From NCBI GenBank assembly GCA_963674695.2, contig CAXXGI010000001.1, positions 448,001 through 512,000 on the forward strand: DNA of 64,000 bases. The letters run 5' to 3'. Under the pieces are notes generated by a model. The model was not told where the DNA came from and did no database searches. It saw only the letters and a list, made by a program, of their open reading frames with translations. Positions 1 through 64,000 of this stretch are shown one piece after another. This stretch comes from a bacterium. Lineage in GTDB: Bacteria > UBA10199 > 2-02-FULL-44-16 > JAAZCA01. Position numbers and translations under genes: made by a program. Position 1 is the first letter of the stretch, and every line of letters begins with the position of its first letter.

Positions 1-1
1 G

Positions 2-187
2 GGGCTCGCCCTCGTCCTCATCGCCATAGGCATCCTCACCGTTCGGGCGCGCCCGTTCATCGACCGCCTCCCGAAGGGGGAACTCCTCACCCGCTGGCTG
101 CCGCTGGCCAGCGCCATCATCGTCACGCTCCTCGGAGGCGCGATCATCTATCAGGGGTTCTGGCGGGAATGGACCCTTCTCCACTGA
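2..187 (+). CDS. 3' end of a membrane protein, possibly RcnA/NicO-type nickel/cobalt transporter (partial)
   Basis: Frame 2 reads GLALVLIAIGILTV...RWLPLASAIIVTLLGGAIIYQG to TGA at 185-187. Two hydrophobic helices resemble RcnA/NicO C-termini. Confidence 0.5.
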   Translation, partial: GLALVLIAIGILTVRARPFIDRLPKGELLTRWLPLASAIIVTLLGGAIIYQGFWREWTLLH

Positions 188-289
188 AGGAATGACAATT
201 TTACTCAGCATTTCAAATGCTTTGACGAACGCGCCCCTCCTGTGCCATCGATATTATGCGACTCTTTGTATCGGGAGAGAAGACCACCC

Positions 290-2068
290 ATGTCCAGCGA
301 ACTCGTCACCGACCTGACCAGGATCCTCGAACCGCACGCCAAGCGGCTTGAGCACGTCCATGGGCAGATGGTCGATTCCGACGAACCGTTCGACCTCACC
401 CCCTTCGCCACGGCCCTTGCCCATTCACAGGACGAACACGACGAGAACCTGTGCGCGATGTGGATTGCGGGAATAGTCGATTCGATCGCACTGACGGAAC
501 GGTACTACGCCTTCCTCGAAGGGCGCGCGGGAAGGATCGACGAACAATCCTCACGACCTCCAGATGAGGAGAGGCGGCGACGGCACGCCGGCCACCTCAT
601 CGGTATGCTGCGCAAACCCAAGATCGACGACGGCATCCAGCGGGATCTGATGCGCACCGTTCTGGCCATCAACACGCGGCAGGGATATCTCTCCACGCTC
701 TTGACGCTGATCATGGCCATCCGCGAGGAGGCCACGCGCATCAGTTCGCACGCGGTCGATCCCGCCGTCGATCTGTCCCGCTCACACATTGCGTTCATGC
801 GACTCTTTCCGCCGCTCACGGCCTTTGTCGAACACCCGCTCTACGAAGAGACCTGGAAGAGCCTGCCCAACCTCTACGAACTCGATCGCCTCTCCCACAT
901 CGTGCGCGATCTCCCGGTGCATCGTCCCCAAGATGATCGAAAGATGCGCGCACAGGTACAGCGCGCGGCACAGATCATCACCGCCGCCATCGACCGGCGA
1001 TGGATTCCGCTCATTCAAGAGACCGTACAGACGGGATCACATCAAGCGATCGTCCTCAAGACCACGAAGGGAACGATCCCCTCTCAGGGGGTAGAAGGCC
1101 AGAAGACCGCGCATGATCTCTTGGGCGATCCCGCCAGCGCGTGGCGCACACGTCCCCCTCTGCACGCCGAAGAACCTCCTCCGCTGCCAGCGGAATTCGA
1201 CGCCGCAGATGAATCCCCGTCGACACCGCCGCCCGACACGAGCGACGACATGGACGAGATCGATGTCGAATTGCCCCCGGATGAAGGGATCGAGATCGAG
1301 ATCGAGATCGATCTGGGTGAGGGTATGGAGGAAACGGCCCCTCCCCAGAGCACCGTTACCGAGGCCAGCCCCCCCGCGCACCCCGCGGAGATGCTGCGCG
1401 CGTTTCTCAACGCGATCGGAAAACCCATCGATGAGAACGCCGCCAATGAACTCGCCCTGCAAGGGCTGCGCACCGCCCTCATGATCGATGATCCCAGCCG
1501 GCACCTGGAGATGACGGCCCTCATGTCGCGTGCGGCGCTGGGCGTATATCTGCGGCGGAACCCCTCGAGAACGGCCGCACAGGAACGCGCGCTCAAGGCG
1601 CTCAAGAACAACCTCGCCTCGATCCAGATGCATCTGCAGTTCGAACAGTTCGAAAGACCGAGCCAGCGCGCGAGCAATCGCCGATCCTTCTCCACCCTCT
1701 TCGTCGGTACGAACGCCGATCGGAACGGATTCGCGCAGGCACACACCTTCGTCGACCAGCATCTCACCGATCGTTTCCCGGATGCCTTTGCGCTCACCCC
1801 CGACCTTCAGGGCCGTTCGCTCAATCGTATTGCGACGGCGACTCTCGACTTCTTCGAATACGGCCTGGGGCTCGCTATCGGGGAAAACGGTGAACTCAAC
1901 GACGAAAACATCGCCGCGGTGCACGAAACCCTTCATGCGCTCGACGGCCCCGCACTCCCCGATAACGACCTCCAGGAGGTGACCGCCACCTGGGATATGG
2001 CCCTGGGCGTGATCGACGCGCTGGCCATCCCCGCGCCGATCGCCCCCACCACGACCGGCATGCTGTGA
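290..2068 (+). CDS. Hypothetical protein (~592 aa), helical with an acidic/Pro-rich central linker
   Basis: Long ORF; ATG at 290 preceded by GGAGAG. No recognisable motif. Confidence 0.7.
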   Translation: MSSELVTDLTRILEPHAKRLEHVHGQMVDSDEPFDLTPFATALAHSQDEHDENLCAMWIAGIVDSIALTERYYAFLEGRAGRIDEQSSRPPDEERRRRHAGHLIGMLRKPKIDDGIQRDLMRTVLAINTRQGYLSTLLTLIMAIREEATRISSHAVDPAVDLSRSHIAFMRLFPPLTAFVEHPLYEETWKSLPNLYELDRLSHIVRDLPVHRPQDDRKMRAQVQRAAQIITAAIDRRWIPLIQETVQTGSHQAIVLKTTKGTIPSQGVEGQKTAHDLLGDPASAWRTRPPLHAEEPPPLPAEFDAADESPSTPPPDTSDDMDEIDVELPPDEGIEIEIEIDLGEGMEETAPPQSTVTEASPPAHPAEMLRAFLNAIGKPIDENAANELALQGLRTALMIDDPSRHLEMTALMSRAALGVYLRRNPSRTAAQERALKALKNNLASIQMHLQFEQFERPSQRASNRRSFSTLFVGTNADRNGFAQAHTFVDQHLTDRFPDAFALTPDLQGRSLNRIATATLDFFEYGLGLAIGENGELNDENIAAVHETLHALDGPALPDNDLQEVTATWDMALGVIDALAIPAPIAPTTTGML

Positions 2069-2083
2069 TGAGGAGAACTACCC

Positions 2084-3964
2084 ATGCGCCCAACCGCCCT
2101 TGAGGCCTTTCGCGCGCTGCTGATTGCATCCGGCCTGCACCTGCCGAATGAAGCGCAGCACATCACCTTTCAAAGCCGCGTGGGCCAGGCCTGCCTTGCC
2201 GCCCTCCTCCCCGATGGCCTCCCGGACCGCACGGTGGGAGACGATGGCGACATCGACGATGAGGCATTCAACGCCGAACTCGCGCAGCGTTTTTCGCGAC
2301 TGACGATGCAGTTTGCCTGGGAGCCACCGCTCGCGGCATCGACGCGCCGCTTCGGCAGCATCGAACAACTCACCGGAGCGATTGCGGGCGTCCCCGAGAA
2401 TGCACCGTCGCCCCCTGGCACCGAAGCACTGCCCGCCGAGGTCGTCATCACGAACCAGAACCTGGGCGGCGATGAGACGACGCTTCCCACCTCGATCAAA
2501 CAGGCCGCCAACCGATTCTTGAATGCCGCGCTCCGCTCGGGATCATCCTCAGCCACGCAGGCGGCTCGATGTGTCCTTGCCCTCCACCGCTTCGATGACG
2601 CCGGTTGGCACCTTCCACTGCCCGCGCTCCTGCCGTCGCTGCATGCACTCGTCGACTGGGGCTATGAGAATCAACGCAACCCTCTGGTGATCGGCGTGGC
2701 CGACGCCATCGATGCGGTCATTCGCGAGGATGAACGCGTCGTCGCCATCCTCGATGAGATCGATGACCGCGTATCCGCCGAGGAGGAAAGAGCCAATGCC
2801 GCCCGTGCGCAGGCCCAGATTGCGAACACCGCCGCGAAGCAGTCTTCTCCCGACCGCCCGAAGCGAGGTCGCCCGCGGAAGAAGAAAACGCCGTCAGCGG
2901 AAAAGACAGCGCCGCTTCAGGATGATACCGCTCGGGCCAACGAACGCGCGCAGTTCCTCTTCGGACGACACCCCCTGACCCTGCACACGGCCCTCGCGCA
3001 CCTCGGCGCAGCCAATATCCTGCGCGATCTCACCTGGTGGATGGAGCGCAACTTTGCGCAAGTGGATGAGCCGACGGCCTTGAACCTGCTCGACACACTC
3101 GCGCGCGATCCACGTGCGCATGGCGTCGCCCACAATGATCTCGTCGTCGCCCTCGTCGGCTTTCTCTGGAACTCGGTCCCGGAGACAGATGCGGAGAAAC
3201 AGGCGAATCACCTCATGGAACAGTTGGGTTTTCCGCACATGAGCGCCACCAGGATCACGCGCCTCTTTCCGGAGACAACCCCCAGCTGGACACCACAGAC
3301 GGTGATGCACCGCCTGCAGAAAAGCGCCGCACCCCGGCCTCAGCCAAAGCCGACGCCCGCCGACGCAAACCAACGGCGCGATCCCGTGCCGCACACGATC
3401 ATGCCTCAGGACGCGCTCGATGAATACCGCGAGCGAGCGGAGGAGAAGAACCCCGTGGCAGGGGCGCTGATCCATCTAGCAAAGCCCTTCATCGTCGATG
3501 CTCCCTTCGATCCCAAAACACTCATCACGGGGGCAAATCACCGTTTCCTCCTCTTTATGGATGGACGCGTCGGCATCACGCTCATGCAGGCGGGCCCAAC
3601 GCTGGCGAGCCGCAAAGACCTCACCGCCCGCGGCATCTTTCGCCTCAGCCATCGCCACCAACTCGCGCTCCTCGACGGCCTGCCCAAAAATCTGGTTGAA
3701 GAACAGATCGTCCCCCTCTTCCAAACCTGGGGATATGAACCGACCATCCGCACGGGCATCGCGCGCGACCCCATCGTCGACGACGATGACGATGAAGGCG
3801 GATCGACGCCGCCGACCACTCCGGAAGACATCATGGGTTCGCCGCAGACCGGCGGCACCAATGGTGGGATGGATGCCATGTCTGCGTTTGACGTCGACGC
3901 GCTTGCATTCGAAACGACGGCGACCCCTCCGCCCATCCTTTCGGCGATAACGTTCCTGCGTTGA
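2084..3964 (+). CDS. Hypothetical protein (626 aa)
   Basis: Long ORF with GAGGAG RBS, 15 nt after the previous stop. Basic patch RPKRGRPRKKK and acidic tail. Confidence 0.7.
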   Translation: MRPTALEAFRALLIASGLHLPNEAQHITFQSRVGQACLAALLPDGLPDRTVGDDGDIDDEAFNAELAQRFSRLTMQFAWEPPLAASTRRFGSIEQLTGAIAGVPENAPSPPGTEALPAEVVITNQNLGGDETTLPTSIKQAANRFLNAALRSGSSSATQAARCVLALHRFDDAGWHLPLPALLPSLHALVDWGYENQRNPLVIGVADAIDAVIREDERVVAILDEIDDRVSAEEERANAARAQAQIANTAAKQSSPDRPKRGRPRKKKTPSAEKTAPLQDDTARANERAQFLFGRHPLTLHTALAHLGAANILRDLTWWMERNFAQVDEPTALNLLDTLARDPRAHGVAHNDLVVALVGFLWNSVPETDAEKQANHLMEQLGFPHMSATRITRLFPETTPSWTPQTVMHRLQKSAAPRPQPKPTPADANQRRDPVPHTIMPQDALDEYRERAEEKNPVAGALIHLAKPFIVDAPFDPKTLITGANHRFLLFMDGRVGITLMQAGPTLASRKDLTARGIFRLSHRHQLALLDGLPKNLVEEQIVPLFQTWGYEPTIRTGIARDPIVDDDDDEGGSTPPTTPEDIMGSPQTGGTNGGMDAMSAFDVDALAFETTATPPPILSAITFLR

Positions 3965-3982
3965 TGAACCATCACAATAAAA

Positions 3983-4852
3983 TCAGAGGTGCTGTGTTTC
4001 CGGCGGGCGAGCTATGCTGCGGGTAAAGAGCGTGCGGGGAAAACCGGCGATCAATGCCGATTGCGCGAGATTCCCGTTGGGAATAGAGAGAAAGCGCCGT
4101 GCCCAGCGCGACTGCTGCACGAAGGGGGGCACCATGCCGATGATCGTCGTCCCCAGCCCCAATGCCTGTGCCGCCAGCATCGCATAGGTGGCAGCGATCA
4201 CGGGATCGTCGTGCGCGCTGATCTTGTCAGCTGGCGCGTGAAAGACCAAGAGCAGCGGAGCACTCCAGGTGAAGACGTCCTCCTCGGTCCGCTCGTAGTG
4301 GGCAAACATGCGGTCCATGACCGGCATGAAGTTCTGGATGGCACAAAAAACCTTCTTCCCCATGGAGAGCCGAAGGATTGGACGCATGAAGGGGCTTCGC
4401 ATCCCCCGGTGCAAACGGCGATAAAAAGCCACCATCGGGGGAAGGAGCCGAGCCACCTTCTCCTTTCCGTTTACGATACTCACGCCGCCGAGCTCAGCGG
4501 GAAAACCGAGGGGGGCTTGCGCCACCGCCTCGAGGATGCAATCGACCATTGCGCGTGGAACCGGTTCGTCGCGAAAAGCGCGCACCGAGCGACGCGTCTT
4601 CATCAGATCGAGCAGCGCCTCGATGCCGATCGTCTCCTTCGGGAGGGCATCGAACTGTGTCTCCGGCAGCCCCTCGACCGTCACGGCCCCGGTGGGGCAG
4701 ATGGCCATGCAATGACCGCAACAGATGCAACAATCCTCTGCTTCCGGCACGAAACGGACCTGTTCGTCCCGATATTCGATGAGTCGCATCGGACAGTCGA
4801 TGATGCATCGACCACAGGTGATACACTTTTGAGAATCGATCGAAAATTCCAT
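3983..4852 (-). CDS. Nitroreductase family protein with N-terminal 2x[4Fe-4S] ferredoxin domain
   Basis: CITCGRCIIDCP and CICCGHCMAICP motifs; nitroreductase motifs RRSVRAF and AQALGLGTTIIG. Confidence 0.9.
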   Translation of the reverse strand: MEFSIDSQKCITCGRCIIDCPMRLIEYRDEQVRFVPEAEDCCICCGHCMAICPTGAVTVEGLPETQFDALPKETIGIEALLDLMKTRRSVRAFRDEPVPRAMVDCILEAVAQAPLGFPAELGGVSIVNGKEKVARLLPPMVAFYRRLHRGMRSPFMRPILRLSMGKKVFCAIQNFMPVMDRMFAHYERTEEDVFTWSAPLLLVFHAPADKISAHDDPVIAATYAMLAAQALGLGTTIIGMVPPFVQQSRWARRFLSIPNGNLAQSALIAGFPRTLFTRSIARPPETQHL

Positions 4853-5006
4853 GTCATCCCCCATCCGTATTCATACACGCGCACCAACCCCCGTGCAACA
4901 TTTCATCCCCTTGAATAATCGATGGTTTTCCCCTGAAGACAACGGTCTTCAGGAATCGAGCGACAGAGACAATTTTCACCCCCCGCACAGCCGATAACAC
5001 CAACAG

Positions 5007-7688
5007 ATGACGACGAATACCCCATATCAGAGATCCTGCACAAAGACGCTCATCATCCTTCTGATGATGGGGCTCATCTGTTCCTGCGGCAACGGAACCG
5101 GGGCATCGACAACGGCCGCGCTCATCGATGAGGACACGCCGATCATCGATAGCGACGAGGAGACACCGAGCGGTGGCCTCTTCGAGTTGCCCGCCGATGT
5201 TGAGACCGACACCGAGATAAATGCCGACGTGGAATCGGACGAAGAGGAGACGAACTGCGCCCGATTGGAATCGCAGGCCGTCCATCTCGCCGAGGATATC
5301 GTCGCCAAGCGCGAGCGCCTCTTCGGTGCCGAGGGCAAACGCGCCAAGCGCGATGCGACCTGTGCGGAGATGGCCTGCACCTCCGTCACCGTGCTCACCA
5401 CCAGGCGAGCGAAGATCGATGAACTGCGCCACAAACTCGAGATGTGTCGCAACGGCGATGCCGTGGCGGAGGAAGCGACCGACCGCAAGAGCCTGGGTGC
5501 CCTCGCCGCGCAGATTTCACGGGTGACCGAACGGACGACGCGGGCGCGCACGAATCGCGCGGAACAGGTGGAGCTGCTCGATGCCCAACGCGAGGACCTC
5601 TGTGCCTACGGCGAGGAGCGCGCCCTCTATTGTAGAATGGATGCCGATGGCGCCGGGGCCTGCCTCAAAGGGACCGATGCCGAACAGTGGCTCGACACCG
5701 CCACCCTCGTCGGCAAGCTGCTCACCAAGATCCCCTCAGCCGAACCGGATGGACCGACCGATGAGGGTATCGTTGCCATCCCCGAGGAGATGCCGAGCAT
5801 CGCCGCCATCGGCACGACGCAGATCGCGGCAGTGGAGAGAGCACCGGAACAAAGCGACGACGGCTCGGCATGCAATGGACTCGCCTCCCGCGTGGCCGCC
5901 CTCCAGGTGGAGCTCGATGCGATCGACGAACAGGAATCCATCCTCGCTGAGGATACGCGGCAGTGCCAACTCGCGCGCGACGAGGGATGTCGCACCGCTG
6001 TCCGCGCCGAGCAGACAATCCTCGATCGATGGATCGCCTACTACGATGGAGATCACGTGGCCACCACCGAGGCCGAACAGGACGGCGCCGTCGAAACCTG
6101 TCGCAACAAGCGGCGTGAGCTGGAAAAGGTCTTGGAGAAGCGGACGAAAGTTCTCGCCCTCTTCGAAGAGGGCAGCGCCTTCGATCGCGAATTGGAGGGA
6201 AGCATCGCCGCCTGCGAACAAGCCGATAAAGACTTCAAAGGATGGCGCGATGCAAACCTCGCCATCAAGGGCGAGCGCTACAACGATCAGAACGTCTTCG
6301 GCGGCGTCTATGAGGGCGCAACATTCGGCAAGACCGATGGTCGATTCACCTGCGCCGAACACAAGGTGCTCACCGGCATGTGGGTCAATCACGGCAAGGA
6401 GAAGACGATCGTCACCGCCATCGAATGTGCCCATTTCACGGTCGGCGACGGGATCTTCAAGAGCCGGTCGACCCATCGGATCTTCGGGACGGAGAAGAGC
6501 ACCATCGATGGAGACTACATCGGCTGTGCGGATGGTTTCGGCGTGTCGGCGATCCTGGGCGGTGCTCGGAAAAACAAACGTGGCGTCGGCGGCCTGGTGC
6601 TCGAATGCACGCAGTCGGGAAAATCAGGGCCCATCGTCCTCGTGCGCAAAGGCAATGATGAAGATACCCCTGTCCACCCCGTGCGCACCTACACGAAACC
6701 GGTGGGTAAGCTCAAGAAAAACGCCTGGGCAAAGATCAACAACGAAGAACAGGAAAAACAAAACACCTGCAACGGTCGCGCCTGCGCCCACTGGACGAGC
6801 AACCTCTTTCGCTCGAAGTGCTACAATGAAAGCAAACAGCGTTTCGGCTTCGCCGTCGGCATTCATGGTCGTATCGGTGAAGGCAACCGCTTCGAAGACA
6901 TCGGCCTGCGCTGTGAAGGCGTAATCAATGCGGAGAATGAGATATATGTGAAATCGATCGAAGGCATGCGAACGGGAGAGGCCAGAGTCCTCAATCCCGA
7001 CGAACTCCTCGACCACGTTATTTTAAAAACCCTCTGGTCAGCGGGACAGTCCGACGGGGGCGGGTGGTATCAGGACTCCGTCACCACCGACAACCTCGAT
7101 ACCAAGGGTGACGCAGGCCGCCGCCTGGTGATGACTGGCATCGCCGTCGTGCGACACTCCGTCGATGGCATCCATAAAGTGGGCACATCACGATTCACCA
7201 TCGGATACGCCCGTCCGATCTTCACCGCATTCGAAAATCTCTTTGCCGAGAAATCACACAAAAGCGATCCGATGGATCATGCCATCTCCGCGATCGAAGA
7301 GAAGTGGCGCATCGAGGATAATGCCGTGGAATACAGCTGCCCGGCGGGACACGTCGTGACCGGCATCAAGCGATACGTCAACCATCAGTCAAAGTGGGAC
7401 TACCGGTCGGGAATGCGCCAGCACGACTACCGGCCCTACAGCTATCAGCTCGAGTGCACGCCGCTGCATCTCACCGATAAAGGAAGCTGGGCGCTGCTCA
7501 CCTGGCGCACCACATGGACGAGCATGTACAACGCCGTACCCGGAAGCCATAAGAAGAAGGTCTTTCAGTGCGCACCGAACCAGGTCGCCGCCGGAATCAA
7601 CGGCTTCGTCGAGGGTTTCAGTGGAAAACCCTCCGATCGCGGCGTGGTCTCCGACATCGTGCTCGCCTGCGCCGATCTTGAGAATTAA
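5007..7688 (+). CDS. Large Cys-rich lipoprotein: coiled-coil N-half, repeated beta-prism/lectin-like C-half
   Basis: Lipobox LICSC; repeated units C-x4-V-x2-G...LxC (CAEHKVLTG, CPAGHVVTG, CAPNQVAAG). Confidence 0.7.
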   Translation: MTTNTPYQRSCTKTLIILLMMGLICSCGNGTGASTTAALIDEDTPIIDSDEETPSGGLFELPADVETDTEINADVESDEEETNCARLESQAVHLAEDIVAKRERLFGAEGKRAKRDATCAEMACTSVTVLTTRRAKIDELRHKLEMCRNGDAVAEEATDRKSLGALAAQISRVTERTTRARTNRAEQVELLDAQREDLCAYGEERALYCRMDADGAGACLKGTDAEQWLDTATLVGKLLTKIPSAEPDGPTDEGIVAIPEEMPSIAAIGTTQIAAVERAPEQSDDGSACNGLASRVAALQVELDAIDEQESILAEDTRQCQLARDEGCRTAVRAEQTILDRWIAYYDGDHVATTEAEQDGAVETCRNKRRELEKVLEKRTKVLALFEEGSAFDRELEGSIAACEQADKDFKGWRDANLAIKGERYNDQNVFGGVYEGATFGKTDGRFTCAEHKVLTGMWVNHGKEKTIVTAIECAHFTVGDGIFKSRSTHRIFGTEKSTIDGDYIGCADGFGVSAILGGARKNKRGVGGLVLECTQSGKSGPIVLVRKGNDEDTPVHPVRTYTKPVGKLKKNAWAKINNEEQEKQNTCNGRACAHWTSNLFRSKCYNESKQRFGFAVGIHGRIGEGNRFEDIGLRCEGVINAENEIYVKSIEGMRTGEARVLNPDELLDHVILKTLWSAGQSDGGGWYQDSVTTDNLDTKGDAGRRLVMTGIAVVRHSVDGIHKVGTSRFTIGYARPIFTAFENLFAEKSHKSDPMDHAISAIEEKWRIEDNAVEYSCPAGHVVTGIKRYVNHQSKWDYRSGMRQHDYRPYSYQLECTPLHLTDKGSWALLTWRTTWTSMYNAVPGSHKKKVFQCAPNQVAAGINGFVEGFSGKPSDRGVVSDIVLACADLEN

Positions 7689-7714
7689 TCACTCTTGAAA
7701 CCTGGTTTTTCGCC

Positions 7715-7830
7715 TGTCATCCCCGCCTGCCCGCCTCCGGCGGGAGTGATTCTATCGGGGATCCAGTCCCGGAAAGTCGTACAACAAAGGCATCTGCCTG
7801 GATTCCCGCCTACCCCATGCGGGAATGACA
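7715..7830. repeat. Palindromic REP/REPIN-like element 1, with 19-nt nested insertion and outer inverted repeats
   Basis: TGTCATCCCC...GGGGATCCAG / CTGGATTCCCGC...GCGGGAATGACA. Outer IR 7693-7710 vs 7836-7853 (16/18). Confidence 0.85.
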
Positions 7831-7904
7831 AAAACAAAAAACAGGTTTCTAGAGATACCCCACAGACGCTTCTCGGTTCTTGATCTTTGGTCCATGGTCT
7901 ATGG

Positions 7905-10900
7905 TCAAAGCGGAGAGATGCCTTCGCGGACATACTTGGCGGCAAAGCCGCCGCCGTCGGCATCGATGAAGATGGGATTGGCCAGCCCCCAGGCGGACGC
8001 ACCCACCCGCGGGTCGGCGTGAAAGGCGGTGAGATCAGCAGGGTCGAAGATCTCGGGCGCATCCTTCGCATCGACGAGCGCATACGTCACGATGGGAAAG
8101 AGCGATCGATACCCCTCGGTGGATGGCGTCCCGCGCGCCATCGCCACCACCCAGGTATCCTCCGCAACGTTCATCTCGAAGGTGACGCTCGCCGTGATCA
8201 CACCCTCCTCTTCCGTCCAATTCTCGAGCGTCCCGTCGGAGAGTTTGAAGCTGCGCTCCGGCTGATAGGTGTAGCGCGGCGTGTGATAGGGTTTATAAAA
8301 TTCAGCGGGATCGGCGGCGGTGCCCTGCATGGGCATGTCGGTCGCGTCATCGACCGGAATGGGTTCCGTGTTGGCGTAGATCTCGATCGTGTCGAACCAT
8401 CCCCAGGAGGGCGCACTCACCTCGACCGTGAAGGTCGCCTTCGATCCTGAAACCGTCCCGCCGATCTCAGCCGAATCGCCATCCGCGCCGACGGCGCGCA
8501 CCATGACGACAGGACCGGCCGAGACCGAAACCCGCAGCGCATTGATGTTGCGTGCATACTCCTCCAGACCGATGGCGTCGTGGCTCCCCCCCATGCCGTC
8601 GCGCGGATCGACCGAGTGTGCGATGAAGTTGCGCGGCAGGCCCATGGGGTTGGCCGCACCTCGATGGCTGTCGGAGTCGGCGGTAGCCGCCACGATCTGG
8701 CCCAAGTTGAGGAGGTTGAACCAGGTCGGAATCGCCGATCGATAGAGCATCTCGGTGTCGTGCAGGTGCATGCCGATCACGAGTTCCACCGCGTTGTAGT
8801 CGGTCGTCATCAACCCCGAGCTTCCGAAGGAAGAGGGAATCCCGCCACTCGCTGCCGGCATGCGCCGCGAGAGCGGATCGGCATAGGTGGAAAGCGGTGC
8901 CACGCCGAACCCCTCTTGATAGAAGGGAGTGGTCACCCAGCCGGTCGCCAACAGCAAGCCCGTGGGGTTATCCATAATGTGGTTGAGCATGATCACTTCT
9001 TCGCCGGGATCCTCGCGCAGCTGTGGAATCATCTCGTCGAGCGTCCAGACGAAATCCGGCGCGGGGGAGACCTCTTCCGCATTCGAGCCGCTCCAATCGA
9101 ACGCCCCGCCCTCGGGATCGGAGGGATCATGGTCGAGCGGGAAGACGTGCAGATGCCCATAGTGATTCGGCGTCACCTCATCGCCCACGGACGTCTGCAT
9201 CGAACCGGGCGGAATGAGACCGCGATCTTCGAGACGCGCGAGCACCGGCGCATAGTCGGTGAGATAGTCGTGATCGGAGGACTGCAAGACGTCGAGCCCC
9301 TCGGCTGCGGCCGAGAGCACGCGCAGCTCATGGTTGAGTTTCGAATCGGGACTCGTGATCGAGTGGACGTGAAAATCGGCGCAGACATATCCGGGTGTGC
9401 GCGCCGCACGTCGCAGCTGCAGGCCGTCGAGCACGGCCTGCCCCCCTGCGGGCACCTCCACGACGCGCTCGTCGCTCGTGTACTCCGGACCATGGCTCAC
9501 GACGATGCGATAGGTCCCCGGCTCCAGGGTGAGCGTGGCGCTCCCGGTGAGATCGAACGTCCCGCGCGCGGTGAGGTATTTCACATCGACGATACCGAAG
9601 CGCTCTTCCCAATGGATGGTGGAACGAAAGCGACCGGCGCTGCCCACCTTGTTGGGACTCGGATCCTCGCCCACAATCGTGAGTCGTGCAGGGATCGCAC
9701 CGCCCGTCTCGGCATCGATGACGGGCCCGGAAAGCATCAGTGATCCGCGCTCGCCGAGCGTGCAGGTGATGCTGGCCGATTCGCGCGTGCTCAGATCGAT
9801 CGTGGCCGGATCGCAGCTGCCCGCATCGGTCGTGCCATTGAGATGATAGCCGAACTTATCCACGACCACCGAATAACGACCGGAACCGAACCCGCGCGAG
9901 ATGACATCGCCGCCGGTGGGAAGGTCGCCGGAAAAACGCCCCTGCGCATCGGTGCGATAGGTGATCACCGCCGCCGCCCCATCCATGATCGCCACCGTCG
10001 CCCCTTGCACGGGCGTGCCGCTGGCATCGACCACGCTTCCGGAGATGGGTCGACGCGCGGCACCGAGCAGACGCAGGCCCTCGTCGAGGACCGAACCGGC
10101 GGAACCGTCGCCGACGACGAAGTAGCTCGTGATCGTACGCGAGGATGAAGGCGCAATGCTGAAATGAATATCCGGTTCGCCGCCGCTTCCCAGGGGAGCG
10201 AGTTTTAAAAACTCCTCACCGAAGATCACGCCGGTGACATCGGAGTAACTCACCGAGGTGGTGGTGTGCGGCTTGCCCGTATCCGGATCGAGGAACTGCT
10301 GCGGATCGAAGAAGTAGCCGTAGGAGACATCGACCTCGTCGAATCCCGCATAGATCACCGCGGGCGTATTCGCGCCCACCTGCGTCATGAGATCGGGCGA
10401 AAAACCCAGCCCCGGCACGAGCATCGAAACCTGTCCGGAGCCGTTGAGAAACGTCCCCATCGGAATCTCGACGGAATCGCTCCCCTCGTTCGTAAAGGTC
10501 GTCTCAATGCGAACACCGCGCGCTCCCGGCTCGAGGATATAGTCGGTGATCACCTCGGCACTCATCGCCTTCAAGTCGCCATAGATGTCGAAGGGGTTTT
10601 TGAGATCATCGAATCGGTTGGAGAAGGTGATCGCCTGACCGGCAACGCCCTCGGCCACATCGCCGATAAAATCCAGATCGAGGTAGTCGTAGACATCGAT
10701 GCGACCCTTGGCACGCAACACTTTTGCTGAACCGTCGGAACCATCGGAGATCACCTCATAGTCATAGGTGTTGACCGTCCACTCGATGTTCACGAGGGGA
10801 AAGAGCGAACCGAAATTATCCTGGCCCGCGCCCGATCGATTGAGATCGGCGTCGATGATATTGCCGCCGAAGGAATTGACGCCCGCATTCTTGCGCGGCT

Positions 10901-11129
10901 TCTGGATGATGACGCGAATGCGCTCGTTGGCGAGCAGCACATCCCCCACACGCCCCTGCGCCATGGGCCCGCCGATGAGATCGCCTTCATCGGTGATCGT
11001 GAGCGGAGTGATCGGATAGGCCGAAAAATTCGGATCCATCGGCGCCACGCCCTTGTCGCAGGCACAAACCCCGACGACCAGGCAGACCACGATCACTATG
11101 TTGTGCCAAGAGTTCTGCATCGTCACCAT
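7905..11129 (-). CDS. Lipoprotein PHP-domain metallohydrolase (CehA/McbA-like) with carboxypeptidase-regulatory-like domain
   Basis: Lipobox VCAC; PHP motifs DFHVHS, SSDHD, GHLHVFP, NH, DSDSH; ISGSVVDASGTPVQGATV domain. Start trimmed from 11522 to the ATG before the signal peptide (11129 or 11120). Confidence 0.8.
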   Translation of the reverse strand: MVTMQNSWHNIVIVVCLVVGVCACDKGVAPMDPNFSAYPITPLTITDEGDLIGGPMAQGRVGDVLLANERIRVIIQKPRKNAGVNSFGGNIIDADLNRSGAGQDNFGSLFPLVNIEWTVNTYDYEVISDGSDGSAKVLRAKGRIDVYDYLDLDFIGDVAEGVAGQAITFSNRFDDLKNPFDIYGDLKAMSAEVITDYILEPGARGVRIETTFTNEGSDSVEIPMGTFLNGSGQVSMLVPGLGFSPDLMTQVGANTPAVIYAGFDEVDVSYGYFFDPQQFLDPDTGKPHTTTSVSYSDVTGVIFGEEFLKLAPLGSGGEPDIHFSIAPSSSRTITSYFVVGDGSAGSVLDEGLRLLGAARRPISGSVVDASGTPVQGATVAIMDGAAAVITYRTDAQGRFSGDLPTGGDVISRGFGSGRYSVVVDKFGYHLNGTTDAGSCDPATIDLSTRESASITCTLGERGSLMLSGPVIDAETGGAIPARLTIVGEDPSPNKVGSAGRFRSTIHWEERFGIVDVKYLTARGTFDLTGSATLTLEPGTYRIVVSHGPEYTSDERVVEVPAGGQAVLDGLQLRRAARTPGYVCADFHVHSITSPDSKLNHELRVLSAAAEGLDVLQSSDHDYLTDYAPVLARLEDRGLIPPGSMQTSVGDEVTPNHYGHLHVFPLDHDPSDPEGGAFDWSGSNAEEVSPAPDFVWTLDEMIPQLREDPGEEVIMLNHIMDNPTGLLLATGWVTTPFYQEGFGVAPLSTYADPLSRRMPAASGGIPSSFGSSGLMTTDYNAVELVIGMHLHDTEMLYRSAIPTWFNLLNLGQIVAATADSDSHRGAANPMGLPRNFIAHSVDPRDGMGGSHDAIGLEEYARNINALRVSVSAGPVVMVRAVGADGDSAEIGGTVSGSKATFTVEVSAPSWGWFDTIEIYANTEPIPVDDATDMPMQGTAADPAEFYKPYHTPRYTYQPERSFKLSDGTLENWTEEEGVITASVTFEMNVAEDTWVVAMARGTPSTEGYRSLFPIVTYALVDAKDAPEIFDPADLTAFHADPRVGASAWGLANPIFIDADGGGFAAKYVREGISPL

Positions 11130-11385
11130 TATCCCCTCTCGAAGAGAGGCTCGCGTTGTACGGCTGTATCGGCATCTCGCTGAATTTGTTGCGTCTTTAT
11201 TGAACATGCCTGTCCGATGCACGGTGCAGGGCGGCATGGGCATGCCGCGACACGTCGGAGATGCGCTAACATACTGATATATTTGCAATAACATGAATTG
11301 CCCCCGAGGGGAATTCCTTGACGCCGCCCCCACCGATCGCATATGAATCGCTCGCACGCACACCCATTCACCCAGGAGGATCATC

Positions 11386-12477
11386 ATGATCATCGGCGTT
11401 CCCAAGGAGATCAAAACGAAAGAGACGCGCGTGGCCGTCACGCCCGAAGGCGTGAAGCAGTTCGTCGCGGCCGGACACACGGTCTTCGTCGAAAAAAATG
11501 CAGGGGCCCTGTCCGGCTTCAAGGACGAGGACTACACGAGTGCGGGCGCCACGCTCCTGCCGACCGGCAAGGATGTCTGGGACAAGGCCGAGATGATCGT
11601 GAAGGTAAAGGAACCGCTCGAGAGCGAATATAAATATTTCCGCGCCGGCCTCAAGCTCTACACCTATCTGCACCTGGCCAGCGTTCCGCAATTGGCCAAG
11701 GCGCTGTGCGAAGCGAATGTGGAGAGCATCGGCTATGAAACGGTGGAGACCGAAACGGGAAACCTCCCGCTGCTGATCCCGATGAGTGAGGTCGCCGGAC
11801 GCGTCGGCGCGCAGGTCGGAACGTATCTGCTCCACGCCAACCACGGCGGCAAGGGCGTACTCCTCGGTGGCGTCACCGGCACGCGGCCGGGAACGGTCGT
11901 GGTCGTCGGCGGCGGCGTGGTCGGCATCAACGCAGCCGAAGTGGCCTCAGGCCTTCGCGCCGAAACGATCGTCCTCGACATCAGCGACGATCGACTCGCC
12001 TGGATCGAGAAGACCTATCAGGGAAAGATCCGTCCGGTGAAATCGACCGCGCAGTCGATCGCCGAGTGGACGAAAAAGGCCGACCTGCTCGTCGGCGCCG
12101 TGCTCGTCGCGGGCGATCGCGCACCACACGTCGTGACCGAAGAGATGGTGAAAACCATGGAGCCGGGTTCGGTGATCGTTGACGTCGCCATCGACCAGGG
12201 CGGCTGCGTGGAGACGATTCGCGCCACCAGCCACGCAGAGCCGACCTATGTCGCCCACGGCGTCATTCACTATGCCGTTCCCAACATGCCGGCGCTCACA
12301 CCGCACACCTCGACGGAGGCGCTCACCACCGCCACGCTCCCCTACGGTCTGGAACTGGCGACCAAGGGATGGGACAAAGCACTGGCCGACGACGCGGTGC
12401 TGGCCAAGGGCCTGCAGACGAAGAACGGCAAGGTCACGCTGCCGGTGCTGAAGAAACTGTTTCCGGAATTGGCGTAG
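11386..12477 (+). CDS. ald: Alanine dehydrogenase
   Basis: MIIGVPKEIK..ETRVAVTP, KVKEP, YLHLA, PLLIPMSEVAGR, DVAIDQGGCVET, YAVPNMP; AGGAGG RBS. Confidence 0.96.
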   Translation: MIIGVPKEIKTKETRVAVTPEGVKQFVAAGHTVFVEKNAGALSGFKDEDYTSAGATLLPTGKDVWDKAEMIVKVKEPLESEYKYFRAGLKLYTYLHLASVPQLAKALCEANVESIGYETVETETGNLPLLIPMSEVAGRVGAQVGTYLLHANHGGKGVLLGGVTGTRPGTVVVVGGGVVGINAAEVASGLRAETIVLDISDDRLAWIEKTYQGKIRPVKSTAQSIAEWTKKADLLVGAVLVAGDRAPHVVTEEMVKTMEPGSVIVDVAIDQGGCVETIRATSHAEPTYVAHGVIHYAVPNMPALTPHTSTEALTTATLPYGLELATKGWDKALADDAVLAKGLQTKNGKVTLPVLKKLFPELA

Positions 12478-12544
12478 TCTTGTGAGATGGTGAGATGGCT
12501 GAATCGTGAGATGGCGAAACCAGGATAATGACAACCCTTGGATG

Positions 12545-12571
12545 TGTCATCCCCGCGAAAGCGGGGATCTC
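12545..12571. repeat. Half copy of the palindromic element (element 2)
   Basis: TGTCATCCCCGCGAAAGCGGGGATCTC. Confidence 0.8.
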
Positions 12572-12582
12572 GACTTAAAAAC

Positions 12583-12613
12583 AAAAACCGTCTGCGCGAG
12601 CAGGCGGTTTTTT
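12583..12613. terminator. Bidirectional intrinsic terminator between ald and coaX
   Basis: AAAAACCGTCTGC-GCGA-GCAGGCGGTTTTTT between convergent genes. Confidence 0.8.
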
Positions 12614-13364
12614 ATTTCTGGGAATCGTTCCAGGCCAGGCGCAATCCTTCGACGACGAGGTCGGGATGGACGTGTTGGATGCGGGGCAGATGCGGTGCGA
12701 TCGCTCGCGCGCCACCGCCAGTAGCGATGATGACGGGTTTTCCTCCCATCTCATCGAGTATGCGCGCGAGCACACCGTCGATCGCACCGATGAGTCCGAA
12801 GTGGATCCCTGAGGCGATACACGCGCGCGTATTCGTTCCGATCACACGCCGGGGTCGCTTCGCAGAGATCAGCGGCAGCTGCGCGGTGGAATCGGCGAGC
12901 GCCCCCGCCTGCAGCTCGACCCCCGGCAGAATCGCCCCACCGAGGAAGACGCCATCGCTGGAAACCGCATCGAAGGTGACGGCGGTACCGATGTCGACGA
13001 CGATGAGCGCGTGCTCGTAGCGCTCCCATGCCGCGCGCGCAACGAGCAGACGATCGATACCCACCTGACGGGCGGGATAGGAGCCCAGCGGAATCCCGAC
13101 CTCTTTCGGACCCACACGCATGGGCGCAATGCCGAGGAGACGCATGCATTCCCGGCTGATGACACCGGTGCATTCCGGGACGACGCTGGCCAGAGCGCTC
13201 CCCTCCGGCGTGCACCCGGGCTCGAGCGCCCCTTCAAGCTGCGCTGCCAGAGCCTGCCCTGTAGCGACCTGACGCGTCGCCAGCGTCGTGCGCCGCACGA
13301 TCCGCCGCCCCCGAAAGAGCGCCAGATGCACGGTGGAATTGCCGATGTCGATAGCGAGAAACAT
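12612..13364 (-). CDS. coaX: Type III pantothenate kinase
   Basis: LAIDIGNS, ASVVP, VGIDR, VVDIGTAVTFD, GGAILPG, ATGG motifs. Confidence 0.95.
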   Translation of the reverse strand: MFLAIDIGNSTVHLALFRGRRIVRRTTLATRQVATGQALAAQLEGALEPGCTPEGSALASVVPECTGVISRECMRLLGIAPMRVGPKEVGIPLGSYPARQVGIDRLLVARAAWERYEHALIVVDIGTAVTFDAVSSDGVFLGGAILPGVELQAGALADSTAQLPLISAKRPRRVIGTNTRACIASGIHFGLIGAIDGVLARILDEMGGKPVIIATGGGARAIAPHLPRIQHVHPDLVVEGLRLAWNDSQK

Positions 13365-13576
13365 ACCACCCTCATACCGCGCGCCAGAAATAATTCAATA
13401 CATTTCAGTCAGTTAGCGCATCCCCTGCAAAAGCGGTCAAAACCCTACCACTGGGAAGGCCGTTTGGAGCGGTAGGAAAATGACCACCTCGTGGCAACGT
13501 CAGGAACCCCTTGACTCTGAAGGGGATATGGCTTAGAGATCGCCGCTCGTCATCACGCTGGAAAGAGAGGAACGGT

Positions 13577-13939
13577 ATGTCGCTCAATCAGAAATACACC
13601 TGGAACGACTTCCTCCGGGACAACCCCGAGATGAAGGAAAAGGGCATCAAGCGCACCAGCTCCGAGGGCAAGAAGGCCTTCGAGGCCGCGTATAAGAAGG
13701 CGATCAAAGACTATCTGGGCAAGCGCGCCGAGCGCTGCGACACCGAGATCGCCAAGGCGACCAAGCGTCGCGATGGACGCATAACAACGCTCAAGACGTG
13801 CCAGCAGATCAAGAACAAGACCAAGCGCAAGATCCGCAGCGGCATCGCGCAGAAGAAGGTCGGAGCCACCGATCACGCGATCGCTGCACTCTCAAAGATA
13901 AAGGAAAAGACCACACAGCTGCAGAAGACGTTCAAGTGA
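13577..13939 (+). CDS. Small Lys/Arg-rich hypothetical protein (120 aa)
   Basis: GAGAGGA RBS before ATG 13577; strongly host-like codon usage; candidate TTGACT-17-TAGAGA promoter at 13511; terminator downstream. Confidence 0.8.
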   Translation: MSLNQKYTWNDFLRDNPEMKEKGIKRTSSEGKKAFEAAYKKAIKDYLGKRAERCDTEIAKATKRRDGRITTLKTCQQIKNKTKRKIRSGIAQKKVGATDHAIAALSKIKEKTTQLQKTFK

Positions 13940-13947
13940 TCCCGATC

Positions 13948-14043
13948 TGTCATTCCCGCGCAGGCAGCCTGCCCGCCGGTTGTGTGGCGGGGGAATCTCG
14001 CTTTTCATGACAAATCGGGATCCCCGTTTTCACGGGGATGACA
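13948..14043. repeat. Palindromic element 3 with 25-nt nested insertion
   Basis: TGTCATTCCCGCGCAGGC[AGCCTGCCCGCCGGTTGTGTGGCGG]GGGAATCTC...GGGGATGACA. Confidence 0.9.
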
Positions 14044-14066
14044 CAACCAAGGTTTTTCAGCCGTCT

Positions 14067-14095
14067 AACCGCCTCCGAAACGAGGCGGTTTTTTT
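14067..14095 (+). terminator. Intrinsic terminator
   Basis: AACCGCCTC-CGAAAC-GAGGCGGTT followed by a T run. Confidence 0.8.
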
Positions 14096-14123
14096 ATGCG
14101 CTCTCAAGAAGAGTCCCTCTCCA

Positions 14124-14235
14124 GGAGGCGCCATGGCATCTGCACCGCGAGGTGGAGGGCGAACCCATTTTTACAGCTTCATCGGAAAAATGGTTTCGCC
14201 CTCCGCCGGGAGGCGCCGTGGCATCTGCGCTGCGA
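14124..14235. repeat. 27-nt direct repeats flanking a 57-nt hairpin
   Basis: Repeats 14124-14150 and 14209-14235 (24/27 identical); stem arms 14151-14172 and 14186-14207 (20/22). Confidence 0.8.
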
Positions 14236-14255
14236 TGAGGAAATACAGCACGTTT

Positions 14256-15245
14256 TTACGATTGAAGGATCGCGTCGACGAAGGCCTGCGGATCGAAGGG
14301 GCGAAGGTCGTCCATGCCCTCGCCCACACCGATATGCGTGATGGGAATGCCGAGCTGGCCGGCCACGGCGCAGACGATGCCGCCCTTGGCCGTGCCATCG
14401 AGTTTGGTGACGATGGCGCCGGTGAGATCAATCGCTTCGTGAAACTGCCGCGCCTGATTGAGTCCGTTCGATCCCACCGTTGCATCCAGGACGAGCCAGC
14501 GCTCGTGCGGAGCGCCCGGCAGGGCCTTGGCGATCACGCGCCCCACCTTTTTGAGCTCCTCCATCAGATTCACCTTCGTATGCAGACGGCCAGCCGTGTC
14601 GATGAGGACGACGTCATATCCCTTGGCCTTGGCCTTTTCCACGCCGTCGAAGGCGACCGCCGCCGGATCCGCGCCGTGCGCCTGCGCGACGACCTCGACC
14701 TTTAAGCGCTCGCCCCAGACCTGCAATTGTTCGACCGCCGCTGCACGAAAGGTGTCGCCCGCGACGAGGAGCACGCGCTTGCCCTCATTCTGAAAAGCAC
14801 GCGCGAGCTTGGCGATGGTCGTCGTCTTGCCCACGCCGTTCACACCCAACACGAGGATCACGCGCGGGTGTCCCTCGACGGGTCGATGCGAAGAAAAGAG
14901 CGCCGTCAACCGCTGCGCGAGGGCATGTTTGACGGCGGATGCATCCGGCTCCTTCCGAACCGATGCGAGGAGCGTTGCGGTCACATCGATGCCGACGTCC
15001 GCCTCGACGAGCGTTGCTTCCAGATCCGCGAAAAAACGCTCGTCGAGAGTGCCGCGCCCCATCAGGTCATTGAAGCGAGAGGCGATCCGATCGTGTGTGG
15101 ATTTGAGGCCGACGGTCAGCGGGACAGGACCGCTCGCCTTCGGCGATCCCGTGCGTCCGCGCAAGCGCTGCACGACAACGATGATGAGAGCGCCAAAAGC
15201 CACGACGGCGAGGGCCAAACGAATGAGAAAAAGGATATCGGTCAT
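14256..15245 (-). CDS. ftsY: SRP receptor FtsY with N-terminal TM helix
   Basis: GVNGVGKTTTIAKLA, DTFRAAA, DTAGRLH, TKLDGTAKGG, IGVGE motifs. Confidence 0.97.
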   Translation of the reverse strand: MTDILFLIRLALAVVAFGALIIVVVQRLRGRTGSPKASGPVPLTVGLKSTHDRIASRFNDLMGRGTLDERFFADLEATLVEADVGIDVTATLLASVRKEPDASAVKHALAQRLTALFSSHRPVEGHPRVILVLGVNGVGKTTTIAKLARAFQNEGKRVLLVAGDTFRAAAVEQLQVWGERLKVEVVAQAHGADPAAVAFDGVEKAKAKGYDVVLIDTAGRLHTKVNLMEELKKVGRVIAKALPGAPHERWLVLDATVGSNGLNQARQFHEAIDLTGAIVTKLDGTAKGGIVCAVAGQLGIPITHIGVGEGMDDLRPFDPQAFVDAILQS

Positions 15246-15325
15246 AGTGGGTGAGGAGATAGGCGCGTTTCACCCGCGCGTCAAGCACGCTGCACAAGAA
15301 AAGGCCGGGCGAAATCGCCCGGCCC

Positions 15326-15493
15326 AGACTGCTGACAAAGTCCCTTCATGTTATCATTATCCAAAATCGAAGTTTGTCATTCCCGCGAAAGCAGCCTGCC
15401 CGCCGGTTGTGTGGCGGGGGAATCTCGCTTTTTACGGCACATCGAGATCCCCGCTTTCGCGGGGATGACAACGGCAGAGTTTGTCATCAACCT
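15326..15493. mobile_element. MITE-like element enclosing palindromic element 4 (15375-15470), flanked by a duplicated GC hairpin
   Basis: Imperfect TIRs AGACTGCTGACAAAGTC / GAGTTTGTCATCAACCT (13/17). Flanks GGCCGGGC..GCCCGGCC at 15303-15324 and 15494-15515. Confidence 0.65.
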
Positions 15494-15555
15494 CGGCCGG
15501 GCTTTCGCCCGGCCGTCTTCCCTTTCAACTTTTCACTTTTAACTTTCAACTGCCT

Positions 15556-18500
15556 TCAAGCGACCGCCGGCTCTTCCTCGCCCTTCTTCTTGTCATTGCC
15601 CAGGCGCACGCTCACCATCTTGGAGACGCCTGCCTCCTCCATGGTGACGCCGTAGAGCAGATCAGCGAGCTCCATCGTGCGCTTGTTGTGCGTGATGAGG
15701 ATGAACTGCGAGTGCGGCGTCATCGACCGGATGAGGTCATTGAAGCGATCGATATTGGCGTCGTCGAGCGGCGCATCGACCTCGTCGAGCAGGCAGAAGG
15801 GGCTGGGCTTGATGAGGAAGATCGAGAAGACCAGCGCCACCGCGGTGAGCGCCTTCTCTCCGCCGGAGAGCAGTGTGATCGACTGCAGCTTTTTCCCCGG
15901 GGGCTGCGCGATGATCTCCACGCCCGTCTCGAGCAGGTTCTCCTCGTCGGTGAGCAGAAGCTTGGCCTTGCCCCCTTTGAAGAGCTTCGGAAAGAGGATG
16001 ACGAACTGTTCGTTGACCGCATCGAAGGCGCGACGAAAGCGCGCGCGGCTGGTGCGATTGATCTTGGCGATCGCCTTGGAGAGGTTCTCGAGCGATGCGG
16101 TGAGATCGCCATGCTGTCGTTCCAGAAACTCGTGACGAACTTTCAGCTCCTCGTATTCTTCGATCGCATCGACATTGACCGAACCGATCTTCTCGAGCGA
16201 CTCCTTGAGCTCGTGCACCGCAACCTCTTCCGCATCAAGATCGATGTCGTCGCGCGCATAGCGCTCCCAGACCTGGGTCAACTCCATATGATAGCGTTCC
16301 CGGATGGAATCGATCAGATAGGTTGCCCGTCCGCGCTCTTCGGTGAGCTTGAGCTCCACCTCGTGGAAACGACTGCGCGCCTCGTCGTGACGACCGCGCG
16401 CCTCACGGATGGCCAACTCACGGTCGCGCATCGAGGTCTGCCCGCTCTCGAAGCGATCGTGGAGCACGCGCTGCGACTCCTTGAGTTTTCCGATGGAACG
16501 AATCGCCAGATCGAGCTCTGCACGCAACGCTTCAATTTCACGGGCCAGGACAACGGCGCGACATTCAGCAACGCGTCGATCGTTCTCGCGCCGATCGATG
16601 CCGAGAATCGTCTCTACCTTTGTACGCACCAACCCCTCAAGCTCACGGGCCGCAGCGGTCTGACGCTCTTCAGCCTGGGCCAGATCCACTTTCAGATCGA
16701 TCAGCCCCCCCTCTTCGCGGGAGAGCTCGTCGGCCAGCATGCGGGCTGAAGCCTGCGCCTCCTGGAGACGTGCACGCGCCGTCTCGCGATCGGTCGTGTG
16801 CTGCGTAAGACGCATGCGCGAATCGGTCTGTTCATGTTCGATGCCCGCCAATTCCTCGGCCAGCGCCGCCGTCTCGACGGTGAGCTGATCGCGCTCCTGA
16901 TCCAAGCGATCGTGCTCGCTCTTGAGGTGTTCGAAATCGCGCTGGCGCCCCAGAAGCTTGAGCTCTTCCCCATGCGCATCGCGACGAATCGCTTCGACCT
17001 GCTCCTCGAGGTGTTTGACCTGTTCGGAACGACGCAGAACCTCGCCTTCGGCAGCCGTGCGCTGGCCGCGCAGGACGCTCAAACGCTCTTCGAGCTCCTT
17101 GGTACGCCGCTTCTGGGCGATGAGCTGCTCTTCAACACCACCGCCGTCGCCACCGCTGATCACACCGGTGGCATCGACCACGCTGCCGTCGCGCGTGACG
17201 AACGTCTGAGAAGAGGACCCCGTTTCCCAGAGGGCAAGTGCGCGCGGCAGATCCTCGACGAGGACGACATCGCGCAGAAGATGCTGGGCGATCAATCGAT
17301 GATCGTCGCTGAAGCGCACGACATCGGTCATGGCACCGACGACCCCTTCGCCGGAAGGAACGCCTTCGCTCGCCGCATCCGCCCGAAGGGTGAGCGGCAC
17401 AAACGTCCCGCGTCCACGCGCAGCCTGCTGGAGATACTCGATCGCCTCCACGCCCGCACTCTGCGACTGCACGACGACATACTGCAGCTTCTCGCCCAGG
17501 ACCGCCGCGAGCGCCTGCTCGTATTCGGGTTCGGTCTCGAGCAGATCGCCCACCGTCCCCATGACGCCGGAGAGTTTCTCGCCATCGGTATCGGTGCGCT
17601 CGAGCACCGCTTTGACGCCTTCCTTGTATCCTTCCAAATTCTTGCGCAGCTCGCGCAGCGATTCGAGTTTTGAGCGCACATCGGATTCTTCCGACCGCAC
17701 GCACTGGAACTGTTCTTCCGCCCCGGACAACGCCTCGCGCTGCTGCACGAGCGTTGCCGCTGCCGTCTCCGATTCGCCCTCGAGCTTGAATTTGAGTTGT
17801 TTTGCCCCCGCGAGCTCGCGTTCGCGCTCGGTGAGTTCACCATCGATCTGTTTACGCCGACGATCGATCGCGTCGATCTGCGACTGATCCCTGGCCACGC
17901 GTCCGTTGAGATCCACATGCCGACGTTCGAGCTGCGTGAGCGTCGCCTCGAAATTGGCAATCGCCTCGCCGTCACTGGAGATCGCAGCAGCCAGCTGCTC
18001 GCATTCGGCGACCATCTCCCCATGCTGCCCACGAACGCCCGCCACCTTCTCTTCGAGGGTGACCACCACGCTCGTGGAGCCGGCCAGCTGAAGATCCGCA
18101 CGCGCCAGCGCCGTGTTGGCCGCTTCGATGCGACGATCGATATCGGCGCGACGCTCGCGCAGATCAACGAGTTCCTGATCCAACTCATCGCGCCGACGCG
18201 CGGTCGCGGTGCGCTCCTGAGTCCGGTGTTCAATGCCCGCTTCAGCGAGCCGGATCTGTTGCTGCACGCTGTAGAGCTGCTGCTGCACGCCGTCGAGCTG
18301 GCCTTCTACCTCGGCCAGAGAGAGCTTTGCCGACTCGAGGTCCGCCTCGAGCTGTCCCAGCTCGGCCTGCGCCGCCGTCTCCATTTCATTCAGACGCGTG
18401 CTGTCGCCCTCGAGATCCGTGAGCTCCTGGCGAAGTTCGCGATAGCGCGTGGAGGCCACCGCCAACTCGCGCTCGGCCAACTCGTCGTTGATGCGTTTAT

Positions 18501-19152
18501 AGCGCTCGGCCTTCTTCGCCTGTCGGTTGAGCGAATTGATCTGACGCGTGAGTTCGGAGAGCACATCGGTGAGCCGTGCGAGGTTGGAGCGCGTGGAATC
18601 CATCTTCCGCAGCGCCGCCTCCTTGCGCGCCTTGAACTTCGAAATGCCCGCCGCCTCTTCGATGAGCGTGCGGCGATCCTCCGGTTTGGAGGAGATGATC
18701 GAGCCGACCGTTCCCTGCTCGACGATGGAGTAGGCCTTCGTGCCCACACCCGTGCCGAGGAAAAGCTCGACGATATCCTTGAGGCGACAGATCGTCTTGT
18801 TGATGAAGTATTCGCTCTCGCCGGAGCGATAGAGACGGCGGCCGACCTGAATCTCGCTGTAGCTGGCATATTCAGCCGGTGCGCGGCCATCGGCATTATC
18901 GAAGGTGAGAAAGACCTGCGCCATACCGACAGCTGGGCGCGTCTCGCAGCCGTTGAAGATGACATCCTCCATGGCCGAACCACGCAGATGCTTGGCCGAC
19001 ATCTCGCCCATCACCCAACGGATGGCATCGACGATGTTGCTCTTGCCGCACCCGTTTGGCCCCACCACACCGGTGATACCCTCTTCGAACAGGATGACGG
19101 TGCGATCGGAAAACGATTTAAAACCGCTCATCTCCAGGGATTTGATGCGCAT
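15556..19152 (-). CDS. smc: Chromosome segregation protein SMC
   Basis: GFKSF, GPNGCGKSN, long coiled coils with hinge (GRGTFVPL), LSGGEK, LLDEVDAPLD. Confidence 0.97.
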   Translation of the reverse strand: MRIKSLEMSGFKSFSDRTVILFEEGITGVVGPNGCGKSNIVDAIRWVMGEMSAKHLRGSAMEDVIFNGCETRPAVGMAQVFLTFDNADGRAPAEYASYSEIQVGRRLYRSGESEYFINKTICRLKDIVELFLGTGVGTKAYSIVEQGTVGSIISSKPEDRRTLIEEAAGISKFKARKEAALRKMDSTRSNLARLTDVLSELTRQINSLNRQAKKAERYKRINDELAERELAVASTRYRELRQELTDLEGDSTRLNEMETAAQAELGQLEADLESAKLSLAEVEGQLDGVQQQLYSVQQQIRLAEAGIEHRTQERTATARRRDELDQELVDLRERRADIDRRIEAANTALARADLQLAGSTSVVVTLEEKVAGVRGQHGEMVAECEQLAAAISSDGEAIANFEATLTQLERRHVDLNGRVARDQSQIDAIDRRRKQIDGELTERERELAGAKQLKFKLEGESETAAATLVQQREALSGAEEQFQCVRSEESDVRSKLESLRELRKNLEGYKEGVKAVLERTDTDGEKLSGVMGTVGDLLETEPEYEQALAAVLGEKLQYVVVQSQSAGVEAIEYLQQAARGRGTFVPLTLRADAASEGVPSGEGVVGAMTDVVRFSDDHRLIAQHLLRDVVLVEDLPRALALWETGSSSQTFVTRDGSVVDATGVISGGDGGGVEEQLIAQKRRTKELEERLSVLRGQRTAAEGEVLRRSEQVKHLEEQVEAIRRDAHGEELKLLGRQRDFEHLKSEHDRLDQERDQLTVETAALAEELAGIEHEQTDSRMRLTQHTTDRETARARLQEAQASARMLADELSREEGGLIDLKVDLAQAEERQTAAARELEGLVRTKVETILGIDRRENDRRVAECRAVVLAREIEALRAELDLAIRSIGKLKESQRVLHDRFESGQTSMRDRELAIREARGRHDEARSRFHEVELKLTEERGRATYLIDSIRERYHMELTQVWERYARDDIDLDAEEVAVHELKESLEKIGSVNVDAIEEYEELKVRHEFLERQHGDLTASLENLSKAIAKINRTSRARFRRAFDAVNEQFVILFPKLFKGGKAKLLLTDEENLLETGVEIIAQPPGKKLQSITLLSGGEKALTAVALVFSIFLIKPSPFCLLDEVDAPLDDANIDRFNDLIRSMTPHSQFILITHNKRTMELADLLYGVTMEEAGVSKMVSVRLGNDKKKGEEEPAVA

Positions 19153-19318
19153 AGATCTCTCTCGTGTGAAGCTGGTTGCGGCCTGGCATCGACATATTCG
19201 TCATCGGCCATGCCGGTTATCGGTCGTTTGAAAAAATGGTTGCGTAAAAACCGTCGCTCTTTCCCGAAGATGGAAAGAATCCTTCAATAATCGGTTTAAC
19301 GTGCTGAATTTTCAGGAG

Positions 19319-19347
19319 ATTTTATCAGACCCAACCCGCTGGGGCAA
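19319..19347 (-). promoter_or_regulatory. Sigma70-type promoter of smc-ftsY
   Basis: Minus strand TTGCCC-17 nt-TAAAAT with TG extension. Confidence 0.65.
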
Positions 19348-19354
19348 TCAAAAA

Positions 19355-19406
19355 ACACTACAAGTTGTGGTGTGCCAAGTTTTTGACGACTACATCTTGT
19401 GGATAA
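19355..19406. promoter_or_regulatory. Tandem NrdR-like boxes plus overlapping DnaA box upstream of smc
   Basis: ACACTACAAGTTGTGG (19355-19370) and CGACTACATCTTGTGG (19387-19402), 32 bp apart. TGTGGATAA (19398-19406) is the DnaA-box consensus. Confidence 0.7.
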
Positions 19407-19466
19407 GTCGGAGACTACGCGATTTTCCAGCGGGAATTTCCATCACCTGACTGGCCTGACTGGCTA

Positions 19467-20618
19467 TCACGGATACGTCGCCACGACGGTGAGGGTGGAC
19501 AGATCGATGATGGAGAGCGTGTTGGACTCGACGTTGCCGATGTAGACATAGCGATCGACGCCGGCGCCGTCCTGATAGAGGGCCAGCGAGAAGGGCTGAC
19601 GACCGACGGTGATCGTCGCATCGACGATGAGGCTGGTGCGATTGACGACCGAAACCGTGTCGTCCTGCATGTTCGTCACCATCGCATAGTCGGTGGTGAG
19701 CAGGACCTCCTGCGGTTGCAGCCCGATCTCAACGATTTGCGTGAGAATCCCTGCATCATCCTTGTCGACATGCACGGTGGTGGTGTTGCCCGCGATCGGC
19801 GTGAGCGTGGAGACATCCAGGACCATGAGAAAACGTTTGTAGGAACCGCCCTCACTCCCCTCGCCGACGACATAGAGCGTGTTGCCATCGATGGCGATCC
19901 CGCGCGGGCTACCGATGTCGCTGATATAGTAATCGACCGGAACGGCATCGCCCGCCCCCGCCTTGTCGAGGTTGAGTACCATCACCCCGCCGAATTCCCG
20001 CGAAAGAAAGGCCTGGTTGTCGCGCACGACGATGTGATTGGCATACGCGTTCGACACGCGACCGCCGGTGTCGAGATCGGTCAGGAGCGAGACGTTCGTC
20101 GGTGTAAGCGCAGTGTCGAGATCGACGTACTGCACCGCATCCAAGCTCGTGGTGATCCAGACGCGCCGCGCCGGATAGCAGCAGGAGATCGCATAGGCAT
20201 CGCGCCCGAGCGTCGATTCTGTATAGGTTGCAAATGCCGCCGACGTCTCATCGAGGTCGAAGGTATAGAGGCGATCGTTCGTCGCCTGCGAGTTCACCGA
20301 ATAGCGATTGGGAATGTAGGCCGTTGTATTGGCGACATCGTAATAGATCTCGCCGGAGTAACTCAGCGTCGGTGTCGTTTGAAGCAGCACCGGCACCAAG
20401 GGATCGGTGATGTCGAGGACCTGAAGAGTCCCTTGCGTCCAGTCGTAGAGGACCTCGCTGTTGGAGTTGACCATATAGAGGCGATTCGCCGCCACATCGA
20501 CGGCCATCGCACTGGGGGTCGCGACGTTCGTGCCGATCGGGGGAAAGATATCACCCGACTGGGCACAGCCCGCCATCAAACACGCCACCGCCATCAGCAT
20601 GCATCGAATCTTCTTCAT
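19467..20618 (-). CDS. YncE/YVTN-like beta-propeller lipoprotein
   Basis: MKKIR signal with lipobox MAGC; propeller repeats (VTNMQDDTVSVVN, TITVGRQP, GNVESNTLSIID); AGGGAG RBS. Confidence 0.8.
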   Translation of the reverse strand: MKKIRCMLMAVACLMAGCAQSGDIFPPIGTNVATPSAMAVDVAANRLYMVNSNSEVLYDWTQGTLQVLDITDPLVPVLLQTTPTLSYSGEIYYDVANTTAYIPNRYSVNSQATNDRLYTFDLDETSAAFATYTESTLGRDAYAISCCYPARRVWITTSLDAVQYVDLDTALTPTNVSLLTDLDTGGRVSNAYANHIVVRDNQAFLSREFGGVMVLNLDKAGAGDAVPVDYYISDIGSPRGIAIDGNTLYVVGEGSEGGSYKRFLMVLDVSTLTPIAGNTTTVHVDKDDAGILTQIVEIGLQPQEVLLTTDYAMVTNMQDDTVSVVNRTSLIVDATITVGRQPFSLALYQDGAGVDRYVYIGNVESNTLSIIDLSTLTVVATYP

Positions 20619-20695
20619 GTGTTGCTCCCTCACTGTACAACCACGATGGACACGAAAGCTCTTTCGCCCTTCGCCCCCTCGCCCTTCACCCCTCG

Positions 20696-23362
<2,667 letters not shown>

Positions 23363-23448
23363 AGTACTCCTCCTTTTTCGTGGTCTCGTGAATTGTGGTC
23401 TCGTGGTCTCGTTCAATCATCAAATCGTAAAATCGCAACAAACACTGT

Positions 23449-24753
<1,305 letters not shown>

Positions 24754-24962
24754 AAGAAACCTCTTCCGAAGGAGTGGATACAGACCGCCCACGCAAAAAA
24801 GTGTGGGAAATCAAGGGCCTCGGCACTAACACGCACCCCGGGAGGCGTCAAGCGCGATCGGCTCAAAAGCACCCGCCCGCGGGGGGAGATGCGGCGCGGA
24901 ATTAGGCGTTGCCCTCCGACCCGCATGCATTATAATGCCCCGAAAACGCAGGGGGTTTTTCC

Positions 24963-26060
24963 ATGAAAGTCGTCGGTATCTTTGCACTCATCGCCGCCAT
25001 CGTCGTCGTCGCCTTCAGCTGTAGCAACGAGGGGGATGGGTTTCTCGCCCGCATCCTCCGTGGAAACTCTGGTGGTTCGGCCGTTCCCGTCACGGTGACC
25101 AACGTGGTCATGCGCGAGCATTCCCCGACCATCACGGTTCCGGCAAAACTCGTTCCGACCGAGCGGGTCGAAGTAAGCCTTCCCGAAGAGGCCACCATCG
25201 ATGCGGTCATGGCATCTGACGGCGATCTGGTCGATGTCGGGGATGCGCTCTTTCGCATCTCGGAGGAGAATACGATCACCAAACTTACGGGGCTGCGCAC
25301 CGATCTGAAGGAGGCGCAGGCGCAGCTCGAAAAGAACTCCTACTTCCTGCGCAACCGCGATCGCCTGCGCGATGAAGGGCGCGTCGACGATACGCAGTAC
25401 GACAACCTCGAATCACAGGTCGATGAAGACGAAGCTGCGGTCGAACGCCAGCAGCAGGAGATCGCACGGCTTGAAGATCGCGCGGGAGAGACCACCATCA
25501 CCGCAACGATCGCCGGCGTGGTGAGCGACAGCAAGGCCGCACCGGCGGCGACCTTCGACGCCAATGCGCCGATCATGGCGATCGAAAAGGTCAACCCGAT
25601 CGAAGCCGAATTTCGCCTGGCCGCATATGAAGCCACGACCGTACGCCCGGGCATGCCGATCCAAATCCGCTTTCGCGAACTCGGCGGCGAGAGGGCCGCG
25701 GGTCGTATCACCTATGTCGGCACAAAACTCGATCCAAAGACAAACACCTTCGACGTGCGCGCCCAAATTCCGAACCCGACCGGCTACTATAAAGTCGGGC
25801 TGAGCGGAGAGGTCGAGTTCACCAGCTCCAAGAAACAGCATTTCGCCATCATCCCCGCCGATGCACTCATCCGCGAACGCCGCCGGTATTTCATCTATAC
25901 CGTCATCAAGGGAGTAGCCCACCGTGTGCAGGTCTTCCCCAACGAGACGCGCGGAAACGAGATTGAAATCACCCGGGGACTTCGCGAAGACGATCTCATC
26001 GTCGTCAAGGGACACGACAAGTTGACCGAAGGCAGCGTCGTGGATATATGGGGAAAGTGA
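24963..26060 (+). CDS. RND efflux periplasmic adaptor (MFP) subunit
   Basis: N-terminal anchor, lipoyl half-motifs, alpha hairpin, LDPKTNTFDVRA, IPADAL, GLREDDLIVVKG. Confidence 0.85.
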   Translation: MKVVGIFALIAAIVVVAFSCSNEGDGFLARILRGNSGGSAVPVTVTNVVMREHSPTITVPAKLVPTERVEVSLPEEATIDAVMASDGDLVDVGDALFRISEENTITKLTGLRTDLKEAQAQLEKNSYFLRNRDRLRDEGRVDDTQYDNLESQVDEDEAAVERQQQEIARLEDRAGETTITATIAGVVSDSKAAPAATFDANAPIMAIEKVNPIEAEFRLAAYEATTVRPGMPIQIRFRELGGERAAGRITYVGTKLDPKTNTFDVRAQIPNPTGYYKVGLSGEVEFTSSKKQHFAIIPADALIRERRRYFIYTVIKGVAHRVQVFPNETRGNEIEITRGLREDDLIVVKGHDKLTEGSVVDIWGK

Positions 26061-26066
26061 AGACAT

Positions 26067-26192
26067 GGTATTTCAATGGATCGATCACAAGCCCCCTCCC
26101 GGGGAAATCAGGTACATCTTCACAGGTGAAGCTTGTTCCAGACGCACCTGATTTCCCCTCGCGGAGACTTGTGATCGATCCATTGAAATACC
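26067..26192. mobile_element. 126-bp foldback/MITE-like element with perfect 25-bp terminal inverted repeats
   Basis: GGTATTTCAATGGATCGATCACAAG...CTTGTGATCGATCCATTGAAATACC, plus inner arms GGGGAAATCAGGT/ACCTGATTTCCCC. Confidence 0.75.
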
Positions 26193-26221
26193 CTCCCGTT
26201 CAACGGTGAAGGTAGAGAATT

Positions 26222-26995
26222 ATGCGGAAAACTATTCTCTTCATCTGCGCATGGCTTCTGCTCGTTCCGTCGGTGGCGCTGGCGAGCCCCAAGGCCGCCT
26301 ATGTCTGGGTGCAGCTCCAGGACGGCTTGAGCTATGCGACCTATTCCTTCTCCAACGGCGAGCGCAACCGCACCACGATCCATGCCTTTCAGATTGACCC
26401 GAAGAAACTCACGATCGATGTCGCGGTGGCCGCCGACGAACAGTCGGGCATGACCGCACGCGAGATGGCGCGAATGACGGGAGCGCTCGTCGCCATCAAC
26501 GGAGGATTCTTCACGCCCCAGCACACCTCGATCGGGCTGATCATCAAAGAGGGCAAGACGATCAACCCGTTGCACAAGACCAGCTGGTGGAGCATCTTCG
26601 CGCTGACGGGAACCAAACCTCGCATCATCTCACCGCGCGACTTCAAGAAGTCGGATGAAACCACGACCGCGCTTCAGGTCGGCCCGAGGCTCGCCATCGA
26701 CGGGAAGATGCCAAAGCTCAAGGAGGGGCTGGCCGCGCGCTCGGCGGTGGGGATCGATCGGAATGGCACGGTCGTCATCGCCATGTCCACCGGCAATGGC
26801 ATTTCGTTGAAAGAGATGGCGCGCCGTATGAGCGCGAGCCGTTTTCAAGGCGGCCTGGAATGTCCGAACGCCATGGCCCTCGATGGCGGCAGCTCTTCAC
26901 AGCTCTATGCCAAGTCAGGCTCCTTCGACCTCTCGCTCCCGAACATGGCCCGCGTCACCAACGGCCTCATCGTCCTGCCGCGCAAATCAAAATAA
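26222..26995 (+). CDS. Phosphodiester glycosidase (NAGPA-like) family exported protein
   Basis: Signal peptide; AINGGFF, QVGPRL, ARSAVG, AMALDGGSSSQL. Confidence 0.88.
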   Translation: MRKTILFICAWLLLVPSVALASPKAAYVWVQLQDGLSYATYSFSNGERNRTTIHAFQIDPKKLTIDVAVAADEQSGMTAREMARMTGALVAINGGFFTPQHTSIGLIIKEGKTINPLHKTSWWSIFALTGTKPRIISPRDFKKSDETTTALQVGPRLAIDGKMPKLKEGLAARSAVGIDRNGTVVIAMSTGNGISLKEMARRMSASRFQGGLECPNAMALDGGSSSQLYAKSGSFDLSLPNMARVTNGLIVLPRKSK

Positions 26996-27006
26996 CACTT
27001 TCGCTG

Positions 27007-27040
27007 CAAAAAAACGCCGCGTTAACGCGGCGTTTTTTTG
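27007..27040. terminator. Bidirectional intrinsic terminator
   Basis: CAAAAAAACGCCGCGTTAACGCGGCGTTTTTTTG perfect palindrome between convergent genes. Confidence 0.85.
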
Positions 27041-27060
27041 TATGAAGGGATGAGAACACA

Positions 27061-28308
27061 TCACTGATTCATCGACATCAGGAACTCCTTGTTCGTCTTG
27101 CAGGGAGCCACCTTGCCGAGCAGAAATTCCATGGCATCGATCTGATTGAGCGGCTGGAGCATCTTGCGCAGGATCCAGACCTTGCCGATCTCCTCTTCGT
27201 TGAGCAGGAGCTCTTCCTTGCGCGTACCGGACTTGTTGATATCCATACAGGGGAAGATGCGCTTCTCCATGAGCTTGCGATCGAGATGGATCTCCATGTT
27301 GCCCGTGCCCTTGAACTCTTCGAAGATCACCTCGTCCATGCGACTGCCCGTATCGATAAGCGCAGTGCCAATGATCGTGAGCGAGCCACCCTCTTCGATG
27401 TTGCGCGCCGCGCCGAAGAAACGCTTCGGTTTGTGCAAGGCGTTGGAATCGACACCACCAGAGAGGATCTTCCCCGAGGGCGGAACCACCGAGTTATAGG
27501 CACGCGCCAAACGCGTGATCGAATCGAGCAGGATCACGACATCCCTGCCGTGTTCGACGAGGCGCTTGGCCTTCTCGATCACCATCTCGGCCACCTGCAC
27601 GTGACGCTGCGCGGGTTCGTCGAAGGTCGAGCTGATCACCTCGGCGTTGACCGAGCGCTGCATATCGGTCACCTCTTCAGGCCGCTCGTCGATGAGCAGG
27701 ACCATCATGAAGACCTCGGGCTGGTTCGTGCAGATGGCGTTGGCCACGTTCTGCAACAGCACCGTCTTACCCGCGCGCGGCGGCGAAACAATCAGCGCGC
27801 GCTGTCCCTTCCCGATGGGCGTGAACAGATCCATGATGCGCGTCGAGTAGTTCTTCGCATCGAACTCGAGCTGCAGACGCTGGTTCGGATAAAGAGGGGT
27901 CAAGTTATCGAAGAGCGTCTTGCCCTTGGACTTCTCCGGCTTATCGCCGTTGAGCATCTCGACCTTGAGGAGCGCAAAATAGCGTTCCCCCTCCTTGGGC
28001 GGCCGAATCTGGCCGGAGATGATATCGCCCGTGCGCAGGCTGAAGCGCCGAATCTGCGACGGCGAAACATAGATATCGTCCGGCCCGGGCAGATAGTTAT
28101 AGTCGGGTGAACGCAGAAACCCGAAACCGTCCGGAAGGGTCTCCAAGACCCCCTCGCCGAAGATGGCGCCGTTCTTTTCGGTGTGGGCCTGCAGAAGCGC
28201 GAAGATGAGTTCCTGCTTGCGCAGCGTCTCCACGCCCTCGATCTTGAACTGCTGAGCCATCTCGACCAGTTCGTTGATCTTCTTCCCCTTCAATTCGTTC
28301 AAATGCAT
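27061..28308 (-). CDS. rho: Transcription termination factor Rho
   Basis: [52 protein letters not shown]. Confidence 0.98.
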
Positions 28309-28653
28309 GGCAATCCCTTTCGATCCATAAAATGGAAGGTCATGAGGGGTATTGGACGTACTCCCCTCGGAATGAATGTTGCTGATAACATGTGCGTCGT
28401 GTGAACGCTCTGTTTCGCATACGCAGTGAGCAGACCAATCGACACGGTCTTAGCAATCTGGCGATAAATGGCGTGTTGTCGTCGTGGACGTCCTTGAATT
28501 GTCTGGATCGATGATAGTGTGCAGGTGAAAGAAGATTCCCTGAAAAGCGTAGGGAAGTCAAGCAGTTTGAACACCCTTCCGACGGGAGCAGTGTAACCAT
28601 CGAAAAAAATGAGGGTTTTCTCGTTGCCCCGAACACAGAAGGCGTCGATTTCC

Positions 28654-28682
28654 TTGACAAAACAGGCTTGGGTTGATATTGT
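28654..28682 (+). promoter_or_regulatory. Sigma70-type promoter of the dapF operon
   Basis: TTGACA-17 nt-TATTGT with TG extension. Confidence 0.65.
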
Positions 28683-28752
28683 TTGCCAAATTTATTTTTA
28701 TATTTCAACCACTTAGGGACTTATCCCCTAGAAACTCCCCCCGGGAGGAATC

Positions 28753-29601
28753 ATGACCACAGCGACGAAGGGCAAAGGGAAGCTTCGCCCGTTCATCAAG
28801 ATGCATGGTATCGGAAACGACATCATCCTCTTCGACTGCCTCAAGCACAGCATCGCCAACCCCACGCATATGGCCCGAAAGCTCTGCAACCGCCATACCG
28901 GCATCGGTGCCGACCAGCTGGTCTTGCTGAGCAAGTCACGCAAGTGCGACTTCGGGGTCCGCTTCTTCAACCCTGACGGCAGTGAAGCCGAGATGTGCGG
29001 CAACGGCATTCGCTGTGTCGCGCGCTACATCAAAGACGCCAAGCTCAGCGCCAAGAAGGAAATCTGCCTCGAGACATCGGCCGGGCCGCGCACGGTGAAG
29101 CACAAGGGAAAGCTCATCGAAGTGGATATGGGCGAACCCATCATGAAGGGCAAGGAGATCCCCGTGAACCTTTCGGGGCGCGTGGTCAACCGCCCGCTCA
29201 AGACCGAGAACAAAGAGTTTCGCATCACCTGCCTCTCGATGGGCAACCCGCATTGTATCACCTTTCATGAAAACCTCGACGAACTGGCCGTCGACAAGTA
29301 CGGGCCACTGTTGGAGACCTATTCCACCTTTCCGAAGAAGGCCAACATCAGCTTCGTCAACGTCATGAGCAAGAAGGAAATCCACATGCGCGTCTGGGAA
29401 CGCGGCACGGGCGAAACGCTCGGCTGTGGTACGGCCGCGTGCGCCTCGGCGGTGGCTTCGGTACTCAACGGCTTTACCGATCGCAAGGTCACCATCGTCC
29501 TGCCGGGGGGAAAGCTCGAGGTCGAGTGGAGCACGAAGGACAATCACGTCTATATGCGCGGCCCCGCCGAACCGGTCTTCAAGGGCGAGATTCGATTCTG
29601 A
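28753..29601 (+). CDS. dapF: Diaminopimelate epimerase
   Basis: KMHGIGND, GIGADQL, NPDGSEAEMCGNGIRC, SMGNPH, ERGTGETLGCGT. Confidence 0.96.
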   Translation: MTTATKGKGKLRPFIKMHGIGNDIILFDCLKHSIANPTHMARKLCNRHTGIGADQLVLLSKSRKCDFGVRFFNPDGSEAEMCGNGIRCVARYIKDAKLSAKKEICLETSAGPRTVKHKGKLIEVDMGEPIMKGKEIPVNLSGRVVNRPLKTENKEFRITCLSMGNPHCITFHENLDELAVDKYGPLLETYSTFPKKANISFVNVMSKKEIHMRVWERGTGETLGCGTAACASAVASVLNGFTDRKVTIVLPGGKLEVEWSTKDNHVYMRGPAEPVFKGEIRF

Positions 29602-29620
29602 CGAAACCATCAAGGAATCC

Positions 29621-29648
29621 GAAGGGCGCCTGCGGGCGCCCTTTTTTC
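29621..29648 (+). terminator. Intrinsic terminator-like hairpin between dapF and dapA
   Basis: GAAGGGCGCC-TGCG-GGCGCCCTTTTTT. Confidence 0.65.
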
Positions 29649-29668
29649 GAACGAGACAGGAGAACCCC

Positions 29669-30547
29669 ATGACCTTCGAAGGCGCCATGACCGCAATCGT
29701 CACCCCCTTTCGCGACGGCAAGCTCGACGAGGAGGCGCTACGCGAACACATTCGATGGCAGATTGCCTCCGGCATCGACGGCATCATCGTCTGCGGCACG
29801 ACGGGCGAGGCCGCCACGATGGATATCGCCGAACGCACGCGCGCCGTGCACATCGCCGTGGAGGAAGCGGCTGGACGCGTGCCGATCATCGCCGGCACCG
29901 GTTCGAACGCGACGCAAACGACGATTGAATCCTCGCGCCAGGCGGTGGAAGCGGGCGCAGATGCACTGCTGATCGTCACCCCCTATTACAACAAGCCGAC
30001 GCAGGAAGGGCTCTATCAACACTATCGCGCTGTGGCCGAAACAGTGAGCGCACCGATCATCCTCTATAATGTTCCGGGGCGCACCGCCTGCAACATGCTC
30101 GCGGAGACGACACTGCGGCTGGCCGAGGTCGATGCGATCGTCGGTATCAAGGAGGCCAGCGGCGACCTTGAGCAGATCCGAACGATCTGCACGGATGCAC
30201 CGGAGGGGTTTGTCCTGCTCTCAGGAGAAGACGCGCAGAACGAGGCGATCTATCGTCTCGGCGGCCGCGGCTGCATCTCGGTGACAGCAAACGTCGTTCC
30301 CGATCGCGTCGCCCAGGTCTGGCGCACGCATATCGAGGGTGAAGGCGACCGGGCGCAGGCGCTGCAGGAAAAGCTCGTCGAACTCAACCGCGCGATGTTT
30401 TTCGAGACCAACCCAATTCCGGTCAAGACCGCGCTCGCCCTCATGGGCCGCATGGCCGAGGAGTTTCGCCTTCCGCTCACACCGATGGGAGAGGAGAACC
30501 GGGAAAAGCTCATCGCCGTGTTGCGCGCCGAGCAGCTGCTCGCGTAG
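29669..30547 (+). CDS. dapA: 4-hydroxy-tetrahydrodipicolinate synthase
   Basis: AIVTPF, GTTGE, TPYYNKP, LYNVPGRT, GIKEASG, ETNPIPVK; AGGAG RBS before ATG 29669. Confidence 0.96.
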   Translation: MTFEGAMTAIVTPFRDGKLDEEALREHIRWQIASGIDGIIVCGTTGEAATMDIAERTRAVHIAVEEAAGRVPIIAGTGSNATQTTIESSRQAVEAGADALLIVTPYYNKPTQEGLYQHYRAVAETVSAPIILYNVPGRTACNMLAETTLRLAEVDAIVGIKEASGDLEQIRTICTDAPEGFVLLSGEDAQNEAIYRLGGRGCISVTANVVPDRVAQVWRTHIEGEGDRAQALQEKLVELNRAMFFETNPIPVKTALALMGRMAEEFRLPLTPMGEENREKLIAVLRAEQLLA

Positions 30548-30571
30548 ATCACTGAGGAAAAGGGGCCCATC

Positions 30572-31243
30572 ATGTTCACATTCGTCGTCATCGGCGCCAA
30601 AGGTCGGATGGGAAAACGCATCATCGCGTTCATCGAGAAGGCCGACGATTGCGCGCTCGCCGCCGGCGTTGACGTGGGCGATGACATCGCCGCCGCACTC
30701 GCGGGCGCCGATGCCGTCATCGATTTCACGATCGCGGATGCCAGCGCCCACAACGCGGCCATCGCCGCCGATTGCGGCGTCCCCATCGTGATCGGGACGA
30801 CCGGGCAGGATGAAGCGCAGCTCGCGGCCATCCGTGAAGCGTCCCAACACATCCCCGTGGTCCTCGCCCCCAACATGAGCGTGGGCGTGAACGTCCTGTT
30901 CGCCCTCGTCGATCAGGCGACAAAGACCCTGGGAGAGGGATATGCCATCTCCATCGAGGAGACGCACCACGTCCATAAGAAGGACGCGCCCAGCGGTACG
31001 GCCAAACGCCTGGCCGATATTTCCGGCATCGAACTCGGCGATGTCCGCTCGATCCGCGAGGGCGAGGTGGTAGGCGACCATGAGATCGTCTTCGAAAGCC
31101 CCGAGGAAAAACTGATCCTCACCCATCATGCCGTCACGCGCGACGTCTTCGCCCGCGGGGCGATCACCGCCGCGCACTGGATCGTCGGCAAACCGGCCGG
31201 ACTCTATGGGATGAACGATGTCCTGGGATTACAACGACCATAG
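30572..31243 (+). CDS. dapB: 4-hydroxy-tetrahydrodipicolinate reductase
   Basis: GAKGRMG, IDFT, IGTTG, APNMSVG, ETHHVHKKDAPSGTA, FARGA. Confidence 0.95.
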   Translation: MFTFVVIGAKGRMGKRIIAFIEKADDCALAAGVDVGDDIAAALAGADAVIDFTIADASAHNAAIAADCGVPIVIGTTGQDEAQLAAIREASQHIPVVLAPNMSVGVNVLFALVDQATKTLGEGYAISIEETHHVHKKDAPSGTAKRLADISGIELGDVRSIREGEVVGDHEIVFESPEEKLILTHHAVTRDVFARGAITAAHWIVGKPAGLYGMNDVLGLQRP

Positions 31244-31253
31244 ACCAGTTTTT

Positions 31254-31323
31254 TGTCATTCCCGCATGCAGGAAGCAGCCTGCCCGCCGGTTGTGTGGCG
31301 GGGGAATCCAGCCAAAGCCTTTC
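31254..31323. repeat. Palindromic element 5 (partial) with 25-nt nested insertion
   Basis: TGTCATTCCCGCATGCAGGAAGC[25-nt insert]GGGAATCCAGCCAAAGCCTTTC. Confidence 0.85.
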
Positions 31324-31341
31324 ATCCTTCGGGAGATCGAG

Positions 31342-31854
31342 ATGCACATCGCCTACATCGGCCTCGGTTCCAACCTCGGCGATCGCGCTGCACACATCGA
31401 GCGTGCAGTCACACAGCTTGGCGACACCGACGACATCACCGTGACCGCCTGCTCGCCGCTCTATGAGAGCGCGGCGATGCACGGAAAGACGCCCGCCCCG
31501 GACGATCCGCCCTATCTCAACGCCGCCGCCGCGCTCGAAACGACGCTCTCCCCCGAAACACTGCTCGAACGCCTCCTGGAAATTGAGGTCGCGATGGGAC
31601 GCCCCGCCCAACACCAAAAGGACGCTCCCCGCACCATCGACCTGGATCTGCTCTTCTACGACGACCTCGTGCAGGAGGCAAAAACGCTCACCCTCCCCCA
31701 TCCGGAGGCCGGGAAAAGAGTATTTGTCTTGCTTCCCCTGTGTGATATAGCCCCCCTGTTCGTTCATCCGGTCACGAAAGTGAGCGTGCGCACGATGTGC
31801 GAGCGTCTCCAGGCCGAATCGAATATGACCGCAACCCGCTGGAATAAAAAGTGA
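31342..31854 (+). CDS. folK: 2-amino-4-hydroxy-6-hydroxymethyldihydropteridine diphosphokinase
   Basis: AYIGLGSNLG, YLNAA, PRTIDLDLL, LTLPHP, RVFVLLPL. Confidence 0.95.
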   Translation: MHIAYIGLGSNLGDRAAHIERAVTQLGDTDDITVTACSPLYESAAMHGKTPAPDDPPYLNAAAALETTLSPETLLERLLEIEVAMGRPAQHQKDAPRTIDLDLLFYDDLVQEAKTLTLPHPEAGKRVFVLLPLCDIAPLFVHPVTKVSVRTMCERLQAESNMTATRWNKK

Positions 31855-31861
31855 ATCGACG

Positions 31862-32092
31862 ATGCTCCGTATTCTCTTCATCGCTCTCATCATCTATGTC
31901 ATCTGGCGCCTCTGGAAGAAGGCGAGCCGAGCGGCGACCGCACGCCCCGATGCCCCGAGCGCGTCCGGACAGATCGACGCCGGCGAGATGATCGCCTGCG
32001 CCCGCTGCGGCACGTTCGTCCTCAAGAGTGAATCGATCCTGAGCGGTGGAAACCGCTATTGTTCGGAACAATGCCGAGAGAAATTCAACTGA
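31862..32092 (+). CDS. PP0621-like small membrane protein with C-terminal Cys finger
   Basis: N-terminal TM helix; MIACARCGTFV...YCSEQC. Confidence 0.75.
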   Translation: MLRILFIALIIYVIWRLWKKASRAATARPDAPSASGQIDAGEMIACARCGTFVLKSESILSGGNRYCSEQCREKFN

Positions 32093-32110
32093 CACACAAG
32101 GAGATCATTC

Positions 32111-32758
32111 ATGAAGATTTTCATCGACACCGCGAACATCGACGAAATCCGCGAGGCCAACAGCATGGGCGTCCTCGACGGCGTGACCACCAACCCCTCG
32201 CTCGTGGCCAAGACCGGCAAGGACTTCAAGACCGTCACCAAAGAGATCCTCGCGGAGATCCCCGATCGCCCGGTGAGCCTCGAGGTCACTTCCCTCGATG
32301 CCAAGGGCATGATCGAAGAGGCCAAGAAGCTCGCCGACTTGGGTTCCAACGTTATCTGCAAAGTCCCCTCCACCGTCGAGGGACTCAAGGCCGTGAAGGC
32401 CTGTGCCGACATGAACATCAAGACCAACTGCACGCTCTGCTTTCAGTCGAGCCAGGCCATCCTCGTGGCCAAGGCGGGCGCAACCTATGTGAGCCCGTTC
32501 GTCGGACGCCTCGACGACATCACCACCGTCGGCATGGATCTCATCGGCGACATCGTGCAGATCTATGACAACTACGAGGTCGAAACCGAGATCATCGTGG
32601 CCAGCATTCGCAACCCGTTGCACGTGCGCGAAGCCGCACTCTACGGCGCCGACATCTGCACGATCCCGCTGCCGGTCATCAAGCAACTCATGGGCCACCC
32701 CCTCACCGACATCGGCATCGAGAAGTTTCTGAAGGACTGGGATCGCGTACCGAAATAG
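32111..32758 (+). CDS. fsa: Transaldolase / fructose-6-phosphate aldolase family protein
   Basis: [45 protein letters not shown]. Confidence 0.93.
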
Positions 32759-32770
32759 ACCGGGGGTTAT

Positions 32771-33355
32771 ATGTCTTTCATCAACGACAAGACCAAAGAG
32801 ATCAACGCCAAGATCGTCTACCAGGGGCCGGCGCAGTGCGGAAAGTCGACGAGTCTGCGCCACATCTATGGCGAGATCCGCAAAGGCGCCAAAGGCGACA
32901 TGATCTCGCTGGCGCAGGACGACGACCGCACGCTCTACTTCGACTTCGTACCCTTGAACCTGGGGCAGGTTGGCGGCTACACCGTGCGCCTCCACCTCTA
33001 TACGGTCCCGGGCGAAGTCGGCTACAGCCAGTCGCGCACACTCATCTCCAAGGGTGTGGATGGCGTGGTCTTCATGGCCGATTCGCAGCTGACCCGCATG
33101 GAGGAGAACATCAAAAGCCTCGCCAATCTCAAGGAGATTCTCGCGAACGAAGGACACGAGTGGGGGGAAGTGCCCGTCGCCTTTCAGTACAACAAGCGCG
33201 ACCTGAAAAACATCATTCCCGCCGCGGAACTGGCGCGCTATCTCAACCCGGACAAATGGCCCGAGTTCGAAACCGTGGCTACCGAGGGCACGAACGTCTT
33301 CGACGCCTTCCGCTCCATCAGCACCCGCGTCCTCAAGGATCTGAAGAATGCATAA
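32771..33355 (+). CDS. mglA: MglA-family small GTPase (variant A21/E82)
   Basis: MSFIN..EINAKIVY.GP..CGK, DRTLYFDF, LYTVPG, GVDGVVF.ADSQ, QYNKRDL; colinear with myxobacterial MglA. Confidence 0.9.
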   Translation: MSFINDKTKEINAKIVYQGPAQCGKSTSLRHIYGEIRKGAKGDMISLAQDDDRTLYFDFVPLNLGQVGGYTVRLHLYTVPGEVGYSQSRTLISKGVDGVVFMADSQLTRMEENIKSLANLKEILANEGHEWGEVPVAFQYNKRDLKNIIPAAELARYLNPDKWPEFETVATEGTNVFDAFRSISTRVLKDLKNA

Positions 33356-33387
33356 GAAACCCTCAAGGCGATCGCAGTGTCCAATCA

Positions 33388-33463
33388 TGTCATTCCGAGC
33401 GTAGTCGAGGAATCTCATGAGATCCCTCCACTCCCTTGTATAACTCGGTCGGTCGGGATGACA
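33388..33463. repeat. Palindromic element 6 (variant arms)
   Basis: TGTCATTCCGAGCGTAGTCGAGGAATCTC...GAGATCCCTCC...GTCGGGATGACA. Confidence 0.8.
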
Positions 33464-33484
33464 TACAACAGGGTTTTCCCCAAC

Positions 33485-33516
33485 GTAAAAGGGCTGCCGT
33501 GAGGCAGCCCTTTTAC
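33485..33516. terminator. Bidirectional intrinsic terminator
   Basis: GTAAAAGGGCTGCC-GTGA-GGCAGCCCTTTTAC. Confidence 0.85.
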
Positions 33517-33536
33517 ATTTTCACTTCTCATCGACT

Positions 33537-34274
33537 CTATTTCTTCTTGAGCTCTTCAATTTCAAAATGCTCGATTGGAAGTCCAGCGCGCTCGGCCACG
33601 AACTCGATCTGCTTGCGCGGGATCTTCTGCCCGAGTTTCTTGGAGTAGACCATCTCGAACTCGGCGTTCCACAGCGGGAACTTCCGTGTCGTCGGCGTCT
33701 CTTCGACCTTGATGAAGTTCGTCGGACAGACATACGCACAGGAACCGCATCCGATGCAGTCGATCGCCTCGGCATTGAGCGGCGGTGAAACCTTCCGATC
33801 CTTGCCGCGCTCGGAGAATCCGATGGCGTTGGCACCGACCACCTCGCTGCACGCGCGCACACAGTTCCCGCAGAGGATACAGCCCTCTTCCTGTTTGGAG
33901 AACTTTGTCTCCGTCACGCCCCATTTTTTCGCCAACTCGACAACCTCAGGAACGTTCGACGAACGCGCCAGCGTGAACTGCATGATCATATTGCGAATAC
34001 GCACCACCTTGTCGGAATTCGTCCGAAAGGTCTGCCCATCCTTGACCGGGAAATTGCACGAGGTGACCATCTTCGACCAGTCGCCGCGATCCCACTCCAC
34101 GAGGCAGAGCCGGCACGCACCGTAGGAGCTGACATCGACGTGATCGCAGAGTGTCGGAATTTCGATGCCCTCGCGACGGCAGACGTCGAGCAGCCGCTCG
34201 CCCGCGGTGGCCTTCACCTGCTTGTCGTCGAGAGTGATGGTAATCTGATCTGACATAGTCGATTGCCTTTCCAT
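33537..34274 (-). CDS. Fe-S protein homologous to the HydA/NuoG N-terminal part (BfuA-like), with no catalytic domain
   Basis: IPTLC..GACRLCLVE..TSC [2Fe-2S]; CILCGNCVRAC and CIGCGSCAYVCP 2x[4Fe-4S]. Ends after ~245 aa. Start 34274 or 34256. Confidence 0.85.
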   Translation of the reverse strand: MERQSTMSDQITITLDDKQVKATAGERLLDVCRREGIEIPTLCDHVDVSSYGACRLCLVEWDRGDWSKMVTSCNFPVKDGQTFRTNSDKVVRIRNMIMQFTLARSSNVPEVVELAKKWGVTETKFSKQEEGCILCGNCVRACSEVVGANAIGFSERGKDRKVSPPLNAEAIDCIGCGSCAYVCPTNFIKVEETPTTRKFPLWNAEFEMVYSKKLGQKIPRKQIEFVAERAGLPIEHFEIEELKKK

Positions 34275-34304
34275 TCGCCCCTCCATCACATCGGGAGGGA
34301 TCTC

Positions 34305-36194
34305 TTATTCCACATGAATCGCATCGAACTTGCACGCCTCGGCACACATACCGCATTTGATGCATTTATCTGTATCGATCGTGTGCAGCTTGAGTTTCGC
34401 GTGCGGCTTACCCTTAACCGTCGCGGGTTTGTCCGTCACGGAGATCGCATCGACGGGGCAAACTTTCACGCACGCGCCGCAACCGGTGCAACTGCCATCC
34501 ACCACCGAGAAGGTGATGAGGTTCTTACAGACCTTGCCCGGGCACCGTTTGTCCTTGATGTGCGCGTCGTATTCGTCGCGAAAATACTTGATGGTGGAGA
34601 GCACCGGATTCGGCGCCGTACCGCCGAGCGCACAGAGCGAACCTTCGAGGATCGACTCGCTCATCTCTTCGAGCAGCTCCACATCCCCTTCTTTGCCGTC
34701 GCCCGCACAGATGCGATCGAGGATCTCGAGCATGTGGCGAACGCCCTCGCGGCAGGGCGTGCACTTGCCGCAGGACTCTTCGGTAAGAAACTTCGTAAAG
34801 TAGCGCGCCACATCCACCATGCAGGTATCTTCGTCCATGACGATGAGGCCACCGGAACCCATCATCGACCCAACTTTCGTCAGCTCGTCGAAGTCAACGT
34901 GAAGATCGAGCATCTTCTCGGGCAAGCAGCCACCCGACGGACCGCCGGTCTGCACCGCTTTAAACTTCTTCCCATTCGGAATCCCGCCACCGATGTCGAA
35001 GATGATCTCGCGCAACGTAAGCCCCATAGGCACTTCCACGAGCCCCGTGTTGTTGATCTTGCCGACGACCGAGAAGATCTTGGTCCCCTTGCTCCCCTTC
35101 GTACCGATTTTGGCGAAACTCGCCGCGCCTTCGCGCAGGATGAGCGGCACGTTGGCCCAGGTCTCGACGTTGTTGAGACAGCTGGGTTTATCCCACAGAC
35201 CATACTCGGCTGTATGAATGTATTTCGCGCGCGGCTCGCCGATCTTTCCTTCGAGCGATGCCATAAGCGCGGTCGATTCGCCGCAGACGAACGCGCCACC
35301 GCCGCGACTGATGATGATGTCGAAATCGAATCCGGAACCCAGGATGTTCTTTCCCAGAAGCCCCATCTCCTGCGCTTGCTTGATGGCGATGCGCGCATTT
35401 TTTACCGCCAGCGGATACTCGTTACGCACATAGATGTAGCCCTCTTTCGCGCCGATGGCATACGCACCGATGATCATGCCCTCGATCACGCTGTGCGGAT
35501 TCCCTTCGAGCAACGAGCGATCCATGTAGGCACCCGGATCGCCTTCATCCGCGTTGCAGATCACATAGCGACGTTTGCCCGGCTGCGCCTTGCGCACCGT
35601 CTCCCACTTGCGCGCGGTGAGAAAGCCACCGCCGCCGCGCCCACGAAGCCCCGCCTCTTTGACTTCCGTGATGATCGCCTCGGGATCCATCGCGAATGAT
35701 TTTTCCAACCCCGCGTATCCACCCTCGGCGATGTAGTCGTCGATCGAATCGGCGTTGATGCGCTGGTTCGCGCCGAAAATCAGGCGGTTCTGCTTGGCGT
35801 AGAAGGGAACGTCCTTCTCATAGACGGCCTTGTCCCCCTCGGGACCGGTGTAGACGAGTTTGTCGATCACCTCGTCGCCGAACACCGATTTGGCCAGGAT
35901 GTCGGGAACATCGGCGGGATCGATGCGCTGATAGAAGATACCCTTCGGGCTGATCAGCGCCAGCGGGCCGCGCTCGCAGAAGCCGTGACAACCCGAGACA
36001 CGCAGGGTGACCTTGTCTTCGAGTTTCTTGGCGGCAATCTCCTGTCGGAAGGCATCGATCACCTTCTGGCAGCCATAGCCGTGGCAGCCTGTGCCACCGC
36101 AGACGGTGACGATGGGCGTTATCGGATTGCGCTCCTGCTGCAACTTCGTGCGCAGCGCTTGAAGCGCCTTCATGTCGGTTAGATTCTGTGTCAC
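34305..36194 (-). CDS. HydB/NuoF-like NAD(H)/FMN subunit with extra Fe-S domains (BfuB-like)
   Basis: N-terminal CGGTGC..GCHGFC; GLRGRGGGGF, NADEGDPGAYMDR, FVCGESTAL, ESCGKCTPCREG; HIKDKRCPGKVC; C-terminal 2x[4Fe-4S]. Confidence 0.92.
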   Translation of the reverse strand: MTQNLTDMKALQALRTKLQQERNPITPIVTVCGGTGCHGYGCQKVIDAFRQEIAAKKLEDKVTLRVSGCHGFCERGPLALISPKGIFYQRIDPADVPDILAKSVFGDEVIDKLVYTGPEGDKAVYEKDVPFYAKQNRLIFGANQRINADSIDDYIAEGGYAGLEKSFAMDPEAIITEVKEAGLRGRGGGGFLTARKWETVRKAQPGKRRYVICNADEGDPGAYMDRSLLEGNPHSVIEGMIIGAYAIGAKEGYIYVRNEYPLAVKNARIAIKQAQEMGLLGKNILGSGFDFDIIISRGGGAFVCGESTALMASLEGKIGEPRAKYIHTAEYGLWDKPSCLNNVETWANVPLILREGAASFAKIGTKGSKGTKIFSVVGKINNTGLVEVPMGLTLREIIFDIGGGIPNGKKFKAVQTGGPSGGCLPEKMLDLHVDFDELTKVGSMMGSGGLIVMDEDTCMVDVARYFTKFLTEESCGKCTPCREGVRHMLEILDRICAGDGKEGDVELLEEMSESILEGSLCALGGTAPNPVLSTIKYFRDEYDAHIKDKRCPGKVCKNLITFSVVDGSCTGCGACVKVCPVDAISVTDKPATVKGKPHAKLKLHTIDTDKCIKCGMCAEACKFDAIHVE

Positions 36195-36655
36195 GATTTC
36201 GACCCCTTCAGTTCATCGATGAGGGCGGCGGTCTTGGTGCCGTCCATCTTGCCATGATAGTCTTCGTTCACCACGATCACCGGTCCCAACGCGCAGCACC
36301 CAACGCAGTTGACCGTCTCGAGCGTCACTTTTTTGTCTGTGGTCGTCTCGCCGGCACCAACGCCGAAGCCGCGCTCAAGTTCTTCGAGCAGACGCTGTGC
36401 GCCGCGCACGTGGCACGCGGTTCCCATGCAGACGTTCACCACCTTCTCGCCACGCGGGGTCAGCGAAAATGCCGAAAAGAACGTCGCCACGGAAAAGATC
36501 TGGGCGAGCGGAATGTTGAGGAGTGTGGACACCTGCTTGAGCGGCGCCTCGGGCAGATAGCGATAGTGCGTCTGCACATCCTGCAGGATACCGATGAGCT
36601 GGTCCGGCCGGTTCTGATGATCGGCGCAAATCTTGTCGACGGTCTTTAAATCCAT
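36191..36655 (-). CDS. HydC/NuoE-like [2Fe-2S] subunit (BfuC-like)
   Basis: VATFFSAF, VCMGTACHVRGA, VNCVGCCALGP. Confidence 0.92.
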   Translation of the reverse strand: MDLKTVDKICADHQNRPDQLIGILQDVQTHYRYLPEAPLKQVSTLLNIPLAQIFSVATFFSAFSLTPRGEKVVNVCMGTACHVRGAQRLLEELERGFGVGAGETTTDKKVTLETVNCVGCCALGPVIVVNEDYHGKMDGTKTAALIDELKGSKS

Positions 36656-36685
36656 GGTGGCGTCCTCATTCGAATCGTTTCGGCT

Positions 36686-37618
<933 letters not shown>

Positions 37619-37646
37619 AGTCGATTCCCTGTCGTGGTGAATGGTG

Positions 37647-38822
37647 CTATTCCCGAACGAAGAGCAACTCGGTACGACTGTCCTGCCCCTTCTCCGCTAG
37701 CCCTTCGCCGCGCTCGATCATGCTGACGAACTGCTCGGGAAGGATGTCGCGCCCGCCAAGGCCCGCGATAAATCCGATCACCTTCGGGCGAATCGGCTTG
37801 TCATAGAGCGCGCTGCGAATCTCGCTGGCCACCGGGCCGCCAGGGCCGCCCGAGGAGATGGCGCGATCGAGGACGATCAGGTTCTTCGCCCCCTTGACCG
37901 CCTCATAGAAATCTTCGAAGGGGAACGGCCGCCACAGGCGCAACTTCACCTGGCCGACCTTCTTGCCCTTCGCGCGCAGCTCATCGACCGCCACCGAAGC
38001 CGTCTCGCCGTAGCTGCCCATGGTGAAGATCAGCGTCTCGGCATCGTCAGCCTTGTAGGTCTCCACGGCCTTGTACTCGCGGCCGAAGTGTTTGCCGAAT
38101 GCTTCCCACATCTCGTCGAGCACCGGACGGATGGCGAGGAAGTCGTTTTCCTGAGCGGCCTTGATCTCGGTATAGATGTTGGGGGGAGCGAACGTTCCCA
38201 TGCTGACCGGCTCGCGCGGGTCGAGCGGCTTGGGAAACTGATTGTCGGGCAGGAAGGCTTTCACCTTCTCTTCATCTTCCATGAAGATCGGCTCGACCAC
38301 GTGCGTCAGGTGGAAACCGTCCATGTTGATCATCACGGGGAAGAGCACGCGTTTGTCCTCGGCGGTGCGGAACGCCCAGATGATATGGTCGAAGGATTCC
38401 TGGCCGTTCTCGACGAAGATCTGGATCCAACCGGTGTCGCGCACGGCCATTACGTCGGAGTGATCGCCCCAAACTGAGAGCGGTGCGGAGAGCGCACGGT
38501 TGGCGACCGTCATGACGATGGGCAGACGCATGGAGCTGGCGAGATAAACCGCCTCGTGCATCAGCTCCAAACCCTGACCGGCCGTGGCCGTAAAGGTGCG
38601 TGCACCCGCGGCGGATGAACCCAAACAGGCGCTCATGGCGGAGTGTTCGCTCTCGACACAGACGAACTCGGCGTCGAGTTCGCCATTGGCGACCAGCTCC
38701 GAGAGATGCTCGACGATGTGCGTCTGCGGCGTGATGGGATATGCGGCCACCACGTCGGCGTTGCAGAGCATAACCGCCTCGGAGACCGCCAGTGAAACCT
38801 CAATGCCTTCGCGCTTTCCCAT
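37647..38822 (-). CDS. porA: Pyruvate/2-oxoacid:ferredoxin oxidoreductase alpha subunit
   Basis: AAYPITPQT, ESEHSAMS, NRALSAP, DHSD, DGFHLTH, WRPFP, GLGGRD. The ORF extension to 39083 runs through a repeat and was rejected. Confidence 0.93.
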   Translation of the reverse strand: MGKREGIEVSLAVSEAVMLCNADVVAAYPITPQTHIVEHLSELVANGELDAEFVCVESEHSAMSACLGSSAAGARTFTATAGQGLELMHEAVYLASSMRLPIVMTVANRALSAPLSVWGDHSDVMAVRDTGWIQIFVENGQESFDHIIWAFRTAEDKRVLFPVMINMDGFHLTHVVEPIFMEDEEKVKAFLPDNQFPKPLDPREPVSMGTFAPPNIYTEIKAAQENDFLAIRPVLDEMWEAFGKHFGREYKAVETYKADDAETLIFTMGSYGETASVAVDELRAKGKKVGQVKLRLWRPFPFEDFYEAVKGAKNLIVLDRAISSGGPGGPVASEIRSALYDKPIRPKVIGFIAGLGGRDILPEQFVSMIERGEGLAEKGQDSRTELLFVRE

Positions 38823-38846
38823 GGTAACTCCGTAATTCGTACTTGC

Positions 38847-38917
38847 TGTCATTCCCGCGCAGGCGGGAATCTCGCTTACGACGGCACATCGAGATCCCCG
38901 CGTTCGCGGGGATGACA
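38847..38917. repeat. Palindromic element 7 (empty counterpart of elements 3 and 4)
   Basis: TGTCATTCCCGCGCAGGCGGGAATCTCGCTTACGACGGCACATCGAGATCCCCGCGTTCGCGGGGATGACA (71 bp). Confidence 0.9.
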
Positions 38918-38943
38918 AAAACACGATTGTGCCATCAACTCTT

Positions 38944-39240
38944 TTACTTTTCCTTCTTCTCTTCACCCATGGCCACCATCTCGAACGAGCCGGTCCAGCA
39001 CTCGCGCGCGCAGATGCCACAGCCCTTGCAGTAGTATTCATCCACCTCGATATAGCCGTCATCCTTGATCTTGATGGCCGCATCCGGGCAGAACATATAA
39101 CAGACGCCGCACTTCACGCAGCGATCCTTGTCGTAGACGGGCCGCTGACTGCGCCAATCGCCGGTGCGATAGGCCTTCGCGCCGCCAGGCGTGTCGACGA
39201 TGAAGCCGGTCTCGATCTCTTTCCAGGTTCTGTCTGCCAT
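38944..39240 (-). CDS. porD: Pyruvate/2-oxoacid:ferredoxin oxidoreductase delta subunit
   Basis: TGDWRSQRP, CVKCGVCYMFCP, YCKGCGICAREC. Confidence 0.93.
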   Translation of the reverse strand: MADRTWKEIETGFIVDTPGGAKAYRTGDWRSQRPVYDKDRCVKCGVCYMFCPDAAIKIKDDGYIEVDEYYCKGCGICARECWTGSFEMVAMGEEKKEK

Positions 39241-39275
39241 CGTTCACTCCGTGATTCATTCTGCGTTATTCATCG

Positions 39276-39830
39276 TCACCCGGTGATCGTCGTCTCGCCG
39301 TAGGCGCGTTCCAGCGCCTTCACGTTCCGCTCGGCGAGCTTCGGATTGAAGCGCGCCTCGATCTGCGGAATGAGTGTCTTCAGCGGAACCACCTCGCTGG
39401 CCTTGATGAGCGAACCGATCATGGTCGTATTCGTGATGGGAACCTTGAGCGTCTCGAGCGCAACGGTGAGCGCATCGATCGTGGCAAGCTTGCCCTTATA
39501 GGCCTTCATCTTCTGGCGAAGCTCGGCCTCGGGCATCTTGGTATTGACCACGACGAGCCCGCCCTCTTTGAGGCCGGAGGTTACGTCGACGATATCGATG
39601 AGGCCGTCGTCGAGCACCACGACGATGTCGGGGCGGGTCACCTCGGCACGCACGCGGATCTTTTCGTCGGAGACGCGCAAGAACGCCTGCACCGGCGCGC
39701 CGCGGCGCTCCGGCCCGAAGGAGGGCATCGACTGCGCGAACTTGCCCTGTGCGATGGCCGCCAGCGCCACCAATTCAGCGGAGGTCACGGCCCCCTGGCC
39801 GCCTCGTCCATGAAAACGAATTTCGAGCAT
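39276..39830 (-). CDS. porC: Pyruvate/2-oxoacid:ferredoxin oxidoreductase gamma subunit
   Basis: EIRFHGRGGQGAVT, FGPERRGAPV, NTTMIG. Confidence 0.93.
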   Translation of the reverse strand: MLEIRFHGRGGQGAVTSAELVALAAIAQGKFAQSMPSFGPERRGAPVQAFLRVSDEKIRVRAEVTRPDIVVVLDDGLIDIVDVTSGLKEGGLVVVNTKMPEAELRQKMKAYKGKLATIDALTVALETLKVPITNTTMIGSLIKASEVVPLKTLIPQIEARFNPKLAERNVKALERAYGETTITG

Positions 39831-39952
39831 GGCTACCTTCCAAAGTGTTGATATTTATAGATTAATAACCAGGTTTTCTGCGAAAGCGGGCGCACGTTCG
39901 CTCTTTTAGGGGGCGATGTCAAGGAAAGATCGGGAGAAAAGACGCGTCGGAC

Positions 39953-42931
39953 CTAGAACGCCGGCCGGTACATATCGACCGGAATCTCCGGAGGGTCGCC
40001 GGGGCGCAGCTCGCGCGCGAAGGCAATGAGTTCCTGCACATAGCCGAAGGAGACCCCGCCGGAATAGCTGCGACCGGGCAGGACGAAGCGATCGACATCG
40101 GAGGTGAGCGGAATGCGCCGAAATCCTTCGGCCTCCATGAGCTCGGCATAGCGATCGCTCGAATACGCCATTCGCCATTCATCCGGGCACATCACGGCAC
40201 GGTCATCCTTTCCATCGCCATCATAATCACCCACCACAGGATGGCACTCTCCCCCTCCATAAACGTTATCTGGAGGGAGCGACGTAAATGAAGCAAAATA
40301 ATCACTTCCAAATGCTACATTCCATTCCTCGGAGCTATTATCCTTGATCGCTGGGGCACTCCATGAACTGGCGGGATCAAAGCGCCCGGGAATAGGAATC
40401 GCTTCATTTCCTCCATAGATCGGACCCGCATATCTCATGATATCAAACGCACCAGTAGGATTCGTCAACACAACCATACGTCCCTCATCAGCGATACCAT
40501 CTGGATATTTATAACTGAAATACGGAGAGTGTTCTGACAAATTTGAAAAATCGTGACCGAAGGCGAGATACGCCCAGCCAGGCGCCTGCGCCAACTCTTC
40601 ATCGGACAGATATTCGAATTCAAATTCATATCCCGAAAAATCGCCTTCGTCCGTACCACCATAATCGACACGCCAGATGCCATCGGAGCAGGCAATGGCG
40701 ATGTCCATAAAACCATCTTCATCGTAATCACCCAATACCGGGCGGCTGTAGTTGGAGCAGTTCGGGCCTGTGCGTGTGGCGCAGGAGAGCGGGTCGAGTT
40801 TGAGGTCGTCGACCCATTGATCGCTGTAATCGAGCACCCAGTCCCAGCCGTGCCAGGAGCTGCGGCGAAGGATATCGACGTCGGTGAAGGCGATGTAAAA
40901 GGTGCCGTGTTCCTTGTCGTAGACCACGAAGTCGCTGCGACCGTCGGCGTTCACATCTTCCACATAGGGCCAGACCCAGCGTCCGTCGATGGGATCGTGT
41001 GTGATCTCGACATCCCAACTTCCAAAACCGTCGGCGGCTTCACCCATGGACGAGAGGTCGAGCTTCCAGGTGCCGTTGGTCCACTGCACGAGGTCAGCAC
41101 GCCCATCGCCGTCGAAGTCGTAGTGATCGGCAAAACCGGTCTGCGGCGTGAAGAGCTCTTCGTCCGGACAGATCGGATCGGAGTTCACAAGATCACCCTC
41201 TTTGCAGATGATGCCGATGCCAGCCGCGCGCAGGGCAATCATGCGCTCTTCGGTGAGGATCTCGCCGGAATCGAGCTCCGGATACTGGGCCCGCATCTGG
41301 GCGAGAAACGTATCGACTGTATTCATGGCGACATCGATGCGCGGCTGGGTGCCGATGTTGCAGCCCGCATCGCTCTGATTGACCCCCGAACCGACGATGA
41401 TCTCGCGCATCTTGGGCGGCATGAGGTAGCGCTTGTAGCCGAGCTCCCCTCTCGCATAGCTCTGCACGAGCACCGCCGCGCCGCCGACGATGGCCGCCGC
41501 CGACGAGGTGCCGCCGAAATTGTCGATGAAATAGCTGTTGGTCTCGTCATTCGGCGGAATCGGTCCCTGCGTGCCGTTCCACCCATAGAGGCCGTAGGGA
41601 TAGCCCGTAGTCACGACCCCTTGGCCCCAGGAAAAACTGTTTACGCGTGAGCCGCAGTTGGAAAACGAGATCTTTTCTTCGTTCGCGCCCTGGCTTGCCC
41701 CCACCATGATGGAGCCGGCATCCTCGACCGAGAGGTCGTGGGCAAACGCCCACTCGCCCGTGTAGAGTTCGGGGTTGTCCAGATCCATCTGGCCGTTTCC
41801 GGAACCGGAGATGACGGTCACGCCATAGGCCGTGGCCTGCTCGATGGCCGCAAAGTCTTCGGGCCACAGCTCGGTGGGAACGCAGCCGTATTGATCACTG
41901 GCATACTGCCCCGAGCAACTCCCATCGCTGAGTTTTCCGGGAAGCTGCACTTCGATCACCCAGATGGTGCCGGGCTCAATATCCGTGAGAAGCGGATTGT
42001 TCCCCGGATCCACTCCGTCGGTCGCATTCCTCAGCGCACCGTATGTTCCATTCCCCAACGACACTTCGAGCAAGAACGCATCCGGGGCAAATCCTGTGAC
42101 GCCATGACCATTATCGAGCGCCGAAAGAACACCCGCCACGGCCGTTCCGTGCGCTATGTAGGACTCACAGTTTGGAAAATCGTTTGTATAGCCAGGCGCA
42201 CAATCGGGGTAGTACAGAAAATTACCACCATCCTTGAAATGCTCATCAATGAGCCCGAGGTCCTCGTGAAAAAAGTTCATGCCGTGTTCGTTATCGACCA
42301 CAATGACATCTTCGCCCGTAACCCCCGCATTCCAGGCGGCGTGGGCGTTCAACCCCCCGTGCGTCGATTCGGGAAAGAGATAGCCCTGCAAGCCGTCGAG
42401 CGCAGGGGTTGCGGCCAGGCCCGCGGGGCTACCCCGAAGCGCCGGATAGATCCTGGCCACGCCCGCCATGCCGCGCAGCTCGTTCAAGAGCGCAATGGCG
42501 TCTTCGGCGTTATTCGTTTCGATGTGATAGATGGAGTTCCAATCGGTGAGCGCCTTGCCCGAGAGCCGCTCGAGCTTGGCGCGACGCAGATCGACGACAT
42601 CGGCGTCGGCTTCAATCGCACGCACGATGCGCGATGCCGGAAAACGCTTGATCGCGTTCTCGACCGACGCGATGAGCGCCGCTTTGTTCGTGGAGGTGGT
42701 GAGGGCTTTGGATTCGTTCATGCGCACCGCGAGCGCGTCGTCGAAGTGGACGACCAGGTGACCCGCGTAGGCATCGGACTGAATGAGCGCTGCCATCGTC
42801 GTGGGCTCGCCTGCACCCACGTCCGGTTCCGGCGCACTTTCTGGTGAAGGATTACTTCCGCCACCGCAGGATGCGGATGCGATCATCATCGCCACAACGA
42901 TACCCACACGCATGGACCACAGCCTGCGCAT
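39953..42931 (-). CDS. S8 (subtilase) lipoprotein with C-terminal FG-GAP/VCBS repeats
   Basis: Lipobox SASC; triad VVDNE / HGTAVAG / GGTSSA; repeats DFDGDGRAD, DVNADGRSD, GDYDEDGFMD, GDYDGDGKDD; GAGGAG RBS. Confidence 0.9.
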   Translation of the reverse strand: MRRLWSMRVGIVVAMMIASASCGGGSNPSPESAPEPDVGAGEPTTMAALIQSDAYAGHLVVHFDDALAVRMNESKALTTSTNKAALIASVENAIKRFPASRIVRAIEADADVVDLRRAKLERLSGKALTDWNSIYHIETNNAEDAIALLNELRGMAGVARIYPALRGSPAGLAATPALDGLQGYLFPESTHGGLNAHAAWNAGVTGEDVIVVDNEHGMNFFHEDLGLIDEHFKDGGNFLYYPDCAPGYTNDFPNCESYIAHGTAVAGVLSALDNGHGVTGFAPDAFLLEVSLGNGTYGALRNATDGVDPGNNPLLTDIEPGTIWVIEVQLPGKLSDGSCSGQYASDQYGCVPTELWPEDFAAIEQATAYGVTVISGSGNGQMDLDNPELYTGEWAFAHDLSVEDAGSIMVGASQGANEEKISFSNCGSRVNSFSWGQGVVTTGYPYGLYGWNGTQGPIPPNDETNSYFIDNFGGTSSAAAIVGGAAVLVQSYARGELGYKRYLMPPKMREIIVGSGVNQSDAGCNIGTQPRIDVAMNTVDTFLAQMRAQYPELDSGEILTEERMIALRAAGIGIICKEGDLVNSDPICPDEELFTPQTGFADHYDFDGDGRADLVQWTNGTWKLDLSSMGEAADGFGSWDVEITHDPIDGRWVWPYVEDVNADGRSDFVVYDKEHGTFYIAFTDVDILRRSSWHGWDWVLDYSDQWVDDLKLDPLSCATRTGPNCSNYSRPVLGDYDEDGFMDIAIACSDGIWRVDYGGTDEGDFSGYEFEFEYLSDEELAQAPGWAYLAFGHDFSNLSEHSPYFSYKYPDGIADEGRMVVLTNPTGAFDIMRYAGPIYGGNEAIPIPGRFDPASSWSAPAIKDNSSEEWNVAFGSDYFASFTSLPPDNVYGGGECHPVVGDYDGDGKDDRAVMCPDEWRMAYSSDRYAELMEAEGFRRIPLTSDVDRFVLPGRSYSGGVSFGYVQELIAFARELRPGDPPEIPVDMYRPAF

Positions 42932-43078
42932 ACTCACTCCTCGTGCAACCCGGCCTCCCCCCAATGGGCGCTTCACAACGATCCCTTTTCGGCGATCGCG
43001 CACAAATGTTTCGTGGTTTCTCATCGACATCGGCCAGAAAGACCCCTGGGCACCCGAAAAAACTCGTCTTTTGAACGG

Positions 43079-43175
43079 TGTCATTCCCGCGTGAAGTAAG
43101 CGGGAATCCAGCCAAAGCCTTTCCACGTATGGATTTCTTGGGCTGGACCCCCGATTCAAGCACTCGGGGGTGACA
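43079..43175. repeat. Palindromic element 8 (arms are empty counterparts of elements 5 and 1)
   Basis: TGTCATTCCCGCGTGAAGTAAGCGGGAATCCAGCCAAAGCCTTTC...CTGGACCCCCGATTCAAGCACTCGGGGGTGACA. Confidence 0.88.
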
Positions 43176-43221
43176 ACCAAACAACAGGTCGCCAGAGAGA
43201 ACCTACTTTAATAACAGACAC

Positions 43222-44046
43222 TTACCCGGCAATGCCCAGCATCTTGCGCGCCTCGGTGGGGCTGGCCACGGGGCGACCGACCTCTTCGGCCACGCGGGCG
43301 ATGCGGGCGACGAGCTGCGCGTTGGATGTGGCCAGTTCACCCTTCCGATAATAGATGTTGTCCTCGAAGCCGACGCGCACGAACCCGCCCATGGCGACGG
43401 CGATCACCGAGCACGGCAATTCATAGCGACCGATGCCGGCCACGCCCCAGGTGTCTTCGCGGTCGATCGAGTCGACCATGAACTGCAGATTGCGCGGCTC
43501 GCCGGAGAGCCCGCCGGGCACGCCGAGGACGAACTGATAGTGGATCGGATGTGCAATGATCCCCTGCCGGAGAAGGCTCTTCGCAATCTCGATGTGCCCC
43601 ACGTCGTAGACCTCGATTTCGGGCATCACGCCCAACGCGCGCATGCGCTCGGCCAGCGCGCGCACCTCCTGCGGCGCGTTCAGGAAGATATCGTCGCCGA
43701 AGTTCATCGACGCGATGTTGAGCGAGGCCATCTCGGGCTCGAGTTCGACAATCGGCGCCACGCGTTTTTCCATCGCCTCGCCGACCGCACCCCCCGTGGA
43801 GATCTGCACGATGGGCATGGGGCTGCACGCTGCGCGCACCGCGGTGATCGCCTGACGAAAATCGGCGAGCGCCTGCGAGGGCTTGCCCGCATCGTCGCGC
43901 ACATGCAGGTGAATGATGCTCGCGCCGGCGGCCACGCACGCAGCCGCATCCGCCGCCTGCTCCTCCGGCGTGACCGGCAGGTTGGGGTTCATTTCCTTGG
44001 TGGTCTCCGCACCCGTGATGGCGGCGGTAATGATGAGCGGCTGCAT
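43222..44046 (-). CDS. kce: 3-keto-5-aminohexanoate cleavage enzyme (BKACE family)
   Basis: LIITAAITGAE..NPNLPVTPEE, IIHLHVR, QISTGG, QFVLGV, RVGFEDN, SNAQLV; AGGAGG RBS. Confidence 0.88.
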   Translation of the reverse strand: MQPLIITAAITGAETTKEMNPNLPVTPEEQAADAAACVAAGASIIHLHVRDDAGKPSQALADFRQAITAVRAACSPMPIVQISTGGAVGEAMEKRVAPIVELEPEMASLNIASMNFGDDIFLNAPQEVRALAERMRALGVMPEIEVYDVGHIEIAKSLLRQGIIAHPIHYQFVLGVPGGLSGEPRNLQFMVDSIDREDTWGVAGIGRYELPCSVIAVAMGGFVRVGFEDNIYYRKGELATSNAQLVARIARVAEEVGRPVASPTEARKMLGIAG

Positions 44047-44069
44047 GATTCCTCCTGTATTCATCGTCA

Positions 44070-44828
44070 TCAAGCGGGCTTGTGTCCGATGTAGAGCGGA
44101 TGGCTGGATTCGTATTTGAGGAAGCGCCCGCCGGCACAGTCGCCGAAGACGCGGATGTGCTCGAGGCCGCAGCTCTGCATGAGCGCAACGACCTCCTTCT
44201 TATCGTAGAGCCGCAGGCGATAGTTATAGCGTCGCGCCGAGTCGGTGCGTTCGTCGATGAAGACCGTCTGCACCTCGTTGTAGTTCGTCTTCTTGTCGAA
44301 CCGATATCCCTCCATGAGGAAGGTCCCGTTCTCATCGCGCCACTTCACGGGATCGGCGTTGCGCAGAAACCAGTCGCGGTTGACCAGGTGCAAGACGAGC
44401 TGCCCGCCGGGCTTGAGCGCATTGATGAGCTCATGCATGACGCGCATATTCTTCGCATCGGTAGAGAAATAGCCAAAGCTGGTGAAGAGGTTGAGGACCA
44501 CATCGAACTTCCCGCGAAAGGCCGCGAGATCGGCCATGTCACCCTGGCGCAGCTCGACCGGATAATCGCGACAATGCCCCATGGCCTTTTGCAGACACGT
44601 CTCGCTGATGTCGACGCCGGTCACGGCAAACCCCCGCCGCGCGAGCAGGGCCGTGTGCCGCCCGGTGCCGCAGGGCACATCGAGGATCTTCGCATTCGCG
44701 CGCAACTTGAGCATCTTGACGAGAAAGGCCACCTCGCGCTCGGCGAGCTTGTGAAAATCGGCCGAATCGATCGTGGCCGACGTGTACCAGTCGTCGTAGA
44801 TATGTCGGTGCCAGGCATCGGTAAGCAT
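44070..44828 (-). CDS. Class I SAM-dependent methyltransferase
   Basis: ILDVPCGTGRH, VTGVDIS, GDM, FTSFGYF, LKPGG. Confidence 0.92.
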   Translation of the reverse strand: MLTDAWHRHIYDDWYTSATIDSADFHKLAEREVAFLVKMLKLRANAKILDVPCGTGRHTALLARRGFAVTGVDISETCLQKAMGHCRDYPVELRQGDMADLAAFRGKFDVVLNLFTSFGYFSTDAKNMRVMHELINALKPGGQLVLHLVNRDWFLRNADPVKWRDENGTFLMEGYRFDKKTNYNEVQTVFIDERTDSARRYNYRLRLYDKKEVVALMQSCGLEHIRVFGDCAGGRFLKYESSHPLYIGHKPA

Positions 44829-44862
44829 ATGGCCACCTAGAATAATCTCGCATTTCGAAGGG

Positions 44863-44937
44863 TGTCATCCCCGCGGGGGTCAGCGGGAATCTCGATTTCC
44901 CATGAACAGCGAGATTCCCGCTTTCGCGGGAATGACA
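44863..44937. repeat. Palindromic element 9
   Basis: TGTCATCCCCGCGGGGGTCAGCGGGAATCTCG...CGAGATTCCCGCTTTCGCGGGAATGACA. Confidence 0.88.
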
Positions 44938-45027
44938 AACAAGACACCATCTATAATGATAGGCCCGCAAAGTGGCAACGAAAATGTCAATTCAGGAAAG
45001 AAACCCGGAGAGGGCCATCAACACTGG

Positions 45028-46344
45028 CTATGGAGCAGGGATGAGATCGATGGTAACCCGTCGATTCTGCCGCCGACCATCGCGTGTTCTATTTGATTCG
45101 ATAGGCTGTCTCTCACCAAACGATTCAACCTGAACACGGTCATCCTGAACGCCCTTTTGATGGAGCATCTGAGAAACAGCGCGGGCACGCCTCAACCCTA
45201 ACTGATCATTATATTTTTCATCACCCACAGCATCCGTATACCCCTCAACCCGCGCATGCAGTCGCTCATCGCCTTCCATAACCTGAGCGATGCCATCAAC
45301 CTTCTTGCGGCCAGCTGGCGACATACCGTCATCATCAAATCCGAACAGGATAACTTCTCGAATCCATTCCACATTCTTGCGGACTCTCGCTCGGTTCTGC
45401 TGATTGCGCCAACGCCTTCCCCCATCAAATGAAATGGCAGCAAATGCCCGATATGCGGGCGAACCCAGGGCATCGGTCAAACCGCGTCCACCTCCGAGCT
45501 GCAATGAAATGCCATTTTTGAACTCTTTGGCAATTCCAGCATCAATTTCAATCGGCGTCATCAACTCCTGAAATGAATCCACCACGCTCTCCCCATAAAC
45601 AGATGCTACGATCTTCCATGATCGATTCTGAAACGGAAGCCGCACATCTCCGCCCAATCCAAAGACGAGACGATCATCATCGCTGATGCCCCATGACACG
45701 CCTCCGACCGTATTGCGCACCGTGGTCCTTGCCGCAATACGATACCCAACATTTGCAACAACCGATCCATGCGAAAAACCCTTATCGATGAGCAGCCGAA
45801 ATTCACCCGTGGGATCATTCCATCCGCTAAAATCACGTGTTTGCCCTGTCGGCACACTCAGCCGCCCTAACAATCCTATTCCGATTCGGCCTTCCCCATC
45901 TTGCAGCAGACGACCCTTCACATCGATGAGCAGATCCCCGACGCCAGCCGTTTGAAATGAACGCTGCGTATTGACGCTCATTCCCGTCTCATAGAATTGA
46001 ACCGGAACGATCAGACCAAAATCGAGGAAGTCGGTAAGACCGATGGCTCCGGTCATGTCAGCAAAAACCCATGCATCGACGATACGCGATCGTCTCCGAT
46101 TGACCGGATTGGCCGCTTCCGCCAACCCTCCCGCACCCTGAACGAACACCCCGAAAGCGGGCTTGAGATGCCCGAGCGTCTGCGTTCCCGTAAGTGAGAG
46201 AACGCCGCTTCCGTCACTCGCAGGATGAAAGGTATGAAGGTTGAAACCCGTAAGCGCGGTATCGCTCGCAAAGGCATCCGCATGCATGCAGAACAAACCC
46301 AGAAGTACTATCAAGAGGATAATGACGGCGCGTCTCGTCAACAT
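45028..46344 (-). CDS. OmpA-family outer-membrane protein with N-terminal beta-barrel (TraB-like architecture)
   Basis: Signal peptide; FNLHTFHPA..G.LSL.G.QTLGHL start, amphipathic strands (GVGDLLIDVKGRL); OmpA domain VEGYTD..G..YN.QLG.RRA..NRRV. Start overlaps the upstream stop. Confidence 0.88.
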   Translation of the reverse strand: MLTRRAVIILLIVLLGLFCMHADAFASDTALTGFNLHTFHPASDGSGVLSLTGTQTLGHLKPAFGVFVQGAGGLAEAANPVNRRRSRIVDAWVFADMTGAIGLTDFLDFGLIVPVQFYETGMSVNTQRSFQTAGVGDLLIDVKGRLLQDGEGRIGIGLLGRLSVPTGQTRDFSGWNDPTGEFRLLIDKGFSHGSVVANVGYRIAARTTVRNTVGGVSWGISDDDRLVFGLGGDVRLPFQNRSWKIVASVYGESVVDSFQELMTPIEIDAGIAKEFKNGISLQLGGGRGLTDALGSPAYRAFAAISFDGGRRWRNQQNRARVRKNVEWIREVILFGFDDDGMSPAGRKKVDGIAQVMEGDERLHARVEGYTDAVGDEKYNDQLGLRRARAVSQMLHQKGVQDDRVQVESFGERQPIESNRTRDGRRQNRRVTIDLIPAP

Positions 46345-49300
46345 GAATTTCGCCCTCGTATATTCGCTCGGCGCAGAACAAAAACCCCAAGGATGAGACC
46401 GAACAGGCAAAGCCACATAACGCCCGACACAGAGCGACCGTCTTCACAGAGAGAACACCCGGCCCCTCCGCCACCACCGGCGAATTGCGTTGGATTCGTA
46501 TCGTCGAGCGGATCGTTCGGGTCGGTCTCACCCGAATCGACACGACCGTTGGCATTTCGATCCTCCTCGCCATCCTTCAAGCCACCGCCGTCCGTATCAG
46601 CACTGGCCATATTCGTCGTCGTCTGCGAATCTTCATCGGCAACAAACGCCTCGCTATCCTCATCGGTTGCCTTGATCGGACCAAAACCGTCCGGATCAAC
46701 CGCAGGCTCCGTCAAGCCGAACTCTAAACCGTCGGCAAGGCCATCTCCATCGCTGTCCGTATCGAGGGCGTTGATGAACCCATCGCCATCCGAATCTTCA
46801 AGTGCTGCAATCTCTTGGCCATCCAGAACGCCGTCATCATCGGTATCGGCATCATACGGATCGGTGCCCGCATCATTTTCGGTATCGTCCGAGAGTCCGT
46901 CGCCATCGGCATCAACAACCGAGACATCCATCGCCACATCCTCAACATCCAGCTCGAAGCTCGCAGCCTGCAGCGCTTCGACGAGCTCGGCCAAATCCCG
47001 GTAGAGCGTTTTCACACGTGAGCGATCCAAAACGGAGAGGGCATCCATCGTATCCAACACGATGAGCAACCTCACCTCATGCGACGGCTCACCACGCGCA
47101 GACTCCCACCGCCCGATGAGGCCTTCCAGGAACGCCGACGCCTCAGGCGGAAGATCGTGGGCATCGCGCAGAGCTGCCAAACCCTCGGCACATCGCTGCC
47201 ACAGGTCCGCCCATGTGGGGCCAACCTCCTGGAAAAAGGATATGACCGTCGTATCGGAGAGACCATTATACCAGCTCGTCTGTCGGGTCAGAAGAATCCG
47301 AACAGCATCCCCAGTCGCCGGCATTCGCAGCGTATACACCGCCTCTCGTCTCACGCCAGGAGTAAGATCGAATATCCATGATTCAGATCGATGAGAATCG
47401 TCCCCATCACTCCCCACAAAAGACATGCCGGAGGGAATGCCAGGAAGAAGCCGAACTTGTGCCGCACGATCAGATGCGGCGGCCGAGATCACGAGCGAGA
47501 TGACTTCACCGGGCGAGAGGCTCTCCTCCGTCTGCACGAGTTGCGCAAAAATCTCTTCCCACATCGTGTCCCAATTCGCCTCGAACTCGCCCGCATGTCG
47601 TGTAAGATCCTCTCCATCACCGTCTTTTTCATCAGGCACAAATGAATCCGCCCACACCTTGAGATTCACGCCGACAAAAAGAAGCGAACCATCTCCATAT
47701 TCACGACTTCCAACGACGGTATCGCCTCCGACATGGCTGCACAAACTTGATATTCCAGAAAAGGAACGAATGTTCGATGAAAGCGGAGCGGATACATATT
47801 CCTTCCCCGCGACATTCGCGATCATCTCAATCGGCCCATCGTCGGATGCATCGAGCGTTGCCGTCTGAACACCACCGACCCGATCGAGCATGCGCGTCCA
47901 TTCGACACCCTCGATCGCAAAGGCACTCGCTGTCAGCATCAGCACATCGCCTTTGTAGATGCGCGCGGCAAGTTCACGCAGCACCTGATTATTGAAAGCC
48001 GTGCTCTCGATCTCATGCGTGCCGTTCGGGCTATTGAAGACAAAGACGTTAAACGCGTCGCTGCGCATGCCCCTTTGGAATGAAACCAGGTCCTGCACAG
48101 CCCGAAATCCCCACGCATGATTCTCCGCAAGACGCCTCAGTTCCGCCACCTCGGCATCGCTCGTAGTGTCATCGGTAAACGAGAGAACCAAAATGCGCGG
48201 ATCATCCTTTCGTGCCAGACTCCCCTCTATATCCAAAAGCTCGACATGGCGTTCGCGTGAGGACTCGATATGCCCAAGATAATCCGTACTGCGATGCGAA
48301 ATGACGTGCGCCCCCGGCGCGAGATCACGCAACTCGAATGGTGTTTCATACGATTCCCACGTTCCATCGTCGATCGCATATTCAACCGTGGAGACACCAA
48401 CGATATCGTCGGACGCACTCAACCGCACGGCGGTCGAGGGTGTCACCAGCTGGTCTTCGCCCGCTGCCTGCTGGCTCAACTCGAGAGTACTGGACGGCGC
48501 ATTATTGTCGACCGTCACCGAAAGTTCACGCTCCTCGCGATTCTCGAACTGGTCGATCGCCAAATATCGAATGGCGTGCCCGCCCGCATCGGCAATCCGG
48601 AATGACGGCGCCGCCAGTTCAGCAACGCCTTCAGAAAAGACGGTGACGCGCCCGGCACCATCAAGGCGATGTTCAAGATAGACGACATCCGGCACATTAC
48701 TCTCCGCCCGAACCTGAATGGGGGTCGTGCGATCGATAAAGATCTGCCGACCGCGTCGATATTGGGGTGAACCGATATCAACGCTCGTCCAGGGCGGAAC
48801 AGCATGGAGAACAAACCGAACCTCCTGTTCGCTCTCCGTATTTCCAACCGCATCCTGCGACCAGAATCGCGCCACATGCTCGCCGTCGCCGATGTTCCCC
48901 AACGCTCTCGGCGCGCTCAGATCGTACTGAACGGGTGGCGATTCCAAACGCATGTAGGAATGCGCAACGCCGGATCCCGCATCCGACGCTTGCAGGTTGA
49001 CAAGCGTCGCCGTACCGGACCAGTGAGGGACACCATCGACGCGCTGTTCGATTCCCTCCACCTGCAGCTGACTTACCGGCGGTACATCGTCGAGGATAAG
49101 ACGATGGGCCTTTGGCTCCTCTTCGTTCCCAGCTGAATCGACCGCGCGATGATCGAGGTCGTGAACACCCGGCACCGCCAATCCAAATGACTCCGCATAG
49201 GCTTGCCACTCCGATCCATCCAACCGATATTCGATGCGCCCGATCGATCCGGCCAAGTCGCTTGCCGCGATGAGCATCCGCGTTGTCGGGCCCACCCAGC

Positions 49301-52300
49301 GCTCCTGCGCCTGTTCCAACGTCGGACCCATGACGACCAGTCGCGAGGTCGGCGCCCCCGCATCGAGCGACAGTTCTCCCGTATCCGCCACTGATACATT
49401 CCCCGCCGCATCGGCAACCGTGAAGGCATAGCGATAGCCCCCATCCAGCGCCCGCGCGCGAAACCGATTCAATCCGTCCCAGAGAAACGCATGATCATTG
49501 GGTGGTGTAACGATCGACTGGGGAAGGGCAACAACCTCCTGCTCGCCGGCAAAGAGAGAGAATCTTGCCGCCATCGCCTGCGGCGCTCCATGGTCCGTCG
49601 TCTCGTAGGAGATCCGCACCCCATTCCCTTCGCGCGCAACACCTGTCACCGCAACCGCAGGGGCAAGCGTGTCCACGCGAATTTCACCCACCAGCGGCGT
49701 TGCCGCGACGCTCGCGCCATCGCTCACGTCGATGCGATACGCATAGACACCATCGGCGGCCTCATGTTCGCCAAACCGGCCATCCCAGCGCAGAACGATC
49801 TCATTGGCCTCGCCCTCGAATCGGTCCACCTCGACATCGGCGATATGAAGCGTCGCCTGCAGCGCCCCGCCGAAAGCGCTCGTCACGCGAATATGATACA
49901 CCGCCTCGTCCTGGCGACCATCTGCATTAGGCGAAAAAGCCGGCGTCTCTTCGACGAGGAGAAGCTGAGGCTTCGGCACATCATAGGCGATGATCCGCTC
50001 CGTCGGCATCTCCGCATTCCCAACGCGATCGACGGCACGGACGGCGAGCACAACCTCATCCCGACCCTCGCGCGCGATCCCAAACGGCTGTTCATATCGC
50101 GTCCAGTCCCCTTCATCGATGCGATACTCGATGCGATCGACGCCCGCGGGAACGAGTCCTCCATCCTCCGCCGCACAGGAAAACTGCGTCGCATCGGTGG
50201 CGAGGATCCTTCCCGCCGCCTCCGCAGAGGACCCGAGCACTTCGATGGTGGAGGTGGGAGCCGTGCTATCCAGAACGAGCGGTTGCGCGTGCGCACTCTC
50301 GGCCAAACCGAAGAAGTCGATCCCAAAGAACTCGATCTCATAGACACCCTCGGAGTTCACCCCGAGCGTCACGGGAGCTGAGTAGACCTGATAATCCTCA
50401 TCATTGATCCGATAACGAATCTGATGCGTCTCACTCGAACCCTCCGCCGCAACGATCGCAATCGGCGTTTCGGGACCGACCGTTATCTCGTGTCCATTGT
50501 CCGCATGCGGTTCCCCAACGGAAAGCAGCGTCTCCACCGAGGTTGAGCCACCTCCCGGCTGATCCGGATCGACGATGGAGATGAACACGGTCTGGACCGC
50601 CTCCTGATTCCCTTGATCGTCTTCGGAAAAACAGGAAAACGCATGTCGTCCAGGCGATAACGCCTCGAGCGCAATAATCCCTTCATATTCCTGATAGTCA
50701 CCCTCATCCCAACGGAAGGAGATCGTTCGAATCGCATCCGCGCGCTCAGTGGCATCTTCGACCACCAGCATCAGCTCGCTCTCGGGCGGAACGACCGCCA
50801 GTGCGCCTGGCTCAACGAGCTGCTCGTTGACGACGATCTGTGTGTGCGGTGCGGCGTTGTCGACCACAACGCTTACGGCCGCCTCAGCCTGCTGGCCGGA
50901 GTTTGTTCGCGCCACGGCTCGAATCCAACGCGCGCCATCGGCCCCATCGGAATTCCAGGAAAAATCAAACACATCTGAAGTCCCTGAGAAGATCGTCTCT
51001 TCATGATCCTCTTCATCGGATACCGTCACGACGAGCGAATCGATCGGATCATCATCATCCACACCGCTCACACTGCCCGCCACATGAACGTCACCGTTCA
51101 CAACAGCATTCTCTCCGGGGGCATCGAGCGTTAAGCGCGGATAGCCGTCGTCCTCGCGCATAACGAGATAACGCGAGAAGTGATTGAGCAACCCCGAGAT
51201 CCGGAAGAGGTCGTCCCCCGTTCCGGGGGTTCCCTGATCATCCCAGGTATTGATCGTCGCGAGCTGCTCCAGCTCACCGTCCTCTTTGAGATTGTAGAGG
51301 GCCATCACCGGCACATCGGCGGCGGTGATGCCATAGACGTAATCGCGCACATCCTGCGGCTCCTGTGCATAGAGCGTCTCGATCTCGGCGCGCGTGAAAA
51401 AGACCTCGAGCTGCGGCTGATAGATGGGGTTGAGCTCGATGTCGTCCGGCTTGATCTCGATGACCGGCCCCACCGGCGCAATGCCGCTCGGAAGATAGAA
51501 GCCCGGCGTGTCCATCGGCACCGGCGTCACTGTCACCAACTCCTCAGCGCCGGAGTCACACGGATAGGGCCCCTCCTCCGGGCAGAGGCTGTTCTCGTCG
51601 AAGTGAATCGCATAGCGTCCATAGGGCGAACGGACGACGGAATATTCCCCCATGTGCACCGGCGTTCCGATATCCACATCCATCGTGTCTTCGCTGGCCA
51701 CGGCATCGGCATCATCATAGGTGCGCAACACCACCGTAAAGCTGCGCCCGTTGAGGCGCGAGACGTCCCACCAGGCGAGCGTCCCGCTGCGCGCACCGTT
51801 ACCCTCCGCAATGCGCCGCCAGGCATTGGCGCCCGCATCGAAGAAACGCAGCTCCCACCGCGTGCCGACCACCTGCCCCCGGATCTCGATCAGACGCTTT
51901 GGCGCTGCATCCGGCTTCAAACGCAGGGCAAAGCGATCCTCAACATTCTTATTGCTCTCCGTTACTCCATCCCCGTTCACATCGCGCGTGCCGTCGGAAT
52001 GGACGAGCAGATCGATCACATCGAACGCATCATTGACGCTCCCATCCGGATAGCGCAGATCGATCGTCCATTCATTGATATGGACAACATCCGAAAAGGA
52101 ATAGAAGAGCGGATGATTCGCGATGGGATAGGCGGCATATACCGAGAACGGATCCGTCTCGAGTCGAAAGGCGTCGCTGTTGACATCCTCAACCGATCCC
52201 ACGATGCAGCGTTTCGCGGCCGTCTGAACACCGGTGTCGCGCGTGCCGTTGATGTACTTCACGCCGTCGAAGAGACAGGGGTTTGAAGCGAGGTTGGTGT

Positions 52301-55300
52301 CGTCGCCGGTCTGAAACTGGGCCGGGAGGATATCGACATACATCTGACCGCCTGCCCCGGGGGCGGATGCGCTTCCCAGCCACCCCTGGATCAAGCCGTC
52401 GATATTCAGATATCCATCGCCGCTTGACCTCTCATGATTCTCGCCATTGATGCGCGGCGTGAAGGTCAATTTATAATCATCCACCTGGCTCGATATGATG
52501 TTAGAACCGCCGGAACTGGTCGCCCCGGAATACGCCGATGTATACATGGACCCAGGATATTGGCGTGAGTCGATAAATCCGCTCCCGGAAGAGGCAAACC
52601 AACCCCAGGGTCGAGTCCCCTGCTTTCGTGCATCCGCCCAGAGTTTGACGCTCCCGCAGGTGACGGAGACGATGGCGCCTGCCCCCCCAAACGTTGGAGC
52701 CGTCCACTCCGGCCAGGAAGCACAGTACTGCTGTGTCGTATAGCCCTGTGGATTGCCGCGATCGCATCCCTCAAAAGGGCGCGGACTCGTCGTCGGATTC
52801 TGCGCATACCCCATCGCCGTACACGGAGCGAGGTTCGTCCCGCGCGTACAGCCGTTCATAATGATCTGCTGATCCGCACTGGACAGCGCCCCTTTGGGCC
52901 GCCCCTGCAGGCGAAACGTCACATTGACGGAAGCACCGCTATCGACGGACTGTGTAAATTCAAACGGCCCCTCGTGCATTTGACTGTATCCATCAGATCC
53001 CGTCACCTCGAGCTGAATCGCGCCCGGTATGCTGAGTGACTTCACGCCGTATTGCTTTATCTGAAAGCCGTCCGTGAAGGAGAGCCCCGCAGTCGTCGTA
53101 TAGTTCTGCGCCATCTGGTGTTCCCACTGCGTGCAGACGTTGGCTTGACCGGGGTAGGGATTCTGATCGTAATACACCTTAAACAAGGGCACGTTCTCCG
53201 GCGTGACAGTCGTCTCCTTGTACTCGTCTTCATACCACTCTTCCGTACCCCTCGCCTCAATCTCGTACGTGAAGGGAACGCGCACATATCCCTTCCCCGC
53301 CGCGCGCCAGGAGAAGTCGGCCGAACCGTTCAGCGGAAAGTCGTTGAGCACATCGGCATCGTCGCGCAAAATGCCCGCCCGCTGATCGGGTGTGTCGCCG
53401 GAGACCTGTTCATCGCCGATGAGCATGGAGATGTCGGCTGCAAGCCCCCCGCCGCCGATGGCCAGCGCACGCACTTCAACTCCCGCGGAATCTTCGACCA
53501 GATCGGTGCAGCCCGTATCGATGCACTCGCCACGGATGCGCACCGTAAAATCTCGCCCAGACGCCACCACACGACCGCGGTCGTCGGCGCCGTTCCAGGA
53601 GACGATCCCCTCTTTATCGATGATCCCATTCGTGATGGTGCGCACCACCTCGCCATCTCCGTCGACGATGTCGATGAAGAGGCGTGCATACCGGTTGAAC
53701 TGATAGGCGATCGAGAGCTCTTCAGCCAGAACATCCTGCCCGTTCTCGTCGGTGATGAAGTCGAACGGATCGAAGACGTCGCTCGAGAGCGCAAACGAAA
53801 GCAATGCTAATCCGGTGTTATATTCAGTGGCCACATCCATTCGGATGTCTTCGGTCGTGGCCACATCACCGCCGGTGCCATCGACCGCACTCGCGGTGAT
53901 CCGCGCGCGATAGCGCCCAACGTCGACGCGACGGTTGAGGTTGTCCTTTCCATTCCAAGTAAAATGATACGCCCCCGGCGCACTCGCCCCCATGGCAAAA
54001 CTCGCCACAACCGGACCCACCTCTCCGCCGTCAGCACGATAGAGAGCGATCGAAATATCGGAGGTCTCGTTCTGTAGCGTATAGGCGATCTCGGACTGCG
54101 GATCGGTGGTGGTGATTCGCGCCGGCTGCACGGAGAGGCCGGTGAGGACCGGCCCGACATTCTCCGGATCGGTCGGATCGGTCGCCGGGTCGTTCGGATC
54201 ATACGGTGTACCCGGCGCTACGTTTCGCACCTGCACGACGACCGAATCGAAGCTGATGCGCTCGGGCACATTGCCGCTTCCATCGATCACCTTGAGCAGA
54301 ATCGTATAGAGTCCATTCGGTGTGACCGCCATATCGCTCGCGTCCCAATGGGCGAGCAACCCATGCTGCACGGGGCGCACCGAGACATTGGCACTCGGAT
54401 AGGCATCATCGGCCGGCTCGCGCGCTACATCATCGGGAGACTGATGCTGAATTGGCACGGGGACGCCGGACCAAGCCGACCCCGCATCCCCCGCGTGAAG
54501 CGCCTCATCTTCATCCACCAGCCACGCGCCAGGCCGCACATAGACCTTGTAGGCGAGAAAGTCGAAGTTGTCGTTCCCTTCACCGATGTTCGGGTCGGTC
54601 GCAATGCCGCGAATGCCGACCATCCCGTGGACGGTCGGGTAGCGCTCATCCTCCTCGTCGGCATCGATGGGCGCATCGATCTCAGCGCGCACGCCAAAGA
54701 CGATGAGCGGCGCGTTCACACGCGAGGTGAGCCCCAGGTCATTGGTGGCGCTGAGCTGAACGAAATAGAGCCCCTTGGGGAGCGCCACATCATCGTTTTC
54801 GGTGACCGTCCCCTGGGTGTTCACGCCGTCGATCGCAATCGCATTGCGCCCCTCCGCCTGGCGTTCATCCTCCGCCACCCGATAGATTCGATTTCCCGCC
54901 GCATCGAGCAAGTCGACGGTTACAGCCGCCTCGGTGGAGAGGAGATAACGAATCTCGGCCTCCTCGTTGTGGCCGTCACCATTGGGCGTGATGAGCTTGG
55001 GCAGGACCGCCACGTCCTCGATGCGCGTGATGGGCATCTCCATCTCGGCGAGCACCCGGTCATAGACATGCACGTTCTCGCCGAGCGTCAGTTCGACGAA
55101 ACGCTCGCGCGAGACCTTATAGACCGCCGTCTGATCCCAGCCCGAGACCGAGGTCAGAAGCCCCTCATAGAGGTCGAAGGCCACGACACCCGTATCGAGG
55201 GCATCGCCCGCCTCGTAGGGCATGCGCCAACTCCACCGCCGCACGCGCGTCCCGTCCGGATGCACGGCATGCACCGAGCGATCGGCGAGCAGGACGATCA

Positions 55301-56150
55301 CCTCCGGCTCCATATCGAGGTCGATGTCGGCGATCATCGGCCGTCCCGCGGGTGCGACCGCGAGCGGATAGCGGCGAACGAGATCCCCCTCGGCATCGAG
55401 TGCGATCAACTCCGGCGCACTCGTCCCGACGAGGATCTCTTTGCGACCGTCACCGTCGACATCGATCGAGCCCACACCCCCTTGAAAGGATACATCGGTA
55501 TCGAGTGTGAAGAGCAGATGCCGCGAGCCGTCCGATTCCCATCGCACGAGTTCCCGGCCTTCGCGATCAACCCCATAGAGCTGCACACGGCCGTCGTTGT
55601 CCGGATCGGCGGTGATGAGCCATGGCATCGCCCCCATATCGGCGTCGAACGCATCAAGTTTCACAAACCCTGCGCTGCGTCGATAGACCGAGACGGCTCC
55701 CGCCGCCGTGGCAAAGGCAACCTCCAGGCGGCTGTCCTCATTGATGTCGGCGATGATCGGTGCCGCGACAAGTGCGCTCGTTCCGGGGATGGGAAAACGC
55801 CAGCTCGCGAGCTCCACGCCATCCCCCCGCAGGACACGCATCTGCTGCGCGCCCGAAGCACCGCGGAGCACGAGGACGATCTCCAGCCGTCCGTCCCGCG
55901 TCACATCGACGAGTCGCGGCGACAGCGAAACACCGTAGCCCTCCCCCGCAAACGCGATCGGCCAGCCCTCGATCACCTCGCCCGTGCGATCCCACGCATA
56001 GACGCGCCCATCGCGCGACACCGTCACGCGCTCCACGGCATACGAGTCGTCGATGTTCCCGACGGACAGGTGCGCATGGGCCGCTCCATTCGAGAGAAAA
56101 GCAACGAGCGCCGTCACGACGAGGACAATTGCACAAATACGTTTCATCAT
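46338..56150 (-). CDS. Giant (3270 aa) surface protein: FG-GAP/VCBS repeats, FlgD-like Ig domains, tandem Ig-like repeats, TSP3-like Ca-binding repeats, GGGC-TM-RR sorting tail
   Basis: Signal peptide; DINEDSRLE and DVDGDGRKEI repeats; TPNGDG/WNGKD/WDG motifs; IEYRIDxGxWxxY..AVDxxGNxE repeats; DTDDDGVLDGQE repeats; GGGGGAGCSLC...LGVFVLRR. Confidence 0.88.
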   Translation of the reverse strand: MMKRICAIVLVVTALVAFLSNGAAHAHLSVGNIDDSYAVERVTVSRDGRVYAWDRTGEVIEGWPIAFAGEGYGVSLSPRLVDVTRDGRLEIVLVLRGASGAQQMRVLRGDGVELASWRFPIPGTSALVAAPIIADINEDSRLEVAFATAAGAVSVYRRSAGFVKLDAFDADMGAMPWLITADPDNDGRVQLYGVDREGRELVRWESDGSRHLLFTLDTDVSFQGGVGSIDVDGDGRKEILVGTSAPELIALDAEGDLVRRYPLAVAPAGRPMIADIDLDMEPEVIVLLADRSVHAVHPDGTRVRRWSWRMPYEAGDALDTGVVAFDLYEGLLTSVSGWDQTAVYKVSRERFVELTLGENVHVYDRVLAEMEMPITRIEDVAVLPKLITPNGDGHNEEAEIRYLLSTEAAVTVDLLDAAGNRIYRVAEDERQAEGRNAIAIDGVNTQGTVTENDDVALPKGLYFVQLSATNDLGLTSRVNAPLIVFGVRAEIDAPIDADEEDERYPTVHGMVGIRGIATDPNIGEGNDNFDFLAYKVYVRPGAWLVDEDEALHAGDAGSAWSGVPVPIQHQSPDDVAREPADDAYPSANVSVRPVQHGLLAHWDASDMAVTPNGLYTILLKVIDGSGNVPERISFDSVVVQVRNVAPGTPYDPNDPATDPTDPENVGPVLTGLSVQPARITTTDPQSEIAYTLQNETSDISIALYRADGGEVGPVVASFAMGASAPGAYHFTWNGKDNLNRRVDVGRYRARITASAVDGTGGDVATTEDIRMDVATEYNTGLALLSFALSSDVFDPFDFITDENGQDVLAEELSIAYQFNRYARLFIDIVDGDGEVVRTITNGIIDKEGIVSWNGADDRGRVVASGRDFTVRIRGECIDTGCTDLVEDSAGVEVRALAIGGGGLAADISMLIGDEQVSGDTPDQRAGILRDDADVLNDFPLNGSADFSWRAAGKGYVRVPFTYEIEARGTEEWYEDEYKETTVTPENVPLFKVYYDQNPYPGQANVCTQWEHQMAQNYTTTAGLSFTDGFQIKQYGVKSLSIPGAIQLEVTGSDGYSQMHEGPFEFTQSVDSGASVNVTFRLQGRPKGALSSADQQIIMNGCTRGTNLAPCTAMGYAQNPTTSPRPFEGCDRGNPQGYTTQQYCASWPEWTAPTFGGAGAIVSVTCGSVKLWADARKQGTRPWGWFASSGSGFIDSRQYPGSMYTSAYSGATSSGGSNIISSQVDDYKLTFTPRINGENHERSSGDGYLNIDGLIQGWLGSASAPGAGGQMYVDILPAQFQTGDDTNLASNPCLFDGVKYINGTRDTGVQTAAKRCIVGSVEDVNSDAFRLETDPFSVYAAYPIANHPLFYSFSDVVHINEWTIDLRYPDGSVNDAFDVIDLLVHSDGTRDVNGDGVTESNKNVEDRFALRLKPDAAPKRLIEIRGQVVGTRWELRFFDAGANAWRRIAEGNGARSGTLAWWDVSRLNGRSFTVVLRTYDDADAVASEDTMDVDIGTPVHMGEYSVVRSPYGRYAIHFDENSLCPEEGPYPCDSGAEELVTVTPVPMDTPGFYLPSGIAPVGPVIEIKPDDIELNPIYQPQLEVFFTRAEIETLYAQEPQDVRDYVYGITAADVPVMALYNLKEDGELEQLATINTWDDQGTPGTGDDLFRISGLLNHFSRYLVMREDDGYPRLTLDAPGENAVVNGDVHVAGSVSGVDDDDPIDSLVVTVSDEEDHEETIFSGTSDVFDFSWNSDGADGARWIRAVARTNSGQQAEAAVSVVVDNAAPHTQIVVNEQLVEPGALAVVPPESELMLVVEDATERADAIRTISFRWDEGDYQEYEGIIALEALSPGRHAFSCFSEDDQGNQEAVQTVFISIVDPDQPGGGSTSVETLLSVGEPHADNGHEITVGPETPIAIVAAEGSSETHQIRYRINDEDYQVYSAPVTLGVNSEGVYEIEFFGIDFFGLAESAHAQPLVLDSTAPTSTIEVLGSSAEAAGRILATDATQFSCAAEDGGLVPAGVDRIEYRIDEGDWTRYEQPFGIAREGRDEVVLAVRAVDRVGNAEMPTERIIAYDVPKPQLLLVEETPAFSPNADGRQDEAVYHIRVTSAFGGALQATLHIADVEVDRFEGEANEIVLRWDGRFGEHEAADGVYAYRIDVSDGASVAATPLVGEIRVDTLAPAVAVTGVAREGNGVRISYETTDHGAPQAMAARFSLFAGEQEVVALPQSIVTPPNDHAFLWDGLNRFRARALDGGYRYAFTVADAAGNVSVADTGELSLDAGAPTSRLVVMGPTLEQAQERWVGPTTRMLIAASDLAGSIGRIEYRLDGSEWQAYAESFGLAVPGVHDLDHRAVDSAGNEEEPKAHRLILDDVPPVSQLQVEGIEQRVDGVPHWSGTATLVNLQASDAGSGVAHSYMRLESPPVQYDLSAPRALGNIGDGEHVARFWSQDAVGNTESEQEVRFVLHAVPPWTSVDIGSPQYRRGRQIFIDRTTPIQVRAESNVPDVVYLEHRLDGAGRVTVFSEGVAELAAPSFRIADAGGHAIRYLAIDQFENREERELSVTVDNNAPSSTLELSQQAAGEDQLVTPSTAVRLSASDDIVGVSTVEYAIDDGTWESYETPFELRDLAPGAHVISHRSTDYLGHIESSRERHVELLDIEGSLARKDDPRILVLSFTDDTTSDAEVAELRRLAENHAWGFRAVQDLVSFQRGMRSDAFNVFVFNSPNGTHEIESTAFNNQVLRELAARIYKGDVLMLTASAFAIEGVEWTRMLDRVGGVQTATLDASDDGPIEMIANVAGKEYVSAPLSSNIRSFSGISSLCSHVGGDTVVGSREYGDGSLLFVGVNLKVWADSFVPDEKDGDGEDLTRHAGEFEANWDTMWEEIFAQLVQTEESLSPGEVISLVISAAASDRAAQVRLLPGIPSGMSFVGSDGDDSHRSESWIFDLTPGVRREAVYTLRMPATGDAVRILLTRQTSWYNGLSDTTVISFFQEVGPTWADLWQRCAEGLAALRDAHDLPPEASAFLEGLIGRWESARGEPSHEVRLLIVLDTMDALSVLDRSRVKTLYRDLAELVEALQAASFELDVEDVAMDVSVVDADGDGLSDDTENDAGTDPYDADTDDDGVLDGQEIAALEDSDGDGFINALDTDSDGDGLADGLEFGLTEPAVDPDGFGPIKATDEDSEAFVADEDSQTTTNMASADTDGGGLKDGEEDRNANGRVDSGETDPNDPLDDTNPTQFAGGGGGAGCSLCEDGRSVSGVMWLCLFGLILGVFVLRRANIRGRNSC

Positions 56151-57190
56151 TCTTTTTCCGCGACCTCCATCAGTTTATTTCCAATATACATGGAATAGCG
56201 GTAGTAGGGAGCGTTTGAGCATTGTGTTGACTCCGCCGCCCCAAAATGAAGTTCGCACTCTTTCATCCCATCGACCCATTTCTTCATCTTCCTCTCCAAC
56301 GATAGCCCTCCTGCAACTCTGACGATATCTTCCGACACCACGTTTCCACATTCATCGTATTCCAGATACGCTCGAATATAGTGTCGGTCTGAAACTCTCC
56401 CAATCTCCGCACCACTACTGCCCATCCAGTCACACCTCATCAATTCCATGTATCGCCTGTATATCTCATCGTCTGTTGGTCTCTTTTCACTCGGCCCAAT
56501 ATATATTTTCTTCACCCCCTCATGCGCCATCCTCAACAATCGCGGAGATCGTGCAATTTTTCCCTCCCCCTCACTGCTAAGAGGAATTTTAGCCCTATAC
56601 ACATCCTTCATATCCTCCTGAATCAGCGGCACATACAACTCCAACCCTTCAAGCGAGTGAATACGGCGATTACGCTCCTTCTCATCTTTTCGCTCAATAT
56701 AGATGAGGCCGTAATACGTCTCTTTCGGAGCAATCCAGGGCGCATAGTAGACCTCATTCATAGTTGGATTGAGCAGGGCCTCACGAGGCGCATACGCATC
56801 CCTTACCTCACGATTCATTTTACATACGTCTCTGTGAAACTCCGGCCCAGCAATACCACCAAGCGGCCGTCTTCTCGAAAATGGGGACATCTTTACCACA
56901 CCCCTCCCCCCCTGTTTGCTATCCTTTACATGCATCTTATTCCTATAGGTCGAGAGCGCCTTGTCGCTGTAATTTTGGATCATGACACCAACAGGAATAA
57001 GGCTTTTCTTTTCACCGTCGCTAAGGATCTTGATCAGCTTGCGTTCCTTTCGCGATGTATAGGGATGCACGGCCACAACAATCTTGCCATCGGCTGACAC
57101 CACAACCTCGCGAGCGAAGTCCTCCGCACTCGCCGTCATGCTGACGAGCAACAAAACAACTGCCACCAGCATCGTTTTTACAATCTGCAT
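56147..57190 (-). CDS. Secreted hypothetical protein (~347 aa), basic, AT-richer than flanks
   Basis: AGGAGG RBS; signal peptide ending ASA; overlaps both neighbours. Confidence 0.75.
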   Translation of the reverse strand: MQIVKTMLVAVVLLLVSMTASAEDFAREVVVSADGKIVVAVHPYTSRKERKLIKILSDGEKKSLIPVGVMIQNYSDKALSTYRNKMHVKDSKQGGRGVVKMSPFSRRRPLGGIAGPEFHRDVCKMNREVRDAYAPREALLNPTMNEVYYAPWIAPKETYYGLIYIERKDEKERNRRIHSLEGLELYVPLIQEDMKDVYRAKIPLSSEGEGKIARSPRLLRMAHEGVKKIYIGPSEKRPTDDEIYRRYMELMRCDWMGSSGAEIGRVSDRHYIRAYLEYDECGNVVSEDIVRVAGGLSLERKMKKWVDGMKECELHFGAAESTQCSNAPYYRYSMYIGNKLMEVAEKE

Positions 57191-59706
57191 GATCCCTCCT
57201 TTGACGGCATGATTTGCTTCACATTTTTTCGACGCCCCACAATGGTGACGAGCACCATCATGATGAGAATACAACCGATTGAATCCTTCCGCCCACGCAT
57301 GATGCTACACCCCCCTCCCGAACTCGTCGCATCGGATTCACTGGCAACAGCGACAGCAGCATCATCTATCGTTGAAAACAGGATCGCGGTGCCACCATAA
57401 CTCACCTTGTCAGCCCCCTTCACCAACGGCGACACACACATGACATATTCGCCCACGCCGAGCGCATCGACAAATTCGATCCGCACTATATTCATTGAAA
57501 ATGGCGCATATACCGTCGATGGCACCAATGACTCCGAACGACACAACGCTTCATCCCAAAGCTGCTTTCCCATCATCGCACCATCACGTATCGATGCCGC
57601 AGTTGTTTCAGACAATCGACTTACGAATATCCTCTCCTCATTATAGGAATCTGCCATGAGGTTCCTGGGAAATTGAATTTTCAGAAATTCGATATCCGCA
57701 GGGACATCCGTCGCACCGCCATCGATGCCATCTATCGTTATGCCGGACTCCCCAAAGACAGGGGGGTAGTCCTCCAATACCGCTTGAACCGCCGAATACG
57801 CATCAACCTTTCCATACCCCCAAGTGTCGTTCGGAACATCACCGACATAATCGTCCTGCCGAGACGTATCCTCGAGATAGTCCCGAATTTGATCATAGGT
57901 TAACTCGGGAGCCACCTGCAGCATCAGGGCCACCACACCGGCGACATGTGGCGATGCCATGCTCGTCCCCGCCATCGCGACATAATCCCAACCGATTTCG
58001 AGGAGAGGGTTAAAACTCGCATCATCTGAGCGGGCGGATATAACGTACGCACCGGGAGCGGTGAAATTCGGCTTTTCGCCCTGCTGATCCGTCAACGATG
58101 GACCCCTGCTGCTGAAGGGAGCAATATCACCCACCACTACACTGGTATCGGTCACCGATCGACCTTGGCGGTCCGTCCACTCATTTCTCGTTCCGCATGC
58201 ACCAACCGTTATCACATTTCCCGCTGTACCAGGAGCAGTGACGGTCGAATCACTATCTCCGGGAACATACTCATATCCGGGACCGGAGCCACTCGCCGGA
58301 CTGAACAGAAAACCTGAAGACGGATAGGTCCACGCGTGCACCTGGCTGCAGCTGCCGGAAAATACGACGGAAAAATAATACGTCTCTGGAACCGATTCTG
58401 AATTCGGTTCGATAAGCAATGACGCATGCGATTTTCCGTTGAGGGCATTAACGCTCTCGGATCGATCCAAAGCGTAATCCATCGTTCTATACGAACGCTC
58501 TACACTTCCCCCCAGCGCGATCCATCCTGTCGTATCCAGAACAGTATCATTGTCATAGTCATGAACATTCACCTGAATATCGACATCGCATGATGCGTTA
58601 TTCCAGATATCGACGTAATACAAATCACTCTCCACATACACCTGAATCAAGGCACCCTTATCCTGCGCTGCCTCCAGATCGAAACCAACATGCGATCCGC
58701 CATACTCCTCATCGACGGCACTGTTTCCTGCCGAGACCACGACAGCCCTTCCGGGGCTTTCTTCGACCAACGCGTCGAGACACTCGTCAAACAACGTGGA
58801 TCCGTCATGCGGCCCAATTTCAGTGCCCAGACTGATATTGATGACGGCCGGCATTCCCAACGCATCCGCTTTTTTGAAGATATAATTGGCGGCATCACAG
58901 ACATAGGTGGAGAATGTATTTGCGACAAATTCAGGTATATTGCTTGGCTCCTTATATTTCACTGCGATGATCGATGAGCCCGATGCCACACCAGGATAGT
59001 TATTAGAGATATGCCCGCCCGCCGCAGTGCCGGCAACATGCGTCCCATGCCCATTTACGTCCTGATGTGGAATATTCATATCTCTCTCACCATAGTATGC
59101 GACCTCATACTCGGCACCATACGACGACGACAACTCACTGGGTGAATCACCCCATTGATTCTGATCCCAGATATAGAGCACCCGGGATCCGCCTGAAGCA
59201 GACCGACGAAAGGCATCATGATACGCATCGATTCCAGAATCGATGACACCGACGACAACCCCTTCCCCATCGTAATAACGCAACATATCCAACCCATCAT
59301 AGACATCGACGACCCGGGTATCGACACCGGCCACATTATTCTTGTTGATGAGCGGCTTTGCGACCTCAATGTATTCGACCTCGGGCCAGGTTTCTGCCTC
59401 CTGCAACTCCTCCTGTGGCATGGAGGCCGTCATAACGGAACCAACGACCGTCCGCACCGCACCTCCGCACGTCCATATGCGCGCTGCGGTGACATCCGTA
59501 TCGGATGACTTGATAAACACTTCGATCATCGCCTCAGAACCATCATTGGACAAGGACAAGTGATACCCACCCTCACCTGCCGGTCGCTTAAGAACTTTCC
59601 AGAATGGATCAAGCTTCCCGGCATGGGCGGATAGAGATATTCCCAGAACCACGGCAACAACGGCCACGCACCACAGATGCTTCATATATGTTTGATAATT
59701 ATTCAT
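57178..59706 (-). CDS. S8 serine protease (CspA-like insertion) with GGGC-TM-RRK sorting tail
   Basis: IDSGID, GHGTHVAG, AGTSMASPHVAG, WGYGKVDA; C-terminus SSGGGCSIM...VLVTIVGRRK. Confidence 0.92.
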   Translation of the reverse strand: MNNYQTYMKHLWCVAVVAVVLGISLSAHAGKLDPFWKVLKRPAGEGGYHLSLSNDGSEAMIEVFIKSSDTDVTAARIWTCGGAVRTVVGSVMTASMPQEELQEAETWPEVEYIEVAKPLINKNNVAGVDTRVVDVYDGLDMLRYYDGEGVVVGVIDSGIDAYHDAFRRSASGGSRVLYIWDQNQWGDSPSELSSSYGAEYEVAYYGERDMNIPHQDVNGHGTHVAGTAAGGHISNNYPGVASGSSIIAVKYKEPSNIPEFVANTFSTYVCDAANYIFKKADALGMPAVINISLGTEIGPHDGSTLFDECLDALVEESPGRAVVVSAGNSAVDEEYGGSHVGFDLEAAQDKGALIQVYVESDLYYVDIWNNASCDVDIQVNVHDYDNDTVLDTTGWIALGGSVERSYRTMDYALDRSESVNALNGKSHASLLIEPNSESVPETYYFSVVFSGSCSQVHAWTYPSSGFLFSPASGSGPGYEYVPGDSDSTVTAPGTAGNVITVGACGTRNEWTDRQGRSVTDTSVVVGDIAPFSSRGPSLTDQQGEKPNFTAPGAYVISARSDDASFNPLLEIGWDYVAMAGTSMASPHVAGVVALMLQVAPELTYDQIRDYLEDTSRQDDYVGDVPNDTWGYGKVDAYSAVQAVLEDYPPVFGESGITIDGIDGGATDVPADIEFLKIQFPRNLMADSYNEERIFVSRLSETTAASIRDGAMMGKQLWDEALCRSESLVPSTVYAPFSMNIVRIEFVDALGVGEYVMCVSPLVKGADKVSYGGTAILFSTIDDAAVAVASESDATSSGGGCSIMRGRKDSIGCILIMMVLVTIVGRRKNVKQIMPSKEGSCRL

Positions 59707-59793
59707 AATATCCTCACCTGTGAGCTGCCGTGATAAATCAGTTCAGTCATCATCATTCCGCTTCCTTCGTTTGAATGAGAAAAACATGAGCAC

Positions 59794-60006
59794 TCAAAAA
59801 AACAACATCACCAATATAACGTAGATAACAAACAATACAGGCACTGTCATGAGCCATCTCTTCTCGCTTCTATTTAAACGAAACACATCTCCCGTTGACA
59901 GACATACCTTCTTCGTCCTCTTTCTATAGTTCAATATGGATCTCCGCATACACTCATACATCAAGCCAAAAATCATAAATGACACCAATACTTCGACATA
60001 ATACAT
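59794..60006 (-). CDS. Small 2-TM membrane protein, candidate RHS immunity protein
   Basis: GGGAGG RBS inside the RHS 3' end; two hydrophobic segments around a basic loop; AT-rich. Confidence 0.65.
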   Translation of the reverse strand: MYYVEVLVSFMIFGLMYECMRRSILNYRKRTKKVCLSTGDVFRLNRSEKRWLMTVPVLFVIYVILVMLFF

Positions 60007-60008
60007 GT

Positions 60009-63000
60009 TCACCTCCCTTTCTTCGGATGGCGATCATCTCCCTGTCCACATTCAACATGTGTACTTCTATTACTCTGTTGCATTAACATGACCGCCACAT
60101 CTTCGAAATTCATATTTGTCGATCCGTACAAACTCTTCTCCTGCAATGCAACTTGGTGTGGAAAACCGAAGCTGGGACCAATGCTCAAATTGATACCGCC
60201 CAACACGGGTTCTTCATTAGATTCACCAATTGAAATGCCAATGCTAAAATTTCGCCCCTCACCGATCTGATAGCTTGCAATAGGCTCAACACCCTTCCGT
60301 CTAACTGTGACATCAAGTCCAGCACCAAAGGAAGGCGTTATATACGACAGCGTCGAATCACTCGAATAATTCACAAGACCTAATGACACACTAGTTTCGA
60401 ACCGCACTTCGAAATTGTGCCCAATATCGAATGATATATACCCTGGTGTATCAGTTGCATATATTTCCGGATTATCAAACGCATCAGGAGTAATCATTAT
60501 GGGGAACATAAACAACCCCATCGGATCATCCCGGTTCACCGGATTTCCACCCACATACGCATACAGGTTCATGCCGTCGTCGTACCAGATGGGGTCGCGT
60601 TGCATGAATCTTCCCAACTCCGAAGAGTACATGCGATTGCGATAATAATAGAACCCTGCCTCCTCGTCGTATCGACGAGAGCTGAAGAGATACGCATTCC
60701 CGATCGCACTCGATTCAAGCTCGATACCATCCGCATCCGTGATCGTCACCGTACCATAGGGGTCGTAGCTGTATCGCTCGGCGACTTGTCCGAGTTCGTC
60801 CGTCAGCATCCGCACATTTCGGTTGAAGTCGGTCTGATAGAAGAAGGTCTCTCCGTCGCGGAGCATCGCAATCGGGTTGTCGATGGTGTCGTCGAGAACG
60901 TAACCGTTCACGAAAATTCCGTCCTCATACTCCTGCACCACCTGCCAGCCGTCATAGAGATATTCCACTATCCGGCCGTCTGCATGGATGACGGCGATGC
61001 GGCGTTTGAGGGCGTCGTAGGCGTATTGCACGATGAGCGTGTCGTCGTCGTGATTTCGCACTTCGATCAGGAGATTGCGATCGTCATAGACATACCGCTG
61101 CACGCCGTCATCGATCAGGTTCCCGGCGGCGTCATAAACAAGCGTTGTTGCCACCCCATCACCGCCATCGATGGAGAGCGAGAGTTCGGGATATTGGTTG
61201 AGCGCGTCGACGGTGTAGGTGGTCAGATCCGTGAGCGCAGGATCGTTCGGGTCGCGATAGCGTGTCCGTGCGGTGATGTTGTCGAGGGGATCGAGGTCGT
61301 AGGCGATGCGCTCGCTCCCCAACGTCGCCTCCGTGAGGCGATCAAGATCATCGTACTGATAGCGACGCTCATAATCGCCGGCATGGCGGTCGATCTCGGA
61401 GAGACGGTTGCCGACGCCATCGTACACGGCAGCAAGATCGAAGGGATGCGCACCGCCCGGGGCCTCGACCCATTTCTGGATCGGCCGCGCGATGGCATCA
61501 TACGCATATGACGCCGTAAGCTGATTCCCCAGACGCGCCTGTGCGCGGCGCCCCCCCACATGATCGAACTGGGCGATGAGGCCGGCGGTTGCTTCCGCAA
61601 CCGTGTCGATCCGACCAATCGCATCGCGCGTGTAGCTCACGGCGATGCCGTCGGGGGTAGTGAGGGACGTCAGGCGATCCTGCGCATTGAACGCGCGATC
61701 TACGCGCCGTCCGTCCTGGAGGCTCACATCGTTTCGGCCATAGGGGTCGAACCCCTCCTCCAGATGGCTAATGAGAAGCCCCGCGCCGTCGCGGCTTTCG
61801 GCCTCGCGCATCCGGCCCAGGCCATCATAGCGAAACGCATCTTCGCGCAGAAGGTTCCCCTCCTGCCAGGCACGGCGGGCAAGGAGATGCCCCGCGCCGT
61901 CGTAGCTCTTGCGCTCTTCGACGCCGCGCGGGTCCACCCGGCGCACGGGCCGCGAGGCACCATCGTACTCCACGGCATAGGCCGCGCCATCCGGCAGGAC
62001 CGTGCGCACCCGGCGATCGAGGGCGTCATAGGCAAAATCCGTTCGGTTTCCCTTGGCGTCGATGAGCGCCACCACGTCTCCGTTATCATTATATATGGTC
62101 GTCGTCTCCACACCCCCCTGGCGAATCTCGACGGTGGGGCGATCGAGTCCGTCAAAACGCTGAAGCGTTACCCGCCCCTCGGCATCGGCCTGCCAGATGC
62201 GGTTTCCACGGCCGTCATAGGCAAAGCGCTCTGTTTGCCCCATGTCATCTTCGCGCGAGACCATGCGGCCGGCGACGTCATAGGCGATACGTGTCGTCCG
62301 CTCCACCGTCGCCCCACTCACTTCATCGATCTCGCCTTGCGCGATCTCGGTGGGCCGGCCCATACCATCGCGAAGCGTGCGCACTTCGTTGCCCACCGCA
62401 TCGCGCTCGACGCTCACACGCCCGGCGGAATCATAGGCAACCGTGGCAATGGCCCCCAGGGGGTCGATCGTCTCGATCAAGCGAGACGCGGCATCATAGG
62501 AAAAGGTCGTCTCCCGAGAATCACCCGCTATGCTGTTCGCAACGGCATATTCACGCTCGATCAGAACGCGCCCGCGCTCGTCATAGACGCGCTCCTTTTG
62601 CGCCAAAAGCGTTTCCGGATCGCTGTCCGGCTCGGGAGCACCGAAGCGCTCTTCGCGCACAACGCGGTCGAAGGCGTCGTAGGTCAAACGCGTACGCGAG
62701 CCGACCGGGTCGATCGTCTCGACGAGCCGGTCATGGCCGTCATAGACATATTCGGTGCGGGCCCCCGCACCATCGACCATTGCCACCTTGTTCCCGTTGG
62801 CGTCGTAGCGATAGCGCTCGACCGATTCCTCGGGACTGTCAAAACCGCGGCGCACGCGAAGGACCAGATCGCGCTCGTCGTATTCCGTGAGTGTGGAGTT
62901 CCCCATGGGGCGGATGACGCGCGTGCGGTTTTCGTTTCCATCATAGCGATATTCGGTGACGACGAACCGGTCGGCCGAGACCTCGCCCTCGCGCAGGACG

Positions 63001-64000
63001 GGGCGGTTGAGTGCGTTATAGGTCAAACGCGTCGTGACCCAGAGGTCGCCCTCTTCCACACTCCCGGGCCGGTCGATGCGCACAAGGTTCCCTTCGGCAT
63101 CGTAAGAACGCTTGGTCACCGCTCCGGTCGGATCGACCGTCTCGATCGGATGCCCCATAGCATCGTATTCCTGTTGGAGGACACTCCCGGCCGCGTCGAC
63201 GACCTGGGTCTGATTACCCACGCTGTCATAGGCATAGTGGGTGCGAAGGGAGAGCCCGTCAGGATCGACGAGTTGCGTCTCCGGATATCCGCGGCTATCG
63301 CCCGAGGCATAATAGGCATACGCGGTCACCAGCCCCGTGGGATCGGTTTTGCGCGTCATCTGGCCGTGCTCGTTGTGCGCGAAGAGCAGATGCGCTTCCT
63401 GCGCCTGGCCGTTGCGATCATGCGCGATGGGTTCATCGAGACGAACAAGGCTCGCCTGAATGGAATCGACCTGACCATCGCCGTTGAGATCGCCCTGGCC
63501 GAGAGGGAGATCGGCAAAGATCACCGCCGCCGTATTGGAAGAGATATCCATCGCCGCCCCAAGCTGCGCGAGGCTCGCGCCCTCTTGATACGCATACCAC
63601 CAGGTCTTGGTGACCCCATCGGTCGTCTCGCTCAGCACCTGCATCGCCAGCGGCTCGAAGCGGCGTTCCGTCTCGATCACATCGCCGCCGCGCGCGGCAT
63701 CGGGGACGCGGCGCACGCGCACCGCATTGGCCGCAAAGAGCCGATCGACGGTCGGGTCGCCGCTTTCCATCGCCTGATAGGTCGTCTCCACCCGGTTGCC
63801 CGCGGGGCGCTGTTCGCTCGTCATCTGACCGTTGAGGTCGTAGGTATAGCGGGTGACATAAGCCTCCGGATCGCCGTCGCGCAGGCCGCGGGTGAAGGCA
63901 TGGACCGCCAGGGCGTTTCCCTGACAGTTATATTCGAAGAGGCGTTCGTTTCCATTTCGGTCCGTGAGCCGCGTGCGGGAGGCAACCCGATCCACCTCTT
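60009..64000 (-). CDS. RHS/YD-repeat protein, 5'-truncated by the window edge, with ~167-aa C-terminal extension
   Basis: Many YDxxGR/N repeats; core YYYRNRMYSSELGRFMQRDPI..NLYAYVGGNPVNRDDPMGL. Confidence 0.95.
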   Translation of the reverse strand, partial: EVDRVASRTRLTDRNGNERLFEYNCQGNALAVHAFTRGLRDGDPEAYVTRYTYDLNGQMTSEQRPAGNRVETTYQAMESGDPTVDRLFAANAVRVRRVPDAARGGDVIETERRFEPLAMQVLSETTDGVTKTWWYAYQEGASLAQLGAAMDISSNTAAVIFADLPLGQGDLNGDGQVDSIQASLVRLDEPIAHDRNGQAQEAHLLFAHNEHGQMTRKTDPTGLVTAYAYYASGDSRGYPETQLVDPDGLSLRTHYAYDSVGNQTQVVDAAGSVLQQEYDAMGHPIETVDPTGAVTKRSYDAEGNLVRIDRPGSVEEGDLWVTTRLTYNALNRPVLREGEVSADRFVVTEYRYDGNENRTRVIRPMGNSTLTEYDERDLVLRVRRGFDSPEESVERYRYDANGNKVAMVDGAGARTEYVYDGHDRLVETIDPVGSRTRLTYDAFDRVVREERFGAPEPDSDPETLLAQKERVYDERGRVLIEREYAVANSIAGDSRETTFSYDAASRLIETIDPLGAIATVAYDSAGRVSVERDAVGNEVRTLRDGMGRPTEIAQGEIDEVSGATVERTTRIAYDVAGRMVSREDDMGQTERFAYDGRGNRIWQADAEGRVTLQRFDGLDRPTVEIRQGGVETTTIYNDNGDVVALIDAKGNRTDFAYDALDRRVRTVLPDGAAYAVEYDGASRPVRRVDPRGVEERKSYDGAGHLLARRAWQEGNLLREDAFRYDGLGRMREAESRDGAGLLISHLEEGFDPYGRNDVSLQDGRRVDRAFNAQDRLTSLTTPDGIAVSYTRDAIGRIDTVAEATAGLIAQFDHVGGRRAQARLGNQLTASYAYDAIARPIQKWVEAPGGAHPFDLAAVYDGVGNRLSEIDRHAGDYERRYQYDDLDRLTEATLGSERIAYDLDPLDNITARTRYRDPNDPALTDLTTYTVDALNQYPELSLSIDGGDGVATTLVYDAAGNLIDDGVQRYVYDDRNLLIEVRNHDDDTLIVQYAYDALKRRIAVIHADGRIVEYLYDGWQVVQEYEDGIFVNGYVLDDTIDNPIAMLRDGETFFYQTDFNRNVRMLTDELGQVAERYSYDPYGTVTITDADGIELESSAIGNAYLFSSRRYDEEAGFYYYRNRMYSSELGRFMQRDPIWYDDGMNLYAYVGGNPVNRDDPMGLFMFPIMITPDAFDNPEIYATDTPGYISFDIGHNFEVRFETSVSLGLVNYSSDSTLSYITPSFGAGLDVTVRRKGVEPIASYQIGEGRNFSIGISIGESNEEPVLGGINLSIGPSFGFPHQVALQEKSLYGSTNMNFEDVAVMLMQQSNRSTHVECGQGDDRHPKKGR

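Follow-up and report, generated by a model that had tools for sequence, protein, structure and literature searches.

The window analysed here, a 64,000-nt stretch of a bacterial genome, carries short hairpin repeats, some of which contain a smaller hairpin module that we call M1. An exact search for AGCCTGCCCGCCGGTTGTGTGGCGG gives three copies, all on the + strand (13966-13990, 15393-15417, and 31277-31301), and no match in 100 dinucleotide shuffles of the window. The original prediction of an identical 25-mer at one point of three elements is thus borne out, although the positions it named (13948, 15375, and 31254) mark where the host elements begin and not the 25-mers. The first copy consists of an A, the tag GCCTG, the stem strand CCCGCC, the loop GGTTGTGT, and GGCGG, and lies inside the host doublet 13949-14042, whose predicted fold is a three-way junction that preserves the outer 6-bp host stem. 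The second lies inside the doublet 15376-15469, which without its insert is 1 nt in 69 away from each of two empty doublets elsewhere in the genome. The third belongs to another host subtype, a 29-nt-type arm (31255-31308) followed by CCAGCC, and despite this difference uses the same relative position, GC^GGGAAT. The 19-nt relative claimed at 7725-7743 was likewise found by exact search: this short-loop module, GCCTGCCCGCCTCCGGCGG (+ strand; GCCTG, CCCGCC, TCC, and GGCGG), sits within the 5' stem of the host arm at 7716-7764, part of a doublet (7716-7829) of a type also found empty. The borders of the 25-nt insert are unambiguous where an A precedes the copy, and the 19-mer can slide by one base.

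Empty host elements occur in the same window. The 69-nt doublet at 38848-38916 (+ strand) consists of two inverted GTCAT-tagged hairpins of the NTS/SRM type; aligned over 38847-38917 with 15375-15470, it shows a few substitutions and a single gap, 25 columns wide, that falls exactly between GC and GGGAATC, as had been predicted for this pair. The right arm of element 43079 (43146-43174, - strand) reads GTCACCCCCGAGTGCTTGAATCGGGGGTC and, again as predicted, shows what the 19-mer-bearing arm type at 7716-7764 looks like when empty. Its left arm (43080-43108, + strand), proposed as the empty form of element 31254, lacks the module and has GGGAATCCAGCCAAAGCCTTTC in common with that element, but its loop is GCGTGAAGTAAGC rather than GCATGCAGGAAGCA, which makes it an empty relative of the 31255 arm and not an exact empty allele. 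A solo empty arm, GTCATCCCCGCGAAAGCGGGGATC (12546-12569, + strand), and an empty doublet (44864-44936, + strand) are also present. The module is the sole difference between filled and empty alleles, which show neither the terminal inverted repeats nor the target-site duplication of a MITE: M1 insertions are precise and do not duplicate their target. Three runs of one study cover the stretch; the contigs break at repeats, and among the joints listed none skips the 25 nt. These runs show no orthologous locus that is filled in one strain and empty in another, and with contigs so broken they speak neither for nor against strain polymorphism.

Across the genome, the pattern GCCTGCCCGCC-N3-14-GGCGG (GCCTG-CCCGCC-loop-GGCGG) has 30 matches, and the 24-mer with at most two mismatches has 24, against none for a reversed control. 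All are gene-less copies of one architecture, in which a single-stranded GCCTG tag at the 5' end precedes a stem of 6-7 bp, YCCGCC(R)/(T)GGCGGR, whose loop varies. The preferred target is GC^GGGAATC on the GTCAT-tag strand of NTS/SRM-like hairpin repeats, and 20 of the 24 long-loop copies occupy one host type (type A), at a single point and all in the same direction; in this genome the short-loop form is confined to the other arm type, at GTCATCCCC^GAGTG (five copies). Such a distribution could reflect one ancestral event, in which the 25 nt would be a loop variant amplified with its host and spread among subtypes by conversion or recombination, since co-amplification with the host would also keep each form to its own arm type. 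The tag, GCCTGC, is moreover the reverse complement of GCAGGC, the host loop immediately upstream, a complementarity that would suit a module born by snap-back copying within a host of this kind. Against this reading, which we consider unlikely, the genome-wide tabulation of motif and flanks that the original prediction had called for brought out several settings beyond the main host position: GTCATTCC^GGGAATC; ATCG^GGGATCC, including two modules within a single host (C3:224177-224233); a CCCCTCCCC hairpin at C1:727349; and a GGGTCAC heptamer array, in frame within a miaB-like gene. REP-like hairpins, the targets originally proposed, are indeed used but are not the only ones, because tandem heptamer arrays and coding sequence also carry the module. 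Left flanks vary (GGCA, AGCA, CGCG, CCCC, ATCG, TCAC, GGTT, and others), unlike those of elements derived from IS200/IS605, which insert 3' to an invariant tetra- or pentanucleotide. A composite transposon was considered and rejected: the 1.1-1.4 kb between paired filled copies holds unrelated housekeeping genes.

The history of the filled copies also argues against a single event. Our host tree covers only about 69 columns and sets 13 type-A doublets that are filled, stripped of their inserts, beside 112 empty ones (13 of the 20 type-A copies and 112 of the 238 doublets, all 66-72 nt, the remainder being longer or incomplete). On this 125-doublet tree the filled state requires 13 changes, within the range given by 500 label shuffles (10-13, mode 13), and a topology with all filled doublets in one clade fails the AU test (p 0.00475, lnL difference 66.7). 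Each of the 13 filled copies has an empty doublet as its nearest or tied-nearest host, at 1-7 differences in 69, and the insert lies 11 times in the ATTCCC arm of the doublet and twice in the ATCCCC arm. Among the 20 type-A copies, diversity is 0.004 in the insert, 0.129 in the left 18 host nt, and 0.027 in the right 10 host nt (0.115 and 0.048 for the same flanks in 323 empty arms), so that the nearly invariant insert shows roughly one-thirtieth of the diversity of the adjoining host bases. Host variation peaks at positions 1-6 nt away from the insert, and these are equally diverse in filled and empty copies. The filled copies therefore have multiple origins, and neither outcome that the original prediction held against itself, a single filled clade and confinement to one setting, was found. 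It had offered independent insertions or gene conversion; the tree and the AU test favor separate insertions, and gene conversion among host repeats probably does not act alone, because the markers 1-6 nt away are as diverse in filled as in empty copies and because the module also sits in hosts without homology to these repeats. The near-identity of the inserts could stem from selection rather than from recent insertion.

The tree cannot separate gain from loss, and the same pattern would arise if the filled form were ancestral and the empty arms had come from repeated precise deletion of the module. However, empty arms outnumber filled ones by about 16 to 1 (323 to 20) and are common in 22 related genomes that lack the module, and slippage between the GGC repeats that flank the insert would leave GGCGGGGGAAT, where GGCGGGAAT is observed; we give repeated deletion a very slight probability.

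Comparison with other genomes separates the module from its host still further. Of 41 related genomes, 26 contain the host hairpin and 4 contain the module. In one genome, G023, an unrelated repeat of about 100 nt is present as three empty copies and six copies filled with exactly the 24-nt module, so that this repeat has empty alleles of its own, which again speaks against one ancestral event in the hairpins of this genome. M1 is thus independent of its host repeat, both within this genome and in others. In a congener of G023, G038, the whole composite repeat is absent (spacer 128 nt vs 489 nt, flanks about 70% identical), a comparison that concerns the entire composite repeat and says nothing about the module alone; for a second orthologous locus of G023, one flank only was found. 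A degenerate pattern retrieves 101 loci in 46 records of a genome collection, labelled with many phyla, none of them cyanobacteria, although metagenome bins can carry mistaken taxon labels. In the eight records with at least two loci the flanking repeat is specific to each record, and heptamer flanks surround the module in other genomes too. Where GC-rich isolates (Streptomyces, Deinococcus, and Comamonas) give single matches, these seem to be chance hits in coding DNA. A collection of viral contigs gave no module match.

Conservation of this kind could also mark a functional site, such as a protein-binding or RNA-processing signal, that is kept by selection and recruited repeatedly without being mobile. 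The module is nearly invariant in this genome and letter-identical across records labelled as different phyla, and its stem-closing pair covaries, G-T pairs included (C-G 59, T-A 16, T-G 18, C-A 3), in a count where variation is possible only at positions left free by the search pattern and which, because module copies are related, is not an independent test. We nevertheless regard a functional site as very unlikely: no Rfam family matches the module, it occurs in frame inside coding sequence and within other repeats, it takes either strand relative to GC skew (10 to 20, p 0.10), and it is missing from 37 of the 41 related genomes.

Taken with the precise filled and empty alleles, these observations make it probable that M1 is a discrete hairpin module of 19-27 nt that was inserted many separate times into pre-existing DNA. 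Because it has inserted many times and also occurs in unrelated repeats and in genes of other labelled phyla, M1 looks like one of the smallest mobile DNAs. A trans-acting protein would recognize, on single-stranded DNA, the tag together with the stem base, and would place copies at single-stranded sites, for example in extruded hairpins or slipped tandem repeats.

The preferred hosts may be substrates for single-strand cleavage themselves. NTS/SRM repeats go with Ssn single-domain GIY-YIG ssDNA nucleases, and the NTS consensus is CGTCATTCCCGCGMAVGCGGGAATCYRG (PMC11893778). The GTCAT-tagged host hairpin GTCATTCCCGCGAAGGCGGGAATC and its variants, with 326 matches in this genome, fit the NTS/SRM motif as given there (PMC11893778), and a small single-domain GIY-YIG gene (C1:912169-912456, 96 aa, PF01541 at 53 bits) has GTCAT hairpins of the GTCATCCCGA subtype on both sides. 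By consensus fit and by this flanked gene, the host hairpins match the published repeats, and they are putative sites of Ssn-type cleavage. M1 itself has the layout of an NTS, a 5-nt tag and then a stem-loop, but its tag is GCCTG and it falls outside the SRM search pattern (PMC11893778). Ssn is described as cutting upstream of the hairpin, which differs from the M1 insertion point, and the word 'nested' is absent from the paper (PMC11893778).

M1 behaves like the small dispersed repeats (SDRs) of cyanobacteria, here outside that phylum, in a likeness drawn from behavior and not from sequence. Elhai, Kato, Cousins, Lindblad, and Costa, in 2008 (Genome Res 18:1484), reportedly described SDR1-8 of Nostoc punctiforme and its relatives as 21-27 nt long, with a hairpin backed by compensatory changes and with recent mobility inferred. 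These are said to be embedded in tandem heptamer arrays and mini-transposons, with nested copies, and to be confined to heterocystous cyanobacteria. M1 resembles them in its 19-27 nt and 30 dispersed copies, in its common hairpin with a closing pair that covaries at positions free in the search pattern, and in its presence in GGGTCAC heptamers and as two modules in one host. It also resembles SDR5, for which precise insertion at one position of the HIP1 motif is on record (PMC4390886), in entering one position of a host motif. M1 differs from the SDRs in occurring outside cyanobacteria, in records of many phyla, and in Ssn-type hairpin hosts. In a largely open-access literature, the papers listed as citing Elhai 2008 show no non-cyanobacterial SDR; a literature search for the string gave unrelated matches only, and for bacteria a further search gave just the Ssn paper. 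REP/REPIN elements, short tagged hairpins between genes, are considered to be moved in trans as ssDNA, with RAYT (Y1 HUH) transposases as their partners (PMC3116915, PMC3733652). M1 is likewise a short tagged hairpin, but in contrast to REP/REPIN elements it has the tag GCCTG and no GTAG or CGTC tag at the hairpin foot, and in this genome it forms single nested units and not doublets. Unlike a RAYT partner, none of the four Y1_Tnp genes of this genome has M1 in its 300-nt flanks, and at three of the four there is none within 1.5 kb; these genes carry other hairpins. Rickettsia palindromic elements and the GC clusters of yeast mitochondria are palindromic selfish DNA that, like M1, lies in frame in genes and within other repeats, but, unlike M1, they are longer and are not known outside a single lineage each.

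The search for a mover gene gave a lead. The original prediction had looked to HUH/RAYT, IS200, IS110, and GIY-YIG genes flanked by the motif, and none exists in this genome: besides the Y1_Tnp genes, no IS110, RVT_1, or GIY-YIG gene is flanked by M1, and the locus of its DUF559 gene has no GCCTGYCC-tagged copy. IS110 and RVT_1 were not found in G023 (97% complete), and a genome-encoded reverse transcriptase is therefore unsupported there. One M1-like copy in G023 adjoins a DUF559 gene, a single case. In another genome, G042, an M1-like hairpin array lies directly upstream of an 85-aa GIY-YIG gene. Same-stem hairpins, but with other tags, occur at most 250 nt upstream at 44 of 62 related GIY-YIG loci; a metagenome search used a single protein as query. 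We tentatively suggest, as a possible though doubtful reading, that M1 and its relatives (YCC/GGR-closed hairpins with a GCCTG tag) are putative cognate ssDNA sites of a clade of GIY-YIG proteins of about 80-85 aa that would spread gene-less copies into Ssn/NTS hairpins. The genes of this uncharacterized clade lie directly upstream of tRNA genes and are bracketed by same-stem hairpins, and M1 would then invade the extruded hairpins of a different nuclease-repeat pair (Ssn/NTS); cycles of such invasion might likewise start the heptamer arrays that surround the module. However, small tRNA-linked GIY-YIG genes were not found in this genome, where the best match (55 bits) is another small GIY-YIG kind; they are present above 70 bits in 14 related genomes without M1, and remain only a lead as the mover. 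Same-stem hairpins also lie 3' of tRNA genes in this genome without an adjoining small GIY-YIG gene, and these may be plain terminators. If the GIY-YIG reading is true, the M1 system would be a parasite of a parasite, passed between phyla.

To our knowledge, 20-25 nt is far under the size shown for any transposition chemistry, and we know of no mechanism by which cyanobacterial SDRs move. M1 makes the movement of tiny elements testable: its filled and empty alleles are clean in each of two unrelated host repeats, and it offers an exact insertion point, a conserved tag-plus-stem architecture, a candidate nuclease class to try, and a host repeat recently tied to a characterized single-strand nuclease. 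Ssn-type repeat populations are thus themselves invaded. Protein loops can also grow longer through such modules, with examples in the miaB-like gene of this genome and in a giant open reading frame in G023.

All copies of the hairpin module M1 in the window (a GCCTG tag, a CCCGCC stem, a variable loop and GGCGG) lie within hairpins of the form GTCAT[T/C]CCCGC-loop-GCGGG[A/G]ATC, which occur mostly as inverted pairs (doublets) 69 nt long. The original prediction reported one identical 25-mer, AGCCTGCCCGCCGGTTGTGTGGCGG, in three elements, and all three copies were found, at 13966, 15393 and 31277 on the + strand; 100 shuffles of the window sequence gave no match. A 19-nt, short-loop relative lies at 7725-7743. 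Element 38847 had been described as element 15375 without these 25 nt, and alignment reveals a gap of exactly that length. Both arms of element 43079, likewise taken for empty forms (hosts without M1), lack the insert and are related to the arms at 31254 and 7715, but the loop of its left arm differs somewhat from that of its filled relative. Because the module is the sole difference between aligned filled and empty alleles, there is no target duplication. A filled arm is predicted to fold into a three-way junction that would keep the outer six host pairs.

The genome holding the window (3.03 Mb, three contigs, C1-C3) contains 650 GTCAT..GGRAT[C/G] arms, 335 of them of the basic 24-nt form, and 238 doublets. 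The pattern GCCTGCCCGCC-N3-14-GGCGG matches 30 times, and a 24-mer of the module is present in 24 copies with up to two mismatches (21 exact; none for the reversed control). Twenty M1 copies (type A) share one insertion point and one orientation in the basic arm, GC^GGGAATC. M1 also occurs in an arm with a longer loop (window 31255), in GTCATTCC^GGGAATC (C3:632335), in a CCCCTCCCC hairpin (C1:727349), in GTCATCCC^GACCACG (C2:896477), in its short-loop form in five copies of GTCATCCCC^GAGTG, in ATCG^GGGATCC (C3:276330 and C3:224177, the latter arm already bearing a short-form M1), and in a GGGTCAC heptamer array (C3:554226). The last of these copies, outside the window, is a 27-nt M1 variant that sits in frame, with four GGGTCAC heptamers, within a MiaB-like gene (UPF0004, Radical_SAM, TRAM; C3:553516-554949, - strand; L164:514-1950); the protein loop that they lengthen exceeds that of ten relatives by 13-23 residues. 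Module position 6 covaries with the base after GGCGG, so we assign this pair to the stem. Two further module types share the start GCCTGYCC and oppose the orientation of M1 in the host arm (examples are 51-nt and 48-nt arms): one has a CCCTCG..CGGGGG stem and 28 copies, and the other, AGCCTGTCCTGAGCG.AG.CGAAGG, has 9 copies here and is found in 15 of 41 related genomes.

To ask whether M1 was inserted once or many times, a host tree was built with the insert removed. It covers the 13 type-A copies whose doublets measure 66-72 nt and the 112 empty doublets in this size range; the remaining 7 type-A copies and 126 doublets, longer or incomplete, were excluded. The filled state required 13 changes on this tree (10-13, mode 13, in 500 label shuffles), and a single filled clade was rejected by the AU test (p = 0.00475). 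Each filled copy has an empty host as its nearest neighbor, alone or in a tie, at 1-7 differences of 69, and the insert lies in the ATTCCC arm of 11 doublets and the ATCCCC arm of 2. Diversity is 0.004 in the insert versus 0.129 in the 18 host bases on its left, and 0.115 in the corresponding bases of 323 empty arms. Variable host positions lie only 1-6 nt from the insert, so recombination between host repeats would have had to transfer it without these neighbors. Loss of the module from empty arms, instead of gain by filled ones, is unlikely, as empty arms are about 16 times as numerous and are frequent in genomes lacking the module. The originally proposed independent insertions withstood the test of a single filled clade, and the motif also occurs in other contexts, both here and in other genomes.

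Of the 41 related genomes, 4 carry the module, and none of these 4 belongs to the family of the window's genome. In G023, a genome of another family, 36 copies were counted; in its repeat of about 100 nt, unrelated to the host described here, three copies are empty (..GGGAGGGGGTT^GGGGGGAGGGTG..) and six contain an insert that is exactly the 24-nt GCCTGTCCGCCGGTAGTGTGGCGG. Seven M1 copies, on either strand, lie together with their host repeats in a 3784-aa open reading frame of this genome that has no Pfam match (contig C44; L181:6569-17923); all keep the frame, and their translation yields short linkers, rich in proline and glycine, between repeated segments. In the genome collection, 46 records, which may include genomes already counted among the relatives and whose labels span more than 12 phyla, together gave 101 loci matching a degenerate pattern; 8 of the 46 have at least two loci, and some of the single matches, in GC-rich isolates, resemble chance hits. 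Flanks vary by record, being palindrome centers or tandem 6-7-mer boundaries. No contig of the viral collection matched the pattern, and no Rfam family fits the module.

The original prediction suggested looking for HUH/RAYT, IS200/605, IS110 or GIY-YIG genes flanked by the motif, and the window's genome has none: M1 is absent beside its Y1_Tnp genes, two IS110 copies, one reverse-transcriptase locus and GIY-YIG genes. A tagged copy is also absent from its DUF559 locus, and G023 has no match to IS110 or RVT_1. Other repeats accompany some of these genes: one Y1_Tnp gene (C3:157637) has a different repeat on both sides (..CCACCACGAACGGCCTTCG..), and a GCCGCCATTTGCTGCAGC palindrome precedes each of three paralogs (C1:749741, C3:279738 and C3:474227). 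Two reverse-transcriptase fragments directly follow the DUF559 (Vsr-like) gene (C2:706912-707929; L133, L232).

One lead comes from small GIY-YIG genes of a second class (81-85 aa), which has no named NCBIfam family and no BLASTP similarity to the Ssn-like gene of the window's genome. In G042, another genome, a hairpin array precedes such a gene, with units close to M1 (for example, TCCGCC-GAGTAGTGT-GGCGGA). A YCCGCC-loop-GGCGGR hairpin lies within 250 nt upstream of 44 of 62 metagenome relatives of this gene, a count that excludes one partial locus and overstates independence given kinship among loci; hairpin density is 5.0 per kb in those 250 nt versus 0.45 per kb elsewhere, and several loci have a second copy downstream of the gene. 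A tRNA gene is present at 19 of 20 loci examined, and at 15 it has the same orientation and lies no more than 50 nt downstream. The hairpin tags are GGCTGA, GTCTTG or GTCTG, never the GCCTG of M1. We consider this nuclease a doubtful candidate for the mover of M1, because the class is missing from the window's genome, is found in many genomes without M1, and similar hairpins follow tRNA genes in the window's genome without any such gene. At loci L234-L296 and L200-L215, small GIY-YIG genes (about 80-85 aa) immediately precede tRNA genes (Ser, Lys, Asn, Gln), and YCCGCC-NNN-GGCGGR hairpins often bracket the GIY-YIG genes; at L192 the cassette has on each side a copy of an 18-19-nt piece of the tRNA-Ser 5' end.

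In five respects, namely size, hairpin form, residence in heptamer and mini-transposon hosts, nesting and exact insertion points, M1 behaves as the small dispersed repeats of Nostoc and its relatives reportedly do. The literature searched, of limited coverage, yielded no description of M1 or of insertions nested in NTS/SRM repeats, the hairpin repeats tied to Ssn nucleases. The host itself, whose pattern is found in 26 of the 41 related genomes, agrees with the Neisseria transformation sequence CGTCATTCCCGCGMAVGCGGGAATCYRG and wider Ssn-related motifs, to which one study ties small single-domain GIY-YIG nucleases that cut ssDNA beside the hairpin (PMC11893778). A 96-aa Ssn-like GIY-YIG gene of the window's genome (C1:912169-912456; L127:1489-1776) has clusters of GTCAT-tagged GTCATCCCGA-type hairpins on both sides, the same repeat-gene-repeat layout as reported for ssnA. 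Another GTCAT-tagged hairpin subtype forms a doublet at 33389-33462 of the window, where GTCATTCCGAGCGTAGTCGAGGAATC is paired with GTCATCCCGACCGA..GGAGGGATC.
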